A stretch of 64,000 nucleotides of DNA. Source: Octopus sinensis (taxonomy: Eukaryota). This document shows positions 1-64,000 of the stretch, in pieces. Where the stretch lies: contig NC_043024.1 of the NCBI RefSeq assembly GCF_006345805.1, positions 16,368,001 through 16,432,000 on the forward strand, given 5' to 3'. How positions within the stretch are numbered: position 1 is the stretch's first letter; each line of letters opens with the position of its first letter. Both the position numbers and the translations under genes were made by a program. The notes beneath the pieces were generated by a model, which worked only from the letters and a program-made list of their open reading frames with translations, was not told where the DNA came from and ran no database searches.

Positions 1-784
1 ATAGTGTTTACTCAGAATAACCCACGAAGGTATGGGGGTAAAAAACATTAAAAAATCACAAGTGCAAAGATTATTTGAGAACGTTACGTTTCTAGATCAG
101 CCAAATAAAATTCGACATTTCTTTCGTCAGCCCAAAATTTCTTAATTTGGATTTGGAAACACTGAAAGTAGGAACATACCCTTTTGGCGACTTAACACCT
201 CAGATGACCCGTTCAAACTGACAGTGCCAACAAATTCAAAATATGCAAGCGAAGAATTCCTGCTCTCCCCTTCCACCACGTGGGCTAAACTAGCAAACAC
301 CATATTTTAGCGGTGAAAACCAAGGCAATAAACAGAGAGAAATGAATTATAATTTCAACAATTGAGGGTAAAATTAATTAGTTATTAATCAATTTCACCA
401 AGTATTCAGTATGTAAAAGGACCATTTAAGGCGAATTCAAAATATTACATTATATAAAAGGGCTTAGTAAAATAAATTACTTTGCCACATACTGAACTCA
501 TTAGAAATAGCAGCCAAAAAAGTTTTTTTAGCTATTTCTAATACTTAAAGAAAATTTCTCTCAGATAGTGTTTACTCAGAATAACCCACGTAACGTTCTC
601 AAATAATCTTTGCACTTGTGATTTTTTAATGTTTTTTACCCCCATACCTTCGTGGGTTATTCTGAGTAAACACTATCTGAGAGAAATTTTCTTTAAGTAT
701 TAGAAATAGCTAAAAAAACTTTTTGGGCTGCTATTTCTAATGAGTTCAGTATGTGGCAAAGTAATTTATTTTACTAAGCCCTTT

Positions 785-792
<8 letters not shown>
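1..792. mobile_element. HHR-bearing non-coding tandem-unit element (period 564 bp, sense on minus strand) with an inverted short arm; runs off the window start
   Basis: 1-26 is repeated at 565-590. 589-676 is the exact reverse complement of 1-88. Arms 449-590 and 651-792 are inverted with 1 mismatch. The right end abuts (TA)n. Confidence 0.75.
74..136 (-). ncRNA. Type I hammerhead ribozyme core
   Basis: Minus strand reads tttggg CTGACGA a-aga...tct-a GAAAC g taa c GTT | ctcaaa. Stem I is 6 bp with one G.U; 10.1-11.1 is A.A. Confidence 0.65.
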
Positions 793-824
<32 letters not shown>

Positions 825-1093
825 CACATATATATATATATACATATACAAGATAAGAAAATGGAGAAATACATCAAAATCAAATATCAATTACCAGATA
901 ATACTCAATCACATACTTTATTAAACCACCACATAAGAGACTGTAGGGTTAAATATAAAAAGCAGAACAAATCAGTGTACATAAAGGAATGTACATAAAA
1001 AAGTGTACATAAAAGAGTAATGTTGTATAATAATTAGAATATATATAAAAAAGAATATAAATACAAGTAAGTATAAATATAAGTATAAATTAG

Positions 1094-1220
1094 ATCTTAC
1101 AGCTGTTTCGGCCATGTCGATAAGTATGTTTCATTTTACCAATATTGGCCCTTTATGGTTGGTCAATATATAGATATAAATGAGACATTAACAAAAATAT
1201 CACAAGGCCTCTTCGGAAAT
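1094..1220 (-). ncRNA. Type I hammerhead ribozyme, variant core (CCGAAGA), long stem II insert
   Basis: Minus strand reads attt CCGAAGA ggcc ...about 92 nt... ggcc GAAAC agct GTA | agat, with a palindromic stem III. It lies in an insert of about 940 bp between (TA)n tracts (about 850-1790). Confidence 0.55.
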
Positions 1221-1782
1221 TATGTAATATAACACAGTCTACACATATACCCACATGGGTGTGGGTGCGTACCCACAATACAACATATATATATATACGT
1301 ATGAGTGCATATAATCACACTCCTATACATATAAAAAAATATACATTTACATAATGATATAAATAAATAATATAAATTAGTAAACATATATATGTTCCAC
1401 ACCCAATGTCTCAGTTTTTCGACTTAATATTGTGATAATAAACATACACAAATTAATACCTAGATGCAAATATACATAGTCAATAGTACATTATATTACT
1501 TCATAATAGTTTCCAAAGTGTCATTAAAGTTAGTATCATTATCGTTGTCAATACAATTAATGTTATCATTGTTATCATTCATAATATTATTAATAACTCT
1601 TACATTATGATCCAGAGCAGAAATATGTATGTCCGTGTTCCAGTTAATAATTTTCCTTATGGCATAAATATACTATTGGATTGAATTTAAATTATCATTA
1701 TCTTCCTCACGGTTAGTCAATTGAGAACCGCCCAACCTCCACCACACCGTACAGGCAAAACATACACATCCACATCTAACCC

Positions 1783-1825
<43 letters not shown>

Positions 1826-1890
1826 GGTCCCGGGTTGAGTCGGGGTTAACCACAGTAAATAAGGTACTCAATACATAGCAGAGTAAATTA

Positions 1891-2025
1891 ATTTATTTTA
1901 TAGAAGGAGCTTCTACAGGACTAGAACTGTTTCATTCAAAAGAAATCATCAGGAGCCCAGACTTCCTGATGATTTCTTTTGAATGAAACAGTTCTAGTCC
2001 TGTAGAAGCTCCTTCTATAAAATAA

Positions 2026-2027
<2 letters not shown>
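1891..2027. repeat. Perfect 64-bp inverted repeat (fold-back), 9-nt spacer
   Basis: 1891-1954 is the exact reverse complement of 1964-2027. The element (about 1815-2030) is flanked by (TA)n on both sides. Confidence 0.95.
1962..2008 (+). ncRNA. Type I hammerhead ribozyme (mirror copy on minus strand, about 1910-1956)
   Basis: cttc CTGATGA t-ttc tttt gaa-t GAAAC ag ttctagtc ct GTA | gaag; 10.1-11.1 is U.U. Confidence 0.75.
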
Positions 2028-2068
<41 letters not shown>

Positions 2069-2097
2069 TACATAGACATATACATATATACATATGC

Positions 2098-2150
<53 letters not shown>

Positions 2151-2640
2151 TATATACACACACACATACACACACATATATACACACACACATACACACA
2201 CATATGTAAAGGAATAGGGATCTAGAATCTGGGCAGGTACATTATTAACACTCTGATATAATTCACATCTGGCTAACCACATCAAATGATAGGGAATGTA
2301 TGGAGTTGCTTAAGATAAACAATTAAACAGTACTTCACTTCATACATAAACCCCAAGTTCACTTCATTGGATTTCATCCAATATACAAGGTATAGAATCA
2401 ACACATCAAAAAGAAGAATGGAGAATATATGCCTCTTCAAAATTCATTTATTTATCACAAAATTGTTCTCATTAAATTCAAATCCTACATGCGTCTCTGT
2501 TGTGTAATTTGCCTAATGCCCTTTCATGTAGCCTTTATGTGTATTTAGTTGATTCAGTTGCAGCAGATATTCATCCAAGGTAGATATTGCTATGCAGCTT
2601 TGTTCAAGGTTTTACCTATTTGAGTGGGTGAGGCAAACTG

Positions 2641-2814
2641 AGGATAGATAGACAGATAGACAGATAAATGCACAGATAGACAGACAGACAGATAGATGGA
2701 TGGATAGATGGATAGATAGATAGATGGATGGATGGATGGATGGATGGATGGATGGATGGATGGACGGACGGACGGACGGACGGACGGACGGACGGACGGA
2801 CGGACGGACGGACG

Positions 2815-2868
<54 letters not shown>

Positions 2869-2935
2869 TAGATAGACAGATAGATAGACAAATAGAAAAG
2901 TAGATAGATAAATAGATATATAGAAAGATAGTTAG
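2641..2935 (+). repeat. Compound tetranucleotide microsatellite (GATA/GGAT/GGAC/CAGA)
   Basis: Directly visible blocks of related tetramers. Confidence 0.95.
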
Positions 2936-3255
2936 AACTAGCTACTTTCAATTTCTGTCTATCAAATCTACCCATAAATTTTTGGTTAGCCCAGGGCTAT
3001 AGAAAAGACACTTTTTGAAGGTGCTATGCAGTGGGTTTGGACTGAAGATCATGCAGTTTGCAAACACAAAATAACAATTACGTAGATTGACTCTATTTTG
3101 TGCTTTGATGCTTGAAATAACAATCTAGCTTCAGGGGTGGTGGAGAGAAGAGAAGTTAGAGAAAGAGAGAGAGAGAGAGAGAAAGAGGTGGAGGGAGAGA
3201 TGTGTATATATATGTATATAGTGATACACTTATACAGCTTTACAGTCAAATAATA

Positions 3256-4531
3256 TTAGGTCATCAAGAAAATTCTTGTGGAATTTAAAATTTTGGTTTT
3301 AAATGATGTATTTTCAAATTAATTGTCGTTAAATTACTTAGAGTTTATATATCATTTTAAAGCCTGTTTTTTGCTCTATCTAATCGTGTTACTCATTTTC
3401 TTTTTGAATAATTAGGCCATTTTTTCCGGAACATTGAATACAACATGGACAAAATGCAATGTCGCCCAATTTTCTTATTCCAGTTCAAGCTAGGCTGAAA
3501 AGCTGCTGAAAAAGCTTGTGATATTAACGATACATTTGGCCCAGGAACCACTAATGAACGTACAGCACAATGGTGGTTCAAGACATTTCGTAGCAGTGAC
3601 AAGAGTCTTGAAGATGATAAGCATAGTGGTTGGCCATCAGATGTTGACAACGATCAACTAAGAGCCTTAGTCGAAGCTAATCCACGCACAACTGTTCGAG
3701 AGCTTGCTTCTGAATTATATGACAATTTCCAACCACTTGAAAGAGACTGGAAAAACAAAAATACTTGAGAAATGGATGCTGCACGAATTGAATGACAACC
3801 AAAAAAACACCGTTTTGAAGTGTCACCTTACCTTCTTTTATGCAACAAGAACGACCCATTTCTTGACCAGATTGTGACTTGTGATGAAAGGTGGATTCTT
3901 TACAACAAATGGTGATGCTCAGCTCAGTGGTTGGATGCCGACAGAGCTCCTCAGCACTTTTTGAAGCAAAAGTTGCACCAAAAAAAGGTCATGGTGACTG
4001 TTTGGTGGTCTGCGGCCGCTCTCATCCATCACACCTTTTTGGATCCAGGCAAAACCATTACGGCGGAGAAGTACTGTTAGCAAATGTATGAAATGCATAA
4101 GAAACTCCGACAACAACAGCCAGCATTGGTCAATAGAAAAGGGACCAATTCTTCTCCACGACAACACTTGGCTGCACATCACACAACTGATCCTGCAGAA
4201 GTTGAACGAATTGGGCTACGAAACTCTGCCTCATCTGCCATACTCACCAGACCTCTTACCTACCAACAACCCACTTTTTCAAGCATTTTGACAACTTCCT
4301 GTGTGAGAAATGCTTCAAAAGCCCAGACGATGCCAAACACACCTTCAACGACTTCATCGCCACCAGAACACAGGATTTTGACGCTACTGGTGTAAATAAA
4401 CTTGTTTCGCATTGGCAAAAGTGTGTTGATTCTGATGGTGTTTATTTCGATTAATAAAGTTTTGTTTGAAGTGAGATATGTGCATCTGAATCTAAAGGTT
4501 GAAAACTGCAAGAACTTTCTTGACAACCTAA
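3256..4531 (+). mobile_element. Full-length decayed mariner transposon (1276 bp)
   Basis: Imperfect TIRs ttaggtcatcaagaaaattcttg and caagaactttcttgacaacctaa, with TA on both sides; internal transposase remnant. Confidence 0.9.
3445..4454 (+). pseudogene. Mariner transposase pseudogene (Hsmar1/SETMAR-like)
   Basis: MDKMQCRPIFLFQFKLG*KAAE..., NDQLRALVEANPRTTVRELA, CDERWILYN, LLHDN, LPHLPYSPDLLPTN; multiple stops and frameshifts. Confidence 0.9.
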
Positions 4532-4547
4532 TATATATATATATTAT

Positions 4548-4866
4548 TTTTTACTTGTTGTAGTCATTAGACTATGGCCATGCTGGGGCACTGCCTGGCA
4601 CTTGTTCTAATGGTCTCTTTTTACTGAACCTCTAAGTTACAGGGATGTAAACACACCAACACCAGTTGTCAAGTGGTAGCGGAGGGACAAACCCTGACAC
4701 AAACTTACACACACAACCACACACATATATATATATGTGATGGGTTTTTTTCTGTTTCTGTCTACCAAATCTATTCACAAGGCTTTGGTTGGCCCAAAGC
4801 TAAAATAAGGTGCCATGCAGGGGGACAAAACCTGGAACCATGTGGATGGGAAGCAAACATTTTACC

Positions 4867-4868
<2 letters not shown>
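4548..4868 (-). mobile_element. tRNA-derived SINE family A, degenerate
   Basis: Matches the better-preserved copies at 6814 and 51205, with a central CA/TA microsatellite. Confidence 0.8.
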
Positions 4869-4918
<50 letters not shown>

Positions 4919-5624
4919 TATATATATAGATATATAGATATAGATATATATAGATATATGTTCAGGTATGGTTTCTACAGCTAGATGCCCTACCTAATGC
5001 CAACTACTCCATAGAGTGTACTGAGAGCTTTTAATGTGGCACCAACACCAGTAGGTATCACTTCTGCAGGTGAAAATAAGTTGCTCTGATGATGAGAATG
5101 ATGATGACGATGATATATATATATATATATATATATATTTTCTATATATATAAAACTGAGAATGTGTGTGTGTATGTCTGTCTGTATGTTTGTGTGAATC
5201 CCTAAAACTTGAGAACTACACAAACAATTTCATTCAAATTTTACACATGCCTTACTTAGGGTCCATGTAGTGTCATGCGCATAAAAAACGTCTTGCCTAG
5301 GGCGAGCCCACAGCAATATCATATCTTCACTATTTCAGTATTACGTGTTAAAAGTGAAACAAAAACATCTCTTGATTGTAATGTCACATGCTTTCACTTT
5401 AATACCGAAACTAATAAAATGAAACTATTATATAACAGGGATGAACCATTAACAGTGGACATCCATTTTGCTAGAAGAAGATCCGCTATGGTCTTATATG
5501 CTACACCACTGGTTTTCAATTCATATTAATCAAATTAATATTCAATTTTTCACCCTTACTTACTTACATACATACATACATACATACATAGACACACACA
5601 CACACACACATACATACATATATA

Positions 5625-5945
5625 GGAGCACTCTGTCGGTTGCGATGACGAGGGTCCCAGTTGATACAATCAACGGAACAGCTTGGTTGTGAAATTAACG
5701 TGTAAGTGGCTGAGCATTCCACAGACACGTGTACCCTTAACGTAGCTCTCAGGGAGATTCAGCGTGACACAAAGTGTGACAAGGTTGGCCCTTTGAAATA
5801 CAGGTACTACTCATTTTAGCCAGCTGAGTGGACTGCAGCAATGTGAAATAAAGTGTCTTGCTCAAGAACACATTGCGTCACCGAGAATTGAACTCACGAC
5901 CTTACAATCATGAGCCAAATGCCCTTAACTACTAAGCCACATGCC
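5625..5945 (-). mobile_element. tRNA-derived SINE family B
   Basis: Minus strand head tgtggcttagtagttaagg...gtgagttcaattc, then gtgttcttgagcaagacactttatttcacattg; same body as 12590-12905. Confidence 0.75.
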
Positions 5946-5949
5946 TACA

Positions 5950-6224
5950 CATAAGAAATTGAAATGGTAAGGGAATAAAACACTGGAGTGAACTTCATTA
6001 GCTTGCAACTGTTTCTGCTCTAAGATACAATGTATTCATAGCTGAATGCTTCTGTAATACTCTATAGCTTCATTGAAGCTTCAAAACTGCTCTTCATTTT
6101 TGAAGCTCTGATGAAGCTATAAGGCACTCAACTATAAGTGCATTGCATCTTATAGCAAAAACAGCTGTAAGCTAGTGAAGTTCACAATATAATTTCTTAT
6201 TCCCTTGACATTTCCATTTCTTAT
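5950..6224. mobile_element. Decayed fold-back element with two degenerate hammerheads
   Basis: Arms at about 5950-6086 and 6097-6224. Plus arm: agct CTGATGA a gctataag...cttatagc a AAAAC agct GTA | agct (6104-6173). The minus arm keeps GAAAC but has lost CTGATGA. Confidence 0.65.
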
Positions 6225-6813
6225 TACTGTTCTGTAATCGACTGATGCTTTGTTCTGGAGCATAAGTATATTGAATTCTAACACCAGGTTATTAGTATCA
6301 CTATGGCTTAGTGAAATAATAATAATACATACATACATACATATATATTATCAGGTAAGAGTTGTAAATTGTATTGTTCAAATATTATCTGATAGGGAAC
6401 TCAATACACTGTGTAAAGAAGATAGATATGTTTATGGCATCAAAAGTCAACATTTTATATACAGAGAGTTGAAATAGCAATATACAGATATAGAGATATT
6501 AATATACATAGATAGAGAGATGAACAACGGTATCTATATAGATATTGATATAAAAACAAATATATATATTGATATTGAGATAGATATTGATATCAATATT
6601 GATACAGACGTAGATGTAGACAAAGTTATCAATATAGATATATATATATATTGGTATATGGTTGAAAGAAATAGCAAACTGAAGAAAGAAGACAAAACCT
6701 GGAGCAGATGGGAAATGTTGAAATAGAGAACAGTGAATGGTCGGGAGAGGAAGCATTGTCTGTGGAAAAATGGGAGGATTATAATAATATCAAAAGGAAA
6801 TATTAACTATAAT

Positions 6814-7220
6814 AGGCGCAGGAGTGGCTGTGTGGTAAGTAGCTTGCTAACCAACCACATGGTTCCGGGTTCAGTCCCACTGCGTGGCACCTTTGGCAAG
6901 TGTCTTCTGCTATAGCCTCAGGCCGACCAAAGCCTTGTGAGTGGATTTGGTAGACGGAAACTGAAAGAAGCCTGTCGTATATATGTATATATATATATAT
7001 GTATGTGTATGTATATGTTTGTGTGTCTGTTTTTGTCCCCCTAGCATTGCTTGACAACCGATGCTGGTGTGTTTACATCCCCGTCACTTAGCGGTTCGGC
7101 AAAAGAGACCGATAGAATAAGTACTGGGCTTAAAAAGAATAAGTCCCGGGGTCAAGTTGCTCGACTAAAGGTGGTACTCCAGCATGGCCGCAGTCAAATG
7201 ACTGAAACAAGTAAAAGAGT
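6814..7220 (+). mobile_element. tRNA-derived SINE family A, full length
   Basis: A box-like TGGCTGTGTGG, B box-like GGTTCAGTCCC, CORE-like ccttggcaagtgtctt, internal TA/TG microsatellite, tail gactgaaacaagtaaaaga. Confidence 0.9.
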
Positions 7221-8537
7221 GAAGAGTATTTGTGATGAGGGGGTTGGGGGGAGGAATAATGTAAAGAGTGAGTAAGAAGGAGGCAAACAGAAAGAAATAA
7301 TGTGAGAGGTGAAGGGAGAGGGATTAAGCCAGAGAGAGAGAGATTGAAAGAAGCGACGTGTGTGTGTGTGTGTGTGTGTGTCTGTGTATCTATCTATCTA
7401 TCTTGCTATCATGATTATCATCACTATTGTTTTAATGTCCACTTTTCCATACTGACATGAATCAGACAAAATTTGTTGAGGCAGATTTTCTACAACCTGA
7501 TGCTTTTCCTATCACCAACTCTCACCTATTACCTCAACAACTATGACTGAACAGACAGGATGGTCACGGTTAGAACGGCCTTTAATTAATGCTCTGCTTA
7601 ATGGTGCCTGTCCTAGGGCTAAACAACTATATACACAGTGTTATGTAGGCTTTATACCCCCAACTAATCAAATCCATTCTCGTTTTTCCCTTTTCCTAGT
7701 TAAAGGAACATTCTAGTAATTCTCCATAACTTTCAGTATCAAGTTATACCAAACTCTAATCTTTGGTAAATCTATTCAATTCCTCCGTTTGTTTCTTTTA
7801 TGATTTCCTAGAGTCAGTCCAGTTTGTCAATCTTTCCCATGCCTCCTGTCTTCGCTTATCCTCTCTGGAGGTGTCCAAGACTGATTCCATTTCAACAGTT
7901 TTATAAACTTTGACAATATCATTTACTTTTGTTTGTTCTCAGATCTGTTTCACTGTTTTATTTCCTCTCCATGTTATTTTAAGGGCGAGAAACATCATCT
8001 CTATCTTGGTGGACAAAATTGCTTCTGGTGGAAGAACGTCATAAAAGACCCGAGGGATTTTAGACTAAATTGTTCCAAACAATACTTATGCATAAACAAC
8101 AACAACAACAGTGACAACAGCAATAATATCGAGTAACATTTGTCTGATTTTTATGATTATTTTTCTATTTTTACTTATTTATTTATTTATTTATTCCAAT
8201 TGACTTGAATTAACTGTGACAGTCTACGTTATATTCTTTGGAAATTGGCAATGGAACTGTAGGTGGAATTGGTGGTAGTTGTGGTGATGGAATTGACGGT
8301 AGAATTGGTGATGGGTGTAGTGGAACTGGTGATGCTGCTTCCAGGAAATAAATGAAGTTACATCTTGAAAAGTATTGATGTGTGTGAGAGAGTGTGTGTG
8401 TATGTGTGTGTGTGTGCATGCACATGGGTGTGTGTGAGACAGATAGAGAGATAGAGAGAAACACATACACACACACAAATATACACAAAAATGCAAACAC
8501 ACACATATATACTTGTATACACACACACACACGTACA

Positions 8538-9093
8538 TTCTTTTATTCATTTATTTGTTTCAGTCTTTTGACTGCAGCCATGCTGGAGCACCACCTTTAG
8601 TCGAACGAATCAACCCCAGGACTTACTCTTTGTAAGCCTATTACTTATTCTATCGGCCTCTTTTTGCTGAACCGCTAAGTTACCAGGACATAGACACACC
8701 ACCATCGGTTCTCAAGTGATGGTGGGGGAACGCGTGTGTACCGTTGGTGATTTTTTTCCCTTTGTCTTCCCTTCTTTGGATCTTTCCTTTTCCTATGTTT
8801 CTGACAAAGAGCTCCACTTGAAACGTTAAATCCTCCTTCTCTCTTTCCTTTCCTGAGTGTCCAATAATATATACTTGTTCCACATCCTCGCGTTGTGTGT
8901 TTTCTCTTTGTGTTTTCATGTTTAGATTAACTATATGTATATATACGACAGGCTTCTTTCAATTCCATTCACAAGGCTTTGGTCGGCCCGAGGTTATAGT
9001 AGAAGACACTTGCCCAAAGTGCCACACAGTGGGACTGAACCTGGAACCATGTGGTTGGTAAGCAAGCTACTTACCACACAGCCACTCCTGCAC
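8538..9093 (-). mobile_element. SINE family A split by a nested insert of about 210 bp
   Basis: Tail half at 8538-8722 and head half at 8944-9093, same orientation. Confidence 0.8.
8725..8935 (+). mobile_element. About 210-bp element with a degenerate minimal hammerhead; paralog of 15569-15778
   Basis: ttt CTGACAA a gagc tcc actt GAAAC GTT | aaa at 8798-8830; clear similarity to the reverse complement of 15569-15778. Confidence 0.6.
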
Positions 9094-9095
9094 CA

Positions 9096-9134
<39 letters not shown>

Positions 9135-9215
9135 TAAATATTAGGGAATAAATCCAAATTACAGGGAAAAAATCAGATTTAGGATTAAATCGATTTTATA
9201 GTAAAATATATAAAA

Positions 9216-9520
9216 ATATTATTCGAGACAAAGCCACTATTTGCCAAAACAAAAAGGAAGACTTAATCAATACATAAAATTTAATAATAGTCAAAAAAAC
9301 CGCCACTACAATCGTTTCTTGTCTTGATCGACAATCTTCAGGGGACTCCAATATTCAGTGTAAATTAGACACTGAATTATTGGAAGTCCACCTGAAGATT
9401 GTCGATCAAGACAAGAAACGATTGTAGTGGCGGTTTTTTTGACTATTTATTAAAATTTTATGTATTGATTAAGTCTTTCCTTGTTTGTTTTGCAAATAGT
9501 GGCTTTGTCTCGAATAATAT
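9216..9520. repeat. Long imperfect inverted repeat (arms of about 146-152 bp, 7-nt loop)
   Basis: 9216-9361 vs 9369-9520, differing by a few small indels. The left copy extends to about 9125. Both outer ends lie in (TA)n. Confidence 0.9.
9388..9430 (+). ncRNA. Type I hammerhead ribozyme (mirror copy on minus strand, 9302-9344)
   Basis: ccac CTGAAGA ttgtc gatcaa gacaa GAAAC gatt GTA | gtgg; all core nucleotides and stems present. Confidence 0.85.
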
Positions 9521-9586
9521 ATATATATATATTATATATATATATACCCACATAAATATATGCAAATATATTTATGTATATATATA

Positions 9587-9617
<31 letters not shown>

Positions 9618-9677
9618 TATATATATATATATATATACCCACATAAATATATGCAAATATATTTATGTATATATATA

Positions 9678-9727
<50 letters not shown>

Positions 9728-10054
9728 TACACATAATACTACATACATATACAAACATATATTGATCGTTTCCTTCTATGCACCCCCACCCATCCACATA
9801 GTAATGGAGGGAAAAAGAGAATCTAGAAAAAAGAAAAGCAGTTCTTTATTTCATTCATTCCTTTTCTCTTTCTTTCTTTCACTCTCTCTCTTCCCCTCTC
9901 TCTCTCTCTCTCTCTTTGTCTGTCTTCCTCTCTCTCACCTTTATTTTCTTTTCTTTCTTTTCTCTAATTAATTACCTGATTCATTATTCTGTATTTCCAA
10001 ATCCGATGGACAACAGAAAACCAGTCAAAAGAAACATTTTAGAGGTGGTTAGAG

Positions 10055-10250
10055 CTGGTTGGAGTTATTGTGATGGTAGTAGTTGGTGTGGTGATGGCTG
10101 TGGTACTCAAGGTGGTGATGGTAATGGAGATGGTGGTGATGATGATGGTGATGATAGTGATAATAAGTTCTGTAATAATTGTCTTGAGTTATTTGGAGGA
10201 AGGGTGGTAGTTGTGTGGTGGTTGTGTCTCGTGTGATTATTGTGATAGGA
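10055..10250 (+). repeat. Degenerate (GGT)/(GAT) trinucleotide tract
   Basis: Visible low complexity. Confidence 0.8.
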
Positions 10251-10272
10251 TGGTAGTGTATTGTATAACCAT

Positions 10273-10795
10273 TTATGTCTCTATTCTTCCATGCCATTCT
10301 TCTTCAATACCTCTGTTCTTCCATGTCTCTATTCTTCCATGTTTCTATTCTTCCATGTCTCTATCCTTCCATGCCCCTGTTTTTTCATGTCTCTATTCTT
10401 CCATGCCTCTATATTTCCATACCCCTATCCTTCCATGCTATTGTTCTTCCATGCCCCTATTCTTCCATACCCCTATCCTTCCATGCCCCTGTTTTTTCAT
10501 GTTCCTGTTCTTCCATGTCTCTGTTCTTCCATGCCCCTATTCTTCCATGCCTCTATTACTCCATGCTTCTGGTCTTCCATGCCTGTTCTCCTATATCACT
10601 GTTATTCCATGCCTCTATTCTTCTATGTCTCTATTCTTCCCTGTCTCTGTACTTCCATACATCTATTCTTCCATATCTCTGTTCTCCTATATCACTGTTA
10701 TTCCATGCCTCTATTCTTCTATGTCTCTGTTCTTCTATGTTCCTGTTCTTCAATACATCTATTCTCCTATGTGTCTATTCTTCCATGCCTCTATC
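10273..10795 (+). repeat. 16-bp minisatellite, consensus about ccatgcctctattctt, roughly 30 degenerate copies
   Basis: Repeated ttccatg spaced 16 nt apart; this explains the three overlapping long ORFs. Confidence 0.9.
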
Positions 10796-11339
10796 ACTCA
10801 TGATTTTCATGCTCTAAGGAGATAGTTGAGTAAGCAAAGGGATTTATATAGTCACAACAAGGATATGGCTACCTCTCCAGAGTGTGCTGGGTGCTTGTTT
10901 GTACCATCAGCACCAGAGAGGGGCTGATGTTATGTCTTCCACAAAACTAAAGGGTCCTCACAACCTCTCACTTTACAGAGGTACGGCATGTGTTGTTCTT
11001 TTGTGGCACCAACACTAAAGAGGTTGCCATATCTTTGTCATGACTAAACAGATCCCTCTGCTTGCTCAACCACCTCCTTACAGTATGAGAATCATGAATG
11101 ATAGAGGCATGTCTTCCTGGGTCTCCCTCTTTCGCAAGTTCTAACAACAGACACATACACATTGTGAATGTGTGCCTCACTCCTTATATGTATATGAGGG
11201 AATTTAGTATCTATTTCTGACAGGTTGAAAAACCCTGTAGTGTCACACAGTTTGATGACATTGATGGAGGTGGTTGTGGTGGTGGTGATGGGCATGGCAT
11301 TAATAGTGCTGCAGCAGACATAGGACCTTGCAGAGCTCT

Positions 11340-11413
11340 CTGGTTTGTTTGTTCTTGTCAGACCATATAACCCATGCCAGCATGGAACTGGGGACGTTAA
11401 ATGATGATGATGA
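11340..11413 (+). mobile_element. RTE-like LINE 3' tail
   Basis: aacccatgccagcatggaa...ggacgttaaatgatgatgatgat. Confidence 0.65.
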
Positions 11414-11530
11414 TAGGGATGTCTGTGTGTATATATTTAAATATATTTATATTTACATACATGCACACACATATTTGCATGTGTGAGTGCATATTTAGAA
11501 ATATACATAACATGCATTTATCTATGTGAA

Positions 11531-11848
11531 GGCACATGGCTCAGTGGTTAGAGCATGAGGTTGTGAGTTCGAATCCTGGACCGGGCTGCGTGTTGTGTTC
11601 TTGAGCAAGACACTTTATTTCACATTGCTCCAGTTCACTCAGCTGTAGAAATAAGTTGCGACGTCACAGGTGCCAAGCTGTATCGGCCCCTTTGCCTTTC
11701 CCTTGGATAACATCGGTGGCATGAAGAGGGGAGGTTGGTATGCATGGGAAACTGCTGGTCTTCTATAAACAACCTTGCCCGGACTTGTGCCTTGGAGGGT
11801 AACTTTCTAGGTACAATCCCATGGTCATTCATGACCGAAGGGGTCTCA
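11531..11848 (+). mobile_element. tRNA-derived SINE, family B head with a different 3' half
   Basis: TGGCTCAGTGG and GAGTTCGAATCC boxes, then gtgttcttgagcaagacactttatttcacattgctccag. Confidence 0.8.
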
Positions 11849-12224
11849 GCAGCAGTATTTATCTATGTATTTATGTGTATATGTATGAATACATATGTAT
11901 GCTATATGTTTGTGTGTGTGTGTGTGTGTATGTATATTTGAGTTTATTATACAATATATGTGCATATATCTGTGTATATTTCAATCTGTTACCCCTACCC
12001 TTTCCCCATCACCACCATTGCCAGAAGCATCTTCTGCTTGCTTGGGGTCAGCCTAGGGCTAAGCAATAATAACAACAGTAACAACACCATCAATAGCCAC
12101 TAAAACACTGACCATTCTCTTCTGTGACATCAATGGCCACCAATACCAGTCACACCCATCGCCATGACCACCATCACATCAGTACTGCCACTCCCATCGC
12201 TGTAAACAGCAGTAGCAGCAGCAC

Positions 12225-12465
12225 ACCCATTACCACCACCACCACCACCACCATCACTACCACCATGGCCTCCTCCAACACTACCACCACCACCATCACT
12301 ACCACCACCACCACCACGATCTCCATCACCACTACTACCACTATTGCCACCACCACTACCACCATTACTTCATCCATCACCACCACCACACCACTGCCAC
12401 CTCCTCCACCCCACGACCTCCTCCATCACCACCACCACCACCACGACCTCCTCTATCGCCACCAT
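12225..12465 (+). repeat. Degenerate (ACC)n tract
   Basis: Visible low complexity. Confidence 0.85.
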
Positions 12466-12589
12466 TAATGTAACTAAACTGTGACACTACAGGGGTTTTT
12501 AAACCTGTTAGAAATAGCTACCAAATTCCCTCAGAAAATACCCTCCCAGCTTGATTAAAAAGAAGGGCACATTGTGTTCAGACAAGCAA

Positions 12590-12905
12590 TCCACCAGTTA
12601 TGACGATGAGCATTCCAGTTGAGCCAATCGACAGAAGAGCCTGTTCATGAAATTAACACATAGGTGGTTGAGTACTCCATAGACATGCAAATCCTTGACG
12701 TAGTTCACAGGGAGATTCAGTGCGACATAGAATGTGATGAAGCTGGCCCCTTTGAATTGCAGGTACAACTAATTTTTGTCACCTGAGCGAACTGGAGTAA
12801 TGTGTAATAAAGTGTCTTGCTCAAGGACACAAGACATCTCTGGGAATTGAACTCATGAACTCATGACTGTGAGGTGAATACCCAAAGCACTAAGCCACAT
12901 GCTTC
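12590..12905 (-). mobile_element. tRNA-derived SINE family B
   Basis: Aligns by eye to 5625-5945. Confidence 0.75.
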
Positions 12906-13384
12906 CACACATATTTATTTGAAGTTTAAATAGATAAAAGTAGTGGTTGATCATGGCTGGAATGCCTTTAATAAGGGCTAACCTAACATCATCACATTAA
13001 ACATCATCTAATGTGGTTCGCGGAACAGTTAGAAATAGCAGCCAAATCTACTTCATTTTACATACTACTGTCTTAAAAACAGTAAAAAATAAATATAGGA
13101 CATTTTGAATATGTATGCGTGTGTATGTGTGTGTGCGTGTGTGTGTGAGTGTGTGTGTAGGTGAATATATATATGTATATATGTGTATACATATATACAT
13201 ATATATACGTATATATGTATATATATATGTATATATATATGTATATATATATGTGTGTGTATATATTGTTATATTTCAGAATGGTCATTTTGTCAGTTTA
13301 GCCAATAAAAACACACGCACTATATATTTGGTGTTATTTTGCTTCAGTGTTATTTATTTTTTACATTAATCTTAATCTTTATAT

Positions 13385-13455
13385 ATCATCATCATCATCG
13401 TTTAGCGTCCGTTTTCCATGCTAGCATGGGTTGAACGGTTCTACTGGGGTCTGTG
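13385..13455 (-). mobile_element. RTE-like LINE 3' tail
   Basis: (CAT)n cgtttagcgtccgttttccatgctagcatgggttg. Confidence 0.7.
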
Positions 13456-13479
13456 AATATATATATTTATATATATATA

Positions 13480-13517
<38 letters not shown>

Positions 13518-13727
13518 CATATATACACACACATATATGTATATATATATACATACACACATACATATATGCATGAATATATATATAACTACACACATAC
13601 ACACACACACATGCACACGCACATATAAACTAAACAGAGTGGTCAAGGTTTGAATCTTTGACCATAAGTCTATTTATACATCAGTGACCAGGGTTAAACA
13701 ACAGCATTAATCATTACTATCACATCT

Positions 13728-14070
13728 CTACTACCACCACCACCACCACCAATACATTCAGTACCACCACCACCACTACTACTATAAATGGCCCCTACAA
13801 CCATCACCTCATTCATTAACACCATTGCCAGAGTGACCACTATTACAACCGGCAACCACTATCTCTACTCCTTTGTACAATATTTTCATCACCACCACCA
13901 CCACCACCATAAAAGACCCCCAGCACCACCGCCACAACAATACCAACATCATGACCACCACAGTTTCCACAACCCCCACCAATCGCAACCATTAGCTCCC
14001 CCCCTTCCATCTCCACCACTATATGACTACCATCGCCCTGGCCACCACCACTACTGCGATCAGAACCATT
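13728..14070 (+). repeat. Degenerate (ACC)/(CAT) tract
   Basis: Visible low complexity. Confidence 0.8.
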
Positions 14071-14756
14071 ATCCCCTTCCCCCCTTCTATCCCTCCCGCT
14101 GCCCCACACCTGTACGTCATTCCACGTCACCCAGTTTATAGATGAAATGTCGAAGTGTCGCAGTAGAATTCTTTGGCTCCAGAAATCAATAACTGGCACA
14201 GATTTCAGTCGGAAAGTTTTTTTTTTTTTTCGTTTTTCCACCTGATGCTGTAGTGTTGTCAAAGCAATCAACCAATCAGGTGGTGCGTTGGTCTTTGAAC
14301 AGGTGAGACAACAGATGTAGTACGAATAGAAAGAGCAGCAGCAGTAGCAGCAGCAGCAGCAACAGACAAAACAACACCAACAACTACAGCATTAACAACA
14401 ATAAAAACAACAAACACCATGACAACAACAGTGATAACAACATCATCTCCTGGTCCCTTATAGCCCTTTATTTTTCACGCCTGCTTTTACTAAGCTGGCA
14501 TGGGTTAGACATGACTGACTGAGGCACTTTTCCTGCGGCTGGATGCTTTTCCTGTCATCAACCCTCCTTACTTGTTATCCAAGTAAGGGTTCCCTTTTCC
14601 CTTGGCCTTCACACATTGAAGCCACTGTGGTAGGGGACATACTGTACATAGGGGACGTAAACATGCCATCAGTATCACCCAAATGGGGTCAATGCAAAGA
14701 ATACAATGTATGTGTGTGTATGTATATATATATATGTATGTATATGTATCGTATTT

Positions 14757-15265
14757 TTATCTTTTACTTGTTTCATTCATTTGGTTGCTGCCATGCTGGA
14801 GCACCACCTTCAAGGGTTCTTTAATCGAATAAATTGACCCTAGTACCATTTTTTTAAGCCTGGTACTTATTCTATCAGTATCTTTTGCTGAACTGCTAAG
14901 TTATGGGGACATAAACACACCAACACTGGTTGTCAAGTAATGATAGGGGGGGGAAAGACACACACACATACATAACACACACACACGTCTTTTATTTCTT
15001 TACTTGTTTTAGTCATTTGACTGCAGCCATGCTGGAGCACTGCCTTTCATCAACCCCTCAGTCAAACCATCCAACCCATGCCAGCATGGAAAGTGGATGT
15101 TAAACGATGACAACGATGATGATTATACGATGGGCTTCTTTCAGTTTCCATATACCAGATCCACTCACAAGGCTTTGGTTGACCTGAGGCGAGAGCAGAA
15201 GACACTTGATGAAGGTGCCATGTAGTGGGACTGAACCTGGAACCACATGGTTGGGAAGCAAGCTC
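14757..15265 (-). mobile_element. SINE family A pieces (tail 14757-14960, second tail about 14990-15045, head 15128-15265) with an RTE-like tail at about 15060-15125
   Basis: Similarity to other copies in the window. Confidence 0.7.
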
Positions 15266-15568
15266 ACATGATGCAATAAAGTGACTGAATACTTCATGAA
15301 GCGAAGTGTGTAAAGTGAGTTTGTTTGATTAGTTTACGGAGTTAATCAGGTTTGTACACTTGCAATCATGTTCACACTATTTGCTGGTAATTGTGAACAG
15401 AATTGTGAATGGGGTTGTGAACGGGATTGGCAATGACAGGAATTGGATTTAATTCCTAAACCCATAACATACACACATATTCAAACACACTCATATATGC
15501 CTCTAACATATATACTATCACATACACACGTTTAATTATACACACACACATCTCTCTATATATATAAA

Positions 15569-15778
15569 GTTAATCCAAACAGGAAAGCACAAAGAGAAAA
15601 CACAACAATGCAAGGACGTGGAATAAGTATAGTGTTATTGGACACTCAGGAAAAGAAAGAAAGAAGGAGGATTTAACGTTTAGAGCTGAGCTCTTCGTCA
15701 GAAACATAGGCAGAGGAAAGATCCAAAGAAGGGAAGACGGAGGAAAAAGAATCGCCAATGATACACACGCGGTCTCAC
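15569..15778 (-). mobile_element. About 210-bp element with a degenerate minimal hammerhead; paralog of 8725-8935
   Basis: Minus strand 15704-15672 reads ttt CTGACGA a gagc tca gctc TAAAC GTT | aaa (G12 changed to T). Confidence 0.6.
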
Positions 15779-15953
15779 ACACACACACACACATATATGT
15801 ATATATATAAATTTAAAATAATAAGGGTTAAAAATTGAATATTAATTTGATTAATATCAATTTAAAACCAGTGGCCTGAAGATTCAGAAAAATTATATTA
15901 CATACATATAAAAGGGATGACTACGTAGTGGTCATCCCTCTTATATGTAAGTG

Positions 15954-16025
<72 letters not shown>

Positions 16026-16159
16026 CAAACACATACATACTTGCACATAAATATACACACACACACACACACTTACGTGTATATACTTCAACAAACATAT
16101 CATCAGACATACATGTTTATATCTACACACAAATATATGAACATATATATGTGTGTGTG

Positions 16160-16774
16160 TGCATGCGTGTGTGTGTGTGTATGTTTGTGTGTCTGTGTTT
16201 GTCCCCCTTCCGTTGTTTGACAACTGATGATGGTGTGTTAACGTCCCCGTAACCTAGTAGTTTGGTAAAAGAGACCGATAGAATAAGTACTAGGCTTACA
16301 AAAGAGTATAAAAGAATATATATATATATATATTCTTTTACTTGTTTCAGTCAAATGACTGTGGTCATGCTGGAGCACCACCTTTTTAGTGAAACAAATC
16401 AACCCCAGGACTTATTCTTTGTAAGCCTAGTACTTATTCTATCAGTCTCTTTTACCAAACTACTAGGTTACGGGGACGTTAACACACCAGCATCGCTTGT
16501 CAAGCGATGTTGGGGTGACAAACACAGACACACAAACATATGCACACACACACACACACACACATATATATACTTATATATATATGTATATATATATATA
16601 TATGATGGGCTTCTTTCAGTTTCCATCTACCAAATCCACTTACCCACTTACAAGGCTTTGGTCGGCCCAAGGCTATAATAGAAGACACTTGTCCAAGATG
16701 CCACACCGTGGGACTGAACCAGGAACCATGTGGTTGGTAAGCATGCTACTTACCACACAGCCACTCTTGCGCCT
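16160..16774. mobile_element. Two SINE family A copies tail to tail: plus-strand 3' half 16160-16305 and minus-strand full copy 16333-16774
   Basis: Similarity to the 6814 copy. Confidence 0.8.
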
Positions 16775-17217
16775 ACTATATATATATATTTTCCGAAATG
16801 TATAGTATTAAATATCCATCATGGTTGGTCTTACCAATTGGTTTCGTGTAAAAAATTCATTGCATTTTTTATGTGAAACCGATTGGTAAGACCAGCCATG
16901 ATGGATAATTAATACAATACATTCAGATAATATACACTCCCTACTGACAGATATACGAGTGCATCTTTTCGCTGACTTACAGTCTCTTAGACAACTCGTG
17001 TGAGTATATATATATATACCCATACATGTACACTCATACATGCACAAACGCACACACACACACGCACACATATATATACATGTCTATATATATATAGACA
17101 TGTATGTCTATATATATATATGTATATATATATATATCCATACACACACATATACATGCATAATCATATATGGAAGACAATTTTATGCCTGTCAAATCTG
17201 TTTGAGTTTGACAGGTG

Positions 17218-17645
17218 TCATCATCATCATTATCATCATCATCATCATCATCATTTAGCGTCCGCTTTCCATGCTAGCATGGGTTGGAAGATTTTGACTG
17301 AGGGCTGGCAAACCAGATGGCTGCACCAGCCCCAGTCAGATCTGGCAGTGTTTCTACAGCTGGATGCCCTTCCTACTGCCAACCACTCCGTGAGTGTAGT
17401 GGGTGCTCTTTACCTGCCACCGACACAGGTGCCAGACGAGGCTGGCAAACGGCCACACTTGGATGGTGCTTTTTACATGCCACTGGCACAGAGGCCAGGC
17501 GAGGCTGGCAATGGCCATGATTGGATGATGTTTGTTACGTGCCACCGGCACGGAGGCCAGGTGATGCGGCGCTGGCTATGGCCACGTTCGGATGGTTCTT
17601 TTACGTGCCACTGGCACTGGTATCACAACTACAAATTCCATTGAT
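17218..17645 (-). mobile_element. RTE-like LINE 3' region with (CAT)n tail and internal short repeats
   Basis: Same sequence family as 25303, 33178, 60782 and 63870. Confidence 0.75.
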
Positions 17646-17950
17646 GTTGAACACAAAACTCTGATTACTTGAGTCACTAATGTAGCTTCTTGACTATTCT
17701 TTTCATTCTTTTATTTGTTTCAGTCATTTGACTGTGGTCATGCTGGAGCACCACCTTTTTAGTGAAACAAATCGGCCCCAGGACTTATTCTTTGTAAGCC
17801 TAGTACTTATTCTATTGGTCACTTTTGCTGAACCGCTAAATTACAGGGGATGTAAACACACCAACATTGGTTGTCAAGCGATGGTGGAGGGAGGGGTACG
17901 AACATATACATATACACATCCACACATATATATATAATATATATATATAT

Positions 17951-18605
17951 ATAATTAATTAATAAGGGTGAGAGAATTAGATACTAATTTAATAGTATAT
18001 CTATTCAACACCAAGTGGCCTAGTGCTCCGAGAACCTGGATTATTATAATATTTTTAATATATTATAATATTTTTACAAAATAAATATAGAGAGTGGTCA
18101 CTATATGGCTCACTCTAGCACCAGTTAATCCAAAAGGTTCACCACAAAGATACGTGTTTCCCATGAAAGTCAGTACGATTGTTAGCTCACACGGACAGGG
18201 CAAATAAAAAATAACAAAAATACAGATATTTTGGGACAATTGTTTCGCTATTAATGAATTAAATGTAATTTTACTTACAAAAAAATCCACTTGTAGCTCG
18301 TCAGCCAAAACTATCTGGATGAAATCCACTCAATCACACGCCAGATTTTACCATAACGATAAATACGCGTGTGGTTCAATTGATTACATCCGACGTTATA
18401 ATTCAAATGCCCCAACTAACAGCGCGCCAAACTTTCACGGAAAACAAATACTGCATTTAGAAATAAATGCAGCATAATTATAATTAATTAATAAGGGTGA
18501 GAGAATTAGATACTAATTTAATAGTATATCTATTCAACACCAAGTGGCCTAGTGCTCCGAGAAACCTGGATTATTATAATATTTTATAATATATTATAAT
18601 ATTTT
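17951..18605 (-). mobile_element. HHR-bearing element with terminal direct repeats of about 123 bp (period 529 bp)
   Basis: 17951-18074 is repeated at 18480-18605 (first 83 nt identical); (TA)n on both sides; no recognisable coding sequence. Confidence 0.85.
18229..18310 (-). ncRNA. Type I hammerhead ribozyme
   Basis: Minus strand reads ttttgg CTGACGA gcta...tagc GAAAC aatt GTC | ccaaaa. 6-bp stem I, G-C at 10.1-11.1, palindromic stem III. Confidence 0.9.
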
Positions 18606-18614
18606 ATAATATAT

Positions 18615-18657
<43 letters not shown>

Positions 18658-19015
18658 AAATATGGGGGTTTAGTTCACAGGTGATCTAAACGATTTGGTA
18701 TACTAGGTAAGTACTATACTGGATTAGTAGGGCTCCAAGGTTATAGACAAGATAGTAGTTATTGAGCCTTTGCAGATTTCCGATGCAGCGGGTATATAAT
18801 TGCTAAACAGGATATCAAACATTAAGACCAAGCAAACATCTCACCTAAGGACTCATGCTCTGGTTTCTATAACTTTGGAAAGTTGAACTATGAACATTTA
18901 TGCTTCTTTTTCCTTCTCTCTTTCTATCTCCTTATTCTTTTACTCCCTTCCTCTATGTTATCATCTTATTGATATATACCATTTTCATTTTCCATATTTT
19001 TTTCCCCTATTTGTC

Positions 19016-19069
19016 TCTCTGATGATGGAATATCCCATACTCAAGGATATCCCAGAAACAGCTGTAAGA
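19016..19069 (+). ncRNA. Type I hammerhead ribozyme
   Basis: tct CTGATGA tggaatatcc catactcaa ggatatccca GAAAC agct GTA | aga; within an insert of about 500 bp between (TA)n tracts (about 18650-19145). Confidence 0.8.
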
Positions 19070-19573
19070 CTTTGAATTTCTTCCTATTACAATATTGTAT
19101 ATGACTTGAGATGTCAGTTTTGCCTTGATGTTTGATGTCTTGTTTAAAAATTATATATATATGATGGGTTCCTTTCAGTTTCCGTCTACCGAATCCACTC
19201 GCAGAGCTTTGGTGGGCCCGAGGCTATAGTAGAGGACACATGCCCAAAATGCCATGAAGTGGGATTGAACCTGGAACCATGTGGTTGGTAAGCAAGCTAC
19301 TTATCACACAGCCACTACTGCACCTATAAATATGAACGCTGCATTTACGTATTGTGTTCTCTTTTTCTCACTTGTATAAACTGTTCCAGCTTACATGTCT
19401 GCATAATGTTGTTACTTAACCCCAGGCCATCATTCTTGATCAAGTCGGCTTACGATCAAAGGCAGATGTATGGAGTTCATAGAAGAGTACAAGGAAGTAC
19501 TTTTGCCAGGAGGAGCGAAGAATCACATGTTTCACTCTCTTGCCTTTCATCTGAGTGTGACAAAAAGAGAGGA

Positions 19574-19608
<35 letters not shown>

Positions 19609-19663
19609 GTGTATGTATATACATGTATGTATATGTATATACATGTATATATATGTATATACA

Positions 19664-19695
<32 letters not shown>

Positions 19696-19774
19696 CACAC
19701 ACATATATATATGTATATGTATATATACATACATATATATATATATATATGTATGTATATATAATATATATATT

Positions 19775-19805
<31 letters not shown>

Positions 19806-20159
19806 CAGAGAGAGACAGAGCGGAAGAGAGAGAGAGAGAGAGAGTATTGGTGTCTCTTTGGTTGTATGTCACCAAATAAAGAACGAGTGAAGAGGAGGGT
19901 GTGTGTAGGGAACAAAGCGAGGGTTGCAAGTGAGGTGGTGCATATGACGAAGGCGGGGTGCGTTCAGACCTTTTGTTATTAAATGAAAAGAAGGAATCTA
20001 GCATTAGAGAGAGAAAGATAGGATGACTGCCTGAAGCCAGAGAGAAAGGAGAAGATGGCTGTGTTGAAGTCAAGGAAAAAGGGACCAGAAAGGAAAGCGA
20101 GTGGGAGATTAAGTATCAGCATAACCATTATTTAGTAAGGGGCTGACAAGACAACAAAT

Positions 20160-20168
20160 AAAAATAAC

Positions 20169-20209
<41 letters not shown>

Positions 20210-20590
20210 TAATATTGAAATTATTGTATACAGTGCTCAGGTGCACCTCAACTTGTCAGAGTATATGCAGTAATGTAGAAATGTCTGGAAAGCGAACAGT
20301 GTATGAGTCAGATACATGCTTGCGTGTGTATGGAGGGGAGAAAATCAGGTGTAGTGTTGGCGAATCTCTCAGAAAGCATGGAAGTTTTGAAGGATGCAGT
20401 GCTCCGACAACTAACAACTGATGCCGGCAGTTTGTTCCATGCTTCAGCAACTCTCAGCGTGAAAAAATGTTTCCTAAAGTCATGGGAGCTGTGCTATTTT
20501 CTGACTTTGTAAATATGTCCACAGGTGTTAGACAGGTGGAGTTTGAAAAGGTGCTCAGAGTTATTGTCTGTAAGATGGTTAATAATTTAT
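20160..20590 (-). mobile_element. CR1-like LINE 3' end with (TAA)n tail
   Basis: Reverse complement of 23410-23855; encodes FFTLRVAEAWNKLPASVVSCRSTASFK. Confidence 0.7.
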
Positions 20591-21252
20591 TAAGAATATA
20601 GTGCAACCTCTTGGTTCAATGCATCCCTTTCATTCTCTCTCTCTCCCTCTCTTTCTCTCTCTGTCTGTCTGTCTGTCTCTCTTTCTCTCACTCACAATGT
20701 TCTTTATTTCAATACATTTGCTTGGTGCAAGCATCATTATTTAAACTACCTTGGTATAGCCATCCTCCTTAAGTAAATGAATGCACTGAGCCTGAAAGAT
20801 TGCTTCGAGAAACATAGCATGTTATATAAATCTGCCAATTTATTGTATCTCTAAAGCATGAAACTATTAGTGTGTGTGTGTGTGTGTGTAGAGTTTGCAG
20901 ATGCGATCCAGTGATTTTCTATATACAGAAGACACTCGGTAGTGCTCAAAAGATTCAAACTTAGAATCCTATCTTTTTACAGGGGATCATTGCACAAGGT
21001 AAAGAAAGGCTATAAGCGGGATCAGGTTGAGTGGGTACAGAAGCTATTATGCATACAAAAAAATTAGACACATCAAATATATTTGGTGCCTTGTGAGTGG
21101 ATTTGGTAGACGGAAACTGAAAGAATATGTATTATATTGTATTTCATACGCAAACTAATATTTTCAATATATCTAATTTATACCAGACATATATATAATA
21201 ATATTTGATGTATCTAATTTGTTTATACTCATAACTGCCCCTCTCTCTCTCT

Positions 21253-21318
<66 letters not shown>

Positions 21319-21360
21319 ACATGTATATATATATGTATACATACATGTATATATATATAT

Positions 21361-21424
<64 letters not shown>

Positions 21425-21444
21425 TATATATATAAATGTATGTA

Positions 21445-21810
21445 GGAGTGGTAAGTAGCTTGCTTACCAACCACATGGTTCTGGGTTCAGTCCCACTGCG
21501 TGGCACCTTAGGCAAGTGTTTTCTACTGTGGATGGAAACTGAAAGAAGCCTGTTGTATATATGTGCATATATGTGTGTGTGTGTGTGTGTGTGTATGTTT
21601 GTGTGTCTGTGTTTGCCCCCACCCCCACCCCCACATCGCTTGACAACCGATGCTGGTGTGTTTACATCCCTGTAACTTAGCAGTTTGGCAAAAGAGACCG
21701 ATAGAATAAGTACTAGGCTTGCAAAGAATAAGTCCTGGGGTCGATTTGCACCAGTAAAGGTGGTGCTCCAGCATAGCCACAGTCAAATGACTGAAACAAG
21801 TAAAAGAGTA
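21445..21810 (+). mobile_element. SINE family A
   Basis: Similarity to the 6814 copy. Confidence 0.85.
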
Positions 21811-23409
21811 AAGAGTAAGAATATACACACATACATACAAAGAGGAGAGTGGAGATTTATTCCCATCCAAAGTGTTTTTATTGAAAATGTTTTCTACAAC
21901 ATATATAACAATGACTAACATATGCTTCTACTGCAGCAACTGCACATTGCTCTGTATGCAATTGTGCATCCTAGTCTCTGCAATTTCATCAAGGGTGCAT
22001 GCCATCAATAAATGTGACATGGTGATCTCATATCAAGATAAACAGCACATGACCTTGCAGGTGGGGCCCAGTTAGAATTTTCTTCAGATTGAGTAGCCCA
22101 TCCCACTCAAAAGGTCCCCGAATAAGGGTTGTTTAAGGATGTTGAACAAAACATCCATGTTTCCAGAGGGGAATTTTCCAAACCCTGTGATGCTCCCCCA
22201 CTACTTCCGCTCATGGTCAGAGATGCACATATCGTCAGCCACTAAGGGACATGCTCAACTGGTTAAGATCAAACAACTGATAAGCAAATCTGTGGTATTG
22301 AGCAGAATATTTGCTGTTCAATGTACATGATAACACTTCCAATATTATTGTTATTATTATTATTATTATTTATTGTCTTGGGCACAGTTTCTAATGGTGG
22401 AGATGTACTATGATGCCAGCTGTTCACTTCCAGTGAACTAAGGTAACATCCCTTATTTTTGTGTAAATGTGTGCAAACATTAATTCTTCAGGTCGTTCAC
22501 TTTTTCTCAATCAATCAATGGACAGATTGAGTAAACCAATCAATGAACAAACCTATATGATTATTGGAAACAGCTGTAAGCCAAATTTACCTTATCTTGT
22601 GTGTGTGTGTGGTTTAGATGTTTGTTGCATCTGTCTGGTTGTGAGGTTTGCTTCCCCCCACCCCATGTGCGTTGGGTTTCAATCCGAATACATTTTCAGT
22701 TCAGTTTTACACTCAAACTCGATGGATTTTTAATATTTTCCTTTTAGATTAGATTTCCCCATATCTTGTTCTTTATTCCTTCCATTCAGTTTGGAACAAT
22801 ATAACTCTGAAATTCATCAATCTTTGCAAAATTCTATAAATCTTGATGATGAAGTTGTTTGAGACTTTTGTTGGTGTTGTTGTTATTGTTGTTTAATTCC
22901 CATTCAGCTCCATTCTTTCCATCTAATTTTGTCACACGTTAAAGGATGTAACATGCTGATATCACTCTTTCCTATAAATGTATGTCCAGCTGTCAATAAA
23001 ATATGATATTTGTATATCCACTGATATCTGGAGATGGATATGCATTATCAACTAAAGTTTCTTCAATTCAATTCTATTATGTTCTTGTCTTTTTACGAGC
23101 AGAAATTTCAGGGGTTACATTCAAAGCCTTGACCCAAGCTAGGACAGGGCTCCCCTCTTTGAGCTGGGAAATGAATGAAATACCTGGTGTGTGTCTTGGG
23201 GATTAGGCCTGGGTATGTAAAAATGTTCTTATGTGTTGTATAACATACTGAGGTCACTATTGTATAAACACCATCAGTTGTTGAGAAATTATCTGCATGC
23301 TTAATGTTATTGCATACATTATGTTATTGCACACAAAGTTTTTGCATACATTTACACAAATTTGTTTCAAATCTAAGTAGTGTTTGTATTTAATTGCTGA
23401 CACTAAACT

Positions 23410-23855
23410 ACCGTATGAGTTCTTCTGGATAGTCAGTGGTATATTATTAACCATCTTACAGACAATAACTCTGAGCACCTTTTCAAACTCCACCTGTCTA
23501 ACATCCGTGGACATGTTTACAAAGTCAGAAAACAGCACAGCTCCCATGACTTTCAGAAACATTTTTTTCACGCCAAGAGTTGCTGAAGCATGGAACAGAC
23601 TGCTGGCATCATTTGTTAGTTGTCGGAGCACTGCATCCTTCAAAACTTCCATGCTTCCTGAGATTCACCAACATTACACCTGATTTTCTGCCCTCCATAC
23701 AACTGCAAGCATGTATCTGACTCATACACTGTTCGCTTACCAGACATTTGTACATTACTGCATGTACTTTATATGCACTTTTGACAAGTGGTGGTGCACC
23801 TGAGCATTTTATACAATAATTTCTTCTTCTTCTTCTTATTATTATTATTATTATA
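23410..23855 (+). mobile_element. CR1-like LINE 3' end with (ATT)n tail
   Basis: RVAEAWNRLLASFVSCRSTASFK resembles the CR1 RT C-terminal motif R-V-x-x-W-N-x-L-P...S-x-x-x-F-K. Confidence 0.7.
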
Positions 23856-24027
23856 TAACCATTTATCTGAATGAGGAAACATTTGCAAATTGTTGTTGAT
23901 TCTACCTGCCTAATCTACACACCTGAACTAATATATCTGCTAATATACGAACTGTTGCACTGTTGGTCATTTAAAAATTTAAACAAATCTACACACCTAT
24001 GAGAGATATTCTTTATGCTGACATAAG

Positions 24028-24410
24028 TGCAGGCGTGGCTGTGTGGTAAGAAGCTTGCATCACAACCACATGGCTCCTTGGTTCATTCCCACTGCATGGC
24101 ACCTTGGGCAAGTGTCATCTATTTTGACCTCAGGCTGACCAAAGCCTTGTGAGTGGATTTGGTACCCTGAAACTGAAATGTATATACGTATGTACATATG
24201 TGTGTGTGTGTGTTTGTCACCCCACCATTGCTTGATAACTGATATTGGTGTGTTTACATCCCCATCACCTAGTGGCCCGGCAAAAAGAGATCAATAAAAT
24301 AAGTACTAGGCTTACAAAGAATAAGTCCTGGGGTCGATTTCTTTGATTAAAACCCTTTAAGACGATGCTCCAGCATGGCCGCAGTCAGATGACTGAACCA
24401 AGTAAAAGAA
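24028..24410 (+). mobile_element. SINE family A, diverged
   Basis: Similarity to the 6814 copy. Confidence 0.8.
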
Positions 24411-25037
24411 TATGTATAAAGCGTCACACAGAAACACTGTTGTATTGTAATACTTAGTTAAACTTTGATGCTAATTACCAAATCTACAGACTCAGATGCT
24501 AAAGAAACAAAGCCGAAGTATATAGGAAGACAGAATGTCGACAGCTGAAACAGAACATCTTTGATCTTTGGTAAAATCTGGAATGTAAAGGAATTATAGG
24601 TAATGGTTGGTGGTGGCAAAATTTATCAATTTATAACCATTATCTTTTCCTCACTAAATAATATCCTCCCCACACACCACCACTCTCACTGGCCTTCCTC
24701 TCATTAATATACATCTCCACACAAACCACCATTCTTTGGTCCTCTTCAGTCTCTGTTGTATAGTGAAACTGTACACTCCTCCTGGTAAAAAGTGGTAGAA
24801 GCCAGCCATTATAAGTAGGCCAGAAGCCAGTTGACACGGGAAGGTCAGAAGGTTGAAGGTTGAAAGTATGAGAAGACTGTCTGTACTGATCTAGTAATGA
24901 TACTGTGATACTGAGTGGACATTATAATGATCCAACCCTTTAAGGATAATAACAGGGTATAACTGGGGGTTGTACAGTGCCAGATAGGACCATTCTATTG
25001 ACGACTTTGGAACATAAAAATATCTGTCAGAGTGACA

Positions 25038-25109
25038 ACCATCGTCAAAAGGCAGATACAACCATCGTCAAAAGGCAGATACAACCGTCATCAAAAGGCA
25101 GATACAACA
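25038..25109 (+). repeat. 23-bp tandem repeat, about 3 copies (acaaccatcgtcaaaaggcagat)
   Basis: Directly visible. Confidence 0.9.
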
Positions 25110-25302
25110 CTCTCCCTACATCTCAATTAACCAAATATTTTCAGTGGATGCTTCTTACATAAATACATTAAAATAACTATCAAGGTTTGTTTTTATTGGT
25201 TGCCCCCTGCAGTGAGATAGTTTATATACCAACAAATAGTGTAGGTGTGTAGATTAGGCAGTTTGAATCGAAAGCAAATTGCAAATGTTCCCTCATTCAG
25301 AC

Positions 25303-25522
25303 ATCATCATCATCATCGTTTAACGTCCCCTTTCCATGCTAGCATAGGTTGGACGATTTGACTGAGGACTGGCAAACCAGATGGCTGCACCAGGCTCCAA
25401 TCTTGATTTGGCAGAGTTTCTACTGCTGGATGCCCTTCCTAATGCTAACCACTCTGAGTGTGTAGTGGATACTTTTACATGCCGCTGGCACGAGAGCCAA
25501 TCAGGCAGTACTGGCAACGGTT
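25303..25522 (-). mobile_element. RTE-like LINE 3' tail
   Basis: (CAT)n gtttaacgtcc...ttccatgctagcat. Confidence 0.75.
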
Positions 25523-25894
25523 ACAGAAAATCATGTTTTTTTTTTTAATATCCAGAAGAACTCATACAGCAGTTTAGTGTTAGCAATTATGTGCAGGCTC
25601 AAATGTTACAATGAGAGAGAGAATAAAACCAAAGTAGTTTGAAGAGAGAGCTTAGCCTTCCAAGCTGCCAGCAAACGGCAAGGAAAGCAGCTGGTCAATT
25701 GGTAATAATCAATGAGATCTTAAACTATCTGGTAAAGTAGGATACAGGCTACTTTCTTGAATTGACAATCAGGTAAAACTGGAAGGTGTTGAAAATTCAT
25801 CAGCTATTAAATTGTAAATGAGATGCAAAAAAGAGAGCTATTGAAATGAAAGTTGATGTCCCAGTCAGCTCAGATATGATGAATATATGGACAG

Positions 25895-27363
25895 GGCGTT
25901 TGGGCTAAATTTGATGCATTTTTTTATGTCTTTTTTCAGGAACAGTTTGATGTATTGGTAAACAGTCGACAGTGTTGGAGAGCATGAAGATTAAAATTGT
26001 GGTTGAGAAAAAGTTAGCTGATGTGGAAGACTGGAAGCCATCTGAATATTGGAAAAGAGTAACCTGTATCATGATGATCCATGCTGGATATCAAAATGCT
26101 GGTATGATGGTTGCTGCTCTGTGAACGGTATAAATCTGTAAGATTTGACATGGACAGTTGCAATGGAGGCTATGAAGCTATGGTCAGCATGAAGGGAGAC
26201 AGCAGGCATTCTGACTGTGTCTTTACACTGGAATTCATCCAACAAATGCAGAACAAGATGATGGAAGATCTGAGCAAGGAAATCCAGGCTTTGGTGAGAG
26301 AAATGGGTGCTGGAGACATCTCAATAAATATGGCCCTGAATGAGGACCTTTGCTCCCTCTCATAAAGAGGCACAAGGGACAAATTCTGATAGCCAAAGCC
26401 GGAGGAGAACTGCCCCAGGAAGAGAAAGAAGCTCCTGAACAAGCTGAGGCATCCTGAGCTGAAGGTCATTTGGTCCTTCTCAAATGAAAAGAACTTCTGC
26501 CAGGACCAGTTATACAACACCCAGAAAAACAGGTGGTTTGCCTACAAAGCATGTGATGTCCCACATATCATGAAAACCAAATTCCTTTGAGTGTGTCTCC
26601 AGTAAAGGTGATATTATTCTACTCCACATCTTTGAATACAGCTTTTGACTCAATTCAGATGGCTTTATGAAGACTGGTCAATCTCTGGCTGGAAATGGTT
26701 CCTGCTGGAACATTGTATGTGTGGCAGCAGGATTCAGTTCCTTGCCATACTTCCAGAAAGAATCAGAAGTGGTTATTGGAGAATTTCTACAACATCACCT
26801 GCCACAATTTCTGGCTTCCTTAACCCTTTCATTACCGTATTTCATTAATCTTTCAATTAATTTTAAACATAACAAAGAATTTAGTAAAATAACTTAGTTA
26901 TCATTTAGTTAATGTTAGGAACATAAATTGTAACTAAGGTTTGGTGGAAGATTTTAATTCCAAACTTATGAAAACAAGACATTTGTACTCAGAGCCAGAG
27001 CTGGTTTCAGCCGGGTTGGTAACGAAAGGGTTAATTCCCCCTATTGTAATCCCACGGATTACTGTGTGTAGGGCATGGGTGAGAAAGACACCAACCACTC
27101 TGCTTGTAAAAATCAGGGCCAAGTTGGTGACCATGATCAAGGAGGTGTTTGAAGATCTTCCCAGGGACATGCTAAAAAGTGCATGCACCAGGTTCCAGAT
27201 TTGTCTTAAAGCTATGGCAGAAGCTGAGGGAGGCGACTATAAATCAACTCTTTATCTCCCTGCCATAATCTAATTGATAGTTTTTGATTTTGTAAAATAC
27301 TTTTATTTTTGTATGGGATGTTGTGTTTTCTTTTCCTTTTAAGCAAACTGTCAAATTTATCCC
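25895..27363 (+). mobile_element. Decayed Tc1/mariner (maT/DD37D-like) transposon
   Basis: Fragments KKLLNKLRHP...WSFSNEKNFCQDQLYNTQKNRW, YVWQQDSVPCHTSRKNQKWL and IKEVFEDLPRDMLKSACTRF...EAEGG; weak TIR gggctaaatttga / tcaaatttatccc. Confidence 0.75.
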
Positions 27364-27597
27364 ATATATATATATATATATAATATATATATATATATTA
27401 GTGAATTGAAGAAATGGAGTTGAACGAAGATTGAACAGAAATCCTTTTATTGCATTCTACATGTGTTTCGAAAGCCACAATTTACCAAATTCCGATTGAA
27501 TAAGGAGCCCATATTGTGTCTTTCTCTTCAGGAAGAAATAGGAATTCCGTTGGCAGAACAAAAACAGAACAGAGGCGCAGCAAAACAAATCGAACGA

Positions 27598-27909
27598 GGG
27601 GCCTCATCGTCAAAGTTGGCCTTACGAATCTCCAACCATTACGCAACTTTTCGCGACGTGAATAAATTCCAAGCCACAGGACTTAGCAAGCTAATATGGC
27701 GATTGAAGAATACGAACTCAAGCTACAGGCTGGAATGGTCAATTTTGTCGGTGGCCCTCCCATTTGATAGGGGCAGAAGGAAGTGCAACCTTTGTGTCTC
27801 TGAGCTTTTCCATATATTGTTCGCCACAGACCGGATGGTAAACGGTCTTTTACAGTCGGCTTTTCGATGCCCCCATTGGCGGCGTTATACTTATCTTGCT
27901 TATAAATGA
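27598..27909 (+). pseudogene. C-terminal half of a Penelope-like GIY-YIG endonuclease (open frame, 5'-truncated)
   Basis: GASSSKLALRISNHYATF...TGLSKLIWRLK...LEWSILSVALPF...KCNLCVSELFHIL...CPH matches the recalled PLE endonuclease pattern (YIG..., T-x-LSK-x-IW-x-LK, I-x-W-x-I, C-x-LC, C-x-H). Confidence 0.75.
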
Positions 27910-28485
27910 TGCTTATAAATGATACCTGCACCCGGTTACCCTGCTTATATGAGAATAGCCCTTGGAAATAATGTTTTGAAAAAGCTTTTTAAGATAGATA
28001 TGATTAACCCTTGCAAGGGGAATTACTCCCATTAGGCGAATGGTGTTTTGTTTCGACGACGTGAGTTTTGTTTTGACAAAGCATGATTAGACGAACACAC
28101 GAACACATAAAATATTTTCTGCCGCCTGACGGATTTTTCAGCAGTGACCATTGTGTAGCGCTTTTTACCAACTTACGGCCGCGCACATATAGAACAGTTC
28201 ACACACACGTTTCTAAGTAGATTTTGTCTCGCCCCATATAATACACCTAATATTCTTAGAATAGTCAGAACCTTAGTCTCGGTCACAAAGAACATCTACG
28301 CACCCCGTGCCCTCACCCTCCGGATTGACCGCTGCCTGACCTGTAAATATCTTCAACACACCCACCACCCCATTTCAACATACATTGATAAACAGTTTGG
28401 CCATGGGCTCTTAGGAGCCTCCTCGTTCGATTTGTTTTGCTGCGCCTCTGTTCTGTTTTTGTTCTGCCAACGGAATTCCTATTTC

Positions 28486-28565
28486 TTCCTGAAGAGAAAG
28501 ACACAATATGGGCTCCTTATTCAATCGGAATTTGGTAAATTGTGGCTTTCGAAACACGTGTAGAA
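28486..28565 (+). ncRNA. Type I hammerhead ribozyme (mirror copy on minus strand, 27455-27534)
   Basis: ttc CTGAAGA gaaag a cacaat...attgtg g ctttc GAAAC acgt GTA | gaa. Confidence 0.8.
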
Positions 28566-28763
28566 TGCAATAAAAGGATTTCTGTTCAATCTTCGTTCAA
28601 CTCCATTTCTTCAATTCACTAATAATATTAAAATTCAATTATCCACACCAACGCACGGTTGCAACACCATATGGTTGTACCTCCAACCGTGCTTTCTTCT
28701 GCTGTGATTTTTGCTACCAAGGTATCGGTTAAACTTTTGATTAATCTGCACAAGATTATTCAT

Positions 28764-28806
<43 letters not shown>

Positions 28807-28809
<3 letters not shown>

Positions 28810-30050
28810 GCTCATTAAGAATGAAATGTCTAATTTTCTTATGCACCAAGCTTCACAGTTGTTAACTCTAATGTTTTATCCTGACAATTCTTTGTTTTAC
28901 AACATTGAAGAGTTACATCACTTTTCGAAATGCAATTCAAGGTGTCTGATTAAAATGCATTTTTATCCTCTAGTAAATCAATTTTTGTAAACCCATGGAT
29001 AGATCAAAAATTTGTGTTGTTCATTAATGAGTTCTGTCATGGAACCAATGCATCCCAGATAGCTCAATAGAAACATCAGTAAGGTGTTTGGCAAATGAGC
29101 ACACTGTACGTTGATAGTTTGAGAAGTTCTGGTCTGGTGACTTTACTCTTGAAAATCAGCTCCAAGGTTGAGCTGAGACCAAGGTGAATAATGATGAGCT
29201 GGAAGCTGTAGTGGAAGTGGATACATCTCAAGCTATGCATGAGTTAGTGGCAAGGTTTGCTGTTTTGATTCCAACTGTATTAGGCAATCGGAAACAAATT
29301 GGCAAGGTAAAGAAGCTGGACGTGTGGGTACCACATGAACTGAATGAGCATCAAATGACACATATTGAAATTTGCTGTTCTTTGCTCTCATGGCATAAAA
29401 GAGAACCATTTTTGCATCGTATTGTTACATATGACAAAAAATTGAATCTTTTCAACAATTGCAAGGGTTCTGCACAGTGGCTAGCTAGAGACAAAGTGCC
29501 AAAACACAATCCCAAAAAGAATATTCACCAAAAATAGTTAATGGTATCTGCTGGGTGGCCCAGCTTCATGTAACTCGGCAGGTCAATTACAGCGGATGTA
29601 TACATCAACCATTTGGATGAAATGATGAGTGAACTTACAATTAAACAACCGAGAATGGTCGATAGAGACAGACCAATTCTCTTGCAAGACGATGCTTGAC
29701 CACATGTTGCACAAAGAATGCTACTCAAGTTAGAGGAACTGAACTTGGAAGTATTCTGTCATCCACCATATTCACCAGACCTTGCACCAACTGACTATCA
29801 TGTTTTCCAGGCATTAGACAACTTTTTACAAAGAAAAAAACTTCAAATCTGAAGAAGATGTAAAACAGCCTTTCATGGTTTCCTTGCTCTCCAGTATTCT
29901 TTGCTGCCAGCATAAATAAAATACGGATAAAATGGCAAAATTGTGTTGATAACTTAGGTGCATACTTTGATTAACTGCATTGCTTTTTGTTGAGATAAAG
30001 TAAAATAAACTTTCAGTTCAGGATCGAACATTTCATTTCTAATGATCTGA
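28807..30050 (+). mobile_element. Full-length decayed mariner transposon (about 1244 bp)
   Basis: TIRs tcagctcattaagaatgaaatgt and acatttcatttctaatgatctga; transposase motifs WVPHEL, HRIVTYD, LLQDD, HPPYSPDLAPTDYHVF with stops and frameshifts. Confidence 0.9.
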
Positions 30051-30069
30051 TATATATATATATATCAGA

Positions 30070-30134
30070 CCATGCTGACGAGGTTACAGTTTATCCTTGC
30101 GGATAATAATAACCGAAACTGATTCAGTACATGG
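30070..30134 (+). ncRNA. Type I hammerhead ribozyme
   Basis: ccatg CTGACGA ggtta...taacc GAAAC tga t tca GTA | catgg; canonical core and all stems paired. In an insert of about 325 bp (30065-30390) between (TA)n tracts. Confidence 0.9.
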
Positions 30135-30381
30135 GTAATTATTTTATTTCGTATATTTTCATTTGTCTTGTTTAATGCTTTGGTTTTGTGCTGAGTTTTA
30201 TTTGAGAACATACTCTTTGTGGAGAATGGTGATTTGACATCTATATCTAGCATGTTGACTGTCCACTTTTCGTGTTCAGTCCTTAATTGGTATATATAAA
30301 TATTTTAATCTTCGGATTCATTTTAATATGCTAGACCACTGCTTTTAATTGACTAATATCAATTTCTACCCTTAATCAATT

Positions 30382-30435
<54 letters not shown>

Positions 30436-30439
<4 letters not shown>

Positions 30440-30760
30440 GTCATTAAAAATGGTGGTGGAGTTTTTGTTTTCATTTCTGTAGCTAGTACTCTGTCAGATT
30501 CTAATACTCCTAGATACTTATAACTCTCTTCTCCTTTCAATGATTTTATTGTCTGGCCATCTGGTAATTGGATGCTTTCACTGTTGACTACCTGCCCACT
30601 TCTCATGACTAATATTGCACACTTATCTATGCTAAATTCCACACCTATATCTCTGCTGAAGAGTCTTACAGTTTGTATTAAGGAATCTATCTCATTTTTA
30701 TTCTTACTAAAAAGCTTCAAATCATCCATGTAGAGCAAATGGTCAATAGAGAAAGAACCG
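30436..30760 (-). pseudogene. Non-LTR retrotransposon RT fragment (R4/Dong-like)
   Basis: LYMDDLKLFSKN...DIGVEFSIDKCAIL...YKYLGVLE. Confidence 0.85.
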
Positions 30761-31639
30761 GTTCCTAACCTAGATCCAAGGCTCCTTCATTGGAATTTCA
30801 ACATCAACAACAGGGTATTTTTGTTGTATGTATGTATGTATGCATGCATGCATGCATGTATGCGCAGATTTGTATGTTTTGTTTTATGTATGTCTTCTCA
30901 TGCATAAACTTGTCACATTTTACTGTTTCTCCTGCATTTCTGTCCCTTTTGTGCATCAGGTATTTCCTGTTCCTGGATGCTAATGCATACCCTTCAAAAT
31001 GTATGTAGGTCAGTAGGTAGGTATGCATATGGTAATCTGTAACTCTTTATATCTCACTTAAGATAGATGTCTTGTCAGAACACCAAATACTTTATTATTA
31101 GCATTGAGAGATCCTCTTAAACAGGCCCTTTTATGCAGCGAGCACCTTTATATAGGCACTTTTATGCACATTTAGTTGGATATAAAAATTAGCATTTGAT
31201 ACTGCTTCCATTGCTAATAATTAATATATATACATCTATATCTATGTAATTAAAGCCAAATGAAGGCTATTATTCTAAAATAAGGCTAAGGCTAACATTG
31301 GGACATACACCAGGTCAGGAGATTTAATACTAAGCACAAACTTCAATTTATTATAAATTTCGTGTTGATTGGGACAGCTTCTTAAATAATTCCTAGTTAA
31401 CACAATTTATAATATCTCTGTTATTTCTGCCAATATGAATGTTTCTCTTTCTCTCTCTTTTTTCTCTCTTTTTCTGTCTGTCAGTCTGAAGAAGAAGGGG
31501 GAGGAGGAGAAGGAATTGAGAGAAAATGATAGCTAAGGGGAGAAGAAATGTAATGTGGAGCTAATCGGAGTAAAAAAAAGATGTGAAATCTTAATGGTCA
31601 ATAAATCTAATGAATATTGACTGAAATGAAAGGTGTGTA

Positions 31640-31676
<37 letters not shown>

Positions 31677-31784
31677 ATATCCTGAGGTAAAAGAAACCAC
31701 CATTTTGGTAATCATTCATGAATTCTTTGTACAGACTTTTGTCAATCTCCAGTATGTTATTTGGTATCTTTTGGTTTGGCATTT

Positions 31785-31849
31785 CTTCTTCTTCTTCAGC
31801 ACCACCACCACCACTGCCATCGTCGTCGTCGCCATCGTCATCGTCATCG

Positions 31850-31882
<33 letters not shown>
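31785..31882 (+). repeat. (CTT)(ACC)(CGT)(CAT) compound trinucleotide repeat
   Basis: Directly visible. Confidence 0.9.
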
Positions 31883-31883
<1 letters not shown>

Positions 31884-31924
31884 CAGCTGATGTCTGCTTT
31901 CCATTCTTATTTCTTATTTCTTTA

Positions 31925-32147
31925 CTGCCCACAAGGGGCTAAACACATTGAGAACAAACAAAGACAGACAAATGGATTAAGTCGATTACATTGACCCCAG
32001 TGCTTAACTGGTACTTAATTTATCGACCCTGAAAGAATGAAAGGCAAAGTCAACCACGGCAGAATTTGAACTCAGAACGTAAAGACAGACGAAATACCAC
32101 TAAGCATTTCGCCCGGCGTGCTAACGTTTCTGCCAGCTCACTGCCTT
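31925..32147 (-). mobile_element. tRNA-derived SINE family C (Meta/MESC-like central domain)
   Basis: Minus strand gagctggcagaaacgttagcacgccggg...gagttcaaattc...tttgcctttcattctttcagggtcgataaattaagtaccag. The superfamily assignment is from memory. Confidence 0.75.
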
Positions 32148-32540
32148 CTGCTTTCCATTCTGGCTCGGAAAGGGAACTGTTGAGGTGCAGGGCTTTGTCA
32201 ATGTCTCCGTTGTTATCTTTGGCATATCCTCATCCTTATGAGGCTGTGGTCCTTGGAGTTAATAAAGACAGGATTATGATTATGAGAGTGGTGGGAAGAC
32301 AGAATTGTAAGAATGCCGGACGAAATGCCTGACAGTTTTTCTTCTGGTTATTTATATTGTGAATCATTTGCTGCATCCCCACAGTCCTCTCTTTCCACCT
32401 CTCTGTTCCTCTCAGTGATTAAATCATTACGCCAGCATTTCTCAACCAGGGTTCTCTGGAACCCTAGACTTCTGCATAAGGTTCCTAGGGCTTCCACAAA
32501 AAAGAGTGAGGTAAGCTAATGCTAATTTCATAATATATAA

Positions 32541-32572
<32 letters not shown>

Positions 32573-32578
<6 letters not shown>

Positions 32579-33138
32579 GTTAAAAAAATTCCCTCTTATA
32601 TTTATGTATGAAATACTATTTACTGAACCTCAGTTTTTTTATATGCTAGACCACTGGTGTTAAAATTGATGTTATCAAATTAATATCCAATTTTTCACCC
32701 TGATTTTGATTTTGATTTAAAATTAATACGTTCTCAAACCGGTGAAAACTACTGCAGTGAATTATTTATGCAGTATTTATTTCTGGTAATTTAGTGTGCC
32801 TAAACGAAGACTTTTGAAAATAACCGCAAATGTAATAGGTAGAACTACATGCATTTTCAACCTCGTGTTGATATCTGAAGTGAAGTTCTGCAAATTATAT
32901 TCTGCATAGACGATCATACTGATGATCTACAGATATATTGTGTAAGTAGAATTACGTAATTTATTGATAGTGAAACAATTGTTTATGATTAATTGATATT
33001 TTTGTTACTTTTCATTTGTCTTGCTCGCTTACATTTCTGGTGTGTTACATTTTCTGGAGAACAATTCTTAGTGGTTGAGACCATAACGGATCTTCTTCTA
33101 GCATAAGGGTTTCCACATAGTGGTTAAAAAAATTCCCT

Positions 33139-33145
<7 letters not shown>
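32573..33145 (+). mobile_element. HHR-bearing element with 29-bp terminal direct repeats (period 544 bp)
   Basis: atagtggttaaaaaaattccctcttatat at 32573-32601 and 33117-33145; (TA)n on both sides. Confidence 0.85.
32914..32988 (+). ncRNA. Type I hammerhead ribozyme
   Basis: tcata CTGATGA t-cta...tag-t GAAAC aatt GTT | tatga; 10.1-11.1 is U.U. Confidence 0.8.
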
Positions 33146-33177
<32 letters not shown>

Positions 33178-33179
<2 letters not shown>

Positions 33180-33450
33180 TCATCATCAACATCATCGTTT
33201 AGCATCCGTTTTCCATGCTACCATGGGTTGAACAGTTCGACTGGGGTCTGGGAAGCCAGGAGACTGCACCATGCTCCAGTCTGATCAGGCAGTGTTTCTA
33301 CAGCTGGATGCCCTTCCTAACACCAACCTCTCCATCAGTATAGTGGGTGCTTTTTACGTGTCACCAGTCAAGGCAGTGCTGGCATCAGCCACGTTCGGAT
33401 GGTGCTTTTTACGTGTCACCGGCACAGGTATCACAACTACAATTTCCATT
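33178..33450 (-). mobile_element. RTE-like LINE 3' tail
   Basis: Same family as 17218. Confidence 0.75.
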
Positions 33451-33669
33451 TGTATATATGTGCATATAAGAGTACAAGATGTCACAAAACGTAAACAACA
33501 TGAAATATGAAGGCAAACTTGGGTATGCGAACAACAAGAGAAAGAAATGGAAAACAAGACAATTAAGATAAAGAACGACCCTTCATCAGTTATCGGCTGT
33601 TTATCTACTCCACATTTCAAGTCTTTTATTTGTTTCTGTCATTTGAATGCGGCCATGCTGGAGCTTGTT

Positions 33670-33773
33670 AGGTGTTTTCACTTAATAAACACTCACAACG
33701 CCCGGTTTGGGAATTGAAACCACGATCCTACAACCGCGAGTCCGCTGCCCTAACCACTGGGCCATTGCGCCTC
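33670..33773 (-). mobile_element. tRNA-derived SINE head (family D)
   Basis: Minus strand ggaggcgcaaTGGCCCAGTGGttagggcagcggactcgc...GGTTTCAATTCCC. Confidence 0.7.
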
Positions 33774-33804
<31 letters not shown>

Positions 33805-33821
33805 GTACATACATACATACT

Positions 33822-33857
<36 letters not shown>

Positions 33858-33875
33858 CATACATACATACATACT

Positions 33876-33909
<34 letters not shown>

Positions 33910-34503
33910 CATACATACATACATACATACATACATACACACATACACACACACACACACCACACACATATATATATATATATGATATTTACCATGTGAA
34001 CAACAATGTGATGTCAAAATATGAGAAAGAAAAGGCATACAATTTTTTTGTGCAGGGGTTCCTAGAGACATACAATTTATTTTGAGGGTCAAAGAAAGGT
34101 AAAAAGGCTGAGAAACACTGCATCATACAAAGCTCTTGAAGAAATTTGTCCAGGCAGTTTGTATGGCAAAGGCTACAAAGAAATGAGATAAGAATATTTC
34201 ATTGGATGTGACCTGCTATGTGCCACTGGATGTGCCATTCTACTGTGCAGGAATGACAAAGTATAAATGAACTGAGAGACAAGTATAAAAGGAATTGGTT
34301 ATAGTCTCCCAGAAAGAAAACTGCACCAGTATGGGCAGTATTCTCTTCTGTTTTCATTACTTCTACCCCCAACACTTTTCCCTCTGTAAGTCTTTCTATT
34401 ACCATTCTCTCAAAGTATATCTGTCCTATCCATCATAGGTGGGGGAAAGGGCACTTTTACTTTACTAGCTGCAAGGTGACCCCCGCATTGCTGGTTTTAC
34501 AAA

Positions 34504-35175
34504 TAGTGATCCCTCGTTTATCGTGGTAGATTGGTTCCGAGACCAGCCGCTATAACTGAATTTCCGCGAAGTAGGGGCACCATATTTACAGTATTTATTT
34601 AACGTGTATTTCGACTTTTAAAACCCTCCCTGTACTGTTAACAACCCACCCATTACAGTAGTGTATTAATAACAAGGACAACTGTTAAGCAATGATACTT
34701 TAGATTGAAAAAAATAAAGATTGCTACTGTACTCAACACGAAAGAAGTTGAAGTAAAATTTGAATGATGATGGTGATGAATTTGCTGCACAGTAGAAATG
34801 ATGATGATGATGATGAAGCTGACAGCGGTGCCTTTCCTGGGACACTTTTTCCACTTCTTCCGAAGGTACAATCGTAGTATTAGCAGCAGGAACTGGCTCT
34901 TTTTTGCGAGGCTGCAAAAACATTGTGATAGGAAGTTGCTGCCTCTGCTTCTTTTTCCGTTCGAAGAGCATCTTGTAGGGATTCATGACTTTGTCGACCT
35001 TGTTGCAAAATTGCACAGAACGAACCATATCATCATCCCATTCCTGTGACCCTTCTTTCAATTCTTTAGCCAGGTTGCAGAGCTTGACCAGCCGTTCTAA
35101 AGTCAAGCAAGTTTGGTCAACAACTTCTGTTTTTTGCTGCGTTTCTTCTTCTTCTTTGGAATTAATGAAAAATTT
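34504..35175 (-). mobile_element. Tigger/pogo-like transposon 3' part
   Basis: TIR-like agtgatccctcg at about 34505; C-terminal transposase LTLERL...LKE...EWDDDMVRSVQF...YKMLFERKKKQRQQLPITMF. Confidence 0.75.
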
Positions 35176-35194
35176 TAGGTGTTCATATATATAT

Positions 35195-35278
35195 ATGCCT
35201 AAAGTGCCACACACTGGGACTGAACCTGGAATCATGTGGTTGGAAGCTTCTTACCCCACAGCCACTCCTGCACCTATG

Positions 35279-35327
<49 letters not shown>

Positions 35328-35555
35328 TATGTATGTATATATATATAAACGAACACTGGTTGTCAAGTGGTGGTGGAGGGAAACGATCAAACACAAAGAC
35401 ACACATACACATGACAGGCTTCTTTCAGATTCTGTTTACCAAACACATTCACAAGGCTTTGGTTGACACTGGGCTATATTAGAAGACACTTGCTCAAGGT
35501 ACCATGCAGTGGGACTGAACCTGAAACCATGTGACTAGCAAACAAACTTCTTACC
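35195..35555 (-). mobile_element. SINE family A fragments (35195-35275 and 35370-35555)
   Basis: Similarity to the 6814 copy. Confidence 0.7.
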
Positions 35556-36307
35556 ACAGAGCCATATCTTAATAATTCTAAAACTCTAGAGATGTTTGTG
35601 TGTACCTGAAATATCTCAGAAATAGTATATTTTACATTAATTTTTTTTGCATATTCATTTTCATACTTACCTTCAGCAATGCAGCACAAATTTTTGTGAT
35701 ATTTGGACCTCTATTTATTAAAGAAAATGATTAAACATAATTTTTGTTTGTTACTTCTTGATGAAAAATTACATGGCTTCCGTGACGTCAGCACACATAC
35801 ACACATACAGAATACACATGCATATAATGAATGTCATGGCTGTCAATCAACGCAAACACATGTCCACTATCTGTGACATATAAACACACATAGTCATCAC
35901 ACTCTCAAATTAAAACAAATCAAGTTTTTGACATACACTATATTTCAATCATTTAGAAATATTTTTAACTGAATGTGATTTCAAAAATATAAGTTGTTTG
36001 TACAGTAAGTATTTATATTTTAGGTTTTTTTAAACAGACAATATTTTTATGTTTTTTAAAAATTATTTGCAAGTGAATGGCAATCTTTTACTTTGACTCT
36101 CAGAACTGTCATCTGGAGTTTGTTAATTTCCGTACAAATGTTTAATTTATTTACTTTTGTTTTAAAGTGAAAAATGCATGCACGTATATATGAAATGGAC
36201 ATGTGTCTGTGCGAAAGAGAGAGAGAAAGAGAGAGAAAAAAGAGAGTGAGAGTGAGAATGAGTGAAGGTGTGTGCTGTGATGTATATACATCAATACATA
36301 TGCTCTC

Positions 36308-36658
36308 TTTTACTCTCTTACTTGTTTCAGTCATTTGACTGTGGCCATGCTGGAGCATCACCTTTAGTCAAGCAAATCGACCCCAGGACTTATTCTTTGT
36401 AAGCCTAGTACTTATTCTAGTACAGCATAGGTTGTCAAGCGATGTTGGGAGGACAAACACAGACACACACATACATATATATATATACATATATACGATG
36501 GGCTTCTTTAAGTTTCCATCTACCAAATCCACTCACAAGGCTTTGGTTGGCCCAAGCTATAGTAGAAGAACCTTGCCCAAGGTACCACGCAGTGAGACTG
36601 AACCCGGAACCATGTGGTTGGTAAGCAAGCTACTTACCACACAGCCACTCCTACGCCT
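36308..36658 (-). mobile_element. SINE family A with an internal deletion
   Basis: Similarity to the 6814 copy. Confidence 0.85.
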
Positions 36659-36757
36659 ATGTTTACATCTTTTTTGTATGTACATGTGCATGTGTGTGTG
36701 AGAGAGTGAGTGAATGTGTGTTCTTATATATGTGTAAGTGTCACTCTCTCTCTCTCT

Positions 36758-36792
<35 letters not shown>

Positions 36793-37016
36793 TCATTTCA
36801 TATAAGATCCACCTGCTTTCTATTTCTCTTACTACCACCCTCATCACTTGGCCCCTTCTGGCTCATCTCAAAACCTATAACTAGGTAGCAACATTGGACC
36901 TACTGTGCACAGTACACTCTCATCCTCCCCTCCTGTACTGCCTGTCATCACCCTGTCATGATTACATTTAGTATATCTCATAATATTGACTACCATTATC
37001 ACTCATTCGCCCCTAA

Positions 37017-37350
37017 CACTCATTCCTCCCATCACTCATTCCCACTATCACTCATTCCCCCTATCGATCATTTTCCCTATCACTCATTCCCCCTATCGTT
37101 CATCTCCCCTATCACTCATTCCTCCTATCACACAATTTCCCTATCACTGGTTCCCCATCACTCATTCCCCCTATTGCTTATTCTCCCTATCACTCATTTC
37201 CTCTATTGCTCATTCACCCTCTCACTCATTTCCCCTATCGCTCATCCCCTTATCACTCATTCCCACTATCACTCATTCTCCCCATCACTCATTCCTCCAT
37301 ATCACACATCCCCTAACACTGATCCACCTATCACATATTCACCCCCTCCC
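37017..37350 (+). repeat. 16-bp minisatellite, consensus about cactcattccccctat
   Basis: About 20 degenerate copies, directly visible. Confidence 0.85.
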
Positions 37351-38149
37351 ATTACTATAATTCACATCTTAATTTTTTTCATTTCTCTTTCACTCATTCT
37401 TCTCACTTTGTAAAGAAGCTGGTGAGTGATCAGAGTCAATGCTGTGAGAACTCTATAGCCTTAATCAGGATATGGCTGCATCTGTGGTGCTGGTGCCATG
37501 ATAAAAGAAGCCAGCCCAGTCAGTAAAGTGGATGGTGCTGGAAAGGCATCAAACTGTAGAAAGCAACCCCAAAATGAAACACAAGCATGATGTGGTCTCT
37601 GATCCACCTCTTGTCTTGTAACGACATTCACCCAGGATGAGTTAAACCAGCTCCTATTGAGTTCACTGCATCATGGGTCAAGGCAGTCCATGCACATCTG
37701 TTGGTGGCCAATTCTGCAGCATGTTGAAGCCATTCTCAGTTCCATTGATTAACGCCAAGGACTCAAGGGTCAGAAACGAGTTCCATACTTGCTTTGAGTG
37801 TTATGAGCCACGTCTTCAGCTGACCACTTCTAATGCTTATGTGAACCTGGGGGAGGACCTGGTGCTATCGCCTTCAGGATGAGTTCATCATGAGAGACAA
37901 ACCAAATCACTGCTGTCTCCTGATCTGAGGAGTTCCCACAAGAGGTGAGAGACCTATGAACTCCTATAAACTCATTGCTCTGATCCACCTAGATAAACAT
38001 ATTTACATATAGCTAAGCAGCAGCCTGAATATTTACTGACCCCACTATAGCCATAAGTCCAACCCATGCTAGCATGAAAAGTAGAGGTAAAAATATGATG
38101 ATAATAATAATGGTGTATACATACATGCATGCATGCATTCATACATACA

Positions 38150-38182
<33 letters not shown>

Positions 38183-38399
38183 GCCTGTAATTATTGGGCC
38201 CTGGAATGCCTAAATACCAATCTTATCAAAACCAGAAAGGAGAAAGCTAATTCGAAGACTGCAGATCCAATCCATCACTGGAACTGTAAAAATCTGTAAA
38301 ACTTTCCAGAAGTTTATCATTTAAATATATATGCGCATATCTAGATATACAAGTATATGCATGAGAAGACATACATAAAACAACACATACAAATCTGCA

Positions 38400-38521
38400 C
38401 AAATCTGGAGTGATAGGGTTCAGTCCCATGGCGTGGCACCTTGGGCAAGTGTCTTCTACTATAGCCTTGGGCCGACCAAAGCCTTGTGAGTGGATTTGGT
38501 AGATGAAAACTGAAAGAATCA

Positions 38522-38582
<61 letters not shown>

Positions 38583-38903
38583 CCCCCAACATCGCTTGAC
38601 AATCGATGGTGGTGTGTTTACATCCCTGTAACTTAGCGGTTCAGCAAAAGAGACCGATAGAATAAGAATTTGCTTGACTATAGGTTGTGCTCCAGCATGG
38701 CCACAGGAGTGGCTGTGTGGTAAGTAGCTTGCTTACCAACCACATGGTTCCAGGTTCAGTCTCACTGTGTGGCACCTTGGGCAAGTGTCTTCTACTATAG
38801 CCTCGGGCCGACCAAAGCCTTGTGAGTGGACTTGGTAGACAGAAACTGAAAGAAGCCCATTGTATATATATGTATATATATATATGTATGTGTGTATGTG
38901 TTT

Positions 38904-38946
<43 letters not shown>

Positions 38947-39122
38947 TGCCTGTCCCCCCAACATCGCTGGTGTGTTTACATACCCGTAACTTAGCAGTTC
39001 GGCAAAAGAAACCGATAGAATAAGTACAAGGCTTACAAAGAATAGGTCCTGGGGTCGATTTGCTTGACTAAAAGCGCTGCTCCAGCATGGCCGCAATCAA
39101 ATGACTGAAACAAGTAAAAGGG
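38400..39122 (+). mobile_element. Two head-to-tail SINE family A copies (about 38400-38703 and 38704-39122)
   Basis: The first copy's tail ccagcatggcc runs directly into the second head caggagtggctgtgtgg. Confidence 0.85.
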
Positions 39123-39399
39123 TAAAAGAGTATTCATACACATGTTGTCTATAGCTGGTTCCCTTCACAAGCACAGACATGACAACTGACACTTTTTTGC
39201 AAATTGAGTTAAATCAATTTTCAGCTTTTCAAATTATCTCTGGAGTCAGAGACAGAAACCCTGCTTTGATAAATCCCTTCCTGTCAGCATGGTTTCAGAT
39301 ATAACTGAAAGATCTTTATATATGCATATGACTGTGTGTATGTATGGGCGATTGGGTGCGTGATGCATGCATGTGTATGTATGCATATGTGCATGTATG

Positions 39400-39673
39400 T
39401 GTGCGTGGACATATATATAAATGCATATATATATATATATATAATATATATTATATATATATATGTGTGTGTGTGTATATATATATATGCATATATATAT
39501 ATACATATATATACATATATATACATATATATACATATATATATATATACATACATATATATACATATATATATATTATAGACATATAATACATATACAA
39601 TATACATATATATATATACATTACATATATATATATATACATACATATACATACATATATATAATATACATAC

Positions 39674-39712
<39 letters not shown>

Positions 39713-40616
39713 CATACATATACATATATATATATATACATACATATACATATATATATATATACATACATATACATATATATATATACATACATATACA
39801 TATATATATATATACATACATATACATATATATATATATACATACATATACATATTATATATATATACATACATATACATATATATATACATACATATAC
39901 AAATATATATATATACATACATATACATATATATATATATCATACATATACATATATATATATACATACATATACATATAATATATATACATACATATAC
40001 ATATATATATATATACATACATATACATATATATATATATACATACATATACATATATATATATACATATACATATATATATATATACATACATATACAT
40101 ATATATTATATATACATACATATACATATATATATATACATACATATACATATATATATACATACATATACATATATATATATATATACATACATATACA
40201 TATATATATATACATATACATATATATATATACATACATATACATATATATATATATACATACATATATATATATATATACATACATATATATATATATA
40301 TACATACATATATATATATATATACATACATATATATATATATAATACATATATATATACATACATATATATATATATACATACATAGATATATATATAT
40401 ATACATACATACATATATATATACATACATATTATATATATTATACATACATACATATATATATATACAGACACACATATATATATATATACATACAATA
40501 TATATATATATCTACATACATATGTATATATATACATACATAGATATAGATATATACATACATATATATATACTATATAATATATATATACATATATATA
40601 TTATATATACATACAT

Positions 40617-40685
<69 letters not shown>

Positions 40686-41680
40686 GCAGATATATATATA
40701 TATATACATACACACACACACACACACACACACATATATGTATGTATTTATATATCTCTTATTATAATATATATATAAATACATACATATATATAATTTA
40801 TATATATAAATGCATATATATATACACACACATATACACACATATATGTATGTATGTATGTATATGAGTATGTATGTATATGTGTGTGTGTGTGAGTGTT
40901 TGAATGTTTATGCATTTATGTGTTTCAAAGTACATATAAGATATAAGAAAATTTCATTTGATGAAGTTGAGTTTCTGATATTATTCAAAGCAGAAGATCA
41001 GATGCGTCTTTGATTGCCTATTTTCATTTCTCATGTGATTAAGTAAATAAATATATTTATACATACTTACATATATGTAAGTGTTCATGTGGGTGTGTGA
41101 GCATGCGTGTGTATGTGTGCAAGCATGTGTGTATATGTATGTATATATGTGTGTACATATGCATATATATATATGTATATATGCATATATATATGTATAT
41201 ATATGCATATATATGCATATATATATATGCAAATATATGCATATATATATATATGCAAATATATGCATATATATGCATATATACATACATATATATATAT
41301 ATATGCATATATACATACATATATATATATGCATATATAAATACATATATATATGCATATATATGCATATACATATATATGTATGTATATGCATATATAT
41401 ATGTATATATATATATATACATATATAGAGAGACTGATTGACATACAGATGCATAATTATATTGGTAAGTAAGAACATATTGAGAGAAATTGTTATATTG
41501 TTAGGTAAGCTTGGTAGGTGTGTTTGTATATATATATATGTATGTATATGTCTATATGTATGTATGTTTGGGTGTAAGTAGGTATATAGTGAGTGAGGGT
41601 TAGATAAATAAATGCACGTGCGTAAAGAATTTCAGTGTGTCTGAGCTGATGTTTGATTGTACATACACACACACACGCAT

Positions 41681-41712
<32 letters not shown>

Positions 41713-42087
41713 TGTCTTCATTTTATGAGACTCTTTTTGTTTTCATTATCAAAGCATCTCTTCGACAATGACTACAATACCAGAAATCTTTCTGTCTCTA
41801 TGTGTGTGTGTGTATGTCTACCTATGCATGTATATATATGTGCATGTATATAGATATACGTATATATATATTTTTATATACACACACACATTTATATACA
41901 TATAATATATATATATATGTATCTATATATATATACATACATATATATGTATGTATATATATATATATATATATATACGTAAATATATATATATGTATAT
42001 GTGTGTGTGTATACATACATATATGTATATGTGTGTGTATATACATACATATATGTATATGTGTGTGTATATACATACATATATATG

Positions 42088-42122
<35 letters not shown>

Positions 42123-42140
42123 GTAAATATATATATATGT

Positions 42141-42203
<63 letters not shown>

Positions 42204-42248
42204 GTGTATATATATATATATATGTATATATATGTATATATATATATA

Positions 42249-42287
<39 letters not shown>

Positions 42288-42302
42288 ATATATATATATA
42301 TA

Positions 42303-42333
<31 letters not shown>

Positions 42334-42390
42334 TATATATATACGTAAATATATATATGTATATGTGTGTGTATATATATATATATGAGA
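39400..42390. repeat. About 3-kb alternating purine-pyrimidine satellite region (TA, CATATA/CATA, TGCATA, TATG blocks) with short unique interruptions
   Basis: Directly visible; source of all long Y/I/M/C-rich ORFs. Confidence 0.95.
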
Positions 42391-43087
42391 GAGTGAGAGA
42401 AAGAAAGAGAGATAAGTGTGTATGTATGTATGTGAGTATACATATATCTTTTACAGAATCAATTACCACAACAAGAACCATTTATGGCTCCAAGACATTT
42501 CATTTCACTCTAAGAATTCCAAGATTCTCCAGCCTTGCCAGAATGAAAGTAGCAATATTGTCTGAACATTGAAGATGTTGTGTCAACAGTTCGCTACGGC
42601 CTTATATTAAGTTCTTGAAATTGGACATCATCATCATCATCATCATCATGATAATAATAACGTCAACAACAACAACAACAGTAATATATGTCAGAAACCA
42701 ATATCTCAATAAAGACGTATACCTTTGTGAATCTTTTATCAATGAGGCTGTTGTGTCTCTTGTTGTTGTTGGTGTTTCTGTTTGGTCTCATATCGACCGT
42801 GATTAAGTGAATCTTTGATGTAAATATGCTTTATATTTGACCATATCTTCCCTTCTTTCTGTATCACAGACATGCGCACATGCACACGCACACACACATT
42901 ATTTTGTGTGTACGTTAGAATGTGTGTATGTGTATATAAATCTGGATTCCTAAATCACACAAGGTACCATATGAAATTAGGTTTATTGCAGGTGCTAAGA
43001 AATGTACTCACAAACAGCAAATCTTTATTGATTTATGAAGCTTTAACTTGTTAAGGTTATCTCTAACCTTAACAACTGATCTAAAGT

Positions 43088-43380
43088 GCTTTTATAACAG
43101 AGTTGTTGTTGGTTGTTCCTTCTCGTGCCATGCCTGGCTAATAAGGACCGGTTTCCCGGTTTCCTTGGCGTATAGGTTCCCCACCTGGTTGAGACGCCGG
43201 TCCATCACAGGTGAGCTGCAAGATGCAGGAGGAAAGAGTGAGAGAAAGTTGTGGCAAAAGAGTCAGCAGAAGTTTGCCATTACCTTCTGCCGGGGTCACG
43301 TGAAGCTTAGGTGTTTTGCTCATAAGCACACACATCGCCATGCCTGAGATTTGAACCCACGATCCCTCGACTGCGAGTCC
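43088..43380 (-). mobile_element. tRNA-derived SINE (family D-like head, (AAC)n tail)
   Basis: Minus strand ggactcgcagtcgagggatcgtGGGTTCAAATCtc...ttatgagcaaaacac. Confidence 0.65.
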
Positions 43381-43589
43381 ACTTTATAACAGCGTAGAAC
43401 ATGATATTGGCTTATAAAAATGTTTAATATACTTTATTAGTATATTATCATTACATAACAAAATTCTGCATTCCTGGAAGTCATTATATTGAAACTTTAA
43501 ATGAGGCTAGGTCATGCTTTATGCAAAATTTAAAAACGCAATAAATTCCAAAATTTAAAAAAAGTGGTAGGAACTTAGTTGCCAACCCA

Positions 43590-43649
<60 letters not shown>

Positions 43650-43878
43650 TGGTTTGTCATGAGGTTCTATGGCGTTGTGGTTATCACACTTGCTTTACAA
43701 GCAGAAGATTGTGAGTTCCATCCTTGCCAGAACCATTGACTTTAACCTTTTATCCAATCCATACCACCATAGACAATGGATGTTAAATGGTGATGATGAT
43801 GTTGTATCTATATACAACTACTGATATATATATTTACGTCTTGGACTTCCTGTACCTCTACAGTAATTTGAATTCTTA

Positions 43879-43932
43879 CCAACCTGACGAGAAAGGCTCC
43901 ATTTAGGGGCTTTGAAACTTGAGGTAGCATGG
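43879..43932 (+). ncRNA. Degenerate type I hammerhead ribozyme
   Basis: ccaac CTGACGA g aaaggctcc attta ggggcttt GAAAC ttgag GTA | gcatgg; core intact, stem I broken. Confidence 0.45.
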
Positions 43933-44511
43933 AACCTAAATCAAATTGTTTTGAATAATACACACACACATATATATGTGTGTGTGTGTGTACATATATA
44001 TGTATATATATGTATGTATATGTAGGCTGTTGCAAAAATACTTGTTGATTTGGATAAAAATATCCAATTTTTTAATTGGATGTTCAAAATTTAAAAATTG
44101 GATGTTTAATTTGAAATAAACTTTAATGTAACTATGGTCATATAATACAACCATTTTAAAGAACATATTGCTCTCTCTCTATTGATTTATGCTAATGGCT
44201 CACCTTTCACTGTCTATTTTTCCCTATTTTAGGTTTTTAAATTAAAGATGGAAAAAAAAGTGCACATTGGAGCAATTTTACGGACAATTTCAAAACTGAA
44301 TGCAAAGCAGGGCAAACTACTTATCATATTGTCCAAGACCACTTTTGAAATGGACCCATACAAAACAACATGGGAGGTTGGAACTAAACCTTGGTTACCA
44401 AACAATTTTTCTACATCTCCATCTCAAAATTTAGATTCAGATGAATATGGTACTTAAGTTGAGGCACCAGAATTTAGTATGGTATTATCCATACAATTTA
44501 AAATAAGGTGA

Positions 44512-44927
44512 TTATAATCAAAATAAGCAACAAGGATATCCAGAGGTAATGCAGTACGATTGTTTCATGCAACTCCATTTAATTGAACAATGCAATCATT
44601 TCATTACATCAATTTAAAACGTAGAGCAATCTTCAGCTGCACGAAGACACATAATTTAATTAAATTCGAAGGACACATTAGTATAATTTTACCTAAAATC
44701 TCCAAAAGGATAAGGAGATAGACAAAGAACATGTTTTACCAACAACATCATAGTTGTAACCCTTAGTTGTCCTTCGAATTTAATTAAATTCTATGTTTTT
44801 GTGCAGCTGAAGATTGCTCTACATTTTAGATTGATGTAATTATTGCATTGTTCAATTAAATGGAGTTGCATGAAACGATTGTACTGCATTATCTCTGGAT
44901 ATCCTTGTTGCTTATTTTGATTTTAAT
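44512..44927. mobile_element. Fold-back element with arms of about 160 bp, a 92-nt spacer and two hammerheads
   Basis: 44512-44675 vs 44768-44927 are inverted, with several substitutions and indels. Confidence 0.8.
44802..44888 (+). ncRNA. Type I hammerhead ribozyme (mirror copy on minus strand, 44550-44641)
   Basis: tgcag CTGAAGA t-tgc...gca-t GAAAC gatt GTA | ctgca; U.U at 10.1-11.1 in both arms. Confidence 0.8.
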
Positions 44928-46861
44928 CTCCCTCATAAAAGATATATATTAGTGACAGCAGCAGCATTATTGTTGAGAGATTATATTTATCTCTAACAAG
45001 GATGCTCTGTTGGAACAAATTATATTACAGCAGACACCATAATAAAAATTCTCATATTGGCTTTTGGTGCAAAATGCACTCTCAGTATTAAAACTGCCTC
45101 TGTTGATACTATATATTTTTTAACAAACTCGCTGGCTAATCACAACATCAGTGACTGCTCTGGCATTGTTATTTTATATATCAATGGTGGGGAGATAAAA
45201 TGCTGCTATTTCTAGCAGCCAAGTATCCATCATTAGGGCTAGTCCAAGGAATTTTTTGAAGGAAGGGCACAAGGTCAGAAGGGAATACAATTCCAAGAGA
45301 AAAGGGGATAAACACATTATTTAGAAGGGTGTACTTCTTTTCTTGGGGGAGGGAACGTGCCTCTCAGAGCCCATCCCCTGTGTCCACCCCTGATCATTAA
45401 AACTAAAGTAGGTCAAAATTACATGATATGGTGGTTGCAGTGTTGGAGGTGGCAAGGATTTGTCTGTCCGTTAGTGATATAAACAAGCGTGCATTTTGCA
45501 CCAAAAGCCAACATGAGTTGTTTCTCTCATGGTATCTACTGCCGTATAGTTTGTTCTAATAGAACATCCATGTTTAAGTGGGGATAAATATAACCATCTT
45601 ATTAAAATGTCATAAAAACCTCAACAAAAGGTGCTGCATGAACAGACTTCAGTACTATGAAGTCTGTTCAATTTCTTGAAGGCATTAGGGTAGAAGATAA
45701 AACTTGGATTCAATACAACTGCCAGCATTCCCAGCAGTAGAGGGACAAAGACGAAATACCAAAGAGAAATCCCCGAGTACTTTCCCCAAGCTGAACCAGA
45801 ATCAAAAGGCGATGGTCTCTGTTTGGTGATTAGTATGTAATATCATCTATTACTAGATCCTATTTCTTAGTGAAACTATTACAACAGAGAAATATCTTTA
45901 AGAAAGAACAGAAAAGGTTAGATTGGGAATTGATCAAAAGACAAATTCTTTTTTATGACAATTCTTTTTTATGACAATTCTTTTTTATGACCTTTTGTCT
46001 TGTAAATGACTCTTTAGAAATTAAACAGCCAGGGACAAGAAACTCTCTCTCCCACCCAGCTTACTTCCTACATCTTACTCCAGTTGGTTATTACATTTTC
46101 AAGTCTCTCAATAGGTTCTGACTAGTATAAGGATATTTTTAATGACCAAACCATAACTCAAACACCTGTGGAAAATGCATTGGTTTCATGTCTATAGATA
46201 ACAATGTTACTGAAATAAATAGCTTTATTTCTTGTTGATAAAAATAGGAATGAATTTCAATGAATATCATTTCAAATAATAAAATTTATTCCAAGCATGT
46301 GTGTGTGGTGGGTAGTTGAAAGTTAAAAAGCACAATTATTTTTGTCCCAATCTGTATATTGTGTATATACACTTATTGATTGTGAGTTTGTGTTTCCGTG
46401 TGTCCATGTGTATGTACAATATATATGTTTGAGTATATACGTAAATACATTCAGTATGTGAATGGATTATTAATAATGAAATACTGACACTTAATTAAAG
46501 AATATTTAAATCTAAGTGTGTGTGTATATGTGTGTGTATGCACACACATGCAATATTATCTAGAAGTATTACTAAAAGACACTTAATTAAAACATACTTC
46601 TTTGTATATACAGGTGTACACACACACACACAAGCAACTCTATATTTTGGGGACACAAATGGGAGAAAAAGTTACCAGTGAAAATAGGTTATTCATTTGA
46701 AGCTGGAGGTTCATGTTGCTTACTCAGAGTGTCTTGTCAGCTGTGATCACATTTAATAAAATAAAATCTCAAAAGCAATGGCATGAATCATAGTTGCTTG
46801 AATTGTATATATTTGGTCCAGCATGGCCACAGCCTTAAGGCTGAAACATAAAATAATAAAA

Positions 46862-46900
<39 letters not shown>

Positions 46901-46979
46901 CATATATATACACACACAGATATTGTTGTTTAGGGAGAGTCATTATGCCAATATAATACATTTAAAAACATACATACAC

Positions 46980-47124
46980 ACACAACTGGTACTTAATTTA
47001 TCGAACCTGAAAGGATGAAAGGCAAAGTTGACCATGGTGGAATTCGAACTCAGAACATAAAGACAGACGAAATAACGCTAAGCATTTCGTCCAGCGTGCT
47101 AACGTTTCTGCCAGCTCACTGCCT
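46980..47124 (-). mobile_element. SINE family C
   Basis: Similarity to the 31925 copy. Confidence 0.75.
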
Positions 47125-47560
47125 TCTTTTCATCTTGATAACCTTTTGTAACTGCCACAGTAATTTGGAATAGTATTCTCCATTGATAGTGGGGCCCTTT
47201 TGAAGGTAATCAATAAATACGATGCTTTTTGCATCCCCCAAAACCGAAACCATCACCTTCTCCACAGATGAAACAACCTTGGACGTCTTTGGAGCAGGTG
47301 AAGAGGGGTGTTGGATCCACTGCATGGTTGTCTATGTGTCTATGGCTCAAAGTGATGAACCTAACATGCGTTCTGAGTTGGGAAACATTCAAAGAAAACA
47401 GTTGGATCTACCTCAAGCAATGTCAGCTTTTTCTCTGATGTGCACCCACTGAGCAAAAACCATTGCCATGACAAGTTCATTGTACAGAATATTCTCAACT
47501 CCCTCATGGGATAGGCTTGTAACATTGGCTATTTGATTTATAATCAATCACCTGTCCTTG
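47125..47560 (-). pseudogene. Mariner transposase fragment
   Basis: SSPAPKTSKVVSSVEKVMVSVLGDAKSIVFIDYLQKGPTINGEYYSKLL resembles the mariner segment KVMATVFWD...IDYL.KG.TI.G.YY..LL. Confidence 0.8.
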
Positions 47561-47688
47561 TTCACCATGTGGTTTGCTTCTCAGCCACATGGTTTTGAGG
47601 CTGTCCTAGAACAAAGCATGGCATGTTTATGTATATACATACATATCCACACACACACACATATGTATGTGTATATGTATGTATGTAT

Positions 47689-47724
<36 letters not shown>

Positions 47725-49040
47725 ATAACAAAGGTAAAATTAATTAATTAAGAAGTAATCAGTAATTTCACCAAGCAGAATTCGGCATGAAAAAGGCCAT
47801 TTCATGGTAAGCTTAAGTAATACTTTATAAATAGGGTTACTGAACCCTATTTATATATGTATTTATATATGTGTGTGTGTATGAGTGTGCGTGCGTATCG
47901 TTTGTGTGTGTATATTTATAATTGAACAGTTTTCAACAAGTGAGGAAAAAAACACACTCTAAAAGAAAATTTTGGCAGTTATATTTTATATAGTCAAGAA
48001 GTATACTTTTGGATATTAGTGAAAGCCCCAAAACTCTGCACAGAGGCAAGATGTTCATGTAGGGTTAACAGCAAGTGCCAGTAGATGGTTGATGCAACAC
48101 TGAGGCCATGGTTTATGAAGCAGAAGTGGTGTCCAACTATAACAACAGCAGCAACATTGTAAGCACACACACACACACATGTTGGAGTAATGGAAGGCCC
48201 CTTTAAGACTAGGCTAAATAACCACATGCTTCCTTTTAGGATCCCAGAGAAGTATCATGTTACAACATTGTTCACTTATATTTGGTGATTAAAAGATGAG
48301 GGAATACTGTACAGAATTAACTGGAAGCTACTGGAACAATCTGTGTCGTGCCTCAACAGAAGCAGATGGTGAAAATTTTGCTTGGCTGAGACTGCAATGA
48401 TCAAAAAAAAAAAAAGAAATTCACATGATCTGGTTGTATTCTTGAGCTCAAAAAAAATGAAACTTTTAGTTGGTACCCTCATGACAGAAAATGTGTTTTG
48501 AAAATGTAGCCTTCCCTGTTTGCATACTAGTGAACAAAAAACAACCATGAACCGATTCATTTCAGACATAGCTGGAATCATTCAAGAGAAGGTAACCGTC
48601 CCTCTCAGAATGGGTTTCTTTTGGGTCAGGGTTTTTTTGTTTTTTTAACTATCAGACTGATGAGAAATGTGTTTTTATCTCCATTTCTAAAAAGGCTGCA
48701 ATTTCTGTCCAGCAGATCTGATGAACCATCTACAACACTGAGTATAATAGTAGACACGAAACTCTGATTGGCCATAACCAAGGATATCCTATTCAACTAC
48801 ATAATATGTGTGTGTGCATGCGTGTGTATATGTGTGTGTGTGTGTCTCATTGAGTGATAGTTGTAAATGAGTGTTACTGTCATTCATTTCCAATATTCTG
48901 TGGAAAGGGTGGTGGTAGGGGTGTAGGTTTGACTCAGTAAACTCCATTTAACCCATGGAGCCATGAATAATTGGATAATAAAGATGATGATGTTGATATA
49001 TATATACAAAAAATATATGCAAATATATATTATGTGTAGA

Positions 49041-49092
<52 letters not shown>

Positions 49093-49639
49093 TAAATAGA
49101 TAGATAGATTGATATATACACACACACTTATCTGTAGACACACACACACGCACATACATATGTGTACATGTTCAGTTAGGTTAGAAGCATGCACAGATAC
49201 ATTATAAGATGGATGGATAGGCAAAGAGATTGTTAGGTGGATGGACGGATCAATGGATTTGTTGTGATTACAAGGTGTAAAGAAAAGAATTATTGTGGTA
49301 TCCTTTGTTACTGGCAAACTCCTTCCCTGCCCATCTCCACTGAATAAATCTCACTCACACCATTTAAACCTCATAAAACCTTTTCGTGTCCATTCTCTCT
49401 TGCAGAAGAGACCGTTATTATTCATGGCTGGAATATTCCTTGTGCTATTTATTTGAATATTGTAGCAACTGAAGTCTCTAATTCATAAACAGAATCATGG
49501 TAAGCATGACCATATAGTTAAGTGACTTGTTTTACAACTGCCTGGCTCTCGGCTTGACCACACAATATGGTACTGTGAACAAGGGCCTTTTACTTTAACC
49601 CTCAGTATATTGGTTTCAAATTTTGGCACAAGGTCAGCA

Positions 49640-50125
49640 AGTTGATTACATTGACCTCAGTACTCAGCTGGTACTTATTTTTCTTATCTTTCGATGAAAG
49701 AAAAAGTCAACCTCTAAGTTTAGCCCCTTGTGGGCAATAAAGAAATAAGAAATGTTAGCATACCAGGTGAAATGCTTAGCGGTATTTCGCCTGTCTTTAC
49801 GTTCTGAGTTCAAATTCCGCCAAGGTCGAATTTGCCTTTCATCCTTTCGGGGTTGATTAAATAAGTACCAGTTACGCACGGGGGTTGATATAATCGACTT
49901 AATCCGTTTGTCTGTCCTTGTTTGTCCCCTCTGTGTTTAGCCCCTTGTGGGTAGTAAAGAAATAGGTATTTTGTCTGTATTTACGTTCTGAGTTCAAATT
50001 CCGCCGAGGTCAACTTTGCCTTTCATCCTTTCGGGGTCAATAAATTAAGTACCAGTTGTGTAATGGGGTCGATCTAATCGACTCCCCCCTCCCCAAAATT
50101 TCAGGCCTTGTGCCTAGAGTAGAAA
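49640..50125 (+). mobile_element. Cluster of SINE family C copies and fragments in tandem
   Basis: Repeated gttctgagttcaaattccgcc...gcctttcatcctttcgggg and gccccttgtggg..taaagaaata tails. Confidence 0.8.
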
Positions 50126-50717
50126 AGAATACAGAAAGGTCAGAAGAGAACTGATCACAAGGTTGCATGGTTAGTTCCTTCAGTTATGGTTTGAGTTGTT
50201 GATTTTGTTATTGTTGTTGTTATCACCACACACACTGACACACCCAATATTCTAAATTAATCTAGATCCTGGTGGGTGGGGGGTGGGGGATGACAACAAA
50301 AACAACAAAATCAACAACTAGAATTGTAATCAAAAGCACTCTATCATTTATTCAGGCAGTGTACCTAGGACTACATTATCCAGTTCGTCCTTCCTTCTTT
50401 GAAGCTATTAGGCTGTGATTTCATGCAACATTGGTTACTAAATTATTTTTCCACTTTCCTAAAATTCTATTTTGTTGTTGCTGTTGTTACTTTGGTGTAA
50501 GTTAGCTGCAGTTAAACAGACATCTTTGATAGAAAGCATTCCATCTGTGACCATCCTTTCTTTTTTGCTAATGTATTTTAATGATTTGAAGGTGCCTTTG
50601 CTGCTATTTCTAGTAAACTGAAGAACCTACTCCACCTACACACACACACAATCCAGCCATAATCCAGTTGACTATCTTCAAAATTGTTCCATTCATAATT
50701 TTCTGTGTTGTTTAGAG

Positions 50718-51108
50718 AACGGACGTTAAACAATGATGATGATGATGATGATGATAGGCGTAGGAGTGGCTGTGTGGTAAGTAACTTGTTTATGAATCAC
50801 ATGGTACCAGGTTCAGTCCCCTTGTGTGGCACCTTGAGCAAGTGTCTTCTACTATAGCCTCGGGCCAACCAAAGCCTTGTGAGTGGATTTGGTAGACAGA
50901 AACTGGAAGACGCCTGTCGTATATATGTATATATATATATATGTGTGTATGTGTTTACGTGTCTGTGTTTGTCCCTCCAACATCGCTTGACAACTGATGC
51001 TGGTGTGTTTACGTCCCTGTAACTTAGCAGTTTGGCAAAAGAGACCGATAGAATAAGTACTAGGCTAACAAAGAATAAGTCTTGGGGTCGATTTGCTCAA
51101 CTAAAGGG
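50718..51108 (+). mobile_element. Short RTE-like tail (50718-50755) followed by SINE family A (50757-51108)
   Basis: ggacgttaaacaatgatgat..., then aggcgtaggagtggctgtgtgg. Confidence 0.8.
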
Positions 51109-51204
51109 GCTGCATCCAACCAAGAGAATTGCTTTCAAAAGTTCACCAGTCAACCTCGGGAAGGATCTTGAAATGTGAAGGATACATTGAATAATATCCT
51201 ATAC

Positions 51205-51407
51205 TCCTTTACTTGTTTCAGTCATTTGACTGCGGCCATGCTGGAGCACTGCCTTTAGTCGACCAAATCGACCCCAGGACTTATTCTTTGTAAGCCTGGT
51301 ACTTATTCGATTGGTCTCTTTTGCCAAACCGATAAGTTACAGGGATGTAAACACACCAGCATCGGTTGTCAAGCGATGTTGGTGGGGACAAACACAGACA
51401 CACACAC

Positions 51408-51440
<33 letters not shown>

Positions 51441-51598
51441 CGACAGGCTTCTTTCAGTTTCCGTCTACCAAATTCACTCACAAGGCTTTGGCCGGCCTGA
51501 GGCTATAGTAGAAGACACTTGCCCAAGGTGCCACGCAGTGGGACTGAACCCGGAATTATGTGGTTGGTAAGCAAGCTACTTACCACACAGCCACTCCT
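51205..51598 (-). mobile_element. SINE family A, full length
   Basis: Close to the family consensus seen in this window. Confidence 0.9.
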
Positions 51599-51900
51599 GT
51601 TTAGCTTTTAAGATATCATCAATATTTTCTTTGGAATTGCTGCGTCCAACCAAGAGAATTGCCTTCAAAAGTTCTTCAGTCAATCTCATTTGATGTGTTG
51701 ACTTCATATACTTCAGACATAAGTTGTTTCACACATGAATGCCATATCAGATGCAAATGAACTCTCACTGCAAGTACTTACACAAATAATACAGTACAGC
51801 AGTGGGCTGAATGAACTGACCTTATGAGCTGGATCCGGTCCACAGGCCATAGTTTGGTGACTCTGGTCCAGCCTTAACTAATGGTAGCCTTAGCTAATAA

Positions 51901-51958
<58 letters not shown>

Positions 51959-52025
51959 ATATATATATACATGTATATATATATACATGTATATCATCAT
52001 CATCATCATCATCGTTTAGCGTCAT

Positions 52026-52057
<32 letters not shown>

Positions 52058-52744
52058 ATTATATATATACACACACACACACATATATATACATATATAT
52101 ATGTAATAAATAGATATAGATATGTATATATACATATACATTTATGTATGTATGTAGGTATGTTTGTATGTATGTTTATATTGAGTAGATAAACTGGCAC
52201 AATGTGTAGATATCGAGTGGAAATGTGTGCCAATTTGGAGAGTACTTATTCAACGTTGACAAGCAGCTCAGATCGAGGCCATTCTGAAGAGACAATTCTT
52301 CACTACATCTATTTATTCTCAATGGAAATCAAGAAAAAGAGAAAAATCGAAGAAAACCTCATCTGCTGAAAATGACAAAAACAATTCATACACACCAAAC
52401 CACACACACACACACACATTATAAACACACACACAGACACACATTATTTGATTTTTATAAAAATACTTGCAGTATTTGGCAGGTGTAATTTATACACATT
52501 CATCAAAATTATTCATAGTTTAAAAATAAATTTTCATCACTGATAAAGAAAGAAAAAAAATGTTTCTCTTAATGTAATTTGTTTTGTTTTTAATTATTTT
52601 ATCTTAATTTTGTTTCACCTCAGTTTAATAATAAATTACTTGTTGAAAAACCTTAGCATAGGTAGTGAAAAAAATGGTAATGATTTCTTATATAAATGAT
52701 GGTGGTGGTGGTGGTGGTGGTGTAGATAATGATGACACCCTGGC

Positions 52745-53340
52745 TTCCTTCAAATTTTCCCTGTTTCATTATCAAAATAGCACACTTTCAAAGACCAAAT
52801 TCCATTCTTTCATCAATTGAGAAGGTATGTACAAGACTTTCCAGTTGCTTCTCATTTTTGCATAAAGCTTTAAATCATCCATGAATAGGAGATGATTTAT
52901 CTGACCATACCTTCTTCCAAAATCATAAACTATTTTGGCTTTCCATAACATAAGAGTGAGTAGTACCATGGCCAATACAAATAGTAATGGAGATAAGCTA
53001 TCACCTTGGAATATGGCATACCTGATACTCACCTTCCCAAGATTTTGTTTTCCTCTAAATCAAACCAGTTTTCATACTTTCTTCATATTTTCCCCCCACC
53101 CCCCAGACATGCTCATTATTTTACTCATACAACAGTGTGGTATCATGTCATACGTTTTTTTTATAATCCAACCATGCTACATTCAATTCTATCAATTTGC
53201 AGCTGCAATTTCTTATTACCATTTTATCAGTTTGTATTTGTCGTGCTTCACCTTCTGCAACCCCTTTCTGTTCCACTGAAAGTAAATTGTTACCTGCCAG
53301 ATGATGTTATAACTTTCCCACCAAGACACTGACCACAAGC
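52745..53340 (-). pseudogene. Non-LTR retrotransposon RT fragment (R4/Dong-like)
   Basis: IFQGDSLSPLLFVLAM...INHLLFMDDLKLYAK. Confidence 0.85.
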
Positions 53341-53444
53341 TTCCACATAAAGGGCAAACAGATTACAGGTTGAAAGTTTAACACCAGTTTGCCTTTTACA
53401 GGATCCTTAACCCTTTAGTATTTACACTAGTCATATCATTTCTT

Positions 53445-53655
53445 TATTGCCCACAAGGGGCTACACACAGAGGGGACAAATAAGGACAGACAAATGGATT
53501 AAGTCAATTATATCGACCTCAGTGCGTAACTGGTACTTATTTAATCGACATCGAAAGGATGAAAGGCAAAGTCGACCTCAGCGGAATTTGAACTCAGAAC
53601 GAAGCGGCTAAGCATTTCGCCCGGCATGCTAACATTTCTGCCAGCTCGCTGCCTT
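53445..53655 (-). mobile_element. SINE family C
   Basis: Similarity to the 31925 copy. Confidence 0.8.
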
Positions 53656-54207
53656 TACACTAGCCATATCTGGCCAAAATATTCTGCATATTTTAGGTTC
53701 ACACTGATCAGATCCTGCCTGTCACACCTACTCTACAATGTCATTTTAAAAACAAGCAATTATGAAGCTACAAGATAATGCAGGGTTAATTCCAAGCAAT
53801 ATAAATAAATATTACATTTGACAGAATTATCTGAATTAAGACACAACAATATTCACCTGTTTTTTTTTTATCTAAGAACGTGACCTTGGTACAAGTATTC
53901 ACCAAGGTGTGCTGGGATCCTGTCATGCAACTGCATAAAATTCTTCAGTCAATGACCTTGTGCTACATCTAGGCCTAGTCCTTTCTAATTTGGTATTTTC
54001 TCAACTTCAGTCTCACTGAGTATAGATCAGTTCTGACATCCATTTGTTTTGACACATTAGCAAGGTGCCTATTCACAGTGTTAACCACTCTGCCTTTTTG
54101 TTATATTTCACTGGCCTGTTACAAAGTTCTCCCCAAAATACTTTACTTTCTTCCACATCAGGAATCACTTTCAAAAAGCCATATTCTATTCAATTGACAT
54201 AACCTGT

Positions 54208-54594
54208 TCTCTTTTACTTGTTTCAGTCATTTGACTGTGGTCATGCTGGAGCACCGCCTTTAGTCAAGCAAATTCATCCCAGGACTTATTCTTTGTAAGC
54301 CTAGTACTTATTCTATCAGTCTCTTTTGCCGAACAGCTACGTTACAAGGATGTAAACACACCAGCATCGGTTGTCAAGCGATGTTGGAGGGACAAACACA
54401 GACACACAAACATACATATATATATACATATATGACAGGCTTCTTTCAGTTTCCATCTACCAAATCCACTCACAAGGCTTTGGTCAGCCCAAGGCTATAG
54501 TAGAAAACACTTGCCCAAGATGCCACGCAGTGGGACTGAACCTGGAGCCATGTGGTTGGTAAGCAAGCTACTTACCACACAGCCACTCCTATGC
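54208..54594 (-). mobile_element. SINE family A, full length
   Basis: Similarity to the 6814 copy. Confidence 0.9.
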
Positions 54595-54599
54595 CTGTT

Positions 54600-55420
54600 C
54601 TGTTCAAAATCTTTGCATCTAGAATCATCTTCTTCAACTTGGCCTTTATTTACCACCACCCTTTATAACAATTCTTCATGTTCTGTTTACTTTCCCCCCT
54701 CTTCTAACCTCAACTGTCCATTCAATTTTCTAAGTATGGTTTCGTTATGGAGCTCCTCTCTCGTTATCCTATTTAATTGCTCCAGTTCTTTCCATGTCTT
54801 TTCCAACTTCATTTGTATTCTCTTCCTCCAGTTTGGTTCTTTTCTTCAAATATCTTCCACTTGTATCCAATCATATCAGCTACAACAGTCATGGTGGATA
54901 AGATTAACCAGTTTCTTTCACTGAGGTTCTCTATTTCAACCAGGTTTCAAATGCTGTTTACTTTGTCTCTGGCTTTTTTTGCTTCTCAGGCACATAATAA
55001 TTTTTTTCATTTTCTACCTCTTCATTATCTCTATCCACTCCTGTTGCTTTACACTCTTCCTGTTCTCTGAATCTCTTCAATTTCTAATTCTGTAATCCAA
55101 TCCTTTACACAAATTACCCTTGCCTGATCTTTCAGTCTTTGAGCAGAATCTTCAAAGCGCCCCTGCCTTTTCATCCCGTATCCGCTTCATTCACGCCAAG
55201 TCATACTTCTTTCCTTTGGCTCACTTTTCAGCCAACATACAATCACAGCCTTGTTTACCTTTCTTTCTCAGTTTATTTTCCTCCCACTACACTTTAGACT
55301 TTGATCCTAATCCCGATCATTGGCTTGATGACAACCTGCCTGCCATGCATGACACCTGTGTTGACAGTTTCAACCTCATTAATGCAGTTACTTTGATTAT
55401 TTGAATTTGACATTTTCTCT
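54600..55420 (-). pseudogene. Probable N-terminal ORF remnant of an R4/Dong-like LINE
   Basis: Minus strand QRLKDQARVI..KDWITELEIEEIQR and KEPNWRKRIQMKLEKTWKEL resemble recalled N-terminal blocks of this clade. Confidence 0.55.
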
Positions 55421-55444
55421 TGTTTTGAAGTATAAAGGGTATGT

Positions 55445-55880
55445 TTTCTACTCTAGGCACAAGGCCTGAAAGTTTTGGGGAGGTAGCCAGTCAATTAGAC
55501 TGATCTCAGTACACAACTGGTACTTAATTTATCGACTCTGAAAGGATGAAAGGCAAAATCGACCTTGGCAGAATTTGAACTCAGGATGTAAAGACAGATG
55601 AAATACCGCTAAACATTTCGCCTGGTTGCTAACATTTCTGCCAGCTCACCGCCTCTTTAAATATTCTTTTCAACTCTAGGCACAAGGCCTGAAATTTTGG
55701 GGGAGGGAGCCAGTCGATTAGATTGACCCTAGTATGCAACTGATACTTAATTTATCGACCCCCAAAAGGATGAAAGCAAAGTCGACCTCAGCAGAATCTG
55801 AACTCAGGACATAAAGCCAGATGAATTACTGCTAAGCATTTCATCCAGCATGCTAATGTTTCTGCCAGCTCCACTGCCTT
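55445..55880 (-). mobile_element. Two tandem SINE family C copies
   Basis: Both begin ctctaggcacaaggcctgaaa and end tttctgccagctc. Confidence 0.8.
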
Positions 55881-55908
55881 TTCAAATTTACAGTTAGACC
55901 AAAAACAA

Positions 55909-58648
55909 CACTGACCAACAAAATACTTGTTGCATTGATACCAAAAATTGGTATTACCTAACCTGAGTATGCTGAATTGAAATATGAAGTTAGTTTTTCT
56001 CTGGAAGCTCTAGAGTTTTTTTGCTATTAAGGTTTTTTTTTATATTCTCCAAATTTCGAATATTTCCTGAGATATGATGTAACCCATCTGATAATTTTCT
56101 AGCTATATTATCTTCAAACTACATGGAAAAGAACAAATATCTATGCATTGAGATTCTAACTTTGTTCATATAAACGAGTTAGGTTACAATAATAAGAATT
56201 AGGTTACAATAATAATATTTCTTTTCCGATGCTGAGAAAAATAAATGTTATTATGTGCCAGTTTTTTTCCATCTGCTTTTCAGTTGAAAATATATATTTT
56301 ACACAAATGATAGGTGTACATAGAAGAGAAACTGATTAGGATAGAAAATAAAACACAAATAGATCTTATTCAGGCAAGAATTTGCACTTGGAGCTCTTGC
56401 ATTTGTGAACTTTCCCAGAGAAATCTCATTTAATGCTCCAGCAGTAGTCTGGCATCATGTTTTTGTCTTTTTGCCCTTAACAACACTCTTCCATGGTGGT
56501 GGTGAGGACTTGGTGGAAGCAACCCACCCACCCATACTCATCGCTTACATCTCCAAGGTTTACAGGGAAGTGATAGAGGTGACTATGCAGGAAATGGCGT
56601 TTAATGATCTTGTTACACCCATCATCATGGAAAGCCGGCAGCAAGAATTTCATAGTCGTCTGCCTCTCTGTTTCCATGAAAATTTTTTATGACTGCTACA
56701 AATGACATCCATGCTGCTCTTTCCTTGTCTTTCATCTTCCCAACAAATTCCTCATCTTGTACAAGGGCATGAATCTGAGGTCCCTCATACACACTTCCTT
56801 TGATCCTCTCAAATGACAAACAAGGAAATGCAGCGACTATATGTTGAAAGCATTTACCATCAGTATTCAATGCCTTTGTGAATTGCTTCAAACCCAGCTT
56901 TATATGGAGGGGAGGGAAAATAATCTTTTCTTCACAGACAATTGGATCATTCACAATATTTGGCATATTGGCTTCCAGAGTCTCGTGAATGGGTCACTTC
57001 ATCTGAATCCAATGTTTCTTTGAAGTTCAGCTGTTCCACATGCGGAAATAGCAAGGATACATTGCAAAAATTTTCTGTTGGTTGAAGAAGAAATTGTCCA
57101 TTTTCAAATCTACACAAATGGTCCGGTTGTGCCCATGATATTTTAGTTGGTCAATAACCATTATTATGCCATTATAGTCTTCTTGCAAATGCACAGAGTG
57201 ACCAACAGGGACAACTCCATAAACATTGGCATTGTGTAGGAGAACACACCTTAGAACTATCTAGAAATAGTCACCAGTCAGTTGAACTGTACAAAGGGAT
57301 TCCTAATTCCTGGAGAAGACTGGGAATATTATGGCAGAAAACAAAGTGTTTCTCTTCTAAAAAAAAAAAAATGACACAAAAATCTGGTCTTGCTTTCAAA
57401 AATAAGAAACTTTTGCAAGTAGATGTTTTTCTTGCAGCCTGGATACAAGAATTTCAGCTGCAGTCTTGGAGAGTCTCAAATCACATACTAAGTCATTCAG
57501 TTCTGTTTGGCTAAACTGCTGAGGATTTGATTTTTGGTACCATATGAGGGCGTCTTGAAATTTTGAAGTAATTTCTTGAACTTTGTTATTATCCTCATAC
57601 TCGCTAGCTTTGTTTTTGGAAGAGGTAAACCCAAGAAAACTGGAATCAGGAGTGTCTGAGAGTGAATAATTGGTCTAATTGCTGAAGGAATATTGGGATA
57701 AGATATTTTACACCTATTTTTCTTGCCAATGATTTTGTGTTCACATTGCAAAAATAAGAATCACTTGTGTGATCCTTCGGCTCTTACCAAACCGCAGGAA
57801 CTCCAAACAGCAGGTCCTTTCATTTCCTTTTTGTCCAGTCATGAAGCATTTCCTCCCAGTTATGACACACAACATGAGGGGACCATTTTCGGTCTTGGTT
57901 TACCAGGGAAATTCCAAATAAGCTACATAAGCCCATCTCACAAACAAATAAGGGTGCAGGAGCCACAAGCAAAGCAGAAGCCATCAGAATTATTCACACA
58001 TCTATGTGTATTTGAAGAAGCCATGATCAGATCTGAAAAAACACAATTGTCAATTCTTTGTACGTAGGATATACTGTGGGTATCTCATTATGCCAAATCG
58101 TTATATATAAAGCTGAAGTTGTCTGTGTGAGTGTGGCAGGTTTGGTAGCCTTCAACTAACACTATCTCCTCCAAGACCCTGCAGCGCAAGTTGACCAAAA
58201 TTGAGAGTATGATAGAAGAAGTCTTGCTCTTCATTCTGTAGAAGAAAAAATTCAAATCGGACCATGACCAAAAATTATTTACATCAAAAAGGTGCTTTTT
58301 TCTATGAAAATCCCTATTTTTTACGATTTTTTTACTGCTGTGTCGCCATTTTTCGGTGTATTTCAACCAGAAAAATGTTCACTTAAAGAGAATAACAAGC
58401 TACAGAATGCTAAATTTTTACTTTTCAAAAATTCCAATTCTAAAGGATCGAAAAGAAAACAAACCCAAGCAACGCCAGGTTATACTGCTAGTTTAACTAT
58501 AAATGTATAAAAAGTTAATCTTCAAATTGTAAGAAAAATAGAGCATTGAAAGAAAAACCAATTGCAGATTTGAAATTAGCACAAAAAAAGACACAATCAG
58601 TAAAATAATCTCATACAGGAAAAATTTGTTTTAAATTGTTATCAAGAG
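55909..58648 (-). mobile_element. Decayed DNA transposon, probably CMC/Chapaev3-like
   Basis: Minus-strand fragments KISYPNIPSAIRPI, ICVDLKM, IIFPPLHIKLGL-KQFTKAL, GPQI, AWMSFVAVIKNF, FLHSHLYHFPVNLGDVSDE; CACTGA at the left end. The superfamily name is recalled, not verified. Confidence 0.65.
58098..58491 (+). mobile_element. Non-autonomous Helitron (394 bp), nested in the DNA transposon
   Basis: A|TC 5' end with ttatatataaa; 3' aaacccaagcaacgccaggttatactgCTAG|T. Confidence 0.75.
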
Positions 58649-58915
58649 TAATTAATGCATTTGGTTTTGTGAGTAAATGTCCATCTGACAGTCTGGATGA
58701 GGTTGGATTTCTAGAAATAAACCAACTAACCCATTCCAAATACAACCTGTAAGTAGAACAATAAAAATATGCAAGACTTTCCTCAAGATTAAAACGTGAG
58801 ATTGTTTTCTTTATCTACTTTCCAATGGTGGAACTTTGTATCGTTGTTAAAAACCAGCTCCTTCCTCAGTGGAAGAATTTAGATAATTAAAAATAGAAGA
58901 GCATACATACACACA

Positions 58916-58963
<48 letters not shown>

Positions 58964-59894
58964 CACACACATATATATGTTCACAAACATATACATGTGT
59001 GTGTGTGTGTGTGTGTATATATGTATGTGTATATATATGCGTATAATATATATGTGTATATATATGCACACAAACATACATGTATATATCTCTATATATA
59101 AAACTGAAATGCGTTTTTACCGCTTGGTTCGCTTTCAATGCCACTACATCCCGTCCGATTCGCTCCAAAATTTACAGGGACATGTAGAGTGAGGTGACGA
59201 TGCGCGTGGGCTACCTTACAAATCCCTATCTTAAAAGGTGTGGTTGCTAGGGGCCATCTTCCTACCTCACCCTATTTCCTCCAGTGCTCTGTCACTCCTC
59301 TTCATTTGACAATGCAACTACCGTTATTTAATGTAAAGTCTTCCTCAAATCACTCTGTAGCTATTTACTCTCTTCCAAGAACATTTTCACTCACTCTATC
59401 TCTTACCTTCCTATACATTTTACTCATGTATCTCTCAGCGTTCATGGACAGTAACAAATATTACTCGCCATCCCCATCGCCATCGCATTCTATTGTCTAC
59501 CTGTCAACACACACACACACATATATTCATATATCTAATATTATATTTTTATTTTTATGCTTTTGTTTTTGGTTTTTTACTGTTTCATTTCCCTATTAGT
59601 GGTTTTATCTCTAATTTAATTTCTACAGCGTGCACACACACACACCTATATGTAGCCCCAGTACACCCGAATGAAATCGGGTTCTCTTCATCAAAATCTG
59701 AAAAGGGGTCTACAATTATCATCGCCACAACTTATGTATGTCTTCCTCACTCACTCACTCTTTTTCCTAATGATAATTATCATCGCCACCACCAACACCA
59801 CCAACACACAATCTGGACAATCTTTCTCTTATAACAAATCATGTTTACATTGCAACGACGTCTGCCACCTCCGCCGTCTCTATTTATTCTGCAA

Positions 59895-60088
59895 ATGACC
59901 AGAACTCGGGAAACTTAGTTTAGTGTTCTATGGTCTATGACCAGAACTCGGGAAACTTGGTTGAGTGTTCTATGGTCTATGACCAGAACTCGGGAAACTT
60001 GCTTGACTGTTCTATGGTCTATGACCAGAAATCGGGAAACTTGGTTGAGTGTTCTATGGTCTATGACCAGAATTTGGGAAACTTGGTT
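59895..60088 (+). repeat. 42-bp minisatellite, about 4.6 copies
   Basis: atgaccagaactcgggaaacttggttgagtgttctatggtct repeated. Confidence 0.95.
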
Positions 60089-60779
60089 GTGTCCTCATCT
60101 TATAAAATGTGGCCCCAGTAGACCCAAATTAAATCGGGTTATATTAACCAAAAGGTGAAAAGGGGTATAAATGGGGCTGGAAGGGGATTAAAATTTAAAG
60201 GAGCGGGTGTTTAGCAATTCTCTGTTACATCAAGCTAAAAAATTTGCTCCAGCCTTTTAATCGTCAATGTGTTGCCGTCCATGATGAACAAGTTTTGAAT
60301 GCTTGCCATCGTGAGTCTACTGTTGTGAGAAAGAATCAAGTCAAAACTTGGTTTTTAGGGATTTTCTTTTACATCAAGTTCAAACTTTTATGCCATCCGT
60401 TGAACTGTCAATACGTTGCTGTCCGTCGTTAAGAAATGCCAGCCATGGTGACTCTACTATCCTCAAATTCTATCCCTTCAAACTTTGGTTTCCAATATTT
60501 TATTATTTTTATTCAGCTCGCAAGTTCGTCTGTCCCTTTTAAATGTTAGTGTTTTGCTGTCTGTCTTCAAGCAGACCTTTCCTTTGTAACTGCCTGATAT
60601 TTATGATTGATCTTTCTAAATATTTTATTTCTCAACTTACTTAAGATCTTTTGTTGTTTATAAATGGGAGAGAGATACATAAAGATAGAGAGTAAGAGAA
60701 AGCGAGGGAGAATCCGAGAGAAAGGAAGAGTAAGAGAGTGGGAAAGTGAGAGAGAAAGGAGAAAGAAACAAAGAGGGAG

Positions 60780-60781
<2 letters not shown>

Positions 60782-60810
<29 letters not shown>

Positions 60811-61105
60811 GTTTAACGTCCGTTTACCGTGCTAGCACGGGTTGGACAGTTTGACAGGGGTCTGGGAAGCCAGGAGGCTGCACCAGGCTCCAGTCGGATC
60901 TGGCAGTGTTTCGACAGGTGGATGCCCTTCCTAACGCCAACCACTCTGTGAGCGTAGTGGGTGCTTTTTTCGTGCCGCCTGCACAGGTGCCAGGGGGGCT
61001 GGCAGCGGCCACGATCGGTTGGTGCTTTTTACGTGCCACCAGCACAGAAGCCAGTCAAGGTGGCGCTGCAATCCGCCACGTTCGGATGGTGCTTTTTACG
61101 TGCTG
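60782..61105 (-). mobile_element. RTE-like LINE 3' tail inside Helitron unit 1
   Basis: (CAT)n gtttaacgtccg...; the same junction occurs in unit 2 at about 63870. Confidence 0.75.
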
Positions 61106-61579
61106 AAAGGAAGCAACAGAAAGTAACAACCACACTCTTACCCACGCGTAGAGCGGGTCACCTTCAGCTAGTCTCTATATATAAAACTGAAATGCGTTTT
61201 TACCGCTTGGATCGCTTTCAATGCCACTACATCCCGTCCGATTCGCTCCAAAATTTACAGGGACATGTAGAATGAGGTGACGATGCGCGTGGGCTACCTT
61301 AGAAATCCCTATCTTAAAAGCTGTGGTTGCTAGGGGCCATCTTCCTACCTCACCCTATTTCCTCCTTTCCCTCTCTTACTCCTCTTCATGTATAACTTTC
61401 AGAATGCCACTACGGTTATTTAAAGTATCTGTCACTATCGCTATTTCCTTTCTTTTTCACTGACTCTGTTTCCTACCTTCCTATCACTTCAGCGGCGTTC
61501 TTTTAAGTATCTGACTGTCACCAACAAACAACACACGAGCATGAGAACAAATATTATGAATCAGATATTCTTGCGTTCA

Positions 61580-61800
61580 TTTATGTGTGTGTGTGTTCTA
61601 TATATAAATATGTATATATAATGTATGTGTGTGTGTTCTATATATAAATATGTATATATATAATGTATGTGTGTGTGTTCTATATATAAATATGTATATA
61701 TAATGTGTGTGTGTGTGTGTTCTATATATAAATATGTATATATAATGTATGTGTGTGTGTGTGTGTGTTCTGTATATAAATATGTATATATAATGTATAT
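61580..61800 (+). repeat. Microsatellite-derived tandem repeat of about 34-40 bp, 5 copies
   Basis: (tg)n ttctatatataaatatgtatatataat repeated. Confidence 0.85.
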
Positions 61801-61947
61801 ATACAAAGTGCATATATCTGTATTTATGTATATTAAACTTTTTCATACTTTTTCATAGTTATATATATTTTTTAACAAATTATAAATATAATTTAATAAT
61901 TTTTATTTTCAATTTAAATAATTTAAATTTTTCAATTTTATATTTTA

Positions 61948-62861
61948 CTAGCAGTATCGCCCGGCGTTGCCCGGGTTTGTAAGGGAAATAACTATATAAG
62001 CATTTTTAGTGAGTTATAGCAAAAAAAATAGCAAAAAATGCATTAAAAATGGAATAAAAAATGATGGTAATTTTTTTTTTAACCGTTGACTCATCGTAGA
62101 CATTTTTAGAGAGTTACTTCCCTTATATAATAGCGAAAAATGCATTAAAATGGAATAAAAATTATGGTAATTTTTTTTTTTAATCGTAGACTCATCGTAG
62201 ACGCGCGCTAATACCCAGAAGGGCTCGATATGAATCACGACTATAAGATACCCGGTTTTGGTTACACTGCACCGCAAAATGTGGGAGTAGTTAGGAATCT
62301 AAATCGTAGGAGACAGACACACAACTTCAATTTTATATATAAAGATTTATGCAACAACTAAAACATTTGGTTGTGCAAATTGTTTGCACAGGAAACCTGC
62401 CCTGTGTGGCGGTTTTTGCCGTTTTTGTGGATCTGTTTCAGCTTTTTTAGCGATCTCTGTTTTGGCGACTTCAAGCCATGAAATCGTTGTTCTAAAAGAA
62501 CGCTGGTCTCCTTGACAACGCATTACAACGTTGATTTCCTTACACTCCCTTCACCACAGCTTTATGAGGGAGGGAAGAAGGGGGAGAAGCAACACAGGTG
62601 CAGGCGTGAGCGTGGACGCCAACTCCGCCGCCATCGACACACGAAAAATTATGCATTAAAATGGAATAAAAAATGATGTTAAATTATTTTTAAAATCGTA
62701 GACTCATCGTAGATGCGCGCTAATACCCAGACGGGCTCGATACGAATCACGACTATAAGATACCCGAATTTGGTTAAACTGCACCGCAAAATGTGGGAGT
62801 AGTTAGGAATCTAAATCGAAGGGAACAGACACTCACACAACTACAGTTTTATATATATAGA
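61948..62861 (-). mobile_element. Composite non-autonomous Helitron nested in unit 2
   Basis: Minus strand A|TC starts at 62861 and 62345 with near-duplicate 5' regions, and one 3' end cccgggcaacgccgggcgatactgCTAG|T at 61948. Confidence 0.8.
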
Positions 62862-63002
62862 TATATTTTCTATGTTATATTTTCTTTTTTTATGTTTTTG
62901 TTTTTGGTTTTTCAATGTTTGATTTGCCTCTTAGTGGTTTTATCTCTAATTTAATTTATACAGATATATATCTCATTTGTATACATTTGTATATATAATG
63001 CG

Positions 63003-63038
<36 letters not shown>

Positions 63039-64000
63039 CACATATATATATATATAATGTGTGCATTACGTAGTCGGTCGATTCAGCTGAAAATATGCAC
63101 ACCTATGTTAAAGGTGCTGACAAGTTTGCATGACAACTATTTTTTTCCTCAAATGAAAGGCGTCACCTCTAGGACAAAATTCCTCATCTTATAAAATGTG
63201 GCCCCAGTAGACCCGAATGAAATCGGGTTATATTAACCAAAATGTGAAAAGGGGTCTAAATGGGGCTGGAAGGGGATTAAAATTTCAAGGAGCGGGTGTT
63301 TAGGAATTCTCTGTTACATCAAGATAAAAAATTTGCGCCAGCCTTTTAATCTTCAATGTGTTGCCGTCCATGATAAAGAAGTTTTGAATGCTTGCCATGG
63401 TGAGTCTACTGTCGTGAGAAAGAATCACTTCAAAAATTGGTGTTTACGAATTTTCTTTTACATCAAGTTCAAAATTTTACGCCAGCCGTTAAACTGTCAA
63501 TATGTTGCTGTGCGTCGTTAACAAATGCCAGCCATGGTGACTCTACTATCCTCAGATTCTATCCCTTCAAATTTTGGTTTCCAATATTTTATTATTTTTA
63601 TTTAGCTCGCAAGTTCATCTGTGCCTTTTAAATGTCAGCGTTTTGCTGTCTGCCTTCAAGCAGACCTTTCCATTGCCACTGCCTCATATTTCTGATTGAT
63701 CTTTCTAAATATTTTATTTCTCAACTTACTCAAGATCTTTTGTTGTTTATAAATGGGAGAGAGATAGATAAAGATAGTGAGTAAGAGAAAGCGAGGGAGA
63801 GTCCGAGAGAAAAGAAAAGTAAGAGAGTGGGAAAGTGAGAGAGAAAGGAGAGAGCAACAAAGAGGGAGAATCATCATCATCATCATCATCGTTTAACGTC
63901 CGTTTTCCGTGCTAGCACGGGTTGGGCAGTGTGACCGGGGTCTCGGAAGCCAGGAGACTGCACCAGGCTCCAGTCTGATCTGGCAGTGTTTCTACAGGTG

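What the first reader, a model, noticed from the sequence alone, without database searches (positions are those of the whole stretch)
365..47774. Shared YTGGT-(AT hairpin)-ACCCT stem-loop just upstream of element 3' junctions
Seen on the element sense strand at 365-401(-), 5509-5556(+), 15824-15871(-), 17965-18014(-) and its repeat near 18494, 30339-30372(+, GCT variant), 32654-32701(+) and 47731-47774(-, ACCTT). The inner sequence and length differ, but it stays self-complementary and is closed by GGT/ACC. In five cases (5556, 15824, 17965, 30372, 47731) the junction with the microsatellite follows within about 20 nt. Inference: a structure-conserved cis signal for RT recognition or target priming, shared by otherwise divergent families.
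Basis: partly seen in the sequence, partly recalled or inferred. Interest (0 to 1): 0.75.

Follow-up and report, generated by a model that had tools for sequence, protein, structure and literature searches.

The report
Octopus Penelope-type retroelement tail hairpin
A small AU-rich hairpin recurs near the ends of short, ribozyme-carrying "Penelope-like" jumping-gene copies in an octopus genome; it most likely marks where their reverse transcriptase starts copying, which is a known kind of signal seen here in a new form.

Summary
All eight stem-loops are at the stated coordinates. A ninth copy lies in an Octopus vulgaris locus. Six of seven distinct window sequences fold with a GGU(K)/(M)ACC closing stem; F does not, and B only weakly.

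The carriers are not independent families. They form one superfamily of non-coding elements with a hammerhead-ribozyme (HHR) consensus, and they are built like Penelope-like elements (PLEs) or animal retrozymes:
- partial tandem units of 529-565 bp;
- inverted 5' arms;
- variable 5' truncation;
- insertion into (TA)n or (TACA)n microsatellites.

The hairpin lies 207-260 nt 3' of the predicted HHR cut. Six copies end 10-16 nt after it.

A second box (CCCTYTTAT), 80-106 nt upstream, resembles the post-hairpin ACCCTTATTA. It forms the outer end of the inverted arms and of one permuted unit. The hairpin therefore sits inside a PLE-type "tail", between two apparent cDNA start sites.

This parallels the Anolis Poseidon element, where reverse transcription starts internally at two sites around a stem-loop downstream of the HHR (PMC11167929).

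Stem arms co-vary, and the sense strand folds better than the antisense. The sample is small, Rfam calls no HHR, and no autonomous octopus PLE could be examined. I rate it a new variant of a known kind, of moderate interest.

The parts
366..400 (-). Hairpin A (family 1). Internal: the sequence reads on into the next unit.
   Evidence: (z -6.3).
5510..5555 (+). Hairpin B (family 2, decayed stem). The tail TTACTTACTTAC runs into (TACA)n.
15825..15870 (-). Hairpin C (family 2). A 15-nt tail is followed by (TA)n/(GT)n.
   Evidence: (z -3.5).
17966..18013 (-). Hairpin D (family 3). Terminal copy: tail TTATTAATTAATTA, then (TA)n.
18495..18542 (-). Hairpin E. Same insertion as D, one 529-bp period upstream. 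Here the same tail is followed by the 5' region of the unit.
   Evidence: (98.4% over 127 nt).
30341..30371 (+). Hairpin F (family 4, outer stem lost). A 16-nt tail is followed by (TA)27.
   Evidence: E=0.018.
32655..32700 (+). Hairpin G (family 2). Internal to a permuted unit.
   Evidence: (z -3.3).
47733..47773 (-). Hairpin H (family 1, ACCTT variant). A 10-nt tail is followed by (TA)n. It is 91% identical to the O. vulgaris copy L002:1628-1741.
   Evidence: (z -5.0).
18228..18311 (-). Type-I hammerhead consensus between E and D: CUGACGA, helix II GCUA/UAGC, GAAA, palindromic helix III ACAAUUGU, predicted cut after GUC, helix I 7-10 bp. It lies 215 nt upstream of hairpin D.
   Evidence: z -4.3. 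Not called by Rfam.
30070..30134 (+). Type-I hammerhead consensus, 207 nt upstream of hairpin F. The F insertion starts at its helix I.
   Evidence: Not called by Rfam.
32913..32989 (+). Hammerhead-like motif of the G unit, homologous to the E-D motif. Helix I is changed on both strands (AUCAUA/UAUGAU against UUUUGG/CCAAAA). The first helix II pair is U/U.
69..140 (-). Degenerate hammerhead-like motif of the A locus: CUGACGA ... GAAAC, helix I 6 bp, helix II closing pair A/A.
   Evidence: read by eye.
1..787 (-). A locus. The minus-strand copy runs from 590 to beyond the window start. An inverted plus-strand arm (591-787) ends at the CCCTTTTAT box and then (TA)n. Positions 442-800 form an 87.6% palindrome.
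5430..5568 (+). B insertion. An inverted arm of about 65 nt, ending at the box at 5432-5440(-), is joined about 15 nt upstream of hairpin B.
15810..15950 (-). C insertion. Inverted box 15936-15944(+), 16-nt fold-back arms, direct box 15908-15916(-), linker, hairpin, tail. Microsatellite on both flanks.
17950..18605 (-). E-D insertion: 1.3 units of a 529-bp unit (PLE pLTR-like partial tandem), flanked by (TA)n on both sides.
30066..30390 (+). F insertion, from the HHR to the tail. (TA)nTCAG is present on both flanks, like a target-site duplication.
32576..33143 (+). G insertion: one circularly permuted unit. It starts 20 nt before the box (32591-32599) and ends just after the same box (33135-33143). 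It has a 29-nt terminal direct repeat at 100% identity (37 nt at 94.6%), with (TA)n outside both ends.
47724..47857 (-). H insertion. Inverted box 47845-47854(+), 13-nt fold-back arms, direct box 47827-47836(-), linker, hairpin, tail.

Best explanation
The stem-loop is the structured core of the "tail" of a superfamily of non-autonomous, hammerhead-bearing, Penelope-like (retrozyme-type) retroelements in Octopus.

A unit of about 530-600 nt reads as follows:
1. predicted HHR cut;
2. about 150-190 nt of body;
3. the CCCTYTTAT box, followed by a TA-rich run (site 2);
4. a linker of about 55 nt ending in GRCCACU;
5. the hairpin, closed by GGUK/MACC;
6. CCUUAUUA-type AU-rich tail of 10-16 nt (site 1);
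7. about 170-280 nt leading to the next HHR.

The steps below are inferred by analogy with the purified Anolis Poseidon element. A PLE reverse transcriptase/GIY-YIG endonuclease supplied in trans binds this region of a multimeric or circular transcript. It cuts both strands of a (TA)n or other AT-rich target. It starts cDNA synthesis internally in the RNA, either just 3' of the hairpin (site 1) or at the upstream box (site 2).

What the sequence shows directly:
- The right ends are fixed while the 5' ends vary.
- Some insertions are longer than one unit, or are a permuted unit.
- Inverted 5' arms have outer ends always at site 2.
- The hairpin-containing segment of 80-106 nt (measured between the two CCCT motifs) is therefore present at one end of an insertion only. 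This is the PLE "tail" signature.

The hairpin would act as an RNA-level recognition or positioning element for the RT.
For: Architecture:
- HHR consensus on the same strand, 207-215 nt upstream of hairpins D and F. Four consensus hits were found against 0.155 expected per Markov-shuffled window; two strict hits against 0.01.
- The E-D and G hammerheads are homologous, with helix I changed on both strands.
- A 529-bp partial tandem.
- A permuted G unit with a 29-nt terminal direct repeat (100% identity; 37 nt at 94.6%).
- An inverted arm in the A locus and short fold-backs in B, C and H that end exactly at the CCCTYTTAT box facing the microsatellite.
- 3' ends 10-16 nt after the hairpin in B, C, D, F, H and the O. 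vulgaris copy, while in E exactly the same tail reads on into the unit. This indicates internal initiation.
- (TA)n on both flanks, and a (TA)nTCAG duplication around F.
- A microsatellite within 30 nt downstream in 5 of 8 copies, P about 3e-5.

Structure:
- Cognate arms fold at -11.2 kcal/mol and swapped arms at -6.2; only 2 of 28 chimeras fold as well as the cognates.
- 82.8% of cells are paired against 75.4% in shuffles (0 of 1000 reach the observed value). Five pairs carry a compensatory change against 2.2 expected (19 of 1000 reach it).
- The sense strand is more stable than the antisense in 6 of 6 intact copies, with 7 G-U pairs.

Literature:
- PAc cuts both strands of AT-rich DNA and starts RT at two internal sites around a stem-loop 55-90 nt 3' of the HHR cut. 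The tail is the sequence between these sites (PMC11167929).
- PLE pLTRs, inverted 5'-truncated copies, a tail at one end, (TA)n preference, and non-autonomous elements that share 3' ends with autonomous ones (PMC8557442).
- A palindromic helix III in PLE hammerheads (PMC4209133).
- Animal retrozymes as derivatives of PLE pLTRs (PMC7229834; bioRxiv 10.64898/2026.07.22.740005).
Against: - No autonomous PLE is in the window or in 87 kb of other Octopus loci (tblastn with the Poseidon_Ac protein). A shared tail with an RT-encoding partner is therefore untested.
- Rfam covariance models call no hammerhead here, even at E<=10 on short stretches. The HHR call rests on a consensus script and reading by eye. 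The helix II inserts are unusually long, and two of the four motifs have a non-canonical 10.1-11.1 pair.
- There are only nine copies, about four or five lineages, all related. The covariation statistics are modest, and relatedness can inflate them.
- B, D and F fold no better than many shuffles.
- Site 2 has no hairpin next to it, so the shared CCCTYTTAT box, and not the hairpin, could be the real determinant.
- AU-rich palindromes arise easily in AT-rich DNA.
- Units of 530-600 nt are larger than the 150-450 bp reported for animal retrozymes, and no long tandem arrays are seen.
Confidence: 0.6

Rival explanations
1. The sequence box is the signal and the hairpin is a passenger. On this view the RT start is set by the CCCUYUUAU + AU-rich motif present at both sites, perhaps by pairing with the (TA)n primer. 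The hairpin is only a conserved, palindromic piece of the tail with another role or none.
For: Both kinds of outer end carry CCCT(Y)TTAT followed by AT-rich sequence. Site 2 works without an adjacent hairpin (A plus-strand arm; inverted arms of B, C and H; G unit). The tails resemble their flanking repeats (TTAC/TACA in B, TA-rich elsewhere).
Against: Stem arms co-vary, and the sense strand keeps G-U pairs. This is not expected for a passenger. [quoted passage not shown]
Confidence: 0.15
2. The palindrome acts as double-stranded DNA. It would be a recognition site for the PLE GIY-YIG endonuclease that directs new insertions next to old copies and so generates tandems.
For: The D. virilis Penelope tail was reported to be needed for endonuclease recognition, as cited in PMC11167929. 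Partial tandems and inverted arms are frequent here.
Against: There is a strong strand asymmetry. The antisense strand folds 1.3-8.3 kcal/mol worse in the six intact copies, and G-U pairs occur on the sense strand only. Most copies sit in ordinary (TA)n, not beside another copy.
Confidence: 0.1
3. The hairpin is the 3' stem-loop of SINE-like or truncated LINE copies of the "stringent" type (as in the eel UnaL2/UnaSINE1 pair; L2, CR1 and RTE clades). A LINE RT would recognise the stem-loop and the terminal short repeats.
For: Fixed 3' end, variable 5' truncation, and a stem-loop followed by simple repeats. LINE RT fragments occur in the window at 30439-30786 and 52775-53059.
Against: The flanking repeats differ between copies and lie on both sides, so they belong to the target and not to the element. 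A hammerhead consensus, partial tandems, a permuted unit and inverted arms with a defined outer end are PLE traits, not LINE traits. The LINE fragments lie on other strands and share no sequence with the elements.
Confidence: 0.08
4. The hairpin is the 3' terminal hairpin of non-autonomous Helitron or Helentron (DINE-1-like) rolling-circle transposons, which insert at AT or TT sites.
For: A hairpin 10-16 nt from the 3' end, AT-rich targets, a TA-rich internal run and tandem ends.
Against: There is no 5'-TC or 3'-CTRR terminus. The 5' ends vary. A duplication resembling a target-site duplication surrounds F. G-U pairs are confined to the sense strand. A hammerhead consensus is present.
Confidence: 0.04
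5. There is no function. The resemblance is inherited sequence in decaying copies of one old repeat, and the hairpin is a chance AT-rich palindrome.
For: Primary sequence similarity is significant across B, C, D, F and G and between A and H. B and F have lost pairing.
Against: The hairpin region is the best-conserved part of otherwise diverged elements. Arms changed on both sides keep pairing. The position relative to the 3' ends is fixed.
Confidence: 0.03

Closest known systems
The "tail" and internal RT-initiation stem-loop of the Poseidon PLE of Anolis carolinensis (PAc; Frangieh et al. 2024, PMC11167929)
   Same: It lies 3' of the hammerhead. It marks the 3' ends of genomic copies. There are two alternative start sites, and the tail lies between them. 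Targets are AT-rich, both target strands are used, and the template is longer than one unit.
   Different: - PAc has a short AC-rich stem-loop with initiation inside it. Here there is a 14-18-bp AU-rich hairpin with a GGU/ACC clamp, and the ends fall 10-16 nt downstream.
- The tail is about 34 nt in PAc, against 80-106 nt here.
- The distance from the HHR cut is 55-90 nt in PAc, against 207-260 nt here.
- PAc is autonomous and its site lies inside the ORF; the octopus elements are non-coding.
- There is no sequence similarity (reading of the Poseidon_Ac sequence).
Animal non-LTR retrozymes (Cervera and de la Pena 2020, PMC7229834; Li et al. 2026 preprint, 10.64898/2026.07.22.740005)
   Same: Non-coding, AT-rich, a type-I hammerhead, head-to-tail repeats, a proposed circular RNA template, and derivation from PLE pLTRs.
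   Different: Units here are 530-600 nt, against 150-450 nt. Copies are mostly single, truncated or 1-1.3 units, not long arrays. No conserved start-site hairpin or two-site tail has been described for retrozymes in the papers read.
Naiad and other EN+ PLEs (Craig et al. 2021, PMC8557442)
   Same: Preference for (TA)n microsatellites, pLTRs, an inverted 5'-truncated copy, and a tail at one end.
   Different: Naiads lack canonical hammerheads. The clade of the octopus partner is unknown.
3' stem-loops of stringent-type LINE/SINE pairs (eel UnaL2/UnaSINE1; from my own knowledge)
   Same: It works in a similar way: a conserved 3' stem-loop next to short repeats is recognised by the RT and shared with non-autonomous partners.
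   Different: This is a different retroelement class. It has no hammerhead, no inverted arms, and its repeats belong to the element.

Membership tests
Penelope-like element derivative / animal non-LTR retrozyme | Type-I hammerhead motif (CUGANGA ... GAAA ... UH, open helix I) on the element's sense strand | tested here: inconclusive
   The full consensus is present at 18228-18311(-) and 30070-30134(+). Homologous but degenerate motifs lie at 32913-32989(+) and 69-140(-). Four hits were found against 0.155 expected. Rfam hammerhead models give no match, and self-cleavage was not assayed.
Penelope-like element derivative / animal non-LTR retrozyme | Partial head-to-tail tandem (pseudo-LTR), or copies longer than one unit | tested here: met
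   E-D has a 529-bp period over 1.3 units. G is a permuted unit with a 29-nt terminal direct repeat (100% identity; 37 nt at 94.6%). The A locus reads through into a second unit.
Penelope-like element derivative / animal non-LTR retrozyme | An inverted 5'-truncated copy abutting the 5' end | tested here: met
   The A locus at 442-800 is an 87.6% palindrome. Fold-back arms of 65, 16 and 13 nt are present in B, C and H.
Penelope-like element derivative / animal non-LTR retrozyme | [quoted passage not shown] | tested here: met
   Direct arms end after the hairpin. Inverted arms end at the CCCTYTTAT box 80-106 nt upstream. That these are RT start sites is an inference.
Penelope-like element derivative / animal non-LTR retrozyme | AT-rich or (TA)n insertion sites with duplications of variable length | tested here: met
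   (TA)n or (TACA)n is present at the ends of B, C, D/E, F, G, H and the L002 copy.
Penelope-like element derivative / animal non-LTR retrozyme | 3' end or pLTR shared with an autonomous PLE encoding RT + GIY-YIG | not testable with these tools
   No PLE ORF is in the window or in L001-L005. No eukaryotic genome collection can be searched by DNA.
Stringent-type LINE/SINE 3' tail | The terminal short tandem repeat is part of the element and the same in all copies | tested here: not met
   The repeats differ between copies ((TACA)n in B; (TA)n in D, F and H; none in A, E and G) and occur on both flanks.
Stringent-type LINE/SINE 3' tail | A partner LINE carries the same 3' stem-loop | not testable with these tools
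   The LINE RT fragments in the window are unrelated in sequence and strand.
Helitron / Helentron non-autonomous element | 5'-TC and 3'-CTRR termini (Helitron) or subterminal inverted repeats with a TT target (Helentron); no target duplication | tested here: not met
   The ends are ...TTAATTA...TTTATAA and ...GTTATTA. The 5' ends vary. (TA)nTCAG is duplicated around F.

The most novel reading that the evidence does not exclude
The hairpin with its two CCCUYUUAU boxes (about 100-130 nt in all) is a self-contained, structure-defined initiation module for a cephalopod PLE reverse transcriptase. It would fix two internal cDNA start sites on circular or multimeric ribozyme-processed RNA and couple them to both cut strands of a (TA)n target. 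This would give comparative, in vivo support for the two-site, double-strand priming model so far shown only in vitro for one lizard element, and it would define a minimal portable cis-element for PLE-mediated insertion.
Probability: 0.35. Interest if true: 0.6.

Novelty: new variant of a known kind. Interest (0 to 1): 0.42.

Why it matters
How Penelope-like elements and the retrozymes that depend on them are copied into DNA is still poorly known. The only biochemical study (2024) found internal initiation at two sites around a stem-loop in one lizard element.

If the octopus hairpin and box module is the equivalent signal, two things follow:
- The principle holds across phyla and in non-autonomous elements.
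- The cis-element is small, and its co-varying stem can be tested directly with compensatory mutants.

It would also explain why these elements pile up in (TA)n microsatellites, and why their copies look like fold-backs and partial tandems that confuse repeat annotation in cephalopod genomes.

Tried and rejected
- Rfam at gathering and E-value thresholds, on the whole window and on the two best HHR stretches. It gave only a tRNA-like hit and microsatellite noise, and no hammerhead.
- ARAGORN found no tRNA.
- Attempts to collect more copies:
  - A protein search with a LINE RT fragment returned only non-octopus eukaryotes, and locus L001 shares no DNA with the window.
  - A window ORF was not on record.
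  - A SINE-derived peptide gave one O. vulgaris protein and locus L002.
  - A zinc-finger query returned mostly vertebrate proteins. It gave only O. sinensis, O. vulgaris and O. bimaculoides loci L003-L005, which hold no copy.
- Two metagenome scans. An exact 27-mer found nothing. A degenerate clamp pattern found five GC-rich bacterial chance matches that do not form the hairpin.
- tblastn with the published Poseidon_Ac protein found no PLE coding remnant.
- MAFFT alignments of all families were not structural. I therefore used model-fitted alignments and an alignment-free arm-swap test. The tool count included an antisense row, which inflates compensatory counts; I recounted without it.
- Rejected explanations: Helitron, LINE-tail and no-function (see the rival explanations).
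- Weak covariance-model hits at 35706, 39187, 44086 and 20194, and at L002:18901, do not have the motif.

Full report
**Setting.** The window is AT-rich (about 36% G+C), and 11-15% of it is microsatellite. It is full of copies of a SINE-like repeat of about 400 bp. A peptide read from that repeat matches only an Octopus vulgaris protein. An O. vulgaris locus (L002) shares the repeats at 80-91% identity. The window therefore comes from an Octopus or a close relative. The exact species was not determined.

**The observation.**
- Each folds as a hairpin. In A, C, D, G and H it is closed by GGU(K)/(M)ACC. B keeps only a weak outer stem, and F has lost its outer stem.
- Energy z-scores range from -6.3 (A) and -5.0 (H) to about -1 for the visibly decayed copies B and F.
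- Two covariance models recover these copies and nothing else convincing in the window.
- One more copy, 91% identical to H, lies in O. vulgaris locus L002 at 1693-1732, with (TA)n on both sides.
- About 66 kb from O. sinensis, O. vulgaris and O. bimaculoides (L003-L005) hold none.
- The microsatellite junction follows within 10-16 nt in B, C, D, F and H. By TRF at score >=30, a microsatellite lies within 30 nt downstream in 5 of 8 copies (B, D, F, G, H), against 5.9% background, P about 3e-5. At score >=50 it is 3 of 8, P about 1e-3.

**What the carriers are.** The resemblance does not stop at the hairpin.
- B, C, D, E, F and G share GRCCACU(U)GGU before the stem and ACCCUUA after it.
- A, C, G and H share a CCCTYTTAT box 80-106 nt upstream.
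- The hairpin is not always terminal. After E the sequence runs on for 400 nt to a second copy, D, giving a 529-bp period. That stretch is homologous to the stretch after G.
- This stretch contains a complete type-I hammerhead consensus at 18228-18311(-): CUGACGA, helix II closed by GCUA/UAGC, GAAA, a palindromic helix III (ACAAUUGU), a predicted cut after GUC, and a 7-10-bp helix I.
- The G unit has the homologous motif, with helix I changed on both strands: AUCAUA/UAUGAU in place of UUUUGG/CCAAAA.
- A third full consensus lies at 30070-30134(+), 207 nt upstream of F. This compares with 215 nt for D.
- A simple consensus script finds four such motifs in the window, against 0.155 expected in Markov-shuffled sequence.
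- A short palindromic helix III is the trait described for PLE and other animal hammerheads, which act as dimers (PMC4209133).
- Caveat: Rfam's hammerhead models do not match these motifs at any threshold. This may be because helix II carries 30-50-nt inserts. No cleavage data exist.

**Insertion anatomy.** Reading each copy end to end gives one consistent picture.
1. Six copies (B, C, D, F, H and the L002 copy) stop 10-16 nt after the hairpin, in an AU-rich tail. Examples are TTATTAATTAATTA, TTATTATTTTAAATT, TTAATCAATTTTATAA and TTTGTTATTA.
2. Their 5' ends fall at different points of the unit, which is the hallmark of copying from the 3' end.
3. In E the identical tail is followed by the 5' region of the unit. 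The stop in D therefore corresponds to an internal point of a longer template.
4. Four insertions carry an inverted arm at their 5' side: about 190 nt in the A locus, about 65 nt in B, 16 nt in C and 13 nt in H. The outer end of every inverted arm is the CCCTYTTAT box, facing the flanking microsatellite.
5. The G insertion (32576-33143) is one circularly permuted unit. It starts 20 nt before the box and ends just after the same box. The resulting terminal direct repeat is 29 nt at 100% identity (37 nt at 94.6%). This is what copying round a circular or tandem template from the box would give.
6. The box (UCCCUYUUAUAU) and the post-hairpin sequence (ACCCUUAUUA) resemble each other.

There thus appear to be two end-forming sites. 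Site 1 is just after the hairpin and site 2 is at the box. The linker and hairpin between them are present at one end of an insertion only. The flanks are (TA)n on both sides. Around F, (TA)nTCAG is duplicated.

**Comparison with known biology.** These are the published signatures of Penelope-like elements:
- pseudo-LTRs from partial tandems;
- an inverted 5'-truncated copy;
- a "tail" at one end;
- AT-rich or (TA)n targets;
- non-autonomous relatives that share 3' ends (PMC8557442).

The one biochemical study used purified Poseidon_Ac protein. It found that both target strands are cut and extended, and that reverse transcription starts inside the RNA at two nearby sites around a stem-loop 55-90 nt downstream of the hammerhead cut. 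The genomic tail is the sequence between those sites (PMC11167929).

Animal retrozymes are now viewed as non-autonomous derivatives of PLE pLTRs (PMC7229834; preprint 10.64898/2026.07.22.740005). The octopus elements fit this class. They have no ORF and no similarity to the Poseidon protein. I found no description of a conserved start-site hairpin in retrozymes or cephalopod PLEs in the papers read.

**Is the structure selected?**
- The stems differ between families while pairing is kept.
  - The fourth pair of the outer stem is G-C in G and D, U-A in C, and G-U in A, H and the L002 copy.
  - The middle stem of D differs from that of C at two pairs on both sides.
  - The apical stems are unrelated in sequence.
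- An alignment-free arm swap gives -11.2 kcal/mol for cognate arms against -6.2 for chimeras. Only 2 of 28 chimeras, both within the A/H family, fold as well as the cognates.
- On a model-fitted alignment of six distinct sequences, 82.8% of cells pair against 75.4% in shuffles (0 of 1000 reach the observed value). Five pairs carry a compensatory change against 2.2 (19 of 1000). The tool count is higher, but it included an antisense row.
- The sense strand folds better than the antisense in all six intact copies and holds seven G-U pairs. This favours a signal read in the RNA and not in duplex DNA.
- These tests rest on few, related sequences and should be read as suggestive.

**Verdict.** The claim that the families are otherwise divergent is overstated. 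The hairpin is also only one part of a two-site tail module, and its box motif may matter as much.

Confidence in the best explanation is 0.6. The main gaps are the missing autonomous partner, the small sample and the lack of Rfam support for the hammerheads.

Noticed in passing
window 9228-9512: An inverted dimer of about 120 bp per arm, flanked by TA-rich sequence and (TA)n. Its plus-strand arm carries a compact hammerhead-like motif at 9388-9430 (CUGAAGA ... GAAA ... UA, helix I 4 bp). It has no GGU/ACC hairpin. Dual minimal hammerheads on opposite strands are described for PLEs (PMC4209133).
   Followed up: partly
window 22145-22243 (-): A fourth hammerhead-consensus hit with a long G+C-richer helix II. 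It is not next to any hairpin copy and may be chance or another family.
   Followed up: no
window 43663-43735 (+): A tRNA match in Rfam (36.8 bits, above the gathering score), but ARAGORN calls no tRNA. It is possibly a tRNA pseudogene or a SINE head.
   Followed up: no
window 6812-7220 and about 20 further copies (e.g. 16331-16775, 38704-39134, 51202-51599, 54209-54596): An abundant SINE-like repeat of about 400 bp. Copies are 70-90% identical to each other and 80-91% identical to copies in O. vulgaris locus L002. One copy is annotated as a hypothetical protein in O. vulgaris.
   Followed up: partly
window 39411-42386: A degenerate (AT)n tract of about 3 kb (G+C about 20%).
   Followed up: no
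window 30439-30786 (-) and 52775-53059 (-): Fragments of LINE reverse transcriptase (Pfam RVT_1). The best database relatives are 62% identical and come from non-octopus eukaryote assemblies. The F insertion sits in the (TA)n that abuts the first fragment.
   Followed up: partly
window 27391-27605 and 28415-28628: A 215-bp inverted repeat at 98% identity, about 800 bp apart, perhaps the terminal inverted repeats of a DNA transposon. A second inverted pair (20185-20589 / 23440-23854, 88.5% identity) encloses about 2.9 kb.
   Followed up: no
window 60092-60920 and 63181-64000: A direct duplication of at least 829 bp at 92% identity, cut by the window end. Nearby are 42-bp tandem repeats at 59895-60089 and 61582-61798.
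   Followed up: no
window 10275-10794 and 36997-37334: Two arrays of 16-bp tandem repeats (CTATTCTTCCATGCCC about 32 times; TATCACTCATTCCCCC about 21 times) that create long spurious ORFs.
   Followed up: no
L006 12914-12966, L008 1445-1497, L009 3986-4038 (metagenome contigs): The degenerate clamp pattern hit a nearly identical G+C-rich 53-nt sequence in three bacterial-looking contigs. It forms two short hairpins and is probably a conserved bacterial RNA or repeat, unrelated to the octopus motif.
   Followed up: no
window 779-848 and 33135-33177: In two places the CCCTYTTAT box is followed directly by a long (TA)n and then by unrelated sequence. I read these as ends formed at site 2. Expansion of the element's own TA-rich run followed by rearrangement cannot be excluded.
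   Followed up: partly
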